Source: Candidatus Latescibacterota bacterium
Lineage (GTDB): Bacteria; Latescibacterota; UBA2968; GCA-2709665
Reading direction: 5' to 3'
NCBI GenBank assembly: GCA_965222075.1
Contig: OZ244937.1
Location: forward strand, 1,792,001-1,856,000
DNA length: 64,000 bases
Part shown: positions 1 through 64,000 of the stretch, in pieces
Layout of the letters: every line of letters begins with the position of its first letter
How positions within the stretch are numbered: the stretch's first letter is position 1
Notes under the pieces: generated by a model
The model's database searches: none
The model's input: the letters and a program-made list of their open reading frames with translations, nothing else
Told to the model about the DNA's origin: nothing
Translations under genes and position numbers: made by a program

Positions 1-334
1 GCCCCCACGGCTCCCGCTCCAGCGAGACATCCTTCCGCCGGTTCCGGGATTTCATCCAGTCCAGACAACAGTTGACCCCAATCCGATAGACCCAGGTATA
101 AAACTGCGATTGACCCCGAAAGTTGGACAGCGAGCGATACGCCTTCAGAAAGGCCTCCTGGGCAAGGTCGTCTGCGTCATCTCGATCGCCCACTAAGGAA
201 TAAATCGTACCGTAGACGCGTTCATAATAACGCCGAACCAGTTCAGAAAATGCTTCCCGGTCGCCTTTCCGGGCCTGCGCCACAAGCTCCATATCCCCGG
301 CATCCGACTGTTTTGACGATTCCTGGAACGACAT
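1..334 (-). CDS. ECF (RpoE-like) RNA polymerase sigma factor, runs off window start
   Basis: Manual translation from ATG 334: MSFQESSKQSDAGDMELVAQARKGDREAFSELVRRYYERVY...DADDLAQEAFLKAYRSLSNFRGQSQFYTWVYRIGVNCCLD, a sigma-70 region 2 signature. Confidence 0.9.
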   Translation of the reverse strand, partial: MSFQESSKQSDAGDMELVAQARKGDREAFSELVRRYYERVYGTIYSLVGDRDDADDLAQEAFLKAYRSLSNFRGQSQFYTWVYRIGVNCCLDWMKSRNRRKDVSLEREPWG

Positions 335-399
335 TGTTCCCTCTCTTGGGTCACGGGTCCCCCGGGTTGTGGACGACACGTGACTCCTGAACGCGCGAC

Positions 400-816
400 T
401 CACGACCCACCTTTCTCTACCGTGGCAATCACAAACCGTTTGATCCCCACCCCCTTGATCAGATCCAGGATGCCCATCACCTCTCCGTATGGAAGCACCC
501 GGTCTGCGCGCAAGACAAGCCCTCCGCTGGCATTGATCTCCTCTGCGGCTTCCCCCAGCCTCACCTGGAGCACCTCCCGGGTCGCACCCTCTCCATTATA
601 ACTCATCTCCCCATCCGACGCCACATTCAGGACAAACAGCTTCTCCTGCTGCACCCTGTCCGAATGCTGCATGGAGGGCAGTTCCACCTTAAGCGCCGAC
701 TGCTCGATAAAGGTAGTGGTCACCAGGAAAAATGTCAACAGAAGGAAAAGTACGTCAATCAGAGAGGTGATATTGATCGACGGTCGCCGCCGGGGCCTCT
801 GCAAGAGCTGCATCAA
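400..816 (-). CDS. exbD: ExbD/TolR biopolymer transport protein
   Basis: INITSLIDVLFLLLTFF TM motif and VLRADRVLPYGEVMGILD; follows exbB. Confidence 0.9.
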   Translation of the reverse strand: MMQLLQRPRRRPSINITSLIDVLFLLLTFFLVTTTFIEQSALKVELPSMQHSDRVQQEKLFVLNVASDGEMSYNGEGATREVLQVRLGEAAEEINASGGLVLRADRVLPYGEVMGILDLIKGVGIKRFVIATVEKGGS

Positions 817-1478
817 TCCGCCCTTTCTGCCCGGAGCGCCTCCGCTGCGGTCTGAAACCCCCGCAGCTTTTTCAGGAGGGCATTGGAATATTTCTCAATT
901 TCCAGGATCAGGGTCTCTGCCTTGTTGCTGAAATAGTTGTAAAACACCAGCGACGGAATTGCAATAAAAAGCCCCGCGGCAGTGGTCAGAATCGCCTCTG
1001 CAATCCCCCCGGCCAGCAGGTTGCCCTGCCCTATTCCCACCTCTGAAATCTCCTGGAAAACCTTAATCATCCCCAGCACCGTCCCCAGGAGTCCCAGCAG
1101 CGGCGAGACACTCGCCACCGTCTCCAGCACCACCAGCCCTTTCTGCAAGGCCCCCATCTCCTGCCGTCCCTGGTCCAGAATACTCTCCCGGATCTCGTCC
1201 TGGGGGAGATGCCGGTTGTCCAGACCGGCGCGCATCACCTGGGCAAAAGGCCCTTTATACTGCCCGCAGACCGACTGCGCCAGCCCGACATCCTCCGGCC
1301 CCTGGATATTCTCAACCACGCCGACGATCTCCGGCCGGATGATCCGCTTGCGCCGCAGACTGAGCCCTCGCTCTAAGCTAATGGCAAGGGCAAGCACCGA
1401 ACAGAGCGTGAGCGGGTACATCATCAACCCCCCCTGTTCAAAAAGCTCCCAACTCATATCATCGACTCCTATCAGCAT
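813..1478 (-). CDS. exbB: MotA/TolQ/ExbB proton channel protein
   Basis: SPLLGLLGTVLGMI and GIAEAILTTAAGLFIAIP motifs; start may be the internal Met of MSWELF. Confidence 0.9.
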   Translation of the reverse strand: MLIGVDDMSWELFEQGGLMMYPLTLCSVLALAISLERGLSLRRKRIIRPEIVGVVENIQGPEDVGLAQSVCGQYKGPFAQVMRAGLDNRHLPQDEIRESILDQGRQEMGALQKGLVVLETVASVSPLLGLLGTVLGMIKVFQEISEVGIGQGNLLAGGIAEAILTTAAGLFIAIPSLVFYNYFSNKAETLILEIEKYSNALLKKLRGFQTAAEALRAERAD

Positions 1479-2370
1479 CCCGTATCAGTGTATAGTTAAA
1501 AAGGCCTGTAATCTCCAGAAACGCATCGGGAAAGTCGTCCGGCAGGGGCCGAAACGGCGCCGACAGGACAACCGCGTGGTAGCTCGTATTCCGCAACAGG
1601 TCGCTTCCGTCGTAGTTCATCACTTCCAGGTCTTTCAAACGCCCATCCCTCAAAATCTTAAACCGGAGCAGCGTCCTGCCTTCGATCAACCCCAGCTCCG
1701 TAAAGGCCGCAGGAGGAAAAACATGGTTCCCAATGTGGCGTTTCAGATAGGCGACATAAGGCGCAAAGTCCCATTTGTAGGTGCTCAACTGCAACGCCCC
1801 GTCTTCCAGGGCGCTGGACCGCTGGTTGTCCAGCTTCAGAGCGGGCGGAATGGCCGGTGTGCCATAAACCGCCTCCCTGCGCTGCTCCCGGGTCTGCATC
1901 GGGCCCTCTTTTAATAGGGAAACGAAATCGACGTCCTGTTCCCGAAACATGAGGGCCTGCTGCTCGGACGCCTCTACCGACGCCTCGCCCTCTGTCCCTT
2001 CTCCGTTGGCGCCCCTTTCCCCATCCCTGCCCACGGCTGTGCGCAGGTGCTCCCTGGATTCCACCAGCCCCTCGGAATAGGGCAGATAGGACGGCTCCAT
2101 CCATGCCTCCTGCCAGTCCTGCGCCACCGACTGTCGGTCGGACAGCAGGGGGGACTCCTTCGGCGGGCGTTCGCTGGAACGCTGGTTGGGAACCTCCACA
2201 AACTCGAAGGTCAAGGGCGGCGTTTCCTGCCTTGAGGGGAGCACCGTGCGGGGACGGATCAGGATCTTGGCCAGGGGAACGTACACCGTGAAGAAGAGCA
2301 GGTGCAGCAGCACGGCAACCGCATAGGAGAGGGTATACCGGTTGGTAAAAAGAACCTTTACCGTATCCAT
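1459..2370 (-). CDS. TonB/TolA-like energy transducer
   Basis: N-terminal TM with His (AVAVLLHLLF), Pro-rich linker, TonB-C-like end (FKILRDGRL...APFRPLPDDFP); start taken at MDTVKV. Confidence 0.7.
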   Translation of the reverse strand: MDTVKVLFTNRYTLSYAVAVLLHLLFFTVYVPLAKILIRPRTVLPSRQETPPLTFEFVEVPNQRSSERPPKESPLLSDRQSVAQDWQEAWMEPSYLPYSEGLVESREHLRTAVGRDGERGANGEGTEGEASVEASEQQALMFREQDVDFVSLLKEGPMQTREQRREAVYGTPAIPPALKLDNQRSSALEDGALQLSTYKWDFAPYVAYLKRHIGNHVFPPAAFTELGLIEGRTLLRFKILRDGRLKDLEVMNYDGSDLLRNTSYHAVVLSAPFRPLPDDFPDAFLEITGLFNYTLIRDADRSR

Positions 2371-2655
2371 TTCGAAACACACCCCTGAAAATGAGCAATC
2401 AATTAAGATAAATATATTGGAAACGAGATGAAAGAGCAAAGTCCGCCCCCCCTGCGGGATGCTCGCCTTTCCCAGGCAGGGCATGGCCTGCATACGCCAA
2501 ATCGCCATCGAGCGCCTCGGTTCTCTTTCTCGACGCGCAGGCTGAGCAGGAAGGCTGCAACCGGCAGAAAAGAAGAGGGGCGGCACCCTTGCCGCCCCTC
2601 TTCTGAACAATATCTCCCGCCCGCATGCGGCAGCTCTCCATCAGCATCTAAACGC

Positions 2656-3612
2656 TCAGTCCTCTGAGCTGGAGCAGGACCCTCCGCCCAGCACGCAGAA
2701 CCTGGCGCAATGCGGGTGGTTGAGTTTCACCTCCCTGGAGGCTTCCGCCAGGGTCTCCCCCATCTCGAACTCCGGGTCATAGGGCAGCAGGTTACAGGAC
2801 AGGACGGCCGGGCGTTCGGCCCCTTTGCGCTTGACGACCAGGCGGGAGGACGCGCACATAATGTCGTCCGGCGACATACCCAGGATGTCCCAGCACGCCG
2901 TGGTGATTTCAGGCACATCGACCGTTTCATCCATCTCCGGAAAAAGCACAAGCTGGGTGGAATCCCACGCATCGATGGTGACGTTTAATGCTGCAAAAAG
3001 TCGGGCGTAGCCGGCCCGCAGGCTCGCTTCGGTTTCGTCCCAATAGGTGCGGCCTGCAGCGGCGATGTTAAACCCGTTTTCCGACAGCCACAACAGGCCC
3101 TCGATTGTTGGCTTCCAGGATCGCAGACCGCGCTCTTCCTCGTGCAGCTCCCGGGTGTAGTGGTCGATGGAGATACGGAGGGTCAGCCTGTGCCCATACC
3201 GTGCCTTCAGATCAAACAGGGGATCGGCCAGTTTCAACATGGGCCGCATGGCATTGGTCAGCACCAGCGCCTCGAAGCCGCGGGACAGGCATGCTTCGAG
3301 CATCCCGGTGATCTGGGGGTTCATGAACGGCTCGCCGCCGGTAAAACCGATCTCCCGGGTGCCCAACCCGTCGCGTTCGATTTCATCCAGATACGCCCTG
3401 ACCTCTTCGGTCGTGATGTAGACAAGCCGGTCGTTGAGCGGGCTGGACTCGATATAACAGTTCACACACGTCAGGTTACACAGCGTACCCGTGTTGAACC
3501 ATAACGTCTCCAGCCTGTTCAGCCGAACAGACGCGCGCTGCTCCCCTTTTGCTGTAATATCGGGATCCTGAAATTTCGCAGGATCAAGCGTTTTGACAGC
3601 TGTTTGGACCAT
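2656..3612 (-). CDS. Radical SAM protein
   Basis: CNLTCVNC (CX3CX2C) and FTGGEPF; Cys-rich C-terminus (HCARFC...GGSC). Confidence 0.9.
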   Translation of the reverse strand: MVQTAVKTLDPAKFQDPDITAKGEQRASVRLNRLETLWFNTGTLCNLTCVNCYIESSPLNDRLVYITTEEVRAYLDEIERDGLGTREIGFTGGEPFMNPQITGMLEACLSRGFEALVLTNAMRPMLKLADPLFDLKARYGHRLTLRISIDHYTRELHEEERGLRSWKPTIEGLLWLSENGFNIAAAGRTYWDETEASLRAGYARLFAALNVTIDAWDSTQLVLFPEMDETVDVPEITTACWDILGMSPDDIMCASSRLVVKRKGAERPAVLSCNLLPYDPEFEMGETLAEASREVKLNHPHCARFCVLGGGSCSSSED

Positions 3613-3630
3613 AGTGCCTCCTCTATCTGT

Positions 3631-5361
3631 TTACTCTCCACGCTCCACATGTTGAATGGCCTTTTCCACGCTCCACAACAGCCGCCTCAGACCGGCTTCC
3701 ACACCTGCGGAGAGGTGCACCCGCACCGTGCGCCGGCACCGTCCTCTCAGGGCCAGAGCATCGCCCAGGACCTGCGCTGCCTTAAGCGTCCCGAAGGAGG
3801 AGCGTCTCCCTGGAATCGGCAGGTCCTCAGCGTCGTCTGAAGTAATCTGCAGAAACAGCCCGCTGTTGGGGCCCCCCTTGTGCAGTTGTCCGGTCGCGTG
3901 GAGGAAACGCGGGCCGTACCCAAGCGTTGTGGCCACGCCCATGCCGTCTCGGATCCGCATACGGATGGCTTGCAGCCGCTCCCGGTTTTGGTCGTTCATA
4001 TCAAGATACGCACAAAGGGCTGCAAACTCACCCGGTTTGAGACGCCCAAGGTGGGCAGCGAGGCAGGCCTCCAGAGATTCCGCACCGGCAAGGGCCGCGG
4101 CATTCTCACCATCGGCAAACACCTGCACCCCACCGTCGCAGAGGAACGGCGCTTCGATCGGCAGGCGGCCTTCGACCTCAAAATCGTCCATCAACCGGGC
4201 CGTGAACGCCTTGCTCTCCTGCACATTTGGCTGATCAAACGGATGGATGCCCAGCACGCAACCGGCTACGGCCGTGGCGATCTCCCACAGGAAAAATGCC
4301 CCGCCCAGGTCCATCTCATCCTCCAGATGCACCCTCACGACCGGCTGGGCGGCCCGTTCGAGCGCCCCTACCGCCTCATCCTGACCGGGGTCATACCCCA
4401 ATGTCGGCCGAATGTAAACAAAGAGGCGGTCCTCCCCGTATACCTCCGGCGGTCCCAGGGGCTCGTTGTCTACCGGAACCAGTCCCTTTCCCTCCTTTCC
4501 CGTACTCTCGGCCAGGAGCTGCTCCAGCCAGCTTCCCAGCCCCCGAATACCGGGAGACGTCACAAGCGTCACCTTGTCCCGCCCGGCGGCCGCCAGTTCG
4601 CCCAGGACCACCCCCAGGACCACCCCCGGGTTCTTCTCGGCAGGGACGTCCGCGCCACAGCGCGCCACCATATGCGCCGCCCGCCGCAGAAACGCTTCCA
4701 CATCGATGCCCATCATTGCGGCCGGGACCATGCCGAAGTTCGACAGCGCCGAATACCGTCCCCCAATCTCCCGCGCCCCTTCAAAGGCGTACCTGAACCC
4801 TTCCTCCCAAGCGCGGGCCTCCAGCGGGGACCCCGGATCGGTAATCACTCCAAAGTGCCCGCCGGCCCGTTCCCCTACGGCCTGTTTCATCTCCTCAAGA
4901 AAATAGTCGCAAAACGCATTCGGCTCCGTCGTCGTCCCCGACTTGCTGGCCACCACACACAGGGTCTTCTTCAGGTCCACCCGATCCGCAAAGCGCCTGA
5001 CCTGCGCGGGCACCGTGGAGTCCAGCACGCGCAGCCGGGGATATCCCTCCACCCTGCCGAACGTCAGGCTCAAAACCTCGGCACAGAGACTGCTGCCCCC
5101 CATCCCAAGCAGAAGGAGGTCCTCAAACCCGGCCCCTTGAACCTCCTGTGCAGCCCGTTTGAGATCCCCGCAGAGCCGAAGCTGACGGTCCACACCGTGC
5201 AGCCACCCCACCCACCGCCCTTCGTCCCCTCCCGTCCAGAGGCCGGCGTCCCCCTGCCAGAGCCGTTCAACCCTGCCCTCCCGCCGCCAGACCGTCAGGG
5301 TCTTCTCCACGCGCCTCTCATAAGCGCCGATCGAATACGCCACGTGCAAATTCTCGGCCAT
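3631..5361 (-). CDS. pgi: Glucose-6-phosphate isomerase (type normally fused to transaldolase, here standalone)
   Basis: LGMGGSSL, ASKSGTTTE, IGGRYSALS, EQLLAESTGK and FDQPNVQESK motifs. Confidence 0.85.
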   Translation of the reverse strand: MAENLHVAYSIGAYERRVEKTLTVWRREGRVERLWQGDAGLWTGGDEGRWVGWLHGVDRQLRLCGDLKRAAQEVQGAGFEDLLLLGMGGSSLCAEVLSLTFGRVEGYPRLRVLDSTVPAQVRRFADRVDLKKTLCVVASKSGTTTEPNAFCDYFLEEMKQAVGERAGGHFGVITDPGSPLEARAWEEGFRYAFEGAREIGGRYSALSNFGMVPAAMMGIDVEAFLRRAAHMVARCGADVPAEKNPGVVLGVVLGELAAAGRDKVTLVTSPGIRGLGSWLEQLLAESTGKEGKGLVPVDNEPLGPPEVYGEDRLFVYIRPTLGYDPGQDEAVGALERAAQPVVRVHLEDEMDLGGAFFLWEIATAVAGCVLGIHPFDQPNVQESKAFTARLMDDFEVEGRLPIEAPFLCDGGVQVFADGENAAALAGAESLEACLAAHLGRLKPGEFAALCAYLDMNDQNRERLQAIRMRIRDGMGVATTLGYGPRFLHATGQLHKGGPNSGLFLQITSDDAEDLPIPGRRSSFGTLKAAQVLGDALALRGRCRRTVRVHLSAGVEAGLRRLLWSVEKAIQHVERGE

Positions 5362-5369
5362 TTGCCCTC

Positions 5370-6347
5370 TCACGCATAGAGGTGGGCCACATCGTCTGCG
5401 TATCCGTTGTAGATCTGCGTCGGCACCCGCTTGCCCGTGTCAATCAACCGTTCGGTTGCCTGCGACCAGCGGGGATGGGGCACCCCGGGATTGACATTGG
5501 ACCAGAAGTCGTACTCGCGTGGCACCGCATCGTTCCAGAACGTTGGCGGCCGCCTGTCCGTAAATTCGATCGATACGATCGACTTGATACTCTTATACCC
5601 GTATTTCCAGGGGACAATCAGCCGGATCGGCGCGCCGTGCTGCTTGGGAAGTTCGTGCCCGTAAATGCCGGTCACCAGGAGGGTCAACTCGTTCATCGCT
5701 TCCTCGATGGTCAACCCTTCATAATAGGGCCAGGGATACCAGTGCTGCTCCACCTGCCCGGGGGCCTGATTCGGGCGGAGGAAGGTCACCATCCGCACGT
5801 ATTTCGCCGACGGCCTGGGCTGCACCTCGTCGATCAGAGACTTGAAGGGAAACCCGGTCCAGGGAACGGCCATCGCCCAGGCCTCCACGCAGCGAAACCG
5901 GTAGAGGCGCTCCTCTAAGGGCATCCGCCGGAGCAGATCGTCCACATCGTAGACCCTGGGCGCTTCCACCAGCCCCTTCACCTCCACCGTCCAGGGGCGA
6001 GTCTCAAAGCGGTCTACCAGGCGCCACACCCGGTCCTTAATATGAGAAAATTCGTAGAAGTTATTGTAGCGTGCCGCCACCGCCTCGTCCGTCAGCGCCC
6101 GGTTCAGCGTGTAGGCCGGATTTCTCTCAGCCGGATAGATACCGGCCGGGGCTTTCGAAGCCCGGGCGGGGGGCCGTCCGCCGGCCTCCTTTCCATCGGC
6201 CGGACGCTCACCGGCACACCCCACGACCAGCCCCGCGCCTGCGAACCCCATCGCCTTCAGGAATTTCCGGCGATTCATATAAATATCCTCCGGCGTTGTG
6301 AGACGCTCGGGCATCTCCCACCCCTTTGGAACCCGGATGTATGGCAT
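5370..6347 (-). CDS. msrP: Protein-methionine-sulfoxide reductase catalytic subunit
   Basis: Tat signal NRRKFLK, YNNFYEF, RFRCVEAWAM, PWKYGYKSIKSI, NVNPGVPHPRWSQATER. Confidence 0.93.
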   Translation of the reverse strand: MPYIRVPKGWEMPERLTTPEDIYMNRRKFLKAMGFAGAGLVVGCAGERPADGKEAGGRPPARASKAPAGIYPAERNPAYTLNRALTDEAVAARYNNFYEFSHIKDRVWRLVDRFETRPWTVEVKGLVEAPRVYDVDDLLRRMPLEERLYRFRCVEAWAMAVPWTGFPFKSLIDEVQPRPSAKYVRMVTFLRPNQAPGQVEQHWYPWPYYEGLTIEEAMNELTLLVTGIYGHELPKQHGAPIRLIVPWKYGYKSIKSIVSIEFTDRRPPTFWNDAVPREYDFWSNVNPGVPHPRWSQATERLIDTGKRVPTQIYNGYADDVAHLYA

Positions 6348-6361
6348 TGGACCTCTCCTCT

Positions 6362-7183
6362 CTATTGGTCAGGCGCCCGGTCGGTGAGGGCCTGATCGTT
6401 CAACGTCCAATCGTAGTCCACATGCTGGACCTGCACATCGCGATTCTGCTTTAAATAGATCCCTTCCACCTCCGGAAGGTACATCCTCAGATAATCAATA
6501 AGCTTCGCATCCTCAACCTGGTAGGTCCGTTTGTACCAACCGGTAAAATCCTCTTCGAACCACTCGAAAATCTTCGACAGGGTAACCTCGCTCTGCGTCC
6601 TGTCAATCCGGACGTTTCGGGCCTCCCGGATAAAAAACCGCATGGCCGCCTCCAGCCGGGCGTCTAAGTCTTCGGGCCGGAAGGCCTTCTGCTCCAGTCT
6701 GGGGCACCCCACCGAGGCGCAGTTGATTGCCGTGTGGATGCGGGGGTCCTTGAATTTTGCCCTCAGAATATTGTGCTCAATATCGTTCAGCGTATAACTT
6801 TCCCCTCCGGCCGTAAAATAGGTCCGGTTGAAAAACCCGGACAAGAGCTTGATCTTCTTCACGCTCTTCACCGGGTAGGCGTCGACCACGCCTTTGATCA
6901 CAAAAGCATTGTAGGCGTTGATCCAGTAGGCCAGACGGTCCTCCCGCGTGGGAAACCACGCCGGATGGCTTGCCGGGCGCACGCGCCCCAGCAGCGCTAC
7001 GTATGCCTCCAAATCCTGCGGGTGGGCCTTCAGACCGGCATAGTCCACCTGGCCGCCTTCGTCCACGTAGGCCGACAGCACCCGGTCCAGCGCCGAGTGG
7101 TCAAACCGCGCCCCCTCTTCCGCCGCCGCCCAGGCCGGCGCAGCCAGCACCAGAACAACCATTGTCCATCGCATCATACGCAC
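6362..7183 (-). CDS. Secreted DUF547-domain protein
   Basis: Signal peptide; LAYWINAYNA, DPRIHTAINCASVGCP, YDWTLN. Confidence 0.88.
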   Translation of the reverse strand: MRMMRWTMVVLVLAAPAWAAAEEGARFDHSALDRVLSAYVDEGGQVDYAGLKAHPQDLEAYVALLGRVRPASHPAWFPTREDRLAYWINAYNAFVIKGVVDAYPVKSVKKIKLLSGFFNRTYFTAGGESYTLNDIEHNILRAKFKDPRIHTAINCASVGCPRLEQKAFRPEDLDARLEAAMRFFIREARNVRIDRTQSEVTLSKIFEWFEEDFTGWYKRTYQVEDAKLIDYLRMYLPEVEGIYLKQNRDVQVQHVDYDWTLNDQALTDRAPDQ

Positions 7184-7193
7184 CCTCTCTCCA

Positions 7194-7946
7194 TTACCTG
7201 ACGCAGGGCGACCGGACCGGTCGCTCCTGCATTTTCACCTCTGCTTCTCTCACGGCCTTTTGGGCGGTTCGGGTAATCAAGATCGTGACCGCAACCGTGG
7301 CCAGAAACCCCACGCCAAAGAGCGCGTACTCCAGCGGGGTCCGGCCCTGTCCGCCTTCGGCCGCAACCCTGCCAACGGCCCCGAGGTAGACATACATCAC
7401 CGTTCCGGGCAGCATACCCAGCCAGCTCACCAGCACGTAGGGCCAGAATTTCACGGCCGTCAACCCGTAGAGATAATTGCTCAGGTTAAACGGAATCGCC
7501 GGGCTCAACCTCAGCAGGCCCACGATTTTCCATCCCTGCCGGCCGATCGCGGTGTCGATCGCTTTAAACCGCTCGTTTTGCTCCGCCTTCGCCGCAACCC
7601 GGTCCCGGGCCAGGTAGCGCGCAACCAGAAACGCCAGCGAAGCGCCCAGCGTCGAACCGACGGAGACCACAGCCGTGCCCCAGACGACGCCGAAGAGAAA
7701 ACCCGACCCGACCGTCAACGGAGATCCGGGCAGGAACAGCACGGTCGCCAGAACATACACACCCGCGTAAATCGCCATGCCCGCCGGCCCCATCTGTCCG
7801 ACCCACGCGTTGAACGCCTTGATCCATTCGCCGATCGGCAGCAGGCTTCTGGTGACCAGAAGTCCCACGATCACGACCCCCAGCACAACCCATTTCCAGG
7901 AAAAACTCCTCCGCACATCCTGCTGGGCCGCAATATCTTCCACCAT
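7194..7946 (-). CDS. TVP38/TMEM64 (DedA/VTT) membrane protein
   Basis: GASLAFLVARY, LLRLSPAIPFNLSNYLYGLT, GMLPGT. Confidence 0.9.
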   Translation of the reverse strand: MVEDIAAQQDVRRSFSWKWVVLGVVIVGLLVTRSLLPIGEWIKAFNAWVGQMGPAGMAIYAGVYVLATVLFLPGSPLTVGSGFLFGVVWGTAVVSVGSTLGASLAFLVARYLARDRVAAKAEQNERFKAIDTAIGRQGWKIVGLLRLSPAIPFNLSNYLYGLTAVKFWPYVLVSWLGMLPGTVMYVYLGAVGRVAAEGGQGRTPLEYALFGVGFLATVAVTILITRTAQKAVREAEVKMQERPVRSPCVR

Positions 7947-7962
7947 TTACCTCCTTTAACCC

Positions 7963-9441
7963 TTAAATGCCCCGCCGCTTTCTGTAGAGCCAGCGAAAGA
8001 TCGACTTCACCCTCGGCGTCAGGCGTGTCCGGTTGTACTGATCGCCCATTTTGCGCGCCAGTTCGGCAAAGGTTGGATAGGCGTGAACGGTCGAAGCGAT
8101 GGCCCCCAGCCCGATGTCCTGACTCATCGCCAGCACGAACTCGTGCAGCAGGTCGCCTGCATGCTCGGACACCAGGGTGACCCCCAGAATCTTATCGCTG
8201 CCCTTTTCCGTCAGCACCTTTGCAAAGCCCGCCTCCTCGCTCTCCACAATCGCCCGGTCCATATCGTCTAAGGGCTGCGTAAACAGGTCATACGCGATCT
8301 TCTGCTCCCCCGCCTCCGTCTCGCTCAGCCCCACGCGGGCCACCTCGGGCGACGTGTACGTGCACCAGGGCACCACCGAATAGTCCACCTTCTGCCGAAG
8401 CGCCTGAAACGGCATCAAGATGTTCCGGATGACCACCCGGGCCTGCGCATCGGCCATATGCGTAAACTGATACGGCCCAACAACATCCCCCGCAGCGTAA
8501 ATGTGGGGCTGCAACGTCTGCAGGTAGTTGTTCACCTCGATCCCCTGCGTGTTGAACCTCACACCCGCCGCGTCCAAGTTGAGCGGCTCCACGTTCGGAA
8601 TACGCCCTGCGGCGATCAGCAACGCCTGGGCCTGAAGCGGCAGCGTCTCGCCTTCACCGTTCCCCGGCGTCTTTTGCAGCACCTCCAGGTGGACGTGCCC
8701 GTCCCGCACCTGCGCCCGTTTTGCCGCGGCCCCGGTGAGTACCCGAATCCCCTCGGCCTCGAGCTGCTTCCGCATAAACGCGGCCACATCGGGATCTTCC
8801 TTCACCATAATCCGGGGCAGAAACTCGACCACCGTAACCCGAACACCGAGGCGACTGAGCGCCTGGCTCAACTCGCATCCAATCGGCCCCCCGCCGATGA
8901 CGACCATGCTCTGGGGCTTCTCATTGAGATGGTCGAAAATTGTCTCATTCGTGAAATAGGGCACCCCATCGATCCCCTCGATTGGCGGGATGCCCGCCCG
9001 ACGGCCCGTGGCAATCACAAAATGTTTCGCCTGCAGGGTCGTATCGCCGTTGATCACCACCGCGTTTGAGGAGGCAAACTGCGCTTCCCCTGAGAAGACA
9101 TCCACCCCCAGCCCCTCGAAACGCTCCCGGGAATCGTTCGGTTCGATCACTGCGCGCCGCTCCCGCATCCGCTCGAACACCCGGGTAAACTCAAACTGTG
9201 GTTCCTGCGGCTCCAAGCCCCACTTCCGGCCCTGCCGGATGTGCTCGATTGCCCGGGCGGAGGAGATCAGCGCCTTGCTGGGCACGCAGCCGTAGTTGAG
9301 ACAATCGCCGCCCATCTTGTGGCGCTCGATAAGCGCCACGCGCCCGCCCAGTCCGGCGGTGCCCGCTGCGGTCACCAGCCCGGCCGTACCCGCCCCGATC
9401 ACCACGACATTGTAAGTCCCTTTCCCTTTTTCTTCCGCCAT
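7963..9441 (-). CDS. Mercuric-reductase-like FAD-dependent pyridine nucleotide-disulfide oxidoreductase
   Basis: GAGTAG, GGDCLNYGCVPSK, GGGPIG, HAYPT; start at MAEEKG. Confidence 0.85.
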   Translation of the reverse strand: MAEEKGKGTYNVVVIGAGTAGLVTAAGTAGLGGRVALIERHKMGGDCLNYGCVPSKALISSARAIEHIRQGRKWGLEPQEPQFEFTRVFERMRERRAVIEPNDSRERFEGLGVDVFSGEAQFASSNAVVINGDTTLQAKHFVIATGRRAGIPPIEGIDGVPYFTNETIFDHLNEKPQSMVVIGGGPIGCELSQALSRLGVRVTVVEFLPRIMVKEDPDVAAFMRKQLEAEGIRVLTGAAAKRAQVRDGHVHLEVLQKTPGNGEGETLPLQAQALLIAAGRIPNVEPLNLDAAGVRFNTQGIEVNNYLQTLQPHIYAAGDVVGPYQFTHMADAQARVVIRNILMPFQALRQKVDYSVVPWCTYTSPEVARVGLSETEAGEQKIAYDLFTQPLDDMDRAIVESEEAGFAKVLTEKGSDKILGVTLVSEHAGDLLHEFVLAMSQDIGLGAIASTVHAYPTFAELARKMGDQYNRTRLTPRVKSIFRWLYRKRRGI

Positions 9442-9681
9442 CCCCGATCCCCCTTCCCCTGAAAAGATGCGGTCCTCCCACATTCCCTGACCCTCACCCC
9501 GCAAAAGGACTGAAGGCAATCGGTGTGCCAGCGGGCCTGAGGCCCCATCCCCCAAACAAAAAAATCTGTAACATCAACTATAACAGCATCCTGTACCAAA
9601 AGACCGCCAGGCTCCTTCGTCCTCCTCCCGTCCGCTACTCTCATGCAATCGAAAGACTACTGTCCGGTAAGAAGCTGATAT

Positions 9682-9840
9682 TCACACCAGCCCGGTAAAC
9701 CCCGCTCCTTCCGTCCCCCCGCTGACCACAGAGTATTCCCCCTTCACCAGAGCTTCGTTCGGCTTCAGGGCCTCGTCAATCTCATGCGCCTGCAGCTCAA
9801 TCCGTCCCGGCTCCACCACAACCAGTTGTTTCGACCTCAT
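9682..9840 (-). pseudogene. Truncated N-terminus of a zinc-binding (MDR) alcohol dehydrogenase-like gene
   Basis: Manual translation MRSKQLVVVEPGRIELQAHEIDEALKPNEALVKGEYSVVSGGTEGAGFTGLV*; stops after 52 aa. Confidence 0.65.
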
Positions 9841-9847
9841 CGGCACC

Positions 9848-11221
9848 TCATGCCTGATCAAAAAACGTCATATATGGCTTCCCGTCCATCTCCCGCATCA
9901 AAAGCAGCGCCAGCTCCATTGCATGGTAGTCCCCCCACATGGACGACTCTCCGTTGGGCACCCCCTGCCCCGGCTGCACGTGATCCCACCCGTTCGGACG
10001 GTGGTAAATCGAATGCAGGATCAACCCCTGGTGCCCTTCGTCCTTCGAGAGGTAGGGCGGCGCAAACAGCGTATCGGCAACCATCAGCGCGGCCTGCCGA
10101 TACCGGGCCCCTTCCTCGCCCCCCAGGTATTTCCCCAGGCGGTAGAGCCCCTGCCCCGCAATCGCCGCGGCCGAACTGTCCACCGGCTCATAGGTGTTGT
10201 ACGGATCGGCAGGCCGCCCCTGCCAATCTCCCATTTGCGCCAGGCCCGGCGCTCCCGTATCCCAATAGGGGATGCCGTCTGCCGCAGCCGCCTGGTCAAT
10301 GTAGAAATCCGCTGTCGCCCGGGCGGCCTTCAGCATAAACGCTCTGATCCCCGCCCGCCCCCCGTAAATGTCCAGCTCCGCATCGGACAGAACCTCTAAG
10401 AACTCCAGCAACTCGGCATACCCCGTCACCATCCATGCCAGCCCCCGCGTCCACGTCGAAAACGGAGAATATCCCTGCTGCGTGCTGGGACATCGATAGT
10501 TGCCGTCGTTCAAATTGAAAATCGACTCGTGCACCACCCGCCCCCGCACATCGTACGCGTCCCGTCCCTCTCCGTAATAGACGTTAAACCGGGCCGTCGT
10601 ATCTGCATGGTGGACCAGGCGTTCCAGCAGAGAAATCACACGGTCGTTCTCCCCCATCAGCACGTGCCCAAGCTGGTGCCCCACCCCCAGCGCCCGACAG
10701 GACCGGATCGTATCGGAAAACAGCGAGTGCGGCCCGTTAAACGAAGGAATGTAGCCCTTCCCGTTTTTGATCGCAGTCCAGCGGGCCGCCTGCACCGCCC
10801 CGGAGGCCTTCAGCCCCAACTCGTAAAAATGGCGCTCCCAGGCATCTTCCCGGATCGCCCCCTCCCGCATCAGCCGCCGCAAATTTCCGTAAGTGGACAC
10901 ATTGTTGAACCCGTGGTCGTGCACGCCCACGTGGGTCAGGTGTGAGGCCATCCGTTCCAGCGTCCCCTTCCGGCCGATTGCCAAAAACTGCTCGTCCCCC
11001 GACACCTCAAACTGCAAAATCGAGCACCCGAACCGGAACCCCTGCGTCCACTCGGTCCAGCCCCGGGTCGTATAGGTCCCCCCAACCGTAAACACCGGCG
11101 TCCCCCGGCTTGCATCCCACGAGGCCTCAATCGAGAGAACCTTCTTCCCCGCCAGATCAAAGAGGTCGTCCAGCTTCCTCTTCAAATCGCCGATCCGGAT
11201 CGCTTCATTCACCTGCATCAC
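9848..11221 (-). CDS. Glycoside hydrolase family 88-like (unsaturated glucuronyl hydrolase-like)
   Basis: WTEWTQGF, HDHGF, QGYSPFSTWTRGLAW, DSSAAAIA, WGDYH. Confidence 0.8.
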   Translation of the reverse strand: MMQVNEAIRIGDLKRKLDDLFDLAGKKVLSIEASWDASRGTPVFTVGGTYTTRGWTEWTQGFRFGCSILQFEVSGDEQFLAIGRKGTLERMASHLTHVGVHDHGFNNVSTYGNLRRLMREGAIREDAWERHFYELGLKASGAVQAARWTAIKNGKGYIPSFNGPHSLFSDTIRSCRALGVGHQLGHVLMGENDRVISLLERLVHHADTTARFNVYYGEGRDAYDVRGRVVHESIFNLNDGNYRCPSTQQGYSPFSTWTRGLAWMVTGYAELLEFLEVLSDAELDIYGGRAGIRAFMLKAARATADFYIDQAAAADGIPYWDTGAPGLAQMGDWQGRPADPYNTYEPVDSSAAAIAGQGLYRLGKYLGGEEGARYRQAALMVADTLFAPPYLSKDEGHQGLILHSIYHRPNGWDHVQPGQGVPNGESSMWGDYHAMELALLLMREMDGKPYMTFFDQA

Positions 11222-11292
11222 GATGCTTCCCCAAAAACAGTTCCAGGGTGCAGGTTAGCGTCAGATATACGGAAAACCAGGAACCCGGAACT

Positions 11293-12087
11293 TTAAATTT
11301 CAACCACCTGCCCATCATAAGCCAGTGCAACGTTGTCGGGCAGATCGATGCCCTGTTCCGCGCACTGTTCCGGAAAGGTGCGGTGGTCCAGCCGGTGCAT
11401 AATATGTGTCAGATACGTCTGCCTGGGTCCCAGCCGGTCTGATATTTCTACAGCCTCCCCCACCGAAAGGTGTGTGGGGTGCCGTGGATTAAAACTGAGA
11501 CCGTCGATAATCAGCACCTCCACCCCCTGCAGCAGGTCCAGGGAAGACGCCGGCATTTGCTTCACATCGGGCACATATCCCAAAACGCCAATGCGGTACC
11601 CGTATGTGGTGACCGCCCCGTGCGCCACGGGAATCGGGAGGCACTCGACACTGTAGACCTCAAAACAGGAAGACACCGCCTGCGGGATCAGGTGGGCCAC
11701 GCCGCCGCCCCGGTAGGCCTCCCTGGAAAACATATAGTCGTAATTCTTCCGGAGCACACGCATCGTCTCTTCGGGGCCGTAGATCGGCATGTCCATCTCC
11801 TGCTTCCGGCAGGGCATCACCAGGTCGTTCGTCCCGCTGATGTGGTCCGCGTGGCAGTGGGTGTAAACCACCGCATCGATCCGGTCCACGCCGTTCCGGT
11901 CGATCTGGTCTAAGAAATTCGGCCCCGTATCCACCTGCAGGTGCGCCCCATCCGTCTCAATATGAATCGACGGCCGGGTGCGGTTATTTTTTGACCCTGG
12001 CTGCCGCGCGTCTTGACATGTCTCGCAGACACACCGGTACTCCGGCACACCAGTGGATGTCCCGGAGCCGAGAACGGTGAGTTTCAT
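11293..12087 (-). CDS. MBL-fold metallo-hydrolase (PhnP/YycJ-like)
   Basis: LGSGTSTGVP, THCHADH, LAYDG; start at MKLTVLG. Confidence 0.88.
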   Translation of the reverse strand: MKLTVLGSGTSTGVPEYRCVCETCQDARQPGSKNNRTRPSIHIETDGAHLQVDTGPNFLDQIDRNGVDRIDAVVYTHCHADHISGTNDLVMPCRKQEMDMPIYGPEETMRVLRKNYDYMFSREAYRGGGVAHLIPQAVSSCFEVYSVECLPIPVAHGAVTTYGYRIGVLGYVPDVKQMPASSLDLLQGVEVLIIDGLSFNPRHPTHLSVGEAVEISDRLGPRQTYLTHIMHRLDHRTFPEQCAEQGIDLPDNVALAYDGQVVEI

Positions 12088-13058
12088 ACCTTCCCCTTGA
12101 CCCCCTCTGCAATCGCCTCGCACATCTCCATCGTCTTCACCAGATCCTCCAAGCTGCTCCAGGGCGTTTGATCCTCGCGGATGCACGTCACAAAATGCCT
12201 CGTCTCATTGAAATCCGGCCCGCCCACCGCATCTAAGTCCAGAAGGCCCTCCCGGGGTTTTCCATCGGCGTAAAGCTCATACTTCGGCTCGCCCGTCAGA
12301 TCCAGGTACGCCGAAAAATCCTCCGCGTGGACCTCCGCCCGCTGAATCCGGAACCCCACGCCGTAGTGGCTCATCATCACACCCCGGCAGCCGGTCTCAA
12401 ACAGGACCGTCGCATCATACCGAACACTACCCGGCCGCTCCCCCTGCCACGACTCCGCATACACCTCCGTCGGGTCCGCTGCCGTTTCCAGGGCCGGCCC
12501 CGCCAGCCACCGCAGCAGGTCCACGTGGTGGATGGCGTCACAGATGATCGGGGCCGGGGCAATCCCCGCCATCTCCGGTGTTCCCAGGCTTGTCAGCGGC
12601 TTGTTGTACGTGGCCGCCACGTGGACCGCGCCTCCACGCTCCAGAATCAACCGCTTCGTCGCCAGCACCTCGGGCTTGTACCGGCGGTTCACCGAGACAA
12701 TCGCCTTTCCCCGGCTCCGCGCCGAAGCCTCCAGCATCTGCCTGGCATCCTGCGAGGACATCCCCACCGGCTTCTCGATCGAGATGTGCAGCCCCCGCTC
12801 CAGACAGTCCAGCACGATGGGGGTCAGATGCCCCGGCATCGTCACGGCGTAGACCATGTCCAGATCACAGGTGTCGAGCATCTCCCGGTAATCTGTGAAC
12901 CCGTGCTTCGGACCGTGTGCCTCCCGGGCCTTTGCCAGGCGGGCGGGGTCAATCTCCGCCACCGCCACCAGCTCCATCTCCGGCTCGGCCGCGATCATGG
13001 CAAAATGGCTCTGTGCATGGCCCCCCGCTCCAATCATCCCAACGCGCAACCGCTCCAT
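12084..13058 (-). CDS. Gfo/Idh/MocA family oxidoreductase
   Basis: IGAGGHA Rossmann motif, EKP, DAIHHVD. Confidence 0.88.
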   Translation of the reverse strand: MERLRVGMIGAGGHAQSHFAMIAAEPEMELVAVAEIDPARLAKAREAHGPKHGFTDYREMLDTCDLDMVYAVTMPGHLTPIVLDCLERGLHISIEKPVGMSSQDARQMLEASARSRGKAIVSVNRRYKPEVLATKRLILERGGAVHVAATYNKPLTSLGTPEMAGIAPAPIICDAIHHVDLLRWLAGPALETAADPTEVYAESWQGERPGSVRYDATVLFETGCRGVMMSHYGVGFRIQRAEVHAEDFSAYLDLTGEPKYELYADGKPREGLLDLDAVGGPDFNETRHFVTCIREDQTPWSSLEDLVKTMEMCEAIAEGVKGKV

Positions 13059-13386
13059 GGCATCCCTCCAAAAGCGTTAAGTCTGCCGGGTCTTCTCGGC
13101 GTCGTTTTCCCGGCGCCCCCGATATGTTCCACCATCGTTCTCATAAACCCTCAACCGGAGTCCCTCATCCCCTCCTGCCAAAAATCACACCCGAAAGATA
13201 TCTATGCCCGCCTGGTATGTCCAGCAGATTTCTAAGCCAGGCCCAAAGGCCTGGACAAACCGGAACGGAAAGGCGAACAATCATACTTGATATTTGTCCG
13301 ATTTTGGTCTAAATTATGGTTCAATTCAGGCAACACCCAGGTTACCCCATTCTATTTGTGTCCATCCATGTCCGGTTGTTTTTTCG

Positions 13387-14133
13387 ATGATCAAAGTCGA
13401 ATCCGTCACCAAAACCTACGGCAATATTACAGCCGTCCAGACCGTCAGCTTCACCCTCAAACCGGACGAAATCGTCGGCTTTGTGGGCCCCAACGGCGCA
13501 GGCAAGAGCACCGTTCTCAAGATGCTCTCCACCTTTATCTACCCCACCAAAGGCACTATCACCGTCGACGGTTTAGACGTGGTAGAACACGCCCTTGCCG
13601 TGCGCCGCAGAATCGGCTACCTCTCCGGCGACACCCCGCTCTACCAGGGCATGCGGGTGGACAAATTCCTCCGGTTTATCGGGCAGGCCCGCGGCCTTTG
13701 CGGTAAGCTGTTGAAAAAGCAGTTCGACTGGGTCGTAGACGTCTGCGGCATCGAGGAAGTCCTCTTCAAACGTGTCAACCAGTGCTCCACCGGCTTCCGC
13801 CAGCGCATCGGACTGGCCACCGCCCTCATCCACGATCCCCCTATTCTCCTGCTTGATGAACCCACCCACGGCTTCGACCCGCTCCAGGTGCTCGTCTTCC
13901 GCGACATGTTGCGCAGCCTCAGCCCCAACCGCGTCACCCTCTTCAGCACCCACATCATCCAGGAGGTGGCCGCCATCGGCGACCGGGTGATGCTCATCAA
14001 CAACGGCCGCCTGCTCGCGGACGACCAGCCGGAGGGTCTGGCGGAAAAAACCGGCCTGTCGGCCGACAACCTGGAAGGCATCTTCGCCCATCTCGTGCGG
14101 CAATCGGAGCAAACGGAGGCACCCCGTGCCTGA
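13387..14133 (+). CDS. ABC transporter ATP-binding protein (GldA-like)
   Basis: GPNGAGKST, LLDEPT; degenerate signature CSTG. Confidence 0.88.
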   Translation: MIKVESVTKTYGNITAVQTVSFTLKPDEIVGFVGPNGAGKSTVLKMLSTFIYPTKGTITVDGLDVVEHALAVRRRIGYLSGDTPLYQGMRVDKFLRFIGQARGLCGKLLKKQFDWVVDVCGIEEVLFKRVNQCSTGFRQRIGLATALIHDPPILLLDEPTHGFDPLQVLVFRDMLRSLSPNRVTLFSTHIIQEVAAIGDRVMLINNGRLLADDQPEGLAEKTGLSADNLEGIFAHLVRQSEQTEAPRA

Positions 14134-14893
14134 CCTGGACCGCCTGTCCCTGAAGGAACTCATCCACGGCGTCCGGGTCGTTACTGCGCGGGAGTTGGAA
14201 GCCTATTTCGATGCGCCCATCGCCTACATCTATGCCACCGTCTTCTCAGTCCTCTCCTGCTCGGCCTTCATGAACGCCTTCTTCCTCAACGGCTTCATTG
14301 ACATGGCCCCCTACTTCGACCTCCTCCCCTTCCTCCTCATCCCATTCGTCCCTGCCATCACCATGCGCATCTGGGCGGAGGAACGGGCGCACAATACCTT
14401 CGAACTGTTGATGACCCTGCCCATGCAGCCCTTCCAGATCGTCCTGGGAAAATACCTGGCTGCCCTCTGCTTCTACCTCATCGTGCTCTCAGGCAGTCTG
14501 CCCATTACCGCCATGCTTCTCTACCTGGGCGATCCGGACCTGGGGCTCATCCTGGCCAGCTACGCAGGCGCCGTCCTCTTAGGCGCGTTCTTTCTCGCCT
14601 CCGGCCTCTTCGTCTCAGGCCTCACCCGGGACCAGATCGTCGCCTTCGCCCTGGGCGCCCTGCTCTGCTTCCTCTTCGTCTTCAGCGGCCACGAAAAGGT
14701 CGTCGAAGTCCTGGACGGCCTCGCCCCAACCCGGCAGATCGGCACAACCCTCTATGAATCCGTCTCCGTTATGCCCCACTACGAGGCCTTCTGCCGTGGC
14801 CTCATCGGCCTGCCCCACACCCTCTACTTTGTGTTGATGAGCGCCTTCTTCATCTGGATGAACGAGAGGACGCTGAAACAGAGCAAATACTGA
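14126..14893 (+). CDS. ABC-2 permease (GldF-like)
   Basis: PAITMRIWAEE..TFELLMTLP..IVLGKY, SGLTRDQIVA. Confidence 0.88.
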   Translation: MPDLDRLSLKELIHGVRVVTARELEAYFDAPIAYIYATVFSVLSCSAFMNAFFLNGFIDMAPYFDLLPFLLIPFVPAITMRIWAEERAHNTFELLMTLPMQPFQIVLGKYLAALCFYLIVLSGSLPITAMLLYLGDPDLGLILASYAGAVLLGAFFLASGLFVSGLTRDQIVAFALGALLCFLFVFSGHEKVVEVLDGLAPTRQIGTTLYESVSVMPHYEAFCRGLIGLPHTLYFVLMSAFFIWMNERTLKQSKY

Positions 14894-14908
14894 AAACACG
14901 AGGGGTGC

Positions 14909-17900
14909 ATGACCCCCAGACCAGACCGCCGCTTCCTGTTCAAAACAGCCCTGCTTTTCCTCCTGCTCCTGTTCGTCGTCGTCCACGCCGGCCGCATCCT
15001 CACCCGCCTGGGCGGTCGGGAGACCGCCTTCCTCTCCCCCCGGACCGAAGCCTTCCTCTCACAGCTTCAGGCGCCGCTCTCGGCCACCTACTTCGTCTCG
15101 GCCAGGGGAAAAATGCCCTCCCACCTCAAAGGCGTGGAGGCCTCGGTCCGGGGTCTGCTGGAAGCGCTGAAGGCCCGGGCGCCCGAACGGGTTGACGTGC
15201 GGATCATCGATCCGGAGACGAGCGGACAGTCGGGCATCGCCTATGCCTCACGCAAGAAGGCCTCCCCTTTCAGTGTGCGCAGCATCCACCGGGACGAACA
15301 CAGCGAGCAGGTGGTCTGGTCCTCTCTGGTCCTCTCGTACGCCCGGCATCCGGACATCCTGATCCAGGGCATCACCCCGGCCGACCTGCCCTATCTGGAA
15401 GACCTCATCGTTCAGAACCTGAAGGCCCTGGACAGACCGGTCCGGCCCACAATCGCCGTCTCCGCGCCGCCGCCCTTCCGGCTCCTGTCCGACCACCTCG
15501 AAGAATACGGCCGCGTCGTCCGGATCGACCTCGACCGCATCCCCCGCATCCCCCCCGAAGCCGACATCCTGTTCTGGGTCCAGCCCGCGCGGATTACGCC
15601 CCAACACCTGGGGGAGTTTCAACGGTTCGTGGCTGCCGGCCGTACCGCCGTCCTGGCCGGCAGCGCGTACACCGTGGACTACGAAAAGGGGAACGCCGGT
15701 GAAATCCGTTACCGGACCTACCCCCTGTCCCCGGCCTGGGAAACCCTGCTCTCCCCCCTGGGGCTGCGCCCTCAGCCGGACCTCCTGATGGACAAAAGCA
15801 GCGGCCCCGTCCTCTGGCAGGATGCCCGCGGCACGGTCCACCAGATCGATGCCCCCTTCCACCTCCGCTGCCTGCCGGGGTTCTACACCCTGAAAAACTT
15901 CCTCGCCCCGGCCAGGGGCGCGCTCAACTTCGTTGCGGCCAGCCCCCTGCAGATCAACCCCAAACGGGCCACCGGATTCCAGGTTGAAACCCTGGGCACC
16001 ACCACCGGCGATGCCTGGGTGAGCGCCCTCCCTCACGCACCTTTTACCAGCGCGGCGCTGGCGCTCAAGGTCGGAAAACAGAACCTCATGGTCCTTCTCA
16101 AACCGGAGGATGCCTGGAGGGGCCAGGTTCTCGTCCTGGCCAGTTCCAGCCCCTTCCGGGACGGCATTCTCAACCAGCCCGGGTACGCGCACCGGGTCTT
16201 TCTCCGGACCCTGATGCGCACCTTCACCGACCCCCGGCGTCTGGTGCGTGGGCGCATCGAACGGCCCACGCCGCAGGCCATTCCGCCTCTCAGCGCCCTT
16301 GCACGGTTCACCTGGCGGGTCGTCGTCATCTTTCTGATCCCCTTCGGCCTGCTTGCCCTGGGCATCCGGCGCTACGTTGCGGGAGGCGGATGCCGGACTG
16401 CGCTCGGAGGCATCGGCCGAATACCTGTTCACATCGCCGCCGCCCTGGCGGCCATCTGCCTGGGAACGCTGGTGTGGAAAGGCGGCATCGGCATCGACCT
16501 CACCCGGGATGCGGCCAACACCCCCCTGCCCCAGACGCGCCGGCTCCTGTCCGGGCGCGGTGGAGACCTCCGGGCGGAACTTGTCATGTCCTCCAGAGCC
16601 TCCCTGCCCGCATCCATGAAATCCCTCGAAGCCGCTGTCCGCGCCCGGCTCCGCGACCTCGGCATTCCCTCCCGAACCCTCCGTCCGGAAACGCTCTCCG
16701 AGGCGGACCGGGCATCCCTGAACGCGTCGGGCCTCCGGCCCTTCGAGGTACAAACCGTGCGCAACGACTCGGTCGTCTCCCTGCAGATATGGAGCGGCCT
16801 TCGGCTCTACCGGAGGCAGGAGGTGGCCGTCATCCCCCGACTGGACGCCCACACCCTGGACCACCTCGAATTCCTGCTGGCCGCCGCGGTGCGCCGCATC
16901 CGGACCGGCAGGGCGCCCCACGTGGCCGCCATCGCGGAAACGCCCCGGCTGTCCCCCGCCGAGGCATACACGGACTACGACCAGAAAGGGCTCATCCCCC
17001 CCAAAGGAGCGGATGTCTACAGCGAGGTGAAACAGCTTCTGCGCACCTATGGATACCGGGTCTCCTACATCAATCCGCAGGCCCCCCACCTTCCGGAAGG
17101 CACCGATGTACTCCTCTATCTGCAGCCCCGCCGCGACGCCAGCCGTGCGATCCGCCTGCTGAGCCGGCACCTGACGGCCGGACGCAGCGCGATCGTCGCG
17201 CTCCAGCACTTCAACATCCAGCAACGCCAGTACCCCGGCACCGGGTTCCAGACCGTATACTGGCCCCAGCCCCAGTTCCAGGATCTGGACCGCTACCTGC
17301 GGCTGTTTGGTGTGGAGCAGGTCCGCGAAGTCCTGATGGATCGAACCCGATCCCACCTGAATCTGGAAACGCAGATCAACCGGCGGACGGTCCGGGAGTA
17401 CGAGGGCCAGGAAGTCGCCCTCCCCTTCCTGATCCGGACGGTGAACGTGAACTTCACCCGCGAATCCCCCATCACCCGTCACCTCGGAAGCCAGCTCTTC
17501 ATCTGGGGCAACCGATTCGCCCTGGACGCCTCGCGGCTGGCCGAATTGGACCTGTCAGCCCGGGTGCTGATCGCCACCTCCGATCAGACCTGGTCCTATT
17601 TCTGGAAAGGCGGATGGCTACCCGAGGAAATCTTCGAGCCCCGGAACTATCTACCAGGCCCCCAGCCGCTGTCCGTACTGCTGCACGGCAAATTCCCCCC
17701 GGTCAAACTTCAGGAACGCGCAGGCAGAAAAACGGCGCTGGCGCTCCAGACCGCCGCACCCGTTCAGCCGGAAGGCGCCCTGCTCCTGATCGGCTGTTCG
17801 GAGATGTTCAAAAACGATTACCTCTATGCGCCTGATTTCCAGCACGACCAGTTCCTCCTGAACGCCCTTGCGAATGCGGCCTACGGCCCCGAAATGGCCC

Positions 17901-18061
17901 AACTCCAGGCCCGGCGCGCAACCGCTCCCGGCTTTGCCTTTCAAACCCCGCGGAGCAAGGCCTTCTGGCGGCTCACCGTCGTAGGCGCCGGCCCCCTGCT
18001 CATCCTCCTGTACGGTCTGCAGCGTTATGTGAGACATCGCAGAGAGACGAACCCCAATTGA
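14909..18061 (+). CDS. GldG-like ABC auxiliary protein with two tandem GldG-type modules
   Basis: Follows gldA/gldF-like genes; two internally similar halves (PF.VR/V..WS.L...IP; L.S...F....L..P...H..FL) each ending in a TM helix. Confidence 0.7.
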   Translation: MTPRPDRRFLFKTALLFLLLLFVVVHAGRILTRLGGRETAFLSPRTEAFLSQLQAPLSATYFVSARGKMPSHLKGVEASVRGLLEALKARAPERVDVRIIDPETSGQSGIAYASRKKASPFSVRSIHRDEHSEQVVWSSLVLSYARHPDILIQGITPADLPYLEDLIVQNLKALDRPVRPTIAVSAPPPFRLLSDHLEEYGRVVRIDLDRIPRIPPEADILFWVQPARITPQHLGEFQRFVAAGRTAVLAGSAYTVDYEKGNAGEIRYRTYPLSPAWETLLSPLGLRPQPDLLMDKSSGPVLWQDARGTVHQIDAPFHLRCLPGFYTLKNFLAPARGALNFVAASPLQINPKRATGFQVETLGTTTGDAWVSALPHAPFTSAALALKVGKQNLMVLLKPEDAWRGQVLVLASSSPFRDGILNQPGYAHRVFLRTLMRTFTDPRRLVRGRIERPTPQAIPPLSALARFTWRVVVIFLIPFGLLALGIRRYVAGGGCRTALGGIGRIPVHIAAALAAICLGTLVWKGGIGIDLTRDAANTPLPQTRRLLSGRGGDLRAELVMSSRASLPASMKSLEAAVRARLRDLGIPSRTLRPETLSEADRASLNASGLRPFEVQTVRNDSVVSLQIWSGLRLYRRQEVAVIPRLDAHTLDHLEFLLAAAVRRIRTGRAPHVAAIAETPRLSPAEAYTDYDQKGLIPPKGADVYSEVKQLLRTYGYRVSYINPQAPHLPEGTDVLLYLQPRRDASRAIRLLSRHLTAGRSAIVALQHFNIQQRQYPGTGFQTVYWPQPQFQDLDRYLRLFGVEQVREVLMDRTRSHLNLETQINRRTVREYEGQEVALPFLIRTVNVNFTRESPITRHLGSQLFIWGNRFALDASRLAELDLSARVLIATSDQTWSYFWKGGWLPEEIFEPRNYLPGPQPLSVLLHGKFPPVKLQERAGRKTALALQTAAPVQPEGALLLIGCSEMFKNDYLYAPDFQHDQFLLNALANAAYGPEMAQLQARRATAPGFAFQTPRSKAFWRLTVVGAGPLLILLYGLQRYVRHRRETNPN

Positions 18062-18097
18062 ATTGCGGATTGAATCCCACCCGGAGGCGGGCAGGCC

Positions 18098-19855
18098 CTA
18101 ACGTATCGTCACTTCCGGCATCTGCAGCACCCCCTGCTCCGCTCCAGGTCCCATCTCTCGGACCAGACGGATAACCGGCTGCACCGCCTTCAGCACACGG
18201 GCCAGAAGCACCGCCGCCCGCGCCTCGCTGCTTCCCAACGCCGGCTCCAGGATCATCTCGATCACCGACCGCTTTTTGGGAAAGACCTTCAGCCTGACCG
18301 GCGCATCCTCGGCAATACCCATCGCCTCCCGGACCCGTTTCAGCGCCGTTGGAAATCCTCCCAGGTCGTCCACCAGCCCCAGGTCCCGCGCATCTTCACC
18401 CGTCCACACCCGCCCCCTGGCCACCTCCAGCACCTTTTGCTTAGACAGATCCCGTCCCTGCGCAACCTTGTCTGTAAAATCGTCGTACACCCGGTCCAGC
18501 CAGGCCTGCAACCGGGTCCACTGCGCCGGGGTGAAATCCTGGTTGCCGGTCCACATCGTGGCATTCTTCCCGGTATGGATCTCATCCCAGGAAAGACCAA
18601 TCTTCTCCCACAGTCCCGAGGTAAGCATCTTCCCCCCCAGCACCCCGATGGAGCCGGTCAGGGTCGCCGGCTGGGCCACAATCCTGTCTGCGGCCATCGC
18701 CACGAAGTACCCGCCCGAGCCCGCCACATCCCCCATGGAGACCACCACCGGTTTGCCCGCCTCCTTTGCGCGAACCGTCTCCCGCCAGATCGCGTCCGAA
18801 GCCACATAGGACCCACCCGGGCTGTCCACACGAAAGAGGATCGCCCTGACCTCTTCGTCCCGAACGGCGGTTCGGAAGGCCCTGGTCACAGTATCCGAGC
18901 CCATCGTCGTGTATTCGGACAGGGGATCGGTCTGGCTCTGGCCGCGCAGCACGGGACCCACCCCGTAGATCAGGGCAACCGTCTCCCCTTCCGTGTGGGG
19001 CCGGCCCGCCCGTTCCAGATAGGTCGACAGGTACAGGAACTCCGCCCCCTCTCCGGCCCGTTCCACCACCCTCTCGTACACCTCGTCCCGGTAGGCCAGG
19101 CCGTCCACCAGGCCCGCGTCCACGGCCTCCTGCCCCAGAAAGGGGCCCCGGTCCACAAGCGCCCGGACCTCCGCTTCGGACAGCCCCCGGACCCGGGCGA
19201 TCCCGCTTACGATCTGTCCGAACAGGGAGGTGATGATCTTCTCCATCGCCTCCCGCTGGGGCTCCGTGTAGGCCTGTTCGGTAAACTGGTTCATCGCGCC
19301 CTTGTACTCGTGGCGGTGGTCCAGCCGGGGAACGATCCCCAGCTTTTCAAGCGTTCCCTTCAAAAAGGGGCTCTCGGCGATCAGGCCGGTCAGCCCCACA
19401 TCGCCCGAAGGCTGCAGGTAGACCTGCTCAAATGCTGTGGCCAGGTAGTAGGCCCCGTTTCCCGGACCGAATTCGCCGAAGGTCTCGGCGTAGGCAACCG
19501 CAGGTTTTCCACTGCTCCGGAAGGCCAGTACAGCGTCCCGGATCTCCTGGATCTGCGCCAGCCCCATCCCCGTCGCCCCCACCCGGGCGATCAGGGCCTC
19601 TACCCTCGCGTCCTCTGATGCCCGTTCCAGGGCCTCCACCACATCACGCACGACCAGGACCTTTGGCCGGATGATCCTGGATAAGGGGTCATCCGGGACA
19701 TACTCCACCAGCGCCCGCTCAAAGTCCACCTCCAGAACCGTCCGGTTGGAAACGTGCCCCTTCCCCCGCAGCAGAACCCCCAGCAACACCCCCAATACCA
19801 GCAACACCGTCACCCCTCCGATCCCCGCGAGGATCTTGATCAGAATCCGTCTCAT
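18098..19855 (-). CDS. sppA: Signal peptide peptidase SppA (67K type)
   Basis: RVDSPGGS, SMGDVAGSGGY, TGSIGV, GRVWTG. Confidence 0.92.
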   Translation of the reverse strand: MRRILIKILAGIGGVTVLLVLGVLLGVLLRGKGHVSNRTVLEVDFERALVEYVPDDPLSRIIRPKVLVVRDVVEALERASEDARVEALIARVGATGMGLAQIQEIRDAVLAFRSSGKPAVAYAETFGEFGPGNGAYYLATAFEQVYLQPSGDVGLTGLIAESPFLKGTLEKLGIVPRLDHRHEYKGAMNQFTEQAYTEPQREAMEKIITSLFGQIVSGIARVRGLSEAEVRALVDRGPFLGQEAVDAGLVDGLAYRDEVYERVVERAGEGAEFLYLSTYLERAGRPHTEGETVALIYGVGPVLRGQSQTDPLSEYTTMGSDTVTRAFRTAVRDEEVRAILFRVDSPGGSYVASDAIWRETVRAKEAGKPVVVSMGDVAGSGGYFVAMAADRIVAQPATLTGSIGVLGGKMLTSGLWEKIGLSWDEIHTGKNATMWTGNQDFTPAQWTRLQAWLDRVYDDFTDKVAQGRDLSKQKVLEVARGRVWTGEDARDLGLVDDLGGFPTALKRVREAMGIAEDAPVRLKVFPKKRSVIEMILEPALGSSEARAAVLLARVLKAVQPVIRLVREMGPGAEQGVLQMPEVTIR

Positions 19856-19931
19856 GAGCCACCTCCAACCGTTTATGATTCACCTCTACCCGGATCGTCC
19901 TTGTCCCCCGAATCCGTTAGCGCAAGTACTA

Positions 19932-20492
19932 TTACAACACCATTTCGACCAGCCCTGCACTCTTCTTATCCAGAGCATCCAGATCGGCCACCTCAAACCG
20001 ATTGCCGTCCACGTCCACAATCATCAGCCGGCGCTCCCCCAGCCACTGGACGTTCTCAGCCACGTCCTTCGCCACAAACTCCCGCCGGCCCCGGTCCGTT
20101 TCCACATCCCAGTAGGACACCCCGAACTCGGTCCGAACAGAAGTCACCTGCACCACCCGGGCGGTCAGGTACCGCTGCTCCAGCTCCTCACGAACCAGAG
20201 GTCGGAAATCCTTCCGGATATCCTGAATATCGTCCACCATGCAGATCACCTCGTCCTTTGCATCCAAGAAGCAGATGTACTTATCCGGTTGTGACAGGGG
20301 CGCCGCACGGACGACCTTGACCTTCAGGTACGAACGGTCCCCTTCAATCGTCATCCGAAGCCGCCAGGCCGGCTCTCGAAACAACCGGATCGCCTTCGGA
20401 TCGACCGCCCCGGGATGCGTCATCTCAATCGGCGTGGGCTTCCACTTCCCATCCACCCTGGAAGGTGAAGCCCCGTTTTTTTCTGTTTCCAT
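19932..20492 (-). CDS. DUF1854-domain protein
   Basis: VVRAAPLSQPD, W.VETDRG, IVDVDGNRF. Confidence 0.82.
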   Translation of the reverse strand: METEKNGASPSRVDGKWKPTPIEMTHPGAVDPKAIRLFREPAWRLRMTIEGDRSYLKVKVVRAAPLSQPDKYICFLDAKDEVICMVDDIQDIRKDFRPLVREELEQRYLTARVVQVTSVRTEFGVSYWDVETDRGRREFVAKDVAENVQWLGERRLMIVDVDGNRFEVADLDALDKKSAGLVEMVL

Positions 20493-20496
20493 AGCG

Positions 20497-22737
20497 TTAG
20501 CCTAACGGGTCGCCCTTTCCTCCTCCGACCTCCATAACCGCCGACGTCTCCTGCTGGGTCTTCACCAGCCGGTAGAAGATCCCCTGACGGTCCATCAACT
20601 CCTCGTGTGTCCCTACCTCGGCGACCTTTCCATCGTCGAGCACCACCAGCCGGTCCGCGCTTCGCAGGGTCGACAGCCGGTGTGCGATCGCAAAGGTCGT
20701 CCGCCCCTCCACCAGCCGGGAGATGGCCACCTGGATCTTCTTCTCCGTCTGCGTATCCAGCGAAGAGGTGGCCTCGTCCAGGATCAGGATCCTCGGATCG
20801 TGCAGAATCGCCCGGGCAATGGCGATGCGCTGCTTCTCTCCCCCCGACAGCTTGCCCCCCCGCTCACCCACCTTCGTGTCGTATCCGTCCGGCCTGGCCA
20901 CAATAAACTCGTGGGCCTCTGCCGCGGCCGCAGCCCGCACCACATCGCCAAACGTGGCGCCCGGCTTGCCGTAGGCGATATTCTCCGCAACCGTCCCGTC
21001 AAACAAAAACGGCTCCTGCTGCACCATACCGATCTGAGAGCGGAGGTCCTTCAAGCGGACCTTGCACATATCCACTCCGTCGATCTCAACGCAGCCCCGA
21101 TCCGGATCGTAAAACCGGCAGATCAGATTGATCAGGGTCGATTTTCCCGCGCCGGACTTACCCACCAGCCCGATCATCTCCCCAGGCGCCACCTCCAAGT
21201 CGATCCCCTTGAGCACCGGCTTGCCCGGATCGTATCCAAACACCGTCTCCTGAAACCTCACCCGCCCCTCAATCCGGGGCATCGGCGCTGCGTTTGGGTC
21301 CTCGAACGGCTCGGATTTCGAGTCAATCACTTCGAAGATCCGCTCGGCGCCGGCAAAGGCCCGGAGCATAAAATTGTAGAAGTCGCCGAACCACCTCAGC
21401 GGCCCGTAGAGCATCCAGAGGTAACCGATAAAGGCCATCAGCGCTCCCAGGGTCATCTCGTCCCGCAGGATCTGCCTGCCGCCGAAGTACCAGACGAAGA
21501 AGATCCCGCAGCTCATTAAAAAATTCGTCACCGTAAAAAAGACAAACCACTGCCGTTCGCCGGTCACGCTCACCCCCCTCAGCCCCTCGTTGTTCCGGTC
21601 GAACCGCTCCCCTTCCCGGGCCTCCTGCGAGAATGCCTTTACCACCCGGATGCCCGTAAGCGATTCGTTGAGCTGCGCGTTCAGCCGGGACCACTTGGCC
21701 CCCCAGCGGCTCCAGTGCCGCATCATCCGGTCCCAGATCCGGCCTCCGCCCACCACAATGGGCGGGATGGGGAGCAAAACCCAGAGCGTCAGCTGCCAGT
21801 TGGTCACCAGCAGGAATACGAGAATCCCGGCAAACATGAGCGCATTGGACAACACAAACGGAATATCGACGGTCATGTACTCTTCCAGCTGATCGGAATC
21901 GTTGGTCATCCGGGAAATCAGCGCCCCCACCTTCCGCTTGTCATAAAACCGGATCGGCAGGAACTGGAACTTCCGGTAGAGTTCGGCCCTGACGTCCTGG
22001 ATGGCCCGGTGCCCCAGCCACCGGCTCAGCCACCGGGTGCCAATGCCGGTCACCCAGATCAGAATCTGGATGCCCAGCAGCCCCAGCACCAGCCAGACCA
22101 ACAGCCCCAGGTTCGCCCGGGGAGTCAGCACATCGTCGATAATATACTGCGTCACCTTCGGCGGCAGCAGCCCCAGCACCGCACTGACCAGGGTGAACGC
22201 CACCATCAGCGCCGTCCGACGCTTGTAGACCGTCATATACCTCAAAATACGCCAAAACGTATCCCACTTCTTGATACAGAACGCACAGATCCCGTTCTTC
22301 TCCGGAAGCAACCGGCCGCATTTGGAGCAGCGGACCCGTTCGACCTCCGTTGGCAGCGACAGCGGCTCCCCCTGTGAAAGCTGTCGGATGCCCTCGGCCA
22401 CCTCCGCGAACTTGGGCGCCAGCGACCGCGAATACGGCACGTAGACCGGCGCCCCCCCTCTGCGCTCCAACTCCAGGCAGCCGGCCCCGACCAGATCCTC
22501 CAACTTCACCTCTTTCACCTCGTCAATCGGAACCTCTACCGTGCCGTCCGCGTCTTCTGAAGGGATCACCAGCAGCCGCCGATCCGTTACCACCACCCAC
22601 TGCTCCCCGAACGACCGGTTGTCGGCCAGATCGGTGGCCACCTGGATGAGCACTTCCTCCTCCAGGGGCTTGACCGCCCGCAGCTTCGTATCCACCTCCG
22701 GCGGAAGAGGCTCTTTAAAGGGATGCATCAGACGCAA
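20497..22737 (-). CDS. ABC exporter (TMD+NBD) with N-terminal extension and CXXC-CXXC zinc ribbon
   Basis: GKSGAGKS, LSGGEKQR, LDEATS; CSKC...CAFC. Confidence 0.9.
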   Translation of the reverse strand: MRLMHPFKEPLPPEVDTKLRAVKPLEEEVLIQVATDLADNRSFGEQWVVVTDRRLLVIPSEDADGTVEVPIDEVKEVKLEDLVGAGCLELERRGGAPVYVPYSRSLAPKFAEVAEGIRQLSQGEPLSLPTEVERVRCSKCGRLLPEKNGICAFCIKKWDTFWRILRYMTVYKRRTALMVAFTLVSAVLGLLPPKVTQYIIDDVLTPRANLGLLVWLVLGLLGIQILIWVTGIGTRWLSRWLGHRAIQDVRAELYRKFQFLPIRFYDKRKVGALISRMTNDSDQLEEYMTVDIPFVLSNALMFAGILVFLLVTNWQLTLWVLLPIPPIVVGGGRIWDRMMRHWSRWGAKWSRLNAQLNESLTGIRVVKAFSQEAREGERFDRNNEGLRGVSVTGERQWFVFFTVTNFLMSCGIFFVWYFGGRQILRDEMTLGALMAFIGYLWMLYGPLRWFGDFYNFMLRAFAGAERIFEVIDSKSEPFEDPNAAPMPRIEGRVRFQETVFGYDPGKPVLKGIDLEVAPGEMIGLVGKSGAGKSTLINLICRFYDPDRGCVEIDGVDMCKVRLKDLRSQIGMVQQEPFLFDGTVAENIAYGKPGATFGDVVRAAAAAEAHEFIVARPDGYDTKVGERGGKLSGGEKQRIAIARAILHDPRILILDEATSSLDTQTEKKIQVAISRLVEGRTTFAIAHRLSTLRSADRLVVLDDGKVAEVGTHEELMDRQGIFYRLVKTQQETSAVMEVGGGKGDPLG

Positions 22738-22814
22738 TCTCCGATCGGGACCTGACCCCCTTCCCCCTTTTCTGAGGGGAGCAAGCCCTTATCCCAAAGT
22801 ACGTTATAGGGGGG

Positions 22815-25088
22815 TTATTCCCTCACCCCAATAATCTCCGACACCTCCTGCTGCAGCTTCACCAGGTTGTAAAACGCCCCCTGCCGCTCCATCAGCTCTT
22901 CGTGCGTGCCCACCTCCACGATGCGCCCACCCTCCAGAACCACCAGGCGGTCTGCATTCCGAAGCGTCGACAATCGGTGCGCGATCGCAAACGTCGTCCG
23001 GCCCATCACCAGCTGACCAATTGCCTCCTGGATCTGCAACTCCGTCTGCACGTCTACGGAAGAGGTCGCCTCGTCTAAGATCAGGATCTTCGGATCGTGC
23101 AGGATCGCACGCGCAAGCGACACCCGCTGCTTCTCTCCGCCCGACAGATTGTTGCCACGCTCGCCCACCTGCGTGTCGTAGCCGTCCGGCCTGGCCACGA
23201 TAAAATCGTGCGCCCGCGCTGACATGGCCGCACCTACAATCTCTTCGAAATCCGCCCCGGGCTTCCCATACCCGATGTTCTCTGCAATCGTCCCGCTGAA
23301 CAGGAACGGCTCCTGAAGCACGATCCCGATCTGGGAGCGCAGGTCCTCCAGGCGGACCTTCCGGATATCCACCCCATCGATCTCGATGCCGCCCCGGTCC
23401 ACATCGTAGAACCGGCAGATCAGGTTCACCGTCGTCGTCTTGCCCACCCCCGATTTGCCCACCAGCCCGATCATCTCTCCCGGCGCCACCTCTAAGTCGA
23501 TTTCGTAGAGCACCGGCTTGCTCTTGTCGTATCCAAACGTCACCTCCCGGAATCTCACATGCCCTTTCATGTCGGACATCGACGCCGCGTCCGGGTCCTG
23601 GTAGGCCTCCGGCGGGGTGTCCAGCACTTCAAAGATCCGCTCGGCGCCGACAAAGGCCCGGATCATCCAGCTGTTGACCATCCCGAACCACTCCAGAGGG
23701 CCGTAGAGCAGCCACATATAGTTGTAGAACGCCAGCAGCGTGCCCAGCGTCAGCGTGCCCCCGATGACCTCCTGCCCGCCGAACATCCAGACGATCAACA
23801 CCCCCAGGCCGGTCAGAAAGCTCATCGTGGTAAAGAAGACCGCCCGGTTGACCTCCGACCGCACCGCCGCCCGGGTCAGGTTGGCGTTATGCGCCTCGAA
23901 CACTTCGACCTCCCGGTCCTCCTGCGCAAACGCCTTCACCACCCGGATGCCGGAAAGAACCTCGTTGACCCGGGCCATCCAGATCGACCAGGCCTGCATC
24001 CACTTGGTGAAAAAGAGCCGCATCCGCTTCCAGAATATGCGCCCCCAGGCCAGAATCAGCGGAATCGGCAGCAGCACGTAGAGCGTCAACTGCCAGCTCA
24101 TGACCAACAGCACCACCAGGATGCCCAGCAGCAGCAGTCCGTTGATCACCAGATAGGGCAGCCCATCCACCAGAAAATCCTGCAGGCGGTCGCTGTCCCG
24201 CGTCACCCGGGACATCACCGCGCCCACCTTCCGCTTGTCGTAGAACTGCAGCGAGAGCAGCTCCAGCCGCCTGTAGAGCTGGCTGCGGATATCGGTCGTT
24301 ACCCGCGCGCCCAGCCAGGTGATCGTCCAGCCGTGCAGCCACTCCGCCCCCCATGTCAGCAGCCGCACCCCCACCAGCACCAGCACCAGCAGCCCCAGCA
24401 GCCCCACCCGGTCCACGCCCTCCAAAGACACTCCCTCAGGTGGCACCAGCACCCCGTCCACAATCCGCCTGGTAATCAGCGGCGGTATCAGCTCGGCCAC
24501 CGTCGTCAGGATCGATGCGAACGCCAGCAGGGCCGTGCGTCCTTTGTAGGGACTCAGATATTTCGCAATCCGCCCCAGCACGGCCAGCTTCCGGATGCAG
24601 GCCGGGCAGATCCCGTCCTTCTCGGGCAGAAGCCGGCCGCATTTTTCACACCGCGTCCGTTCCAGCTTCGACCGGATCAGAAGAGGCTCGGCCTTCCGGA
24701 GCTGCTCGATCCCCCGGGCCACCTCGGAAAACTTCAGCGCCTGGGTGTGTGAGTAGGGCACGGTGACCGTGGGCCGGTCCTTCCGCTCGATCTCCAACCG
24801 CGCGCCCCCCACCAGCGGCTCGGTGCGGGCCAGGGTCACCTCCTCGATCGGGACCTCCACGACGCCCCTTCCATTCCCACCTGCCTGCGCGGCGCTGTCG
24901 CACCGCGCTGCAGGCAGGTCGGAAAAGACCAGAATACGCTTCCCCGTCACCACCACCCACTGCGTGCCGTAGTCTCCCCGGGCGTCTAAGTCCGAAGACA
25001 CCCGGATCAGCTCCTCCTCGTCTCCCGGAAGCATCGCTTCAAGCATCGCTTCAAGCCCGTTGGCCGCCGGTTCCAGCAATCGGTTCAC
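22815..25088 (-). CDS. ABC exporter (TMD+NBD), tandem paralog of the adjacent gene
   Basis: GKSGVGKT, LSGGEKQR; CEKC...CPAC. Confidence 0.9.
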   Translation of the reverse strand: MNRLLEPAANGLEAMLEAMLPGDEEELIRVSSDLDARGDYGTQWVVVTGKRILVFSDLPAARCDSAAQAGGNGRGVVEVPIEEVTLARTEPLVGGARLEIERKDRPTVTVPYSHTQALKFSEVARGIEQLRKAEPLLIRSKLERTRCEKCGRLLPEKDGICPACIRKLAVLGRIAKYLSPYKGRTALLAFASILTTVAELIPPLITRRIVDGVLVPPEGVSLEGVDRVGLLGLLVLVLVGVRLLTWGAEWLHGWTITWLGARVTTDIRSQLYRRLELLSLQFYDKRKVGAVMSRVTRDSDRLQDFLVDGLPYLVINGLLLLGILVVLLVMSWQLTLYVLLPIPLILAWGRIFWKRMRLFFTKWMQAWSIWMARVNEVLSGIRVVKAFAQEDREVEVFEAHNANLTRAAVRSEVNRAVFFTTMSFLTGLGVLIVWMFGGQEVIGGTLTLGTLLAFYNYMWLLYGPLEWFGMVNSWMIRAFVGAERIFEVLDTPPEAYQDPDAASMSDMKGHVRFREVTFGYDKSKPVLYEIDLEVAPGEMIGLVGKSGVGKTTTVNLICRFYDVDRGGIEIDGVDIRKVRLEDLRSQIGIVLQEPFLFSGTIAENIGYGKPGADFEEIVGAAMSARAHDFIVARPDGYDTQVGERGNNLSGGEKQRVSLARAILHDPKILILDEATSSVDVQTELQIQEAIGQLVMGRTTFAIAHRLSTLRNADRLVVLEGGRIVEVGTHEELMERQGAFYNLVKLQQEVSEIIGVRE

Positions 25089-25252
25089 ACCAAAATCCTC
25101 CGTCCGTGTCTTTATCTATCGGACTTACGTCGTCCCCTTCGTGTTTCAGATTTCAGCAATGATCGCCCACAAAAAATCACGGCATCCCTCCGGCGCCGTG
25201 GAATGATAAGTCGTTAAAATACAACTCAGGGAGTGGGAAGAACCCCCATGCC

Positions 25253-26155
25253 TCAGGTCAGCTGCGCCCAGTCGCCCCCCACCTCGTCGAACCGCCTGCA
25301 GAACTCCGCCACCACCTCGTCTGCAATGGGCATCTCGTTCTCCAAGAGCCGGATATTGTCCACCAGGTGCTCGGGATTGGTCGTCCCCACCAGGGCGACG
25401 TCGATCTCGGAGCGGGCAAGCGTAAAGCCGAGCGCCGTAAGAATCCGATTCTCGGGTGCACCGGGAATCGGGCCGAGGGACATCACCTTCTCAACCCGCT
25501 CGTAAATCTTCGAAAACTGCACCGTCGTACCGGCTGTTTCCGTTGAGCCGCCCCAGGTCCCATTGGCGATGGTCCGCTTCACGATAACCCCCACATTCGC
25601 CTCGCGCGCATGCGGAAACAGCCTTGTGCGGGCGCGTTGATCCACCACATTGAAACTCGTCTGAAGCGTATCGAACAGACCGCTGTCAACCGCCCACCTG
25701 GCCGCCTCATTGTCGCCGCTGTACCCCACAAAGCGCGTCTTCCCCGCGTCCCGGGCTTCCAGCAACGCACCGATCACCTCGCCCCGCTCCAGCACGTCCA
25801 CATCGCATGAATGGATCTGCACCAGGTCTACGTAGTCCGTCCGAAGCCTTTGCAGGCTGCGGTCGATGTGTTCCCTGACCGTCTCGGCGGTCCAGGGCAC
25901 TTCCGCGGCCCAGTGCCCGCACTTGGTCGCCAGGACGCATTCGCTGCGGCGGTGCGAAACCGCCCGGCCGATCAGCTCCTCACTGTTGCGATAACTCGCC
26001 GCGGTATCCAAAAAGTTGATCCCGTTATCCAGCGCAGCATGGATCAGCGCGTCCACCCTGTCCACGTCGTCCAGTGAGAAGGCGCCGATCTGGGCCAGCC
26101 CAAGCCCCAGGCGGCTGACCTCAAGCCCTGTTTTTCCCAGAACCCTGCGTTCCAT
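25253..26155 (-). CDS. Aldo/keto reductase
   Basis: MERRVLGKTGLEVSRLGLG, FLDTAASY, SLQRLRTDYVDLVQIH; the listed N-terminal extension overlaps the next gene and is discounted. Confidence 0.9.
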   Translation of the reverse strand: MERRVLGKTGLEVSRLGLGLAQIGAFSLDDVDRVDALIHAALDNGINFLDTAASYRNSEELIGRAVSHRRSECVLATKCGHWAAEVPWTAETVREHIDRSLQRLRTDYVDLVQIHSCDVDVLERGEVIGALLEARDAGKTRFVGYSGDNEAARWAVDSGLFDTLQTSFNVVDQRARTRLFPHAREANVGVIVKRTIANGTWGGSTETAGTTVQFSKIYERVEKVMSLGPIPGAPENRILTALGFTLARSEIDVALVGTTNPEHLVDNIRLLENEMPIADEVVAEFCRRFDEVGGDWAQLT

Positions 26156-26193
26156 ATTGCCCTCCCTTTCATAAACCCTGTATTCCGCCTTTC

Positions 26194-26838
26194 CTACCTC
26201 ACCAGTTCCACCGTCCCCCACAGGCTGGGATCGTACGACACCGGCAACGGCTCGTCCGCGGTCCAGAACTGGCGGCCCAACTTCCGGTCCTTCAGCAGAT
26301 ACGTAAACCCCAGACGGTTGTTCTCCTCCGGGTCGAACCCCCGAAGCGCCTCCGCCGGCAGGTGGATTTCCATCCGGTACCCGGTCCGGGTCACCTTCGA
26401 CGCCACCCCGAGCCGGCGCGGATCGCACGGTTTCCCCTGCGCTCTCGCCCGCCGGATGCGCGCCTGTCCCCCCACCGGCTTCCGGCTCCCCCTTCCCGGC
26501 AGAAAATAGAAATGATGGCAATACCGGCTGGCCCGGTGGGCGTCCCGTACATCCCGCGTATCCACCCAGATCTCCAGCCCATCCCCTTTCAACGGCCGCT
26601 CCGTCTGCACATCCATCCCCGCCGCCTTCCGGACGTGGACTGCAAAATACAGCCCCGCGTCGTTCCAGGCCATATAAAAATCTGCAAACGGCTTCCCCCC
26701 CTCCACCTCCATCAGATCGGGCACCCGAAATCCCTCGTCCCAGTCTTTCAGGTCTCCATCCAGCACCGGAGCGTCTGCCCGGAAAGGGCACGCGAAGGCG
26801 AAGTTAAAAAAGGCGCGTTTTGGGATCGACAGTTTCAT
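26194..26838 (-). CDS. CBM9/DOMON-like sugar-binding domain protein
   Basis: LDGDLKDW, YMAWNDAGLYFAV, GDGLEIWVD, YRMEIHLP, PSLWG. Confidence 0.65.
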   Translation of the reverse strand: MKLSIPKRAFFNFAFACPFRADAPVLDGDLKDWDEGFRVPDLMEVEGGKPFADFYMAWNDAGLYFAVHVRKAAGMDVQTERPLKGDGLEIWVDTRDVRDAHRASRYCHHFYFLPGRGSRKPVGGQARIRRARAQGKPCDPRRLGVASKVTRTGYRMEIHLPAEALRGFDPEENNRLGFTYLLKDRKLGRQFWTADEPLPVSYDPSLWGTVELVR

Positions 26839-26853
26839 AGGGCCGGCTCCTCG

Positions 26854-28074
26854 TCAGTCGCGCTTAGCTCCCAAATCTTCGTCTTCGCGGATCAGATTGC
26901 CGGCCTCGTGTGTAATCCCCGAGTTTTCCATCACATTGCCACGGATCAGAATCGGTCGGTTGGTGCCGGTCTGGTCGTTCACAATCAGTTCAACGTTTTT
27001 GAAATGGTTGCCGGTGACCGCCATGCCGGCGCCTGTGAGCCACAAAGGAAGGCGCTCTTCCCCGTCGTGCCCCCGGATCACATTCCCCGTCACAGACGTG
27101 TCGAAGCCCCGCACATCCATCGCCAGCCCCAGCTGGCCGCCGCCATCCACAACGACGATATTATTGGCGATGACATGCCGTTCGGAATCGGCCCAGGAGC
27201 GGAAGGCGATATCCAGATCCCCATTCTCCCTCACGTGGACGATGTTGTTGGACATCACGATCGAATTCCCGGCATCGGACCCGACCGCAACATGCGTGCG
27301 CCCGGTGATCTCCACGTAGTTCCCCATAACGAACCCGGGACCGGTCAGAAGCTCGACCGCATCCGACATCGCGTTGCCCAGACGATTGTTGACCACCCGC
27401 AGGTTGCGGCCCTGGAGCATAATGCCAAGACGCTGGGCATTGAGAACGGTACAGTTCTCGATCGTGATATCATGGTTGGGCTCGGGACAGGATCCGCCCG
27501 GTTCGGCGCAGAATGCCTTGATGCCGCAATACTCAAACCGCCCGTGCGAGATATTGCGAAACTCGGCCCCGTTGTAAGGATTCTGGTCCCGGTTCTGGTC
27601 CACCCAGAGGTCGCGAATCGTGATATTGCCCACGCCATTGCCGATGATGCGGATCACATTCGTATTCTGATTCGGGGCCAGAATCAACCGTGTGGCCGAG
27701 CCCTGGCCGGCCAGGGTCACATCGCTGCGGTCGATGATCAGCCCGCCCAGCTTTCCCTCCACCTTGCGGATGTCGTAGACGCCCTCCATGAGTGTCACGG
27801 TACCGCCGACCGGCGGAAGGGCTTTGATCGCGGCGTAAATCTCCTCCTGATCCCCAACGCCGTCGCCCACAAAATCGGCAGCGGCCTTCGACTTCTCCGA
27901 TGAATTCTCCGTTGCGACAATCATCGTTCTTCCCTGTGTCTGAGATGAAAAACTGAGGATGGAAGAAAGTGCCACGACCAGGACTGCCGTCTTTGTCCAT
28001 CCGGGATGCCCATGTTCAGACCGTTTCGCACAGGCCACTTTTCCATGATCCGAAATCAATCTTACCCCTCGCAT
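26854..28074 (-). CDS. Secreted right-handed parallel beta-helix protein (pectin-lyase-like fold)
   Basis: GGTVTLMEGVY, ITIENCTV and repeated I.NN.V rungs; hydrophobic signal segment. Confidence 0.7.
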   Translation of the reverse strand: MRGVRLISDHGKVACAKRSEHGHPGWTKTAVLVVALSSILSFSSQTQGRTMIVATENSSEKSKAAADFVGDGVGDQEEIYAAIKALPPVGGTVTLMEGVYDIRKVEGKLGGLIIDRSDVTLAGQGSATRLILAPNQNTNVIRIIGNGVGNITIRDLWVDQNRDQNPYNGAEFRNISHGRFEYCGIKAFCAEPGGSCPEPNHDITIENCTVLNAQRLGIMLQGRNLRVVNNRLGNAMSDAVELLTGPGFVMGNYVEITGRTHVAVGSDAGNSIVMSNNIVHVRENGDLDIAFRSWADSERHVIANNIVVVDGGGQLGLAMDVRGFDTSVTGNVIRGHDGEERLPLWLTGAGMAVTGNHFKNVELIVNDQTGTNRPILIRGNVMENSGITHEAGNLIREDEDLGAKRD

Positions 28075-28078
28075 TCCT

Positions 28079-29149
28079 CTACCTCTTCTTCAAACAGAAC
28101 AGATATTCCTCCACGCGGTCTGCCTTATAAACCCGGTTCTCCCGGTCCGTATCCGCCCGAAAACGCTGGTAATCCCGTATCACCACATCCACCTCACCGT
28201 ATTGACCGATCATTTGCAAAATCTCATCCTTAGCCATAATCCCCTCACTGTTATAGCTGAGGAATACATACCGTGCCGATGTCTTTTTAACCATATCCTC
28301 AAGTGCGGGTAACGCCCGTTTTTTCGTACAGAAATCTGACTTCTGTCCATCGTACGGCCTCAATCCGGTCACGCCTTTCAAGTCCGGGTCGTCGTACCGG
28401 GCAATTGTCTCCAGCACGTGGTAATTCGCACAGTACTGGCGCTGATTATAGGGAGGATCCATATAGAGCACGTCACAAAATAGACGCTCAACCAGCTGTT
28501 GCCCATTCTCATTGTATACTTCGTGGTCCTCATCGCTCCGGACAATTGCAGGCCGCTCCAGATGCAGGGGCTTCATCGCGCTTTTCTTGATATGCTTCAA
28601 AAATGCCCCATAAACCGACGCCGTATTTGCAACCTTATCCACCGCGTCAATCAAGCTCGCCAGAAGGTAAAAGTACTCATCCTCCGTCAGCTTTCCTTCC
28701 TCTCGCCACACCTCAATCTGCATCCGGACCGCGTCGCACCGTTTGCCGTTCTCGTCCGAGAAATACTGGCGTTTGAACGCTGAGCCTGCCGTCCCGCCCG
28801 GGCAATAATTGCGATAGACGAACCCGGCTTTTCCTTTCAGCGTATTGAGGTGTTCCAGCACAACATCGATAGCATCGTAAAACAGTGCCGTCCGAATGAC
28901 TTTTAATTCCTTGAGAATCCCAGAAAATTCCGGCACCTTATTCATCCTCACAAGCGCCCGGTTGAGACAATAGGCATAATACTGGATGTCGTTGGCGACA
29001 ATTCGGAACCCCTGCTGTTTGAAGTGCCACCCCACAATCCCGGTGCCTGCAAAAAGGTCCAAAAACACCCGGCTGTCGGAATCAACCTTTTTCAGAATAC
29101 CCTTTTCGAGAAAGTGAAGGAGGGAATATTTGCTTCCAATATAATTCAT
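28079..29149 (-). CDS. DNA adenine methyltransferase (alpha/D12 class), orphan
   Basis: MNYIGSK, DLFAGTG (motif I), YMDPPYN (motif IV). Confidence 0.9.
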   Translation of the reverse strand: MNYIGSKYSLLHFLEKGILKKVDSDSRVFLDLFAGTGIVGWHFKQQGFRIVANDIQYYAYCLNRALVRMNKVPEFSGILKELKVIRTALFYDAIDVVLEHLNTLKGKAGFVYRNYCPGGTAGSAFKRQYFSDENGKRCDAVRMQIEVWREEGKLTEDEYFYLLASLIDAVDKVANTASVYGAFLKHIKKSAMKPLHLERPAIVRSDEDHEVYNENGQQLVERLFCDVLYMDPPYNQRQYCANYHVLETIARYDDPDLKGVTGLRPYDGQKSDFCTKKRALPALEDMVKKTSARYVFLSYNSEGIMAKDEILQMIGQYGEVDVVIRDYQRFRADTDRENRVYKADRVEEYLFCLKKR

Positions 29150-29199
29150 GCATCCCTTTCAGAACACCATTTGTTGATCCTGCTGCTGCTTAGAAAATA

Positions 29200-29490
29200 A
29201 CCTTTCTTTTGTTCTTGGCCTTTTTCTTGCACGCCCAAGAAAAAGGCCGAAAAAGAAGGGCGCCGCTCAGACGCCGCGGGGGCTGCTTTTCCGCGAATTG
29301 CCCCTGTGGTGTAAGCAGGCGTTTGTGCCCTGCGGACCTTTGGGGCGTTTTTGGGCGCAGGTGCTGGGGGGATCTGCGCGGAAAAGCCCCTTCACCCCGC
29401 ACCAAACCGGGGGAGTCGGCAAGCCAGGCGCGCCGGTGGGGGGATCGCAGAGGCGAAACGCGTGAGCACAGGGCCAAATTTTCGCATTTT
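29200..29490. repeat. Structured intergenic element with long inverted repeats
   Basis: GGCCTTTTTCTTG (29217-29229)/CAAGAAAAAGGCC (29236-29248); GCTTTTCCGCG (29285-29295)/CGCGGAAAAGC (29377-29387). Confidence 0.5.
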
Positions 29491-29499
29491 TTGAAAAGA

Positions 29500-32400
29500 C
29501 TACCCTCTCCCCAGCACCCCTCTCAAAAACCGTCCCGTGTGCGATCCCTCCACCTGAGCAACCTCTTCGGGCGTGCCGACCGCCACCATATATCCCCCCT
29601 CGTCGCCGCCCTCCGGCCCCAGGTCGATCACCCAGTCCGCCGTCTTGATCACATCCAGGTTGTGCTCAATCACGATCACCGTATTTCCGGCATTGACCAG
29701 CCGATTGAGCACCTCCAGCAGTTTCTGGATATCCGCAACGTGCAGCCCTGTGGTCGGCTCGTCCAGGAGGTAGACCGTCTGCCCGGTATTCGGACGGGAA
29801 AGTTCCCTGGCCAGCTTCACCCGCTGCGCCTCCCCCCCCGACAGCATCGTGGACGCCTGGCCCAGCACCATATAGCCCAGGCCCACATCCTCCAGCGTCT
29901 GCAGGAACCGGCGTGCCTTCGGCACATTTTCGAAATGCAGCAGCGCCTGTGACACCGTCATCTCCAGCACATCTGAGATCGACCGCTCCCGGAACCGCAC
30001 CTCCAGCACGTCCCGGTTGAAGCGCTTTCCGCTGCACACCTCGCATGTCACCCACACATCGGACAGAAAGTGCATCTCGATGCACCGGGAGCCCAGCCCC
30101 TCGCACGCCTCGCAACGCCCTTTGCGGCTGTTGAAACTGAAGGCCCCCGCCTTGAACCCCCGCACCTGGGCCTCCGGGAGCTGGCTGTAGAGCCGCCGGA
30201 CCTCATCGAACAGCTTCACGTACGTGGCCGGGTTGCTCCGGAGCGAAAACCCGATCGGCGTCTGGTCGATATTGATCACCTTGTCGACCAACTCCAGCCC
30301 CCTGACTTCGTCCCCCCACGCCCCGGACGCCTGGTTAACCCCTGCCGCAAGCGCCCCGAAAAGCACATCGTTCACCAGCGAACTCTTGCCCGACCCCGAC
30401 ACCCCGGTCACGCACGTCAGCGTCCCCAGCGGAAAGCGCACGTCCAGGTCCTTCAGGTTGTTGTGGTGGACGCCGGCCACCTCCAGGGCCTTCCCGTTTG
30501 CAGGCCGCCGCCTGGACGGCACCCGGATCGCCAGCTTCCCCTTGAGGTACTGCGCCGTCAGAGACCCCTTTCGCACGCTCAGCCGCCCGGGTGAATTGGC
30601 GGCCACCACCTGCCCCCCCTCTCTCCCAGCGCCCGGCCCGAAATCCAGGATGTGGTCCGCCGCCTCCAGCGTCTCCCGGTCGTGCTCCACCACCACCAGC
30701 GTATTGCCCAGGTCCCGCAGCCGCTTCAGCGCCGTCAGCAGCCGCTGGTTGTCCCTCTGGTGCAGCCCGATCGTGGGCTCGTCCAGCACGTAGAGCACCC
30801 CGGTCAGCCCGGAACCGATCTGGCTCGCCAGCCGGATACGCTGCGCCTCTCCGCCCGACAGCGTCGGTGCCCGCCGCGAAAGCGTCAGATAGCCCAGCCC
30901 GACCTCATCCAAAAACCACAGCCGGCTCCGGATCTCGTGCAGCACCTCCCCGGCGGCCGCCTGTTCCCGGGGTCCCAGCGCCATCTCCTCGAACCAGGCC
31001 CGGGCCTCTGCAATCGACAGATCCGCCGTCTGGGGCAGCGTCTTGTCCCGCAGCCGGACCGCAGCGCTCACCCGCTTCAGCCGCATTCCCTGGCAGGACG
31101 GACAGGGCACATCCTGCACGAACGCTCCCAGCCCCTTCCGAAACCCGGGCGACAGGCGGACGAGCGCCTCCACGGTGGGGAACAGCCCCCGGTACTGGAA
31201 CCTCAGCCCCCCCGGCCCGTTGATCCATTTATCCCCCAGCCCGTAGAGCAGCGCCTCCACCGCTTTATCGGGCATCTCGGACACCGGCGTGCGCAGGTCA
31301 AATCCAGCCTCCCGGCCCACTGCCGTCAACAGATCCAGCAGCTTCCCGGACAGCAGCCCCCAGGCCGTCACCGCCCCTTCCAGCAGCGACCGCTTCGGAT
31401 CGGGAATCAGCGTATTTTTCCCCATCCCCCGCTGTGTCCCCAGCCCCTCGCAGACCGGGCACCAGCCCTCCGGGCTGTTGAAGGACAGCCGCTGCGGCGT
31501 CACCTCGTCAAAGCTCTGTCCGCAGGAAGCGCATGAGAGGTGCTGGCTGAACCGCGTCTCCTCCTCTCCGTCCGCTACCACCACCACCCCGCCCGACAGG
31601 TCCAGCGCCGCCTTCACGGAATCGGCAATCCGCTTTCGCGCCGACCGCTTCAGCGTGATGCGGTCCACCAGGATCTCCAGCCGGTGCGTCTGCCGGTAGT
31701 CGATCTCCACCGGCGTCTTTAAGAGGAACACCTTCCCGTCCAGCCGCCCCCGCAGATACCCCTCCCGCCGCGCCCGCTCGATCAGCATCTCGTAGTCCTC
31801 TCCCCGCTCCGGCTCCCGGGGCGCCAGCAGGTAAAGCAGGCGCCTGCCTGCCGAGTCGCCTGCCTGCGCCGAGTTCTGCTCGGCAGGCAGGGCGCAGGCA
31901 GGTCCCTCCGGCATCTGCACCACGCGGTCTACGATCTCCTGTGCCGACTGCGCCCCGGCCGCCACCTCGCAATCGGGACAGATCACCTCCCCCAGCAGCG
32001 CAAACAGCGCCCGCAGATAGTCGTTCACCTCCGTCACCGTACCCACCGTGGACCGGGGATTCTTGCTGGCCGCCTTCTGCTCGATCGCAATCGCCGGTGA
32101 AAGCCCCACCACCCGGTCCACCTTTGGTTTGGGCATCCGCCCCAGGAACTGCCTGGCGTAGGCCGACAGCGACTCCACGTAGCGCCGCTGTCCCTCCGCG
32201 TAGACCGTATCCAATGCCAGCGACGACTTCCCCGACCCCGACACCCCCGAAATCACCGTCAGCCTCTCCCTGGGAATCACCGCATCCACATCCTTCAGAT
32301 TGTTCTCCCGCGCCCCCAGCACCTCGATCTTCCGAACCCGCCCGTTTCGCCGTCGCCCCGTCCGGCACCCCGCTCCTGCTCCCGTCCCGGTTGCAGGTTC

Positions 32401-35268
32401 AACGTTGAACGTTGAACGGTCTTCCAACACCGTCCGCAGCGCCCTCCCCGTATGCGACGTCTCCACTCCCGCCACCGCTTCCGGCGTCCCTTCTGCGACC
32501 ACCTCTCCCCCCGCTTCTCCGCCCTCCGGCCCCAGGTCGATCACCCAGTCCGCCGTCTTGACCACCTCTAAGTTGTGTTCGATCACCACCACCGTATTCC
32601 CCAGGTCTACCAGCCGGTGAAGCACGTTCAGCAGGTTTTGAATATCGGCAAAATGCAGCCCTGTGGTCGGCTCGTCCAGGATGTAGAGCGTCCGCCCGGT
32701 GCTCCTGCGGCAGAGCTCCTTCGCCAGCTTCACCCGCTGCGCCTCTCCTCCCGATAAGGTCGGCGCGGGCTGTCCCAGATGGACGTAGCCCATCCCCACG
32801 TCCACCAGCACCTTGAGCACCCGGTGGATCCGGGGCACGTTCTTGAAAAACGCGCATGCCTCCTCCACTTCCATCTCCAGCACATCCGCAATCGAGGCTC
32901 CCCTGTACGTCACGTCCAGGGTCTCCCGGTTGAACCGCCGCCCTTCGCAGACCGGGCAGGCCACCCACACATCCGCCAGGAAATCCATCTCCACCAGGTT
33001 GGCCCCGTTCCCCTGGCAGGCCTCGCATCGCCCCCCCTTCACGTTAAAACTGAACCGCCCCGGTTTGTAGCCCCGCACCTTCGACTCCGGCAGCTCGGCA
33101 AAAAGCGCCCGGATCGGGTCGCACGCCCCCGTGTACGTCGCCGGATTGCTCCGGGGCGTCCGCCCGATCGGCTGCTGATCGATCTCGATCACCTTGTCCA
33201 GGTGCGCCATCCCCTCGATCCGCCGGTAGGCCCCCGGTTCCGTCTCCGCCCGGTTCAGCTCCCGGGCCAGCACCCGGTAGAGAATATGGTCAACCAGGGA
33301 ACTCTTTCCCGACCCCGACACGCCCGTCACACAGACCAGCGCCCGCAGCGGGACCTTCACGTCTACGTTCTTCAAATTGTTCTGCCTCGCGCCCCGCACC
33401 CTCAGCCACTTCCCGTTCACCCTCCGCCGCTGCGGGATCGGGATCGCCTGCTTCCCCGACAGATAGGCCCCGGTAATCGACCCTCGAGCGCGGGCCACCC
33501 GCCGCCAGTCCCCCGAGGCCACCACCTTCCCCCCCAGGTGCCCCGGCCCCGGGCCGAAATCCACCACCCGGTCCGCCCGGCGCATGGTCTCCTCGTCGTG
33601 CTCCACCACAATCACCGTATTCCCGGCGTCCCTGAGGCTGCACAGCGCGTCCAACAGCCTCCGGTTGTCCCGGTGGTGCAGCCCGATCGACGGCTCGTCC
33701 AGGACGTAGGTCACCCCCACCAGCCCGCTCCCAATCTGTCCCGCCAGCCGGATGCGTTGCGCTTCGCCTCCCGACAGCGTCGGCGCCGTTCGGTCCAGGC
33801 TCAGATAGTCCAGACCCACATCCAGCAAAAACGTCAACCGTCCCGTAACCTCCTTCAGCCCGTCCTCCGCAACCGTCTCCTGCGTCGGTGTCAGCGTCAG
33901 CCCCGCAAAAAAGGCATACGCGTCTTCCACCGACATAGCCATCACCTCCGGCAGCGACCGCCCCTCGATCTTCACCGCCAGGGCCTCCGGCCGCAGCCTC
34001 GCGCCCCTGCAATCCGGACAGGAGCCCGTGTGCATAAAAGCCCCCACCTTTCGCTTCCAGAACGCCGTATTGGCCTCGGCGTAGCGCCGCTCTAAGGGCG
34101 GCAGGATGCCCTCAAACGTATCCCGGTGCCGGTAGACCTCCCCGTTTGACCGCCGCCACTCAAACCGGATCTTCCCGAAGACCCCGTAGAGCAGTTCCTG
34201 CCGCCCCTCCTCCGGGATCTCCTTCCAGGGCGTATGCACGCTCGCCCCGTGCCGCTTGAGCACCCCCTCGTAGTAGTGAATCTTCCACCGGTTGCGCGGC
34301 ACGCCAATCGGAGCGATCGCCCCCTCCATCACCGACAGGCGATCCTCCGGCACCACCAGCGCAGTATCCATCGCAATCCGGGTGCCCAGCCCCCGGCAGG
34401 TGGGACACATCCCCTGGGGACTGTTAAACGAAAAAAGCTGGGGCGTGGGCTCGACCGCGCTCAGCCCGCAGTGGGGACAGGCAAAGGTAGAACTCAGCAG
34501 GAGGTCCTCTGCCTCCTCCACGCTCACGATAAGCGTCCCCTTCCCCAGCGCCAGCGCCCCATCCACTGCCTCTCCAAACCGCGCCTGAGCCTCGGACCGC
34601 ACCACCAGACGGTCCACCACCACGTCAATATCGTGCCGGATGTACCGCTCTAAACGCTGTGTACCTGTCTGCGTGCGTGCAGCAGCACGCACAGGCAGGT
34701 CGGTCAGATTCACAATCCGTCCGTCCACCCGCGCCCGGATGTAGCCCTCTCGCTGCAGATCCTCGAACAGGTCCAGGTACTCCCCCTTGCGCCCCCTCAC
34801 CAGCGGCGCCAGCACGTGGACGCGCGTCCCTTCCTCCAGGGCCATGATCCGATCCACGATTCCGTCTCGCGTCTGCGCCCCGATCGGAGCCCCGCAGGAC
34901 GCACAGTGAGGCGTGCCGATGCGCGCAAACAGCACCCGCAGGTAGTCGGTGATCTCCGTCATCGTTCCCACCGTGGAGCGGGGGTTGCGTCCGGCCGTCT
35001 TCTGCTGGATCGACACGGTTGGCGTCAGACCGGTAATCTGGTCCACATCGGGCTTCTCCATCTGCCCCAGAAACTGCCGGGCGTAGGCCGACAGCGACTC
35101 GATGTAGCGCCGTTGCCCTTCGGCGTAAATCGTATCGAACGCTAAAGAGGACTTTCCGGACCCGGACACGCCGGTAAAACAGATCAGCGCATTGCGTGGA
35201 AGCTCCAGATCCACGTCTTTCAGATTGTGGACGCGTGCTCCTTTAATCACGATGTTTCGAGTTTCCAT
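29500..35268 (-). CDS. uvrA: Excinuclease ABC subunit A, tandem double-length form (four ABC domains)
   Basis: Two complete UvrA units, each with GA..NLK, GVSGSGKSSL x2, AEGQRRY.ESLSAYARQFLG, LSGGEAQR x2 and Zn-finger CXXC motifs. Confidence 0.95.
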   Translation of the reverse strand: METRNIVIKGARVHNLKDVDLELPRNALICFTGVSGSGKSSLAFDTIYAEGQRRYIESLSAYARQFLGQMEKPDVDQITGLTPTVSIQQKTAGRNPRSTVGTMTEITDYLRVLFARIGTPHCASCGAPIGAQTRDGIVDRIMALEEGTRVHVLAPLVRGRKGEYLDLFEDLQREGYIRARVDGRIVNLTDLPVRAAARTQTGTQRLERYIRHDIDVVVDRLVVRSEAQARFGEAVDGALALGKGTLIVSVEEAEDLLLSSTFACPHCGLSAVEPTPQLFSFNSPQGMCPTCRGLGTRIAMDTALVVPEDRLSVMEGAIAPIGVPRNRWKIHYYEGVLKRHGASVHTPWKEIPEEGRQELLYGVFGKIRFEWRRSNGEVYRHRDTFEGILPPLERRYAEANTAFWKRKVGAFMHTGSCPDCRGARLRPEALAVKIEGRSLPEVMAMSVEDAYAFFAGLTLTPTQETVAEDGLKEVTGRLTFLLDVGLDYLSLDRTAPTLSGGEAQRIRLAGQIGSGLVGVTYVLDEPSIGLHHRDNRRLLDALCSLRDAGNTVIVVEHDEETMRRADRVVDFGPGPGHLGGKVVASGDWRRVARARGSITGAYLSGKQAIPIPQRRRVNGKWLRVRGARQNNLKNVDVKVPLRALVCVTGVSGSGKSSLVDHILYRVLARELNRAETEPGAYRRIEGMAHLDKVIEIDQQPIGRTPRSNPATYTGACDPIRALFAELPESKVRGYKPGRFSFNVKGGRCEACQGNGANLVEMDFLADVWVACPVCEGRRFNRETLDVTYRGASIADVLEMEVEEACAFFKNVPRIHRVLKVLVDVGMGYVHLGQPAPTLSGGEAQRVKLAKELCRRSTGRTLYILDEPTTGLHFADIQNLLNVLHRLVDLGNTVVVIEHNLEVVKTADWVIDLGPEGGEAGGEVVAEGTPEAVAGVETSHTGRALRTVLEDRSTFNVEPATGTGAGAGCRTGRRRNGRVRKIEVLGARENNLKDVDAVIPRERLTVISGVSGSGKSSLALDTVYAEGQRRYVESLSAYARQFLGRMPKPKVDRVVGLSPAIAIEQKAASKNPRSTVGTVTEVNDYLRALFALLGEVICPDCEVAAGAQSAQEIVDRVVQMPEGPACALPAEQNSAQAGDSAGRRLLYLLAPREPERGEDYEMLIERARREGYLRGRLDGKVFLLKTPVEIDYRQTHRLEILVDRITLKRSARKRIADSVKAALDLSGGVVVVADGEEETRFSQHLSCASCGQSFDEVTPQRLSFNSPEGWCPVCEGLGTQRGMGKNTLIPDPKRSLLEGAVTAWGLLSGKLLDLLTAVGREAGFDLRTPVSEMPDKAVEALLYGLGDKWINGPGGLRFQYRGLFPTVEALVRLSPGFRKGLGAFVQDVPCPSCQGMRLKRVSAAVRLRDKTLPQTADLSIAEARAWFEEMALGPREQAAAGEVLHEIRSRLWFLDEVGLGYLTLSRRAPTLSGGEAQRIRLASQIGSGLTGVLYVLDEPTIGLHQRDNQRLLTALKRLRDLGNTLVVVEHDRETLEAADHILDFGPGAGREGGQVVAANSPGRLSVRKGSLTAQYLKGKLAIRVPSRRRPANGKALEVAGVHHNNLKDLDVRFPLGTLTCVTGVSGSGKSSLVNDVLFGALAAGVNQASGAWGDEVRGLELVDKVINIDQTPIGFSLRSNPATYVKLFDEVRRLYSQLPEAQVRGFKAGAFSFNSRKGRCEACEGLGSRCIEMHFLSDVWVTCEVCSGKRFNRDVLEVRFRERSISDVLEMTVSQALLHFENVPKARRFLQTLEDVGLGYMVLGQASTMLSGGEAQRVKLARELSRPNTGQTVYLLDEPTTGLHVADIQKLLEVLNRLVNAGNTVIVIEHNLDVIKTADWVIDLGPEGGDEGGYMVAVGTPEEVAQVEGSHTGRFLRGVLGRG
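31843..31902 (+). mobile_element. Nested pair of in-frame miniature palindromic elements (27 bp outer + 33 bp inner) inside uvrA
   Basis: CCTGCCTGCCGAGTCG[CCTGCCTGCGCCGAGTTCTGCTCGGCAGGCAGG]GCGCAGGCAGG; removal gives MPEGRLLYLLAP. Confidence 0.8.
34664..34699 (-). mobile_element. 36 bp in-frame miniature palindromic element inside uvrA
   Basis: Minus strand CCTGCCTGTGCGTGC-TGCT-GCACGCACGCAGACAGG, encoding LPVRAAARTQTG. Confidence 0.8.
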
Positions 35269-35534
35269 AAGATTTGGAGGTTCTCCGGACGGAGGTCGTA
35301 TTGGGAGGTTGGCTGACGGCGTTTGGCCGGACAGCCAGACGATATGGGGGAGGACCTGCTATGGGGGAGGACTTTCTCGGATATCGGGTACCATCAAAAG
35401 ATACCGGAACAGGAGAATATACTACTCATTTGTTCACATATCAAGCAAAAAACAAAACGCGCTGCCTTCAGGCAGGGGCAATTCGCGAACTGCCCCTGCT
35501 CCGACCTGCTCGACGGTGGATTCGGTGAGGGTGG

Positions 35535-36857
35535 TCACGTTACCTCCATCGGTGTTTCCCAAAGCAAGCGAAGCGGTACGGCGTAGAGTCCGTCGCCAAA
35601 GCGGGTACAGGTCTCTCCGTCGTACAGCACTACGCCTCCGGCGAACCGGCTGCCCGTTGCGGCTCTCAACTTGCACAAGCCGCGGAAGTCCGCCCTGGTC
35701 ACAGTGGCACCCGCCTTCACCTCCACTCCCGCAACCGCCAGCGCTCCGCACTCAACGACAATGTCCACCTCCACCTTGTCCTTGTCGCGGTAGTGGAAAA
35801 ACGCCAGGGGGGACTCGTGCCAGCTCGCCTGCCGCCGCAACTCCTGGAACACGAAGGTCTCGAGAAGCTGACCTATCAGTGTTCGGTCGGCCGCCAGTCC
35901 TGCCGCATCTATCCCCAGAAGCGCACAAGCAAGGCCGGTATCGCCGATGTGCAGCTTTGGCGTCTTGATGAGGCGGCTCAGCCGATTGTGGTGCCATGGG
36001 GGAAGCCTCTCCAGCAAAAACACCTGTTCGAGTAGCTTGACATAGTGAAAGATCGTCGGTCGGCTGAGCTGGAAGGGCGAAGCCAGATCAGAGACATTCA
36101 GCAGCCTGGCCGTCTGTGCCGCCGCCAATCCGAGTAGGCGAGGCAGTGCCTCAAGACTGCCGATCCGCGCCAGATCGCGCACATCGCGCTGCACCTGGGC
36201 ATCGAGATAGTCGCGATACCAGTTGGCCCGCCGCCGGCCGGCAGGCCGGGCAAGTGCTGCCGGATACCCACCGGCAACGATGCGCTCGCCAAGCTGACTA
36301 CCGAGCCGCTCGACCCGTTGCATCTTGAATCCACCCCCGAATAGAGCGTCGAGGAATCCGGAGAATCGAGCCGTGGTTATTCCAAGCTCGCACTGCGCGA
36401 GCGGATGCAGCCTGACCGTCTCCATACGGCCCGCCAGGGAGTCCGACAAGTTGGGGACCAGCAGCACATTGGTTGAGCCTGTCAGCACGAAACGCCCCGG
36501 CACGCGGCTGCGATCCACTTCCATCTTCAGCGCGCTGAAGAGCGTGGGGACGCGCTGCACTTCGTCCAGAATGACGCGCTCAGGCAGATCGGCAACAAAA
36601 CCCATGGGGTCGGCCTGGGCACCAGCGCGTACCACATCATCGTCGAAGCTGATGTATGTGTAGTCGCGGTGTTGTTGGGAAAATCCCCCAATAAGGCGGT
36701 CATCGCCCCATTTCAAATATTGCGGCACGAGCACCATCTGCGCGAGCGTAGTCTTGCCGCATTGGCGTGGACCGTGAATCAGGACAATCGGTGAGTCCTC
36801 TAACGCCTCCGTAAGAGGCCGCTCGGCAAAGCGCGGGTAAAGCTGGGTCTCTGGCAT
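35535..36857 (-). CDS. AAA+ ATPase with DUF4143 domain (COG1373 family)
   Basis: GPRQCGKTT, LDEVQR, LTGS, GGYP, KTPKLHIGDTGL, EVDIV..VEVK. Confidence 0.9.
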   Translation of the reverse strand: MPETQLYPRFAERPLTEALEDSPIVLIHGPRQCGKTTLAQMVLVPQYLKWGDDRLIGGFSQQHRDYTYISFDDDVVRAGAQADPMGFVADLPERVILDEVQRVPTLFSALKMEVDRSRVPGRFVLTGSTNVLLVPNLSDSLAGRMETVRLHPLAQCELGITTARFSGFLDALFGGGFKMQRVERLGSQLGERIVAGGYPAALARPAGRRRANWYRDYLDAQVQRDVRDLARIGSLEALPRLLGLAAAQTARLLNVSDLASPFQLSRPTIFHYVKLLEQVFLLERLPPWHHNRLSRLIKTPKLHIGDTGLACALLGIDAAGLAADRTLIGQLLETFVFQELRRQASWHESPLAFFHYRDKDKVEVDIVVECGALAVAGVEVKAGATVTRADFRGLCKLRAATGSRFAGGVVLYDGETCTRFGDGLYAVPLRLLWETPMEVT

Positions 36858-36863
36858 CGGCTA

Positions 36864-36892
36864 ATTGTAAGTATTGTGTCGTCTGATTGCAA
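36864..36892 (-). promoter_or_regulatory. Sigma70-type promoter, probably giving a leaderless mRNA
   Basis: TTGCAA-17 bp-TACAAT ends 6 nt before the ATG at 36857; no SD. Confidence 0.55.
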
Positions 36893-36989
36893 GTTTATAA
36901 TGCGGCCAATTGCAACTTTATCGCCGAGATGAAAGCCCGCCCAACGTAGGGGCAACCCTTGTGGTTGCCCTGTTGGGCGTGGATTGGGC
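36879..36989 (+). repeat. 111 bp repeat, copy 1 (inverted copy at 61370-61480), containing a GTAG-type REP-like palindrome
   Basis: Reverse complement matches 61370-61480; includes GTAGGGGCAACCCTTGTGGTTGCCCT. Confidence 0.9.
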
Positions 36990-37095
36990 ACCTCCGGGGG
37001 ACGCGCCTGCCTGCTGCCAACATACGCGGTCATTCAGGGGAAAGCAAGAGGAAAAAGAGAGCGTCGGCGTCTCGCTGAAACCCTGCTTAAAACAG

Positions 37096-37124
37096 TTGAC
37101 CGAAGCGGCGAATGTAAGTATGTT
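37096..37124 (+). promoter_or_regulatory. Putative sigma70 promoter of the sugar-catabolic operon
   Basis: TTGACC-17 bp-TATGTT. Confidence 0.45.
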
Positions 37125-37288
37125 TGGTGAATCTGCCGCTCATACGGGGGCGTCACGGTCGGAGAGTCAAAAGGAACGGACTGGAAGGCCATAGCCCCCG
37201 GGGTGGCGGAACGCCTGAAGGGTGAACCGAATTCCCGCCGGTCTGACCTGGCCGGAATAAGACTCAAATCAAGGAGAGACACCCCCCT

Positions 37289-38086
37289 ATGGAACTCGGC
37301 TGCAGCACCATCCTCTATGGCGGGCACGACCTGAAGCTCGCCCTCCGGAAAATCCGGGCGGCCGGCTACAGGGCCGTCGAGTTGTGCGCCATCCCCGGCA
37401 TGGCGCCCCACCTCAACATCGGGGGTGGCGATGCCTGTTATCGGGAAATCAAAGCGATGACGGACGACTACGGCCTTGAAATCGAATCCATCGGCGCCAG
37501 CGGCAACCTGGGCGACCGGGACCGCTTCCTCCGGGTTCTCGACGCTGCCTCTGCCCTGGGCGCCCCGGCCGTCACCACGGGCCCGGGCGGAAAGCCCGAC
37601 GATGAAGCCTCCTTCAAATCCGTGGTTGAAACCATCAACAACCTGGCAGAAGAGGCCGCCCAACGGAACGTCAAACTCAGCATCAAACCCCACGTCAACA
37701 ACGCCGTCTACAACACCGAAACCGCCCATCGCTTCATGCAGGAGGTCAACCGCACCCGGGTGGGCCTCAACTACGACCCCACCCACATCTGGCGCACTCC
37801 GCAGCAGGAAGTCCCCGAAGAGACCGTGGGCAAACTCCTGGACGACATCCTCACCGCCCGTATCCGGGACGTGAAGGGCCGCCAGTTGGCCATCGGTCCG
37901 GTGGAGGGCCAGATCGCCGGCAATGGAGACCTCAACCTCCCGGCCCTTGCCGAACAGTTCAAAAAGGTCCCCAACCTCCGGTATGTCGTTTTGGAGATCG
38001 TAGGCACCAAAGACATGGCGGTGGAAGAGATCGATCCCATCGTTCAAAAATCATTCGATTACCTCAATCCCCTCTTCGCCGAATAA
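37289..38086 (+). CDS. Sugar phosphate isomerase/epimerase (xylose-isomerase-like TIM barrel)
   Basis: AGYRAVEL, GLNYDPTH; SD AAGGAG. Confidence 0.8.
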   Translation: MELGCSTILYGGHDLKLALRKIRAAGYRAVELCAIPGMAPHLNIGGGDACYREIKAMTDDYGLEIESIGASGNLGDRDRFLRVLDAASALGAPAVTTGPGGKPDDEASFKSVVETINNLAEEAAQRNVKLSIKPHVNNAVYNTETAHRFMQEVNRTRVGLNYDPTHIWRTPQQEVPEETVGKLLDDILTARIRDVKGRQLAIGPVEGQIAGNGDLNLPALAEQFKKVPNLRYVVLEIVGTKDMAVEEIDPIVQKSFDYLNPLFAE

Positions 38087-38104
38087 AAAATCGGAGCTTA
38101 CATA

Positions 38105-39159
38105 ATGGCCCACTTCAACGTCGGCATCATCGGCTGTGGGCGTCCCCGCCAGGACGAAGGCGCGACCGGTTTTGGCATGGCCCACCACCATGCCGCCGGT
38201 TATGAAGCCTGTGCCGACACCGAAATCGTCGCCGTCGCCGACATCAAGCGCGAAAACGGGGAAGCCTTTGCCGAAGCGCACAACGTCCCCGGCGTCTATG
38301 GTGACTACCGCGACATGCTGGAAAAAGAGGACCTGGACATCGTCAGCGTCTGTCTCTGGATCGCCCTTCACGCCCCGGCCGTCAACGACGTCGCCCGGTC
38401 GGGCGTCAGAGCCATCCACTGCGAAAAGCCCATGGCCCCCACCTTCGGCGAGGCCCGGTCCATGGTCGAAACCTGCAGCGCACACAGCGTGCAACTCACC
38501 TTCAACCACCAGCGGCGTTTCGGCCCCTCCTTCCGCAAGGCCAGAGAGGTCGCCCACAGCGGCGCCATCGGGCAGATCCGGCGGCTGGAGGGCTACTGCG
38601 GAGACATGCTGGACTGGGGCACCCACTGGCTGGATATGATGTTCTTCTACAACAACGAGCAACCCGCCGAATGGGTCATCGGCCAGATCGACAGCCGGGA
38701 AGAAATGGCCATCTTCGGCACTCCGGTCGAAAGCCAGGCCATCTGTTCCATCATGTGGAAAAACAGCGTCCGGGGCCTGCTTGAAACCGGCGCCCCGGGA
38801 AGCGGCGTGGGCAACCGCATCCTCGGCACGGATGGCATCGTCGAAGTCGGCGTCCGGGACGGCCCTGCCCTTCGTTACACAGGCCGCGACACGTCCGGCT
38901 GGGCCGTGCCCGACCTGGAAGAGGGCACACACGGCGACGACCCCATCACCCTTGGCATCCTCGACCTGGTCGACGCCCTCAAATCGGGCCGCGAACCCGA
39001 ACTCGCCGCCCGCAAGGCACTACAGGCCACCGAAATCATCTTCGCCACCTACGAATCCAGCCGGCGGCGGGCGCGCATTGACCTGCCCCTCACTATCCAC
39101 GACTCACCCTTTCTGGACATGCTGGAAAAGGGGAAGATCGGGCCGAAAAGGAGAACCTC

Positions 39160-39163
<4 letters not shown>
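38105..39163 (+). CDS. Gfo/Idh/MocA family oxidoreductase
   Basis: IIGCG, CEKPMA, NHQRRF, DWGTHWLD. Confidence 0.9.
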
Positions 39164-40181
<1,018 letters not shown>

Positions 40182-40184
40182 TTC

Positions 40185-40206
40185 CCTCTCCCGCCTGCGG
40201 GAGAGG
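40185..40206. repeat. REP-like palindrome
   Basis: CCTCTCCCGC-CT-GCGGGAGAGG between genes. Confidence 0.5.
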
Positions 40207-40253
40207 AGTGCCCGGCGCAGCCGTGAGGGCCAGGACCGATAGGAGAATACCCC

Positions 40254-41354
40254 ATGCCGAAACTTTTCGGACACACCTACAGCAAAAAGCAGCTCCTGGA
40301 ACGCGTGGGCGACATGACCCAGCTTGCGGGCGCCCGGCGGGCCGAACTGGTAGAAGGCAACGAACGGGGCGCGGACCTGATCGAAGTCTTCAACGCCTCC
40401 GGGCTCTGCTTCTCGGTTCTGCCCGGCCGTGCCTTAGACATCGCCTCTGCCCATTACAAGGGCATGTCCCTGTGCTTCCGCAGCAGCACCGGCGATGTGG
40501 GTCCGGCCTTCTACGAACCGGAGGGCTACGCCTGGACCCGCGGGTTCTTCGGCGGCCTGGTCGTCAGCTGCGGCCTGATCTTCACCGGCCATCCCGAAGT
40601 GGACCCCGAAGAAGAAAACGAGGAACTCGGCCTCCACGGCCGTCTGTCCTACATCCCGGCCAAAAGCGTCGTGGCCGAATCGGGCTGGGAAGACAAGGAT
40701 TACGTGGTAAAGATAAGCGGCAAAATCCGCGAAACCGTGGTCTTTGGCACCAACCTGGAACTCACCCGGGAAATCTCCACCGTGCTGGGCGAAAAATCCC
40801 TGCGCATCTACGACCGGATCGAAAACCTCAGCCTGGACCCCTCTCCGCTGATGTTCGTCTACCACACCAACCCCGGCTTCCCCGTCCTGGACGCCGACGC
40901 ACGCGTGGTGCTCAACAGCAGCAAGACCACCGAATGGCTCGAAGACCGGGAAGTCGGCCCCGAAACCTACACCACCGCCCCACCCCCCCGGAAAAACGCC
41001 CACGACGACGTCTACATCCACCGCCCCATCCCCGATGAGCACGGCACCGTTCACGTGGGCCTGATCAACGACCGCCTGGGACTCGGCCTCTACTGGAAAT
41101 TCCCCTTCAAGGAAATGCCCGTCATCACCCACTGGCAGCACTTCCACCGGGGCACCTACGTCACCGGCATCGAGCCCGGCAACGTCAGCATGCTCGGCCG
41201 CGCCTGGAACCGCCAGCACGGCTACCTGAAACACATCCGGCCCGGTGAAGTCCGGGAATTCCACCTGGAAATCGGTGTGCTCGAAGGCGAGCGGGAAATC
41301 CGCGCCTTCGAACGCCGGGTCCGTCAGGGCGTCAAAAAAAGAACAAAAAAATGA
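40254..41354 (+). CDS. Aldose 1-epimerase family (DUF4432) protein
   Basis: VLPGRALDI, GLHGR, MFVYHTNPGFP, GIEPG. Confidence 0.82.
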   Translation: MPKLFGHTYSKKQLLERVGDMTQLAGARRAELVEGNERGADLIEVFNASGLCFSVLPGRALDIASAHYKGMSLCFRSSTGDVGPAFYEPEGYAWTRGFFGGLVVSCGLIFTGHPEVDPEEENEELGLHGRLSYIPAKSVVAESGWEDKDYVVKISGKIRETVVFGTNLELTREISTVLGEKSLRIYDRIENLSLDPSPLMFVYHTNPGFPVLDADARVVLNSSKTTEWLEDREVGPETYTTAPPPRKNAHDDVYIHRPIPDEHGTVHVGLINDRLGLGLYWKFPFKEMPVITHWQHFHRGTYVTGIEPGNVSMLGRAWNRQHGYLKHIRPGEVREFHLEIGVLEGEREIRAFERRVRQGVKKRTKK

Positions 41355-41359
41355 CTCCC

Positions 41360-42253
41360 TTAAGGACCTTCGGCACTGTACCGGGCGTATAACCCGTCCA
41401 GGTCCACCGCCTGCGCATCTCCCCGGTGCACGACCAGGCGGTAGCGCAGGGTAAGCGGGGTCTGCAGCGCAACGGACTGGGGGCCGGGGTAAACCGGGTT
41501 TTGCATACTCCCTTTTCGCCTCAAAATCCAGGGCTGGGGAAACCCCGGCAGGGAGGGGTGGCAGAGGATGGCCAGGCCGCTCACCCGGTCCTGCTCGCCA
41601 AAAGAACCCGAGAAATCCAGCCAGGGCCCTGCCTCTACGGGCTGCCTTGCCGGCGCTACCGCGCCCTCACAGCCGGTAATCCGGACATCCTCCGGCAGCC
41701 GGATCCGGGGCGAAAAGCCCCCGTAGCCTTTATCGTCTTCGGACCCGCCAATGCGAACCCCGTCCTCCAGAGGAATCAGGCAGATCTCGAAATCTATTTC
41801 ACGGACATCCCCCGACGCCCGATAGACCCGGATCACCACCTCCTCCTTCACAAACGGCTTTTGCACGCCTCCGGCATCGGTCCAGTGCGGGGACATCCAC
41901 ACAACCTGGACCTCCAGGGCGGAGGATTGGGAATCGGCAGCGATGACCTTTGCGTCCTGCACATCCCAGGTGAACGCTTTCAGAATCCAGGCATCGCCCA
42001 TCCTCCTGTCCCCCACCCACACCTGGTGCCAGGCCCAGAAAATCCCGCATTGGTGCCGGTGGTCAGCAGGCGATTCCTCCGTCAGGATCTCTCCATCCGG
42101 ACCGTAGAGGGGATGGATATAATGCGACCGCGAATGCGTTTCGTCAAAGGTTTTAAGCTCACGCCGATAGAACAACACGTCTTCTCCGCCTTCCATAACG
42201 GCGAAGCCCCCCTCGGCGGGAACGATGTCTACAGCCGGGGAATAGGATTTCAT
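41360..42253 (-). CDS. PmoA-like/DUF6807 family protein
   Basis: YIHPLYGPDGEILTE..PADHRHQCGIFWAW, KGYGGF. Confidence 0.7.
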   Translation of the reverse strand: MKSYSPAVDIVPAEGGFAVMEGGEDVLFYRRELKTFDETHSRSHYIHPLYGPDGEILTEESPADHRHQCGIFWAWHQVWVGDRRMGDAWILKAFTWDVQDAKVIAADSQSSALEVQVVWMSPHWTDAGGVQKPFVKEEVVIRVYRASGDVREIDFEICLIPLEDGVRIGGSEDDKGYGGFSPRIRLPEDVRITGCEGAVAPARQPVEAGPWLDFSGSFGEQDRVSGLAILCHPSLPGFPQPWILRRKGSMQNPVYPGPQSVALQTPLTLRYRLVVHRGDAQAVDLDGLYARYSAEGP

Positions 42254-42363
42254 CTCTCACCTCCTGGATAAATGAAGTTTCCGATATAAGTGACAAGATA
42301 AACCTTAGGTGCGCCCACATCAAGCCTTCTGACACCGGCCTCTGAGAGGACTGCCCCATCGCC

Positions 42364-42747
42364 ATGGCCGCCTCCGAAGACCTCCTCTTCGTCTACGGCA
42401 CCCTGCGCCGGGCCGGGCGCAATCCGATCGTCCGCATGCCGGACCACAGGGCCGACTTCATCGGTGTCGGGACCTTCAGAGGCAAACTCTACGACCTCGG
42501 CTCTTACCCAGGGGCTGTGCCCTCGACCGATGCGGCCGACCGCGTCACCGGCGAAGTCTACGCCCTGCACGATCCCGATAGGGCCTTCCCCATCCTGGAC
42601 AGCTATGAAACCAGCGAATACAGCCGGGAAAAACACCTGATCAGGCTGGAAAACGGGGATACCGTCCAGGCCTGGATCTACATCTACATCGCTCCCACGG
42701 ACACCTTCAGGCGCATCGAATCGGGGGACTATCCGGACGCGGAATAG
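42364..42747 (+). CDS. Gamma-glutamylcyclotransferase family protein
   Basis: LFVYGTLRR, YPG, GEVY, LDSYE, AWIY, SGDY. Confidence 0.88.
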   Translation: MAASEDLLFVYGTLRRAGRNPIVRMPDHRADFIGVGTFRGKLYDLGSYPGAVPSTDAADRVTGEVYALHDPDRAFPILDSYETSEYSREKHLIRLENGDTVQAWIYIYIAPTDTFRRIESGDYPDAE

Positions 42748-42773
42748 TCCGCACTATCTCACACCAAACGAAA

Positions 42774-42802
42774 CAGCCCCGCAAGCGTTTCCTGCGGGGC
42801 TG
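42774..42802. terminator. GC hairpin, putative terminator
   Basis: CAGCCCCGCA...TGCGGGGCTG downstream of the GGCT gene. Confidence 0.45.
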
Positions 42803-42822
42803 AACTTGACAAAAAAACCACC

Positions 42823-42851
42823 TTGACTTTGGTTCGGTGCAGCCTTATATT
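42823..42851 (+). promoter_or_regulatory. Sigma70 promoter for the ABC operon leader
   Basis: TTGACT-17 bp-TATATT. Confidence 0.6.
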
Positions 42852-43022
42852 TCTTATGTGTTCCGAAATTAAATACCCAAATGGCCAAAACAGGAGATAG
42901 TTTACTTATAAGCTCTTGAAAATGATAAACATGAAATTGCCAACCCAGGCCTCCCGGGAGAGACCAAAGTGCCCTGGAGGCTAAAAATACCTTTCAAAGG
43001 CCAGATCCGGTTGCCGGCTATC

Positions 43023-43062
43023 GCCCGTTGTCGAGATTATCTCGATAACGGGCTTTTTGTTT
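43023..43062 (+). terminator. Intrinsic terminator in the 5' leader (attenuator)
   Basis: GCCCGTTGTCGAGA-TTA-TCTCGATAACGGGC followed by TTTTTGTTT, about 50 nt before the ABC ATG. Confidence 0.75.
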
Positions 43063-43108
43063 GTCTCCAGCGCCTGCCCTGCTCACCCTCCACAAAGGAG
43101 ACCGGTAA

Positions 43109-44092
43109 ATGTCCCACATCCTCGTCGAGAACCTCGTAAAAACCTTCCGCATCGCCCAGCGGAAGCCCGGCATGTGGGGCGCGCTCAGGGGCGTGGTCCA
43201 CCGCCGCTACCGCACCGTCAGCGCGCTGGATGGGATCTCCTTCTCCATCCAACCGGGCGAACTCGTCGGCTACATCGGCCCCAACGGCGCGGGCAAGTCC
43301 ACCACCGTGAAGGTCCTCTCCGGCATCCTCGTGCCCGATTCGGGCCGCTGTGAAATCCTGGGCCGCGTCCCCTGGAAGGAGCGCATCGCCCACGTCCGGG
43401 ACATCGGCGTCGTCTTCGGACAGCGCACCCAGCTCTGGTGGGACCTGCCCGTCATCGAATCCTTCGACCTGCTCCGGGACATCTACCGCGTCCCCCGGCA
43501 GGACTACGTCCCCACCCGCGACGAACTCATCGCCCTGCTCGACCTGCACCCGCTCTTAGACACCCCGGTGCGCCAGCTCTCCCTGGGCCAGCGCATGCGC
43601 TGCGACTTAGCCGCGGCCCTGCTCCATTCTCCGCCCCTGCTCTTCCTGGACGAGCCCACCATCGGCCTGGACGCCGTCTCCAAGCTCGCGGTCCGGGACT
43701 TCGTCAAACGCCTCAACCGGGAGCGGGGCGTTACCGTCATCCTCACTACCCACGACATGGACGACATCGAAGCCCTCTGCACCCGCGTCATGGTCATCGG
43801 CCAGGGCCGCATCCTCTCCGACGGCACCTTAGAGGACCTGAGAGCCCGCGTCACCCGGGAGCGGCGCCTCACCGTGGACCTGGTCGATGAAACCGAAACC
43901 GTCACCGATCCGGACGCCGCCGTGGTCAGCCGGGACGGGCACCGCGTTCACCTCAGCTTCGACCCCGAACGTGTGTCTGCCGCAACCCTCATTGGTCGCA
44001 TCACCGCCCGGCACCCCGTCCGGGACCTCTTTGTGGAAAACCCGCCCATCGAAGAAATCATCGCCCGGATGTACGGACAGGAGCAGCTATGA
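43109..44092 (+). CDS. ABC transporter ATP-binding protein (drug-efflux-like)
   Basis: GPNGAGKST, VFGQRTQLWWDLP, LSLGQRMR, DEPTIGLD. Confidence 0.92.
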   Translation: MSHILVENLVKTFRIAQRKPGMWGALRGVVHRRYRTVSALDGISFSIQPGELVGYIGPNGAGKSTTVKVLSGILVPDSGRCEILGRVPWKERIAHVRDIGVVFGQRTQLWWDLPVIESFDLLRDIYRVPRQDYVPTRDELIALLDLHPLLDTPVRQLSLGQRMRCDLAAALLHSPPLLFLDEPTIGLDAVSKLAVRDFVKRLNRERGVTVILTTHDMDDIEALCTRVMVIGQGRILSDGTLEDLRARVTRERRLTVDLVDETETVTDPDAAVVSRDGHRVHLSFDPERVSAATLIGRITARHPVRDLFVENPPIEEIIARMYGQEQL

Positions 44093-44880
44093 AAGCCTAC
44101 GCAGCCGTGATCAGCGCCCGATTCCGGATGCTGCTGCAATACCGGGTGGCGGCCCTGGCAGGACTGGGCACCCAGGTATTCTGGGGCCTGATCCGCATGA
44201 TGATCTTCACCGCCTTCTACCACTCCACCACGGCCCCCCAGCCGATGGGCCTTGCGGACGTCATCACCTACATCTGGCTGGGCCAGGCGCTGCTGGGCAT
44301 GCTGCCCTGGATCATCGACCGGGAAATGCGCGCGATGATCCAGTCGGGCCTGGTGGCCTACGAACTCGTCCGGCCCCTGGACCTGTACACCTTCTGGTTC
44401 TGCCGGGACCTCGCCAGGCGAACCGCCCCTACCCTGCTGCGGGCGGTCCCGATGTTCCTCATCGCCTGGCTTTTCTTCGGCCTTCAACTCCCGGCCTCCT
44501 GGGCGTCTGCCGGCGCGTGGGCCGTCGCAACCCTCGGCGCTCTGGTCCTTGGCACCGCGATTGCAACTCTGCTCAACATCTCCATGCTCTGGACGGTCTC
44601 GGGCCAGGGCATCTCCACGCTGATGGTCGCCGCCGTCTCGATCTTCTCCGGCATGTATGTCCCTCTGCCCTTTTTTCCCGCCTGGGCGCAAACCGTCCTG
44701 GACATCCTGCCCTTCCGCGGCCTCATGGATGTGCCCTTCCGTCTCTACATCGGCCACATCCCACCCTCGGAAGTCCTCCCCCTTTTCGCCCACCAGCTGG
44801 TCTGGACCCTCGGCTTGATCGCCCTGGGCCGCCTTCTGCTCGCCCGGGGAACCCGCCGGCTCGTCATCCAGGGAGGATAA
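44089..44880 (+). CDS. ABC-2 family (DUF990-type) permease
   Basis: QYR, IQSGLVAYELVRP, SGMYVPLPFFP, VIQGG end. Confidence 0.85.
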   Translation: MKAYAAVISARFRMLLQYRVAALAGLGTQVFWGLIRMMIFTAFYHSTTAPQPMGLADVITYIWLGQALLGMLPWIIDREMRAMIQSGLVAYELVRPLDLYTFWFCRDLARRTAPTLLRAVPMFLIAWLFFGLQLPASWASAGAWAVATLGALVLGTAIATLLNISMLWTVSGQGISTLMVAAVSIFSGMYVPLPFFPAWAQTVLDILPFRGLMDVPFRLYIGHIPPSEVLPLFAHQLVWTLGLIALGRLLLARGTRRLVIQGG

Positions 44881-44884
44881 CACG

Positions 44885-45688
44885 ATGCGCAACGCCCTGC
44901 GTCTCTACTTTCGCTACATCGGTATCTCCCTCCGGGGCCAGATGCAGTACCGGGCCTCGTTCGTCATGCTAAATGCGGGATATTTTTTGATGACCGGCCT
45001 GGATTTTGTCGCCCTCTGGGTGCTGTTCAACCACTTCGGCAACATCCGGGGCTGGACCCTGCCCGAAGTCGCCCTGCTCTACGGCATGGTCAACATCGCC
45101 TTCGCCGTTGCCAACGCCATTGCCCGGGGCTTTGACAGCTTCGGGACCATGGTCAGAGCCGGTGACTTCGACCGCCTCCTGCTGCGCCCCCGCAGTACCG
45201 TCCTGCAGCTGGTGGGCCAGGAATTCCAGCTCCTGCGAATCGGCCGGCTGCTCCAGGCCCTCACCGTGCTCCTCTGGGCGCAGTACGCGCTGGAGGTCGC
45301 CTGGTCTGCCGCCACAGTCGCCCTCGCAACGTTCGCCATTCTGGGCGGCGTCTGCCTCTTTGTCGGCCTCCTCGTCCTCCAGGCCACCCTCGCCTTCTGG
45401 ACCACCGAAGGCCTGGAAATCGCCAACGCCCTCACCAACGGCGGCACCGAAACCGCCCAGTTCCCCCTGGTGATTTACCCAGGGTGGTTCCGCCGCTTCT
45501 TCACCTACGTCGTCCCCCTGGCCGGCGTCACCTACTTCCCTGCCCTGGCCATCCTGGACCGTCCCGACCCCCTCGGCTCCCCCACCTGGTTGCAGTGGCT
45601 CTCCCCCACCGCGGGCGCGGCCTTCCTCCTGATCTCCCTCCAGGTCTGGAAGGTCGGCGTCCGCCACTACCGTTCCACCGGAAGCTAA
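44885..45688 (+). CDS. ABC-2 family (DUF990-type) permease
   Basis: QYRASF, VRAGDFDRLLLRP, FPLVIYP, YRSTGS end. Confidence 0.85.
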   Translation: MRNALRLYFRYIGISLRGQMQYRASFVMLNAGYFLMTGLDFVALWVLFNHFGNIRGWTLPEVALLYGMVNIAFAVANAIARGFDSFGTMVRAGDFDRLLLRPRSTVLQLVGQEFQLLRIGRLLQALTVLLWAQYALEVAWSAATVALATFAILGGVCLFVGLLVLQATLAFWTTEGLEIANALTNGGTETAQFPLVIYPGWFRRFFTYVVPLAGVTYFPALAILDRPDPLGSPTWLQWLSPTAGAAFLLISLQVWKVGVRHYRSTGS

Positions 45689-45711
45689 GCGCTGGCTCCG
45701 GGCCTTCACCC

Positions 45712-45740
45712 TTGCATTCCCGGACCGAATCCGATATCTT
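45712..45740 (+). promoter_or_regulatory. Putative promoter of hsdM
   Basis: TTGCAT-17 bp-TATCTT; SD GGAGG before TTG 45798. Confidence 0.4.
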
Positions 45741-45797
45741 GTCGGCGTGTAACCACCGTCGGTCTGGCAGAAACCGCGTGCCGGGGAGGAGAGACCA

Positions 45798-47366
<1,569 letters not shown>

Positions 47367-47380
47367 TGGTGACGGTCCAC

Positions 47381-47460
47381 TCGAACTTGATCGAAGCGCT
47401 GTCGCTTCTCGTGGCAGCACCTGCTCGGGATTTTCAAGCACCGATTCGAGAAGATGGAGG
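47381..47460 (+). pseudogene. 80 bp remnant of the AAA ATPase gene (copy of 48584-48663)
   Basis: 7 mismatches in 80 nt by manual alignment. Confidence 0.85.
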
Positions 47461-47504
47461 TGAAAGAAAGACGGTTCGCGAACTATTTTTGATCAACTGA
47501 AGTC

Positions 47505-47540
47505 TTGACACCGGCCAATTAAGTAATTACTATAATTACA
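47505..47540 (+). promoter_or_regulatory. TA promoter with TAATTAC repeats (likely autoregulatory operator)
   Basis: TTGACA-17 bp-TACTAT overlapping GTAATTACTATAATTAC. Confidence 0.55.
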
Positions 47541-47580
47541 ATCCTTCTGCTCAGGGGAAATTCCAACAAAGGGTAACGCA

Positions 47581-47823
47581 ATGGCAACCAGAGATGTCAA
47601 ACTGATCGCCATCGGCAACTCCAGGGGCATCCGTCTCCCAAAGGTCCTGCTACAGAAATACGGCTGGGGTGACACCCTTGTCCTGGAAGAAACGGAAGAA
47701 GGCGTCTTTCTGTATAGCAAAGAAAGGAATAAGCTATCCTGGAAAGAGACCTACCGCGCCATGGCCGCCGACAGTGAAAACTGGAGCGATCTCGACGCGA
47801 CGGTCGCCGATGGTCTGGATTGA
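47581..47823 (+). CDS. AbrB/MazE-family antitoxin
   Basis: IAIGNSRGIRLPK. Confidence 0.88.
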   Translation: MATRDVKLIAIGNSRGIRLPKVLLQKYGWGDTLVLEETEEGVFLYSKERNKLSWKETYRAMAADSENWSDLDATVADGLD

Positions 47824-48155
47824 TGTCGGCCTTTCCCAGGCGATACGCGATCTACTCTGCCGACCTCAATCCCACCGTGGGTGGAGAGATCCGCAAAGTG
47901 CGCCCGGTTGTGGTGGTCAGTCAGAATGAGATGAATCAGTTTCTGGATACGGTTGTCGTCTGTCCCCTCACCTCCACGTTGCATCCTCAGTGGCGGACCC
48001 GGATGCAGATCCAATGCGCGGGTAAGGAGGCTGAAATTGCCGTGGACCAGATCCGCCCCATCAGCAAGCAGCGACTGAGGCGCCGGATCGACCGACTGTC
48101 CGCCGAGGAAGCGGCCCAGCTCCGACGCCTTATCACGGAGATGTACGGGGAATAG
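47820..48155 (+). CDS. PemK/MazF-family endoribonuclease toxin
   Basis: DLNPTVGGEIRKVRPVVVVS, PLTS, DQIRPISKQRL. Confidence 0.9.
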   Translation: MMSAFPRRYAIYSADLNPTVGGEIRKVRPVVVVSQNEMNQFLDTVVVCPLTSTLHPQWRTRMQIQCAGKEAEIAVDQIRPISKQRLRRRIDRLSAEEAAQLRRLITEMYGE

Positions 48156-48174
48156 CGATTACCACCGCGCTTTC

Positions 48175-48360
48175 GTGCAGTTGCGGCGGATGCTCGCCGT
48201 CTTGCGTGACGACTGGACCGGATGGTGCCGGTTTTTCCTGGAAGCGGTGCGGGTGCAGACCCAGGACAACCTGTTCGTGGGATGCCGTCGTTCGACTCCG
48301 GAGGAAGCATGCAAGGTCAACGCGGCAATTGAAGCAAACCTGGGGAGAATTAGAGATTGG
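48175..48360 (+). pseudogene. Mosaic remnant: Fic-like fragment plus degenerate hsdM 3' end
   Basis: LAVLRDDWTGWCRFFLEAVRVQ resembles the Fic C-terminal helix; EEACKVNAAIEANLGRI resembles the HsdM end [16 protein letters not shown]. Confidence 0.55.
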
Positions 48361-48460
48361 CATTGAGGCTCAAATGATTTGGTCGATACAGTGACAATCC
48401 GGATTACGGTAGAGATACTATTTTCTATTGGCACTGAAAGGAACCTGGGGAGAGCACACT

Positions 48461-49657
48461 ATGGAAGGCAAGAGGTTTATTCGAACGATCCGGCTGGATA
48501 ACATACTATCCTACGGTTCCTGGGACGCGGAGTTCCATCTGGAGCCGTTGAACGTTCTCATTGGCCCTAACGCTTCCGGAAAGTCGAACTTGATCGAAGT
48601 GCTGTCGCTTCTCGCAGCAGCACCTACTCGGGATCTTCAAGCACCGATTCGAGAAGGTGGGGGCGTTCGCGATTGGCTATGGAAGGGTGCCACCCGACTC
48701 GCCACGGCAACCGTGGACGTGACCGTCGAGTACCACGGGGAACAGCCGCTCAGGTATCGACTGTCGTTCACAGAGAGCAGGGCGCGTTTCGAACTCAGGG
48801 ACGAGGCCGTCGAGAACGAGAAGCCAACGCCAGGCAACGAAGACCCGTATATTTACTACCGATACCAGGAAGGCCGTCCGGTGCTCAACGTCTTCACGCA
48901 GGAGGAGTCCCGATTTCATCGGCGCCTCACGCGTGAAGACGTGCATCCCGAGCAGTCGATTTTGTCTCAACGCCGCGACCCCGACTCCTATCCGGAATTG
49001 ACCTATTTGGCTGGCAGATTCGAGCGTATGCGCTTCTACCGCGAGTGGAACCTCGGGCGCTCCACGCCGCCCCGCCTTCCGCAGCAGGCCGACCTCCCAC
49101 AGGACAGCCTACTGGAGGACGCCTCGAATCTCGGCTTAGTGCTAAGCATTTTGTTAAATCAACCGCCTGTCAAGCGCCAAATTCTGGATCACTTGACGAT
49201 CTTCCATCCGTCGGTCGAGGATATTCTCGCCACAATAAACAGCAGTACGGTGCAGTTATTCTTACACGAAGAAGGCTTGCATCATCCCGTGCCTGCCACC
49301 CGGCTTTCTGACGGGACTCTGCGTTATCTCTGCCTGCTTGCCGTGCTCTGCCATCCCAATCCGCCGCCAGTCATCTGCATTGAGGAGCCGGAACTCGGCC
49401 TGCATCCGGATGTGATCCCGGAGGTGGCGACGCTTCTGATCAAGGCGTCGTCGCGTAGCCAACTTTTCGTCACGACACACTCCGACATTCTCATAGATGC
49501 GCTCACGGATACCCCGGAGGCCGTGATTGTCTGCGAGAATCGCAACGGAGCGACGCAACTCCGTCGGCTGGACGCCGAGGAACTCGAGCCCTGGCTCGAG
49601 AAATACCGGCTTGGGGAGCTTTGGATACGGGGAGATATAGGAGGGAATCGCTGGTGA
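48461..49657 (+). CDS. AAA_21/AAA_15 (OLD-like ABC) ATPase
   Basis: GPNASGKSN, LSDGTLR, IEEPELGLHP, VTTHS. Confidence 0.9.
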   Translation: MEGKRFIRTIRLDNILSYGSWDAEFHLEPLNVLIGPNASGKSNLIEVLSLLAAAPTRDLQAPIREGGGVRDWLWKGATRLATATVDVTVEYHGEQPLRYRLSFTESRARFELRDEAVENEKPTPGNEDPYIYYRYQEGRPVLNVFTQEESRFHRRLTREDVHPEQSILSQRRDPDSYPELTYLAGRFERMRFYREWNLGRSTPPRLPQQADLPQDSLLEDASNLGLVLSILLNQPPVKRQILDHLTIFHPSVEDILATINSSTVQLFLHEEGLHHPVPATRLSDGTLRYLCLLAVLCHPNPPPVICIEEPELGLHPDVIPEVATLLIKASSRSQLFVTTHSDILIDALTDTPEAVIVCENRNGATQLRRLDAEELEPWLEKYRLGELWIRGDIGGNRW

Positions 49658-50334
49658 GCATCAAGCTCTACGTGGAAGGAGGAGGCAGTAGTAAGGCCCT
49701 CAAAAGGGCGTGCCGCAAAGGCTTTCGCATTTTCATCGAGAAAGCCGGGTTGCAAGGAAGGATGCCCAAGATTGTGGCCTCCGGCAGTCGCAAAAACGCC
49801 TATGAGGACTTCGAGAAAAAACATGACCATGCCGCCCATGAAGATGTAAGCGCTCTGCTCTTGGTGGACGCTGAGGGGCCGGTAGGGGAAGCGGAGCCGT
49901 GGCAGCATCTCAAAGACCGTGATGGCTGGAATCGCCCTGACGGCGCAACCGACGACCAATGCCACCTCATGGTTGAGGTTATGGAAACTTGGTTTCTGGC
50001 TGATCGTAGGGCGCTCAGGGTATTTTATGGGCAGGGCTACAGGGAAAACGCGCTCCCTCCGAATCCGCAGGTCGAACAGATTCCCAAACAGGATGTCCTC
50101 AACGGACTTGACAGGGCCGCCAACGGTACGACAAAAGGGAGCTATGACAAGGGATCGCACAGTTACGAGATCCTGGCGAAAATAGACCCGGAGAAAGTCA
50201 AGAACGTGTCGCCCTATGCAAATCGCTTGATCGAGACACTTTTCAAGTTTGGGGGAAGTGAGGCTCCAGAGGATAAAGATTCCGTGAGCGGGAAACCAGT
50301 GGATAGATCGGGCCGGAGGGATCGTCTGGGGTAA
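49654..50334 (+). CDS. DUF4276-family (TOPRIM-like) protein, partner of the ATPase
   Basis: LYVEGG, LLVDAE, VMETWFLAD, YDKG; GTG overlaps the ATPase stop. Confidence 0.8.
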   Translation: MSIKLYVEGGGSSKALKRACRKGFRIFIEKAGLQGRMPKIVASGSRKNAYEDFEKKHDHAAHEDVSALLLVDAEGPVGEAEPWQHLKDRDGWNRPDGATDDQCHLMVEVMETWFLADRRALRVFYGQGYRENALPPNPQVEQIPKQDVLNGLDRAANGTTKGSYDKGSHSYEILAKIDPEKVKNVSPYANRLIETLFKFGGSEAPEDKDSVSGKPVDRSGRRDRLG

Positions 50335-50452
50335 GGATGCCAAACTGTGTGCGGAGGCTCTATATATACAAGTTACCGGCAAGTCCATTGAACAAATGAT
50401 GCCGGGTGCACGGGCTCTGTTGGAAGGTGCCCGAACTCTGCCGATTCTACGC
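50305..50452 (+). pseudogene. Remnant of a DUF2442-DUF4160 gene junction
   Basis: IVWGKDAKLCAEALYIQVTGKSIEQMMPG plus VPELCRFY, matching [29 protein letters not shown] / MPEICRFY at 53475-53605. Confidence 0.75.
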
Positions 50453-50474
50453 AACCTGGATTTGGAGACCAGCG

Positions 50475-52238
50475 ATGAGTTACAGCGACGAAGATATCGT
50501 GCGCCAACTCCAATTGGGTGAAGACAGCCACTGGGAATTCAAAGAGATCGCGTTTGCCGGAAGCGTTCCCAAGAGTCCCCGCCGGGATGACCTGGCGGAT
50601 GAGATCGCGGCGTTCGCCAATGCGAACGGCGGCGTGCTGCTCTGCAGCGTCACCGACGAAGGCAAGGTGCGGGGCATGTCGCGTGAACAGATCGTCGCGT
50701 TGGATTCTTTTCTGGTCGAAGTGAGCTCCGACTCCATCAGACCGGCCGTTCGTATCCGCACGTATCACAAGCAACTCCCTGACGACAAGCGGTTGCTGCT
50801 GGTCGATGTCCCGGAGGGCGATTCACAGCATGACAGCCCCGGTGGAAGCTATGTTCGTGTAGGCGGTTCAAAGCGAAGGATGACGAGTGACGAGCGGCTG
50901 CGCCTGGCGCAACGACGGGGACAGGCACGTTTCCGATCATTCGACGAGCAAACCGTTCCGGATACCGGATTCAAAACTCTGGATGAATCGCTTTGGAAAC
51001 CCCTGTTGAGTGCCGAGGGCGCAGCGGATCCTGAGGCAGCGCTCGTGAAGTTGGCGCTCCTGGCGTCCGACGAGGCCGGGGTCTCGCGTGCCACGGTGGC
51101 TGGCGTGTTGTTGTGCACCCGAAATCCCGAGCAGTGGCTCTCCAACGCCTGCATTACGGCGACCCGTTACAGGGGAAAGGATCGTGCCTCCGGCCAGATC
51201 GATGCGCAGGAAATTACCGGCCCGCTGAACCGGCAAATCGCCGATGCGGTGGCCTTCGGCGTAAGGAACATGCACGTTGCGGCGCGCAAGGAGCCGGGGC
51301 GCGTGGATCTGCCTCAGTACAGCGACAAGGCGCTGTTCGAGGCCCTGGTCAACGCCGTAGCGCATCGCGACTATTCAATGCGCGGTAGCAAAATTCGCCT
51401 TTCGATGTTCGAAGACCGCCTGGAGATTCAGTCGCCGGGCTCGCTACCGAACAACCTGACGGTGGAGAGTATGGCAACGCGGCAAGCGACTCGAAACGAA
51501 GCATTGACCTCCGTGCTGGGACGAATGCCGGTAGGGGGAGTCCGGGGCTCTGAGGACAGACAGTACTTCATGGAGCGCCGCGGAGATGGTGTTCTGATCA
51601 TCCGGCGCGAAACCCGGGAACTCTGCGGGAAACTGCCTGAGTATCGACTGATCGATGACTCGGAAGTCTGCCTCACTCTCCCCGCGGCAACGCAGGAACA
51701 GAGCCCTGCCCGCGCCGTCATCACCGTGCGCTCCGTCGGCCAACCCTTGCCTGGTGCCGACCTGTTGACTCTTTTTCCGAACAAGACCTGGAAGCGTGCG
51801 ACCACAGACGAAAACGGCGAGGCGGCCATTGATCTGCACACCACGCATCTCCCCATGACAGTCTTTGCGGCCGCTCCCGGGTACGCCGCGCATCTGGAAC
51901 GAGAATGGGTGCCGAGCCAGGGCGCGCTCGCAATAGAACTTGAACCCCTGCCGGAGGGCGGTGCGGTCATTTTTCCGGAGGCGACCGGCTACCTTCCGGG
52001 TTTGACGGGACGGTTGAATCCCATCCTGGATACCCACGCCAGAACCTACCTCTACGCCTCCAACATCGCCATTAACCAGGGCGAGCAGCAGCCGGTCCAC
52101 TTCATTCTCGGAGAAGAATTGCGATTAACCGATAACAAAGGAATCGAACTGCTGGTGCGCATTGTCGATATTGTGGGCCGGTCGGCGCTTGTGGAATACC
52201 GCCCATATCCGGAGGAGAAGACACATGCTGGTCAGTGA
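50475..52238 (+). CDS. AlbA_2 (Schlafen-like) + HATPase_c_4 protein with extra C-terminal beta domains
   Basis: EDSHWEFKE, IAAFANANGG, EALVNAVAHRDY, IQSPG, MERRGDG. Confidence 0.82.
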   Translation: MSYSDEDIVRQLQLGEDSHWEFKEIAFAGSVPKSPRRDDLADEIAAFANANGGVLLCSVTDEGKVRGMSREQIVALDSFLVEVSSDSIRPAVRIRTYHKQLPDDKRLLLVDVPEGDSQHDSPGGSYVRVGGSKRRMTSDERLRLAQRRGQARFRSFDEQTVPDTGFKTLDESLWKPLLSAEGAADPEAALVKLALLASDEAGVSRATVAGVLLCTRNPEQWLSNACITATRYRGKDRASGQIDAQEITGPLNRQIADAVAFGVRNMHVAARKEPGRVDLPQYSDKALFEALVNAVAHRDYSMRGSKIRLSMFEDRLEIQSPGSLPNNLTVESMATRQATRNEALTSVLGRMPVGGVRGSEDRQYFMERRGDGVLIIRRETRELCGKLPEYRLIDDSEVCLTLPAATQEQSPARAVITVRSVGQPLPGADLLTLFPNKTWKRATTDENGEAAIDLHTTHLPMTVFAAAPGYAAHLEREWVPSQGALAIELEPLPEGGAVIFPEATGYLPGLTGRLNPILDTHARTYLYASNIAINQGEQQPVHFILGEELRLTDNKGIELLVRIVDIVGRSALVEYRPYPEEKTHAGQ

Positions 52239-52341
52239 GTTGATCGAGCTGCTTCGAGCACTGGCTTGAGAAATATCGGCTCACCGGCGAAGTTAGACGC
52301 CGGTTCAAGGAGGGTAAACACATGCAACAGGAGAGCATCCG

Positions 52342-52650
52342 ATGACACCTATTGTCGAGGAGCGGGTCGGCGAGCTGCGGCAACTCTGCGTCCGTTACCG
52401 TGTTCTGCGGCTTGATCTGTTCGGCTCGGCTGCCACCGACAACTCCCATGGGGACGAAAGCGACCTGGACTTCCTGGTTGAATTCCAAACGCTGCCCTCG
52501 GGAGAATATGCCGACGCCTACTTCGGGCTGCTGGAGGCTCTGGAGCTGCTCTTTGGACACCCTGTGGACCTCATCGTTGACTCGGCCATCAAGAACCCCT
52601 TCTTCCGGCAACGCGTTGACGAGACCAGGACACTGCTCTATGCGGCTTGA
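52342..52650 (+). CDS. Minimal nucleotidyltransferase (MNT/MntA-like antitoxin)
   Basis: LFGSAA...SDLDFLVEF. Confidence 0.88.
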   Translation: MTPIVEERVGELRQLCVRYRVLRLDLFGSAATDNSHGDESDLDFLVEFQTLPSGEYADAYFGLLEALELLFGHPVDLIVDSAIKNPFFRQRVDETRTLLYAA

Positions 52651-52981
52651 AGCTCGGAAATATCTGTATGACATCCAAAGAGCTGCGGGCTTACTGGATG
52701 AATTTGTTACCGGCAAGACCTTTGCTGATTATCAGCGCGACGCCATGCTGCGAGCCGCAGTAGAGCGTGAGTTCGAGATCATTGGCGAGGCCATGACGAA
52801 ACTGGCTAAAGTCGAAGAAGCGGTGGCTGCCCGGATCAGCGGGTTTCAACGCATCATCGCCTTCCGCAACGTCCTTATTCACGAATACGCTGACGTGGAT
52901 GACCGACTGGTGTGGGATGTGGTCGAGACCAATCTTCCGACCCTCGTCCGCGAGATCAACGCCCTGTTGGAGGATGGATGA
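52640..52981 (+). CDS. HepT-like (DUF86) HEPN RNase toxin
   Basis: [15 protein letters not shown] (RX4H), VWD. Confidence 0.88.
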
Positions 52982-52998
52982 GTGGAGTTTGTGGGCTG

Positions 52999-53307
52999 GA
53001 GGACATCTTTCGCGTCGCAGACACCTACCACGCCTGGCGCGGCGGCGATGGCGAGTACGACGACATCCCCGGCTTCTGCAAGTCGGCGACACTGGAAGAG
53101 ATACGCAAGCACGGCCATGTCCTCACCCCCGGCCGCTACGTCGGCGCAGAAGCGCAGGAGGATGATGGGGAGCCGTTCGAAGACAAGATGGTGCGGCTCA
53201 CCGCCCAATGGCGGGAGCAGCAGGCCGAAGCGTGGAAACTGGACGCGGCTATCGCGGCCAACCTGGCGCAGCTGGGGTTCGGAGAGAGCACGGAGGGAGA
53301 ACAATGA
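52999..53307 (+). pseudogene. Second copy of the hsdM 3' end (about 100 codons)
   Basis: [14 protein letters not shown]...[33 protein letters not shown]...KLDAAI, highly similar to 47067-47366. Confidence 0.9.
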
Positions 53308-53588
53308 TTCGACCGACTGAAGTCGAGGCCCGCGATGGATACCGGATATGGCTCCGGTACTCGGACGGGGTAGCGGGAGAGGCCGACCTGTCTCATCTGG
53401 CAGGGCATGGCCCGTTCGCAGCCTGGAACAACCGCAGATGCTTCGAGGCGGTGCATATCGGCCCATCTGGAGGGGTCGTCTGGGGAGATGACATCGAGCT
53501 TTGCCCGGACGCCCTCTATATGCAAATTACCGGCAAGGCCGTCGAGGAAGTGATGCCGGGCGTACGGACCTTGACTGAAAATGCCTGA
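53304..53588 (+). CDS. DUF2442-domain protein (TA component)
   Basis: [25 protein letters not shown]. Confidence 0.82.
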
Positions 53589-53841
53589 GATTTGCAGATT
53601 CTACGGAATCGTCATACGCATGTATTTTGACGACCACTGGCCGGCTCACTTCCACGCGCTGTACGGCGAGGATGAAGCGGTAATAGGAATTGACAGCCTG
53701 GCTGTATTGCACGGGCGTCTGTCACCACGCGCCCAGGGCCTTGTGGTCGAGTGGGCCTCCCTCCGACAAGTGGAACTCCGGCAAGCATGGGACCGAGCCA
53801 AACGCCTGGAGCAGCCTGGCAGCATCGCACCCTTAGACTGA
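53581..53841 (+). CDS. DUF4160-domain protein (TA component)
   Basis: [26 protein letters not shown]. Confidence 0.88.
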   Translation: MPEICRFYGIVIRMYFDDHWPAHFHALYGEDEAVIGIDSLAVLHGRLSPRAQGLVVEWASLRQVELRQAWDRAKRLEQPGSIAPLD

Positions 53842-53897
53842 CGCCGGGGTGATGAGCATGATGAGCAGTAGTGCAATTCACAGACGGAGGAAAGCTT

Positions 53898-54143
53898 GTG
53901 ACCGTCGGACAGTTGGTACAGGTACTGCAGAGCTATCCGCAGGACATACGTGTCGTCGTGAACGGCTACGAAGAGGGCTACGACGACCTGTCGCCGGAGC
54001 AGATATCCTCGGTCAAGATAGCTTTGAACACAGGAAAACATCCCTGGGAGGGACGGCACGGAGATCCTCGCCATCCGGCGGAAGGGACTCCGGACGACAC
54101 CAGGGTCGTCAAGTCCCTGGTTCTCTGTCGAGTGTCCAATTGA
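53898..54143 (+). CDS. Small hypothetical protein
   Basis: SD GGAGG then GTG; VTVGQLVQVLQSYPQDIRVVVNGYEEGYDD. Confidence 0.65.
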   Translation: MTVGQLVQVLQSYPQDIRVVVNGYEEGYDDLSPEQISSVKIALNTGKHPWEGRHGDPRHPAEGTPDDTRVVKSLVLCRVSN

Positions 54144-54165
54144 TGATGCAATCCAAAGGTCGAGC

Positions 54166-54582
54166 ATGATTGATTACGACAAGTTTCAGATGTCGCTCAA
54201 ACGCCTGGAAGAGCAGCACGAGAATTACCAGCAACTCGACGCCTCGCTACCGGAATTGACCCAGGAAGCCATCGCCGAGTCGGTCATCCAGCGTTTCGAG
54301 ACCTGCTATGACTGCCTGTGGAAGGTATTGAAACGATACCTGACTGAAGAACTGGGCATCCCTGACACGCCCAACAGTCCCAAGCCCATCTTCAGACTGG
54401 CCCACGAGAACCATCTGTTCGACTCGTCGCTGGAGCAATGGCTCGGCTATGCGGATCGGCGCATCGATACCACCCACGACTACAGCGGTGAGAAGGCGAA
54501 AGCCTGTCTGGACATCATGGGCGCGTTCATCGACGACGCCATAGGCCTCTACCAGACTATGAGCGGGGAAACATGGGAATAA
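54166..54582 (+). CDS. Nucleotidyltransferase substrate-binding (HI0074-type HEPN) protein
   Basis: IQRFETCYDCLWKVLKRYL, SPKPIFR, RIDTTHDY. Confidence 0.88.
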   Translation: MIDYDKFQMSLKRLEEQHENYQQLDASLPELTQEAIAESVIQRFETCYDCLWKVLKRYLTEELGIPDTPNSPKPIFRLAHENHLFDSSLEQWLGYADRRIDTTHDYSGEKAKACLDIMGAFIDDAIGLYQTMSGETWE

Positions 54583-56381
54583 ACCAGGACATTGACATCA
54601 CCGCAGAGCAGCGCAAAACCGTTCTGGCGTTGCTCCAAAGGCATCTGCCGAACACCACCGCCTGGGTCTATGGCTCCCGCGCCCAATGGACCTCGCGGCC
54701 GCAATCCGATCTCGACATGGTGGTATTCGCAACGCCGGAGCAAAACAGCCGGGTTTCCGATCTCAGGGAATCATTCGAGGAAAGCAACCTGCCGTTTCGA
54801 GTGGATTTGTTTATCTGGGATGAAGTGCCCGAGCAGTTCCGAAATCAGATTGAAGCCGAGCATGCGGTGTTGGCGGAGAGAGAAGAACAATCGCGGCTAA
54901 CTTTAAACCTAGCTACCGCAGACGAGGCCGCTCCCTTGCGAGAAATTCTCGCCTACACACGCGATGGTGAGTGGGGAGCGGGAGATATAAACGCCAACCT
55001 CATTCCTATGCGAGTTATCCGAGGCACGGATTTTGAAGCTGTAAGTCGCGGGAGTTTGGCGAATGTTCCAACTCGATACATTCGTCCTGACGTGTCTGCA
55101 AGAAAGACTCTGAAGCCTTGGGACATACTTATCGAGACGGCAGGGGGATCTAAAAATCGTCCGACAGGTCGCACATTGTTGGTTCACCCACGAATTTTGG
55201 AACGCTCGGAGATCCCTGTCACTTGTGCGAGCTTTGCCCGTTTCCTCCGTATCCATTGTGATCGGGCGAACCCAGCATACATTTATTGGTTTCTTCAACA
55301 CCTATATTCCATCGGTGAAATGGAAAAGCATCAAGTTCAACATACAGGTGTTGCTCGATTTCAATTTACAGATTTTGCCGCGAATATCGAAGTTCCGCTT
55401 CCTCCCCTCCCCGAACAACGTGCCATCGCCCACATCCTGGGCACGCTGGACGACAAGATCGAGCTGAACCGGCGCATGAACGAGACGCTGGAGGAGATGG
55501 CCCGGGCGCTGTTCAAGTCGTGGTTCGTCGATTTCCTGCCTGTGCGTGCGAAACAACGTGCACGCACGCCTGCCTGCGTCCGCAGGACAGGCAGGCAGAC
55601 AGGTGATCCCGTCCGCGCCAAAGCGGCCCTCATTACTCCCCCTCCGGGGGGGAGTGATTGGACCGTCGAACGGGCCCGCGCCTACCTGCCTGCCGCGCGG
55701 GGCTTGGCGCAGGCAGGTCTGGCCGGCATGGACGCCAGCATCGCCGACCTCTTTCCCGACCGGCTCGTGGACTCGGAGCTGGGGCCGATACCTGAGGGGT
55801 GGGAGGTTGGCGTTCTGGATGATGCTATAGAACTCCTCAGCGGCGGAACCCCTCGCACATCGGTAGCCAGCTACTGGGGTGGAGACATTCCCTGGTATAC
55901 CGCGAAAGACGCTCCCTCCCTGAGCGACGTTTTTGTTTTGGACACTGAAAGGACCATTACACAAGCAGGAGTTGAGAACAGTGCTACCAATATCCTTCCC
56001 TTCGGAACAACCATCATCACTGCCAGAGGTACGGTAGGCAGGCTGGCCTGTCTTGGAGTGCCGATGGCCATGAATCAGACCTGTTACGGTATCCGAGGTG
56101 CCCGAGGCTACCCGAACTTCTTCACATACTGGAACGTCAGGAGGACGGTAGATGAGCTGCAGAGCCGAACCCATGGCACTATCTTCGACACGATAACACG
56201 CCAGACTTTCAAACTTGTCGAGACAGCATTGCCGCCTGCGGAACTGGCGGAGGCGTTTGAGTTGACAGTAACCCCTGTGATGGGACGCATTCTCTGCAAC
56301 CTGCTGGAGTCTCGCACCCTCGCCACCCTGCGGGATGCGCTGCTGCCGAAGTTGGTGTCTGGCGAAGTACGGATTAGATGA
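54573..56381 (+). CDS. hsdS: MNT nucleotidyltransferase fused to type I RM specificity subunit
   Basis: N-terminal YGSRA..SDLD; PPLPEQRAIAHILGTLDDKIELN, WFVDF, IPEGW, LRDALLPKLVSGE; two TRDs. Confidence 0.9.
   Translation: MGINQDIDITAEQRKTVLALLQRHLPNTTAWVYGSRAQWTSRPQSDLDMVVFATPEQNSRVSDLRESFEESNLPFRVDLFIWDEVPEQFRNQIEAEHAVLAEREEQSRLTLNLATADEAAPLREILAYTRDGEWGAGDINANLIPMRVIRGTDFEAVSRGSLANVPTRYIRPDVSARKTLKPWDILIETAGGSKNRPTGRTLLVHPRILERSEIPVTCASFARFLRIHCDRANPAYIYWFLQHLYSIGEMEKHQVQHTGVARFQFTDFAANIEVPLPPLPEQRAIAHILGTLDDKIELNRRMNETLEEMARALFKSWFVDFLPVRAKQRARTPACVRRTGRQTGDPVRAKAALITPPPGGSDWTVERARAYLPAARGLAQAGLAGMDASIADLFPDRLVDSELGPIPEGWEVGVLDDAIELLSGGTPRTSVASYWGGDIPWYTAKDAPSLSDVFVLDTERTITQAGVENSATNILPFGTTIITARGTVGRLACLGVPMAMNQTCYGIRGARGYPNFFTYWNVRRTVDELQSRTHGTIFDTITRQTFKLVETALPPAELAEAFELTVTPVMGRILCNLLESRTLATLRDALLPKLVSGEVRIR
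55535..55603 (+). mobile_element. Nested in-frame palindromic elements (42 bp outer + 27 bp inner) in hsdS
   Basis: Removing 69 bp restores WFVDFDPVRAK exactly; inner copy at 55569-55595. Confidence 0.85.
55685..55717 (+). mobile_element. 33 bp in-frame palindromic element in hsdS
   Basis: CCTGCCTGCCGCGCGGGGCTTGGCGCAGGCAGG; removal gives ERARAYLAGMD. Confidence 0.8.
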
Positions 56382-56583
56382 TCCAAGGAATTCATGGAAA
56401 AGGTCCGCCAATTGAACGTGGCCGGAAACTCTTACTTGAAGTGTTATGGCACTCTATTGAGCCGAGCTATTGTCTGATCGAACGTGTCGTATCAATCGGT
56501 CTTTACGGAATTTAGGACGATCCGGCGAAACCATTAGGACACGCCGCTCAATTTCATCCTCAACGCTCGAATATACCTACGAC

Positions 56584-58857
56584 ATGAAACGAAGACGCAA
56601 ACCGAAACGAAAACGCAAGACGAAAAACAGGAGGCCAACTGAGGACGGTTTTGGAATCTGGCAATACTCACATTCTCCTGTCGAGCGAAATGAGATGAAG
56701 GCGAATGTTCTTTCAAGGGCTCGCGAATGCGACGAGAAGTTTCCTGAACTTGTGAATTCACTGGTTGGCCATTTTCGGGACCGAAGGCCGCCACAGATTA
56801 TTACGATTCTCGCGAACTATGGATTACAGCACATGGTCACCGACGCAGGCGTTTCGGAACAGAGCTTGGTCGGTATACAACAGCATCATGTCGAGTTGCT
56901 GCAGGCGTTAGCACTTACATTGTCTCAGGATGAATGGGGCCGTAACCCAGTAACACCTGATATCGTTCAAGCCGTTATCGACGAAATAGTCGAATTAGCG
57001 GATGTATTCCAAATTATGCGTTTGTCCACATTGGAACACGAACGCGATGAACAACAACATGCCGTTCTGACTCTTCAGGAGCGCCTAAGAGCGTATACAC
57101 AATGTGTTCGAAATTGGGGCTATCGCTCTGCCATGGTTGAGGTTTCGACCGAGCTATACAGTCCTCTCGACTCGAGATTGCACGCGTACTACGGGTTCAG
57201 CGCAACGGATTTGATTGAGGTAGTTAATGCAATTATACGTGTCTTGGAGGAACGCGCCACGAAGCGGTGGAAAACCATGGGCGGGATATTCCGTTCCCGC
57301 AATGTTCGTCAACTCGTCCACAGATACTTCGCCCAATTTCCCGGCGTTGAAGACGACCCAGAAGAGTTTCTTTGTGCATTACCGGAAGGTGTTAGCCGTA
57401 ACGAAGTCAGGTCTTGTTTAATGGCACTTGCCAATACGAAACTTTTTCAATTGTTCCTTTTCGATTGCGACTGTATCGCGGAAGTTTCAGGCCGATCAAT
57501 CGATGTTGTCAGGCGAGTTCTCGAACATATCTCAATGCGCCCCGGTGATCTCGCTCAGGATAAAGTTCACGAATTTTTCCTCGACAACCCAATTTGGATG
57601 ATGCCTGGAATAATCATCGAAGGGAAGTGCTTGTTCCCAATGCCGCAGGTTGTATTCAGCCACATTCACGGCCTTATGCGCGCGCTGGCTAAGGAAGCAG
57701 GTCTTGACGAGAAGCTCCATAAGCGGCGCGCGACGTTTCTCGAGAACAAAGTTAAGCAGACGATTCAGCGCGTTCTTCCCACCGCCACTTTGACCCTTAA
57801 TGCAAAATGGAATTATAATGGGACCAGATTCGAAACGGACTTGCTCGGCCAGATTGATCACGTCGTATTAATAATAGAAGCGAAATCGGGAGCACTCACC
57901 GTTCAAGGTCTTCGAGGAGTTCCAGAACGTGTCAAGCGTCATGTCCACGACCTTGTTGTGGGGCCAGCGGAGCAGTCTTCACGGCTAGAGCAGTTAATCT
58001 GGCAGGCGAAAGCAGGTGAAACCGCCGCGGTAGCAACCATTTCATCATTGGGCTTAGAGCCGAACAACGTGGACACCGTCGTGAGAATCTCCGTCACACT
58101 TGACGATTTCTCTATGATGTCGATTGCTGAACGAGAGCTAAAAGCAGCGGGATGGGTTCCGCCTGCGCTCCCCCTAGCTCCGACACTGAACGTTACAGAT
58201 CTAGCGTGCGTCGCCGAAATTCTCAACGATCCAGCATACTTTCTGCACTATTTCGCCGAACGTGAACGCAGCCAAAAGGTAATCGAACTAATCGGCGATG
58301 AGATGGACTTGCTCGGCCTGTATTTGGAGACTGGTTTCAATTTCGCCGAAAAGGAACTCGCAGCTAACCCGCTCATTACCACTGGATTGTCGCAACCTGT
58401 GGATCATTATTACAACAGCGCTGATGCGGGCGTAGTTGTCCAAAAACCACGGCCGAAGATTCATCGTGCATTAGAAAAAATCGTCCTCCATATCCAGAAT
58501 AAATCCATTGAGGGTTGGACGACTATTGCGCTCGATCTTCTGCGCATTGGCAATCTTGATGAGCAAAGGATGCTTTTTCGAAAGATCGAGAAACTACGTA
58601 AACGAGTACCCAAGACGTACCGTGACCCTAAACACATTTGTTCGGTAGTTGTAGTTCCTCCTGCACACCGCGAGGCGTTTGCAATATTCTACGTATACCC
58701 AGATGCGATAGCCGACAGGCGTTACGAAGTGGTCGAGGAGTTGGCCGGCGGACAATTCGCTGTTGAGGGTCGTTCTCGTTGCATCGTTGTAGGCAAAAAG
58801 ATCGAAGCCTGGAACCAACCATACCAGTTTGTGGCCACTTATAGCAAACCTGTATAA
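56584..58857 (+). CDS. Large hypothetical protein with a PD-(D/E)XK/NERD-like nuclease motif
   Basis: FLE...ETDLLGQIDHVVLIIEAKS; lower GC than the host; start uncertain. Confidence 0.65.
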   Translation: MKRRRKPKRKRKTKNRRPTEDGFGIWQYSHSPVERNEMKANVLSRARECDEKFPELVNSLVGHFRDRRPPQIITILANYGLQHMVTDAGVSEQSLVGIQQHHVELLQALALTLSQDEWGRNPVTPDIVQAVIDEIVELADVFQIMRLSTLEHERDEQQHAVLTLQERLRAYTQCVRNWGYRSAMVEVSTELYSPLDSRLHAYYGFSATDLIEVVNAIIRVLEERATKRWKTMGGIFRSRNVRQLVHRYFAQFPGVEDDPEEFLCALPEGVSRNEVRSCLMALANTKLFQLFLFDCDCIAEVSGRSIDVVRRVLEHISMRPGDLAQDKVHEFFLDNPIWMMPGIIIEGKCLFPMPQVVFSHIHGLMRALAKEAGLDEKLHKRRATFLENKVKQTIQRVLPTATLTLNAKWNYNGTRFETDLLGQIDHVVLIIEAKSGALTVQGLRGVPERVKRHVHDLVVGPAEQSSRLEQLIWQAKAGETAAVATISSLGLEPNNVDTVVRISVTLDDFSMMSIAERELKAAGWVPPALPLAPTLNVTDLACVAEILNDPAYFLHYFAERERSQKVIELIGDEMDLLGLYLETGFNFAEKELAANPLITTGLSQPVDHYYNSADAGVVVQKPRPKIHRALEKIVLHIQNKSIEGWTTIALDLLRIGNLDEQRMLFRKIEKLRKRVPKTYRDPKHICSVVVVPPAHREAFAIFYVYPDAIADRRYEVVEELAGGQFAVEGRSRCIVVGKKIEAWNQPYQFVATYSKPV

Positions 58858-59053
58858 TGCACGAAGGGTGGTAGTTGTAAAGGAAAACATCAATCACATT
58901 CCGGAGTTAGAGGGGCATGCTATCGCGCCGCTTGGAGGAGAGACGACATCTGATGGCGATAGCACTTGGTGCAGGGTATGGGCGGATAAACTCGTGCACG
59001 AAATTGAACAACATTCCGGAAGACCTCCCCAGTTCAAACTTGGAGGACACACA

Positions 59054-60019
59054 ATGAACGTCTGGGTTGTCAGAGCGGATTTTGGAAGGTACACGGACAA
59101 TTTTATAAATGGTGGATACATCGCGATCGGATGGATATGGGAGCGTGATCTCACGGCGATCAGCAGCCGTGAAGAGTTGTATCCGATTTACCGACAGACG
59201 CATCCAGACGATAAGAGCAATATCGTCGTTGGGCAGCAGGTGGGGCAGATTGCACGATTTCTTCTTGAAATCAAAGCTGGGGACTATGTAATAACGCCGC
59301 CCACAGACACTGAATGGCTACATTATGGTAAGGTTGCAGCGGACCCGTATTATTTCTCGAACGAGAACGACGGTTGCCCATATCCTCATCGGCGGAAAAT
59401 CGAGTGGGCTCAGAGACGACTCAAGCGATCGGAATTCTCGATTCCATTTCAAAACACGATTCGCTCTTCGTTGACCGTTTTTTACGTATCACGGGGACAA
59501 GAGCTTCTCAGTACAATTGGAGTGCATCGGGTCGGATCCGAATCGAAACCTGAGACGAACGACCCCCATCAAGTAGTCCTCAACCAGATTCTCGAACTCG
59601 ACTCCGGTGAATTTGAGATCCTGGTCGGACATCTGCTGACGGCCCTCGGATTTGAAGGCTCCAGGGTCATTGGAAAGCCAGGCGACGGCGGTGTAGATGT
59701 AATCGGAGAGTTGAACGCATCGAACCTGGCGAAAATCAAGGTTTTCGTCCAGGCTAAGCGTTATGAACTGCAAGCCAAAGTAAAAGCATCGACTGTAAAG
59801 CAACTCCGCCAAGCGATACCCTTTGGTGGACAAGGGGCATTCATCACAACTGCGAACTATCAGACTAAAGCGACGGAAGTGGCAGTTGAGGACGGCTTTC
59901 CGCGTATCGGCCTGATCAATGGCCATCAACTGGTCGACCTTCTAGTTGAGCATTGGAGTTCTATTCCTGCGGAGTTCCGCGACAGTCTGGGACTCAAACC
60001 AGGGTTGGTTCGTATATGA
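59054..60019 (+). CDS. Mrr-like type IV restriction endonuclease
   Basis: N-terminal VWVVRA domain; FEILV..LGF, DGGVD, VQAKRY, LINGHQLVDLL. Confidence 0.88.
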   Translation: MNVWVVRADFGRYTDNFINGGYIAIGWIWERDLTAISSREELYPIYRQTHPDDKSNIVVGQQVGQIARFLLEIKAGDYVITPPTDTEWLHYGKVAADPYYFSNENDGCPYPHRRKIEWAQRRLKRSEFSIPFQNTIRSSLTVFYVSRGQELLSTIGVHRVGSESKPETNDPHQVVLNQILELDSGEFEILVGHLLTALGFEGSRVIGKPGDGGVDVIGELNASNLAKIKVFVQAKRYELQAKVKASTVKQLRQAIPFGGQGAFITTANYQTKATEVAVEDGFPRIGLINGHQLVDLLVEHWSSIPAEFRDSLGLKPGLVRI

Positions 60020-60157
60020 GGAACATCCCCGATTCTTTCGTTGGGGATCGTTTGATAAGGGATACTAATCACAACCATTTTTCAGAAACCCAAGGCCCAT
60101 CCCCTTCCACCACCTTGGTAGACACAGATCGCAAAACGCTCCTTCGCAGGAACCCCT

Positions 60158-60253
60158 ATGCTCACCATCGCTGAAGCCGATGTTGAGCAGGCCGCCCTCA
60201 CCTGGTGCCTGCCTGCGCGGAGCGCGCTGGGATGTGGAAAACAAACCATGTAG
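60158..60253 (+). pseudogene. hsdR 5'-end remnant 1
   Basis: MLTIAEADVEQAALTW, typical of HsdR N-termini; followed by a half CCTGCCTG element. Confidence 0.6.
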
Positions 60254-60263
60254 GAGCGTGCTA

Positions 60264-61142
60264 ATGAGTGAGCCATTGGGATTTTCGGTGAGAATCTTCG
60301 TCCCTTCGGGCGAGCCGGAAGGCCCGCGTGTGATTGAGAAATCGAATTGGACTGGACAGGGTCTTGTTTTTCCCCGTCCGCTCTTCGCCGAAGTTCGCAG
60401 CCGGGAGGAACTCAACCGCACCGGCGTGTATGTTCTCTGGGGACCCGGCAGATCAGAGCAACTGCCGCGCGCCTATGTGGGCGAGGGCGATGTTTTGCTG
60501 CCGCGGTTGGACAGCCACGCGAAGAAAAAGGACTTCTGGACCCATGGAATTGTCTTCACCAGCAAGGACCAGAGTCTGAACAAGGCACACGTCCAGCATC
60601 TCGAAGCGCGGCTGGTGGGACTTGCGGCCGAGGCAAAGCGCTGCGAGCTGGACAATGCGAACAACCCGCAGATGCCATCGCTATCGGATGCAGATAAGGC
60701 GGATGCGGAGCTGTATCTGGCCGACATGTTGCTATGCCTGCCGGTTGTAGGCGTAAGTTTCTTCGAAAAGCCGCGGGAGCCAGCGGGAAAGAGTCAAGAC
60801 CTGTTCCTGAACGCCAAAGGCATACAGGCACGTGGTTATGAAGGAACGGGCGATTTCGTCGTACGCACCGATTCGGAAGCGGTCAAAAACGAGGTTGCTT
60901 CGATCTCCCCCTCTATCTCCGATCTGCGGAAGGCGCTGATAAAACAGGGTGTTCTTGAAGATACGGGCACCGCGTACCGGTTCGTTCAGGACTACCCCTT
61001 CAGTTCACCCTCCAACGCAGCCAGCGTCCTATTGGGTATGAAAAGCAATGGGCGCATCGAATGGAAGGATGCCGAGGGAAGATCGTTAAAGGAAATCCAG
61101 GACGCAGCAGTGGAGGGTACCGATGAACCGGCCGTCGAGTAA
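60264..61142 (+). CDS. GIY-YIG nuclease + DUF4357 protein
   Basis: GVYVL...AYVGE..RLDSH; FSSPSNAASVLLG..NGRIEWKD. Confidence 0.88.
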   Translation: MSEPLGFSVRIFVPSGEPEGPRVIEKSNWTGQGLVFPRPLFAEVRSREELNRTGVYVLWGPGRSEQLPRAYVGEGDVLLPRLDSHAKKKDFWTHGIVFTSKDQSLNKAHVQHLEARLVGLAAEAKRCELDNANNPQMPSLSDADKADAELYLADMLLCLPVVGVSFFEKPREPAGKSQDLFLNAKGIQARGYEGTGDFVVRTDSEAVKNEVASISPSISDLRKALIKQGVLEDTGTAYRFVQDYPFSSPSNAASVLLGMKSNGRIEWKDAEGRSLKEIQDAAVEGTDEPAVE

Positions 61143-61157
61143 GCCGCTCTGGCATGA
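61119..61157 (+). pseudogene. hsdR 5'-end remnant 2 (degenerate)
   Basis: TDEPAVE*AALA* compared with the TESxVEQAALxW pattern. Confidence 0.4.
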
Positions 61158-61369
61158 CCGGATTGAACCTCGAAGCGCTCGCAATGAGCCAGGGCTACGT
61201 GCTGAAAGGTGCTTTGACGGCCACTTATGTCACGCAACGTCAATTGACGGTCAATATTAACGAAAAATGGCCAACAAAATGATTTGACGGCAATAGCCGA
61301 CTGACAACCACCACAGGTCGTCCAGGGCCGGCCGTGCCTGTTTGGCGAGGTGGTCGGCGCAGGGTGGGC

Positions 61370-61480
61370 GCCCAATCCACGCCCAACAGGGCAACCACAA
61401 GGGTTGCCCCTACGTTGGGCGGGCTTTCATCTCGGCGATAAAGTTGCAATTGGCCGCATTATAAACTTGCAATCAGACGA
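61370..61480 (-). repeat. 111 bp repeat, copy 2
   Basis: Reverse complement of 36879-36989. Confidence 0.9.
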
Positions 61481-61491
61481 TATGAGACCCC

Positions 61492-61525
61492 TTGATTCAG
61501 CGGTCTATTTGGTCTATATTGGACT
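61492..61525 (+). promoter_or_regulatory. TA promoter with GGTCTA repeats
   Basis: TTGATT-17 bp-TATATT overlapping GGTCTAT x2. Confidence 0.5.
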
Positions 61526-61548
61526 ACTACGAATCGATTGGAGGATAT

Positions 61549-61833
61549 ATGACCGCCCAACATGCCAGGCCCCACCGCGTCTGGACCGTCGCCGAGGCCA
61601 AGGCGCGCCTGTCTGAAATCCTGCGGCTTGCCGAAGAGGAGGGGCCGCAGCGTATCGGCGCGCGGAAGTCTTTCGTCGTCGTGCCCGAGCGCGTATGGCA
61701 GGCTCAATTGTCACCGCGCAAACCGCTCGGCCAGTGGTTGATCGACAACATGCCGCGCGGCGTGAATCTCGAGATCTCTGGGGATAGAACGTCCCGGCGG
61801 GAGATTCCGTTCGTTGCCGGAGAGACGGGGTGA
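61549..61833 (+). CDS. Phd/YefM-family antitoxin
   Basis: WTVAEAKARLSEILRLA..GPQRI. Confidence 0.88.
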   Translation: MTAQHARPHRVWTVAEAKARLSEILRLAEEEGPQRIGARKSFVVVPERVWQAQLSPRKPLGQWLIDNMPRGVNLEISGDRTSRREIPFVAGETG

Positions 61834-62249
61834 GCGGCTTTCTCCTGGACACCAACGTGGTCTCGGAGCTGACCAGGAACGCGCCAGACTCGCAGGTCAT
61901 CGCATTCCTGGCTGAACAGCACGACTTATGGCTATCGGCGATGGTGCTGCATGAGTTGGAGTTCGGCTTGCAACTGTTGCCGCACGGACAACGGCGAGAC
62001 GTATTGCGAGCGGCGCTGTCAGGGTTCATCACGGACTACCAGGACCGTATCCTGCCTCTGGAAAGGATGGGGGCAGAGTGGGCCGCCCACTTTCGGGCGC
62101 AGGCGCATCGCTCCGGTCGCGTGCTGGACCTGGGGGATGCACTCATCGCCGGAACTGCCAAGGCCCATGATTTGTCGCTCGCAACGAGGGATGTCGCGGA
62201 TTTCAACGGTTTGGACGTTGACGTCACCAATCCCTGGGAGGCACCGTGA
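61830..62249 (+). CDS. vapC: VapC PIN-domain toxin
   Basis: LLDTNVVSE, DALIAGTA, LATRDVADF, NPW. Confidence 0.9.
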   Translation: MSGFLLDTNVVSELTRNAPDSQVIAFLAEQHDLWLSAMVLHELEFGLQLLPHGQRRDVLRAALSGFITDYQDRILPLERMGAEWAAHFRAQAHRSGRVLDLGDALIAGTAKAHDLSLATRDVADFNGLDVDVTNPWEAP

Positions 62250-62447
62250 CCACCATCACCGAATCCGCTGTCAAGGACGCCTCTCTCGACTGGCTTGCGG
62301 AGCGCAGAAGGTGCCGCCGATTGGCGACATTTTATAGCTATGGTGAACCCGCTGTTTAGAAAAATGACAACAAACGCTCTTGAAAGCTTTATCCCTGCCG
62401 CCCTGCCGGTGCAAGATGCTAAGAGACTGACCGAGGCCATTGCATGA
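62246..62447 (+). pseudogene. hsdR 5' remnant joined to an hsdS 3' remnant
   Basis: VTTITESAVKDASLDWLA, then in another frame FIAMVNPLFRKMTTNALES...PVQDAKRLTEAIA*. Confidence 0.55.
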
Positions 62448-62944
62448 CCGATGCGCTGATGACAGATCCCGACCAGGAAGAAGCGCTGTCTCGCGTCTAT
62501 GCACACGCTGTGGCGGCGCGGGCCGGCTATGTCACGGCCAACTATGATCTGGACCGGGATGGCATCGATCTGCGGATTCAAGCGGGTGGGGCGATGCGTC
62601 CCGCGCTCGACTTGCAGTTGAAGGCGACGGTCAATCTGAGCGCGCCGGATGATGGGTACTTTCATTTCCCACTGAAGCGCAGGAATTACGACCTGCTGCG
62701 CATCGAAACACAGCCGCCGAGGTTGCTCGTGGTGCTCGACTTGCCCAGAGACAAGGAGCGGTGGGTGACGATCACCGAGGATGAGCTTGTGCTGAGGCGT
62801 CGGGCTTATTGGTTGAATCTAAAAGGTTTTGAGGAGACGGACAACCGATCATCCGTCACGGTCCGAATACCGAGGAGTAACCTGTTTGACGTCGAGAATC
62901 TGCATGCGCTGATGGAACAGTCAAGAGAAGGGAGAATCCAATGA
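62444..62944 (+). CDS. DUF4365-domain (PD-(D/E)XK-like) protein
   Basis: DRDGIDL...LDLQLKAT, NYDLLR. Confidence 0.82.
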   Translation: MTDALMTDPDQEEALSRVYAHAVAARAGYVTANYDLDRDGIDLRIQAGGAMRPALDLQLKATVNLSAPDDGYFHFPLKRRNYDLLRIETQPPRLLVVLDLPRDKERWVTITEDELVLRRRAYWLNLKGFEETDNRSSVTVRIPRSNLFDVENLHALMEQSREGRIQ

Positions 62945-64000
62945 GGGTCAGCATTCGGGACAAGGAGCCCTTGAGCGAGATTTCGCCTGCGGCCCTGTCG
63001 GCCTATGCTCGTGCTGAGGGCTGGAGAAGGACGGATAACTACGGCGATTCTTCAGACGTTTATGTATCGGACGGGTTGCCGGAGATCATCTTGCCGCGGA
63101 CCCAACGTTTGGGTGATTATGCCAACGTCGTATCGCAACTCATTGAAATCTTCGCCGATGTCGCCGGTACCGACGAACTTTCTCTCTACCGCGACCTGGT
63201 TACGGCCGACCGTGATGTCATTCGCGTGCGGGCCGCCGAAGGCGACGATGGCGCCGTATCAGTAAGCGATGGGATCGACCTTGTGTGCGGCGCGCGCGAT
63301 ATGATCCTGGCTACGGCCTGTTCGCTGCGTGATCCGCGACCGGTTTACCGCGCGGGCGCCAACAAGGAAGCCATGGGCTATGTAAACAACATCCGCATGG
63401 GGCAGACCGAGCAGGGCAGCTTCGTTGTTACGTTGTTAACCCCTGTTGTTTCGCCGCCGATGCAACAACCCCTCATTCCGAACTTGCCGCACAACGACGA
63501 CCCGATCGAGCGGAAGATGACAAAGCGTCTGGCCTCTGCTCTGCGAGCCACCCGCCAAGCGACCGAAAGAGTAGTCGGAGGAGACGCCGACGCTTTCTTG
63601 CAAGCCGTGGAAAACGGTGTAAGCGCCAATCTGTGCGAAGCGCTCGTGAGGTTGATCGAACCCTTTCCGACACTGGATGTCAGTCTGATCTGGGCACGCA
63701 CGCATCCGATGAATACGGCGCGGGAGGTCGTTCGCTTTGCCAAAGGCGACGCTCCGATCCTCCGTGAGGCCGCGAGGTTGTTCCGTAATCGCGAACCGCG
63801 ACCGGACGTCCGGTTTGTTGGCCTTGTGCACAGGCTGAAACGCGGCGAACGGGAGGTGGGGACAATCACTTTGCGAGCATATATTGACGAGCAAATGCAG
63901 TCAATTGTCGCCGTTTTGAGTCAGTCCGATTACGCGCGAGCCATCCAGGCTCATAAGGAGAAGGCGCCGGTTGTCGCAGAAGGCGACCTTGAGCGATATG
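62941..64000 (+). CDS. Hypothetical protein coupled to DUF4365, runs off window end
   Basis: Open frame from ATG overlapping the DUF4365 stop: MRVSIRDKEPLSEISPAALSAYARAEGW...GQTEQGSFVVTLL. Confidence 0.75.
   Translation, partial: MRVSIRDKEPLSEISPAALSAYARAEGWRRTDNYGDSSDVYVSDGLPEIILPRTQRLGDYANVVSQLIEIFADVAGTDELSLYRDLVTADRDVIRVRAAEGDDGAVSVSDGIDLVCGARDMILATACSLRDPRPVYRAGANKEAMGYVNNIRMGQTEQGSFVVTLLTPVVSPPMQQPLIPNLPHNDDPIERKMTKRLASALRATRQATERVVGGDADAFLQAVENGVSANLCEALVRLIEPFPTLDVSLIWARTHPMNTAREVVRFAKGDAPILREAARLFRNREPRPDVRFVGLVHRLKRGEREVGTITLRAYIDEQMQSIVAVLSQSDYARAIQAHKEKAPVVAEGDLERY

Follow-up and report, generated by a model that had tools for sequence, protein, structure and literature searches.

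Short palindromic repeats within genes, uvrA included, have been known since 2013, when Di Nocera, De Gregorio & Rocco described short (20–40 bp) REPs from the GTAG and CGTC super-families that lie within genes (PMC3733652). In the parts of that survey drawn on here, the intragenic REPs include Rickettsia RPE-4/-6 and REPs in uvrA of Opitutus and Thioalkalivibrio; their hosts are DNA-repair genes including uvrA, uvrB and genes for UvrD-type helicases; REPs occur in tens to thousands of copies, some lying wholly inside reading frames and encoding extra residues; and CGTC REPs are described without a dedicated transposase (PMC3733652). RPE-1, as presented in the portions of the literature used here, is ~100–150 bp long and has a conserved peptide (Ogata et al. 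2000, cited in PMC10969869, PMC3733652). An initial annotation of the present locus contrasted its elements with “much longer” Rickettsia elements, which overlooks the 20–40-bp RPE-4/-6 covered in the same parts of the survey (PMC3733652). What appears to be new in the family described here is the unusual adaptation of a hairpin to coding sequence.

Two further systems are relevant. The SDR repeats of Nostoc, which Elhai et al. reportedly described in 2008, are said to be mobile repeats of 21–27 nt, some of them hairpin-forming, inserted into one another and into genes; we know of no enzyme that moves them and, to our knowledge, neither multiple-of-three length nor stop-free design has been reported for them. 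Elements of the IS200/IS605 group (HUH Y1) depend on hairpins, generate no target duplication, excise precisely, and insert in one orientation only, beside a short specific sequence.

Here we analyse a 64,000-nucleotide stretch of a Latescibacterota genome (the window) together with the whole genome and its relatives. About 250 hairpins of 27–36 bp in this genome very probably belong to one family of mobile DNA elements, miniature and non-autonomous, for which insertion, precision, polymorphism, structural covariation, target preference and frame compatibility were observed directly.

Results

A single element is one imperfect palindrome. Its 8-bp inverted termini (CCTGYCTG and CAGRCAGG) are fully paired and invariant in position-wise composition, without an unpaired GTAG or CGTC tag; the inner stem-loop varies in sequence and keeps its pairing, and a 2-nt bulge confers polarity. 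The window contains 11 matches to CCTGCCTG-N5-35-CAGRCAGG on both strands, compared with 0.01 expected from 100 shuffles, and 18 occurrences of CCTGCCTG compared with 3.2 expected. The genome-wide pattern search proposed in the initial annotation returned 255 hits, as against none in any of three first-order Markov genomes, and resolving nested copies by recursive excision gave a count of 250 elements. These occur singly in 132 places, in pairs in 28 and in larger clusters in 16, and 161 of the 250 copies have unique flanks. About 17 copies in this genome are embedded in a larger repeat. Since many copies are passengers of larger repeats, raw copy numbers overstate the number of events.

Seven elements lie in the window, with lengths of 36, 27+33, 42+27, 33 and 39 bp, all multiples of three. 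Six of them had been recognized initially, at 31843–31902, 34664–34699, 55535–55603 and 55685–55717; their sequences read as described, and the multiple-of-three length claimed for all six extends to the seventh. Two insertions are in uvrA (29500–35268, minus strand), which encodes a tandem-fused double UvrA of 1922 aa. A 36-bp family B element (34664–34699, minus strand) is inserted in frame in the gene's first half, and the 12 aa that it adds (LPVRAAARTQTG) fall in a loop of the UvrB-interaction domain; read on the plus strand the element is CCTGTCTG-CG-stem7-loop4-stem7-CAGGCAGG, with a predicted fold of −14.2 kcal/mol. A 60-bp composite (31843–31902, plus strand) lies in frame in the second half and adds 20 aa; its outer part is a 27-bp family A element (31843–31858 plus 31892–31902, plus strand), inside which a 33-bp family A element is nested (31859–31891, minus strand; fold −13.8 kcal/mol, z = −4.4).

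Two more insertions are in hsdS (54573–56381, plus strand), which encodes an HsdS specificity subunit of 602 aa with an N-terminal nucleotidyltransferase domain. A 69-bp composite (55535–55603, plus strand) adds 23 aa and consists of a 42-bp family B outer element whose CG bulge and right terminus are separated by a nested 27-bp family A element (55569–55595, minus strand); a 33-bp family A element (55685–55717, plus strand) adds 11 aa (LPAARGLAQAG). The surroundings of hsdS are a low-GC stretch with reversed GC skew, where Schlafen/AlbA_2 and Mrr genes are also found, in agreement with the claim that the family has hit both a core gene (uvrA) and an island gene. The seventh element, of 39 bp and family A (24880–24918, minus strand), lies where an ABC-transporter reading frame is extended at its N terminus, possibly upstream of the true start codon. 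Two half copies had also been proposed: the one at 60208–60230 (plus strand) is probably a truncated copy that keeps the left terminus and hairpin and misses the right terminus, whereas the one near 37006 has no hairpin and may be a chance match.

The claimed architecture, a bulged hairpin whose inner stems differ in sequence and still pair, is borne out by folding and by covariation. Folded as single-stranded DNA, the window elements are predicted to form hairpins that carry a 2-nt bulge, single copies having energies from −8.8 to −16.3 kcal/mol. Among 38 distinct 33-mers the CG bulge is invariant, and the stems are Watson-Crick in 159 of 190 stem cells, compared with 35–79 in slid registers; compensatory changes occur at two pairs (C-G 27 and A-T 8; C-G 13 and A-T 11).

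Nesting is common in the genome, and nested composites can be found at more than one locus. The 60-bp composite of uvrA has an identical copy at genome position 1741864, between unrelated flanks, and a further copy with two differences at 558202; its presence at other loci indicates that the composite moved as a unit. The initial annotation noted that in both nests of the window the inner copy is opposite in orientation and adjoins the CG bulge. As a rule this fails genome-wide: among 17 nests, the inner copy is opposite in 9, in the same orientation in 7 and undetermined in 1, and insertion points lie in loops, in stems and beside the bulge.

Comparison with orthologues reveals exact empty sites for both host genes, as expected from the claim that removal restores normal protein. 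All 25 UvrA orthologues (25/25) are without either insert. Against the same-genus genome G001, the 36 bp lie exactly between ...TGTA|TCGG... and the 60 bp exactly between ...GGCG|TCCC..., with a junction ambiguity of 1 nt; the TCGG adjoining the 36-bp copy is already present in the empty site of G001. In 43 aligned HsdS homologues, site 1 (55535–55603) is empty in 18, holds the outer copy only in 17 (14 aa, LPVRAKQRARTQTG), contains the nested pair in 7 and is ambiguous in the last one, and site 2 (55685–55717) is filled in 20, empty in 18 and in a missing region in 5; the two sites are filled independently, all combinations being found, and insert-free homologues read WFVDFDPVRAK and ERARAYLD.MD. 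Orthologous sites of four further genes are empty in 5/5, 3/3, 1/1 and 1/1 orthologues, and a fifth site is ambiguous. The insertions in uvrA, a UvrD-like gene and HsdR are bare elements with exact ends. As had been claimed, no target-site duplication is found at the exact junctions of the G001 alignment, and direct repeats in the flanks are no more frequent than expected by chance.

The evidence supports recent activity of the family, as initially proposed, since the 36-bp uvrA copy is polymorphic among four runs from four studies, one each: contigs of X1 and X3 contain it, and contigs of X6 and X9 lack it precisely, skipping exactly 34664–34699 (“skips 36, CC..GG”).

Insertion sites show a clear preference. 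Among the 161 copies with unique flanks, position −1 is a purine in 144 and position +1 a pyrimidine in 139, and the −1/+1 preference is for the most part symmetrical, with 47 G|C and 45 A|T steps compared with 15 G|T and 15 A|C. The initial annotation noted a T after every outer copy in the window; this is true of all four (4/4), but the genome-wide rule is a pyrimidine (219 of 250). An asymmetric component lies upstream: of 140 oriented copies, 52 have CC at −4 and −3 and only 19 have the mirrored GG (p = 8e-6), and CCGA, whose genome frequency is 0.006, precedes 28 of 140 (20%), on the side of the element away from the bulge. This CC/CCGA asymmetry was not reproduced among the 23 unique-flank copies of G021 (3 vs 2). 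With the replication origin and terminus placed by GC skew and dnaA, strand bias is not significant among unique-flank copies (62 vs 78, p = 0.2); an earlier bias of 89 vs 127 vanished once shared-flank copies were removed.

The elements are markedly compatible with coding sequence. For the comparison of length modulo three inside and outside coding sequences that was called for initially, families A and B together provide 91 copies in called genes and 95 between genes; in each group, 85 are multiples of three. The split rests on a simple gene caller made for this analysis. The multiple-of-three length appears to be intrinsic, inside and outside called genes alike, with the caveat that the caller is crude and that all but 6 of the 138 intergenic copies have an open frame of at least 80 codons. 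No stop triplet occurs on either strand in 222 of 244 copies (~91%), compared with 27% of random genomic pieces and 53% of interior-shuffled copies, and insertions in genes use all three phases and both orientations. Given this length and the absence of stops in six frames, insertions add 9–23 residues rather than cause protein loss. The open frames suggest that the inserts are translated, and we infer selection for coding compatibility. By the same crude gene caller, called genes contain 106 of all 250 copies and 85 of the 161 unique-flank ones (42–53%), and the density is 88–174 per Mb between genes vs 19–23 per Mb within them, a 5–7-fold difference. Copies also occur in phage capsid and portal reading frames.

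In relatives, the element is concentrated in one family-level clade, with 0 to 134 copies per genome; 15 of 21 other genomes of the clade carry it, compared with 1 of 31 in the neighbouring family. Many copies in relatives ride inside a larger repeat.

The element is supported as non-autonomous, since 27–36 bp are too short to encode anything. No longer version with the same ends and stems was found in this genome, where 25 candidate pairs proved to be the ends of separate short copies, and the initial description of a minimal non-autonomous element stands in this respect. Its proposal of HUH or RAYT mobilization remains only a lead: among the IS200-type (Y1), RAYT and IS91 (Y2) genes searched, none tracks the element. 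The one intact IS200-type gene of the genome has a hairpin unrelated to the element, a broken Y1 gene has a family 25-mer ~150 bp upstream (a weak lead), and IS91-type genes are found in genomes with 0–1 copies and are absent from copy-rich ones.

Discussion

Taken together, the observations outline how the element moves. The whole hairpin is inserted exactly, without target duplication, at a purine|pyrimidine step, preferably after C-C-G-A on the side opposite the bulge; it is probably also removed exactly, and nested composites behave as single units. The enzyme must be supplied in trans. As to the catalyst, we tentatively favour an enzyme that recognizes a folded single strand, of HUH type or similar, a class that we infer; the remaining and larger share of the probability lies with a recombinase or nuclease of unknown type.

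Such a mechanism has to be weighed against several others. Ancestral protein loops or assembly artefacts are refuted, and their probability is negligible, by the sites being empty in 25/25 UvrA, by all HsdS intermediates, by contigs of four studies and by ~250 copies with unrelated flanks. More serious is spread without dedicated transposition, in which copies would be passengers of larger repeats or phages, products of recombination, or fragments captured at breaks by host repair: the 49 identical 33-mers of G003 all lie in one ~450-bp repeat that is also found in this genome and G021, phage capsid and portal frames carry copies, and the enzyme search found none. We nevertheless judge it very unlikely, as most copies have unique flanks (161/250), the uvrA, UvrD-like and HsdR insertions are bare with exact ends, and the purine|pyrimidine and CCGA preference together with the conserved termini and bulge points to a specific recognition step. 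Movement as duplex DNA, in the manner of classical MITEs derived by deletion from a DDE-type insertion sequence, would fit the 8-bp terminal inverted repeats, the largely symmetrical −1/+1 preference of the 161 copies and the accumulation of copies in and near insertion sequences; it is made highly improbable by the lack of target-site duplication or of flanking direct repeats above chance, by the failure to find a parent insertion sequence with matching ends and stems in this genome, by a size far below that of known MITEs, and by the correlation of bulge polarity with an asymmetric upstream motif.

Ordinary REPs, that is, full members of the REP/REPIN-RAYT system moved by a RAYT tyrosine transposase, resemble the element in size, imperfect palindrome, copy number and greater density between genes (5–7-fold with the crude caller), and intragenic REPs are documented in the sections of the survey drawn on (PMC3733652). 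In genus g2, moreover, five genomes with a small RAYT (~100 bits) hold 14–134 copies and RAYT-free genomes 0–30, although this association may merely reflect shared ancestry, and in G021 one 33-mer lies 10 bp after a RAYT reading frame. That is, however, the sole RAYT adjacency. The search for transposase genes flanked by the motif, suggested at the outset, found other repeats instead: the g2 RAYT genes are flanked by GCGAGGGCA-N4-TGCCCTCGC in 5/5 loci examined, a repeat that occurs only 3 times in this genome, and no CCTGCCTG motif lies within 1.5 kb of the RAYT loci in G009 and G002. Despite its 120+ copies, this genome has only a RAYT-like gene of 47 bits with a different flanking repeat, and the elements lack the unpaired GTAG or CGTC tag. 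We therefore regard RAYT-moved REPs as unlikely. Returning to a trans-acting enzyme, it is possible, though on balance doubtful, that the family represents a minimal transposon class not yet described: a single bulged hairpin of 27–36 bp, translatable in any frame and orientation, mobilized by an enzyme outside RAYT, IS200 and IS91, carried by phages from one host to another, and continually making peptide insertions in core proteins (UvrA, UvrD-like helicases).

These elements illustrate how little DNA a mobile unit needs, and suggest that selfish DNA can be shaped for harmlessness within coding regions: by the crude gene caller, roughly half of the independent copies are in reading frames, including those of DNA-repair and restriction genes and of phage capsid and portal proteins. 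With its exact empty sites and its polymorphism among near-identical strains, the family is a tractable natural system that could serve to identify the enzyme behind the movement of REP-like hairpins (cf. the transposase-less CGTC REPs) and to study the tolerance of proteins to random insertions of 9–23 residues. In practice, copies inflate and split gene models in metagenome-assembled genomes, which calls for caution.

Among known systems, IS200/IS605 share with the family the hairpin, the absence of target duplication and exact junctions, whereas here a single hairpin takes the place of separate left and right ends, the target motif CCGA is preferred rather than required (20% of copies), and there is no strand bias and no matching Y1 gene. 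The Nostoc SDR repeats differ in host phylum and sequences. RPE-1, as far as the sources used here describe it, is likewise selfish palindromic DNA found in frame in many unrelated genes that are not destroyed, but our elements are 27–36 bp, their peptide varies with phase and orientation, and their sequence is unrelated. The closest likeness is to intragenic REPs, as presented in the parts of the survey drawn on here (PMC3733652): short palindromes in high copy, in genes and in DNA-repair hosts, with no dedicated transposase for CGTC REPs. Within the same limits of that account, the present family is set apart from GTAG/CGTC REPs by its fully paired termini with neither tag nor tail, its internal 2-nt bulge, a 42–53% share of copies in called genes (crude caller), multiple-of-three length, six stop-free frames, nesting, exact empty sites, strain-level polymorphism and its occurrence in a different phylum.

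Element family and anatomy

On re-reading, the four stretches described by the initial annotation were confirmed in sequence: in uvrA, 34664-34699 (36 bp) and 31843-31902 (a 60-bp composite of a 27-bp outer and a 33-bp nested element); in hsdS, 55535-55603 (site 1, a 42-bp outer and a 27-bp nested element) and 55685-55717 (site 2, 33 bp). The pattern CCTGCCTG-N5-35-CAGRCAGG matched 11 times on the two strands of the window, against 0.01 expected from 100 shuffles, and the search uncovered a seventh copy at 24880-24918; no Rfam family was found in the window. The host genome is a single contig of 5.36 Mb with 59.3% GC; on the evidence of the double-UvrA protein, its nearest named relatives are Candidatus Latescibacterota assembled from metagenomes. 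The genome holds further copies: a lazy pattern gave 292 matches, 210 of them with a length that is a multiple of three, and 255 matches had spans up to 48, whereas three genomes simulated by a first-order Markov model gave 0, 0 and 0. Recursive excision yielded 250 elements, of which 17 are outer members of nests and the other 233 simple copies.

Folded as single-stranded DNA, the copies give a hairpin with a 2-nt bulge, and the 8-bp termini are common to three sub-families: family A, CCTGCCTG-stem-loop-stem'-CG-CAGGCAGG (125 copies); family B, of the same form with the right terminus CAGACAGG (64 copies); and family B', which has a TG/CA bulge and includes 25-mers (35 copies). The other 26 copies are atypical or unclassified. 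Element lengths peak at 33, 27, 30 and 36. The 38 distinct family A 33-mers do not vary in their termini or CG bulge; Watson-Crick pairs fill 159 of the 190 cells of their 5-bp stem, vs. 35-79 in slid registers, and two stem pairs carry compensatory changes. Copies of family B fold completely on one strand only, with G·T pairs there and C·A on the other strand.

In both nests that the initial annotation described, the inner copy is opposite in orientation and adjacent to the CG bulge of the outer one. Opposite orientation held in 9 of the 17 nests, but 7 have the same orientation and 1 could not be assigned, and the insertion points vary. The 60-bp uvrA composite has an identical copy at genome position 1741864 and recurs with two differences at 558202, in both cases amid unrelated flanks; nested composites therefore move as units delimited by their outer termini.

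Empty sites and strain polymorphism

Alignment of UvrA to 25 orthologues, among them three named Latescibacterota and G001 of the same genus (94% identical), showed that the 20 aa and 12 aa inserts are both missing in 25/25, and the DNA alignment shows exact insertions of 60 bp and 36 bp that leave no target duplication. Among 43 aligned HsdS homologues, empty sites were likewise found at both positions: site 1 is empty in 18, holds the outer element only in 17 and the outer plus nested element in 7, and is ambiguous in 1; site 2 is empty in 18 and filled in 20, the region being missing in 5; and every combination of the states of the two sites is seen. Five more sites in three other genes were compared with orthologues; four are cleanly empty (5/5, 3/3, 1/1 and 1/1), and the fifth, in a variable region, is ambiguous. 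The genes that host elements include those for UvrA, a UvrD-like helicase (two copies), HsdR and HsdS.

Contigs from sequencing runs X1 and X3 contain the 36-bp uvrA copy, whereas those from X6 and X9 run from 34663 straight to 34700 ("skips 36, CC..GG"; shorter side 151 letters). As the four runs come from four different studies, this copy is polymorphic among near-identical strains, and the independent contigs rule out an assembly artefact, which the initial annotation had named as a possible refutation. Across the 60-bp uvrA site no bridging contig was found; contigs enter from both sides and break inside the repeat. Among the listed runs containing this stretch, none is recorded as RNA, and low-share runs with metagenome labels for particular habitats were left out. 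Together, the strain-level presence and absence of the 36-bp copy and the empty sites in orthologues bear out the earlier proposal of recent mobility: the element family is real, mobile and recently active.

Several features of the host loci were observed alongside. UvrA (29500-35268, minus strand) consists of two complete UvrA units fused in tandem (1922 aa), an arrangement kept in 25/25 relatives examined; a separate paralogue of canonical length lies at genome position 2684645-2687395. HsdS (54573-56381, plus strand) has an N-terminal nucleotidyltransferase (Polbeta) domain in the place expected for the first target-recognition domain, and many of its homologues contain a DUF559/MTES_1575 endonuclease-like domain within the same central linker as the hairpin elements. 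At window 55535-55620, LPVRAK encoded by the inserted 42-bp element directly abuts the host's own DPVRAK, with different codons; the resemblance may reflect chance, or a target or peptide preference. The hsdS-like stretches at genome positions 1349600 and 3413627 have the site-2 element at the same position, so this insertion predates duplication or exchange of hsdS modules. Window 48000-64000 has a GC content of 0.50-0.59 vs. 0.61-0.65 elsewhere and a reversed GC skew; with genes for Schlafen/AlbA_2, HsdS, an Mrr-type endonuclease and DUF4357, it looks like an acquired defence island.

Target site

Over all 250 copies, the flanking base is a purine at −1 in 230 and a pyrimidine at +1 in 219, very few copies have A at −2 or T at +2, and direct repeats flanking the elements show no excess over chance. 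We clustered the flanks to allow for copies that are carried along in larger repeats; the 161 copies with unique flanks retain the purine at −1 (144) and the pyrimidine at +1 (139). With the bulge set 3', CC occupies positions −4 and −3 in 52/140 unique-flank copies vs. 19/140 for the mirrored GG (p = 8e-6), and the top upstream tetranucleotide is CCGA (28/140; genome frequency 0.006). The TCGG adjoining the 36-bp uvrA element is also present in the empty site of G001, which indicates that the motif is part of the target and not of the element. The purine|pyrimidine rule is kept in G021, a genome of the sister genus g2 (23/23 and 20/23 of 23 unique-flank copies); the CC asymmetry is not seen among the same 23 copies (3 vs. 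2).

Coding compatibility

The initial annotation noted that its copies all have lengths divisible by three and suggested comparing lengths inside and outside genes; for families A and B together, multiples of three account for 85/91 copies in genes and 85/95 between them. By our own crude gene caller (3874 genes, 85% of the genome), 106 copies lie in called genes (94 multiples of three), 138 between genes (101) and 6 across a gene edge (3), and element density is 5-7 times greater between genes than in genes, the intergenic class being defined by the caller alone and nearly all of its copies being spanned by an open frame of at least 80 codons. In a conservative set of 25 strongly coding genes, 30/32 copies are multiples of three. 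In 222/244 copies neither strand contains a stop triplet; among random pieces of the genome 27% are stop-free, as are 41% after shuffling of the copies and 53% after shuffling of their interiors. The elements occur in all three phases and in either orientation, most often in phase 2 (Leu-Pro...).

Distribution and passengers

Copies number from 0 to 134 per genome in 41 relatives, and the dominant stem variant differs from genome to genome. A survey of 168 genomes across the phylum found the A-type pattern in 15/21 other members of the same family and in 1/31 members of the neighbouring one; elsewhere it occurs as singletons. We rejected the 49 identical copies of one relative, G003, as a clean recent burst, as they are passengers of one larger repeat of ~450 bp that is also present in the host genome (about 17 copies) and in G021. 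This larger repeat is intergenic (G003 loci L135-L164) and starts about 18 bases ahead of the embedded 33-mer; a group II intron directly adjoins one of its G003 copies.

Of 22 viral contigs matching the pattern, 13 have well-paired copies, some of which fall within frames that contain a phage capsid domain or a lambda-type portal domain. Well-formed elements lie in long frames of predicted phages in IMG/VR contigs L211, L215, L217 and L226, including a frame with a Phage_capsid_4 domain and one for a lambda-type portal protein, and related phage contigs have insertion sites in common. Low-GC insertion-sequence DNA is a place where elements pile up: an ISLre2-like (UPF0236) transposase frame contains four, two of which are shared by a second copy of the insertion sequence, and a DDE_Tnp_1 transposase gene also bears elements (element-bearing insertion-sequence genes: G000:C1:3463714-3465240, 2831408-2832925 and 4023177-4023953).

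Discussion

Our analysis shows that whole hairpins are inserted exactly at a purine|pyrimidine step without duplication; that the target motif is linked to element polarity; that structure is kept through compensatory change; and that units are set by the outer termini. An enzyme supplied in trans would recognize the folded strand. HUH-type single-strand transposition is consistent with the conserved bulge, the absence of duplication, G·T pairing on one strand only and the oriented tetranucleotide; the known families, however, are disfavoured, as neither a strand bias nor a matching gene was found, and we regard this route as possible but on the unlikely side. A replication-strand bias that was at first significant lost its significance once duplicates had been removed (62 vs. 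78 unique-flank copies; origin and terminus placed by GC skew and dnaA).

The initial annotation suggested looking for HUH, RAYT, TnpA or other nuclease genes flanked by the motif; no mobilizing enzyme was identified among the IS200-type, RAYT and IS91-type genes searched. Across 41 genomes, the number of matches to the IS200-type Y1_Tnp (PF01797) does not follow that of the elements (32 matches in G004 and 75 in G038, two genomes with 0 elements), and the hairpin of the sole intact IS200-type gene in the host genome is unrelated to the element; a Y1-type protein is encoded there at positions 2071937-2072296. About 150 bp upstream of the 5' end of a broken IS200-like gene (G000:C1:3018501-3018919, L112), which lies in AT-rich DNA, there is a B' 25-mer; IS200 elements are expected to have their left-end hairpin at such a position, and the 25-mer is a weak lead to the mobilizer. 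Above-cut-off RAYT matches (NF047646, 41 genomes) occur in the five copy-bearing genomes of the sister genus, as small genes at L121-L125 (in G021, G002, G009, G018 and G020); this apparent within-genus association is undermined, as all five loci are flanked by GCGAGGGCA-N3-4-TGCCCTCGC instead, and the GCGAGGGCA-N4-TGCCCTCGC repeat is almost absent from the host genome. RAYT-like domains also lie within frames of 1200-1440 aa in G002, G003, G020 and G021. A RAYT-like gene of the host genome (C1:3242104-3242860, 47 bits, low GC) has another short repeat, GACAGYTTGTRCTACAAC, inside and after it. The IS91-type Y2_Tnp (PF04986) is anti-correlated with the elements among 22 genomes, being present in genomes with 0-1 element copies and absent from copy-rich genomes. 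No long autonomous version sharing these ends turned up in the host genome, where the search returned only pairs of separate short copies.

The motif family is not described in the literature searched. Short intragenic REPs have already been published, including in uvrA of Opitutus and Thioalkalivibrio and in uvrB of Rickettsia conorii, as have short RPE-4/-6 (PMC3733652), and in-frame RPEs have been reviewed (PMC10969869). How exceptional the frame properties are may depend on the intragenic REP lists in the supplementary tables of PMC3733652. Like those published REPs, the elements described here occupy repair genes, i.e. those for UvrA and the UvrD-like helicase. As far as those accounts go, the features new to this family are the paired untagged termini with an internal bulge, the multiple-of-three length and the six-frame stop-free design, together with the large proportion of copies inside genes, nests that move as composites, the demonstration of empty sites and of polymorphism between strains, and the phylum of the host.
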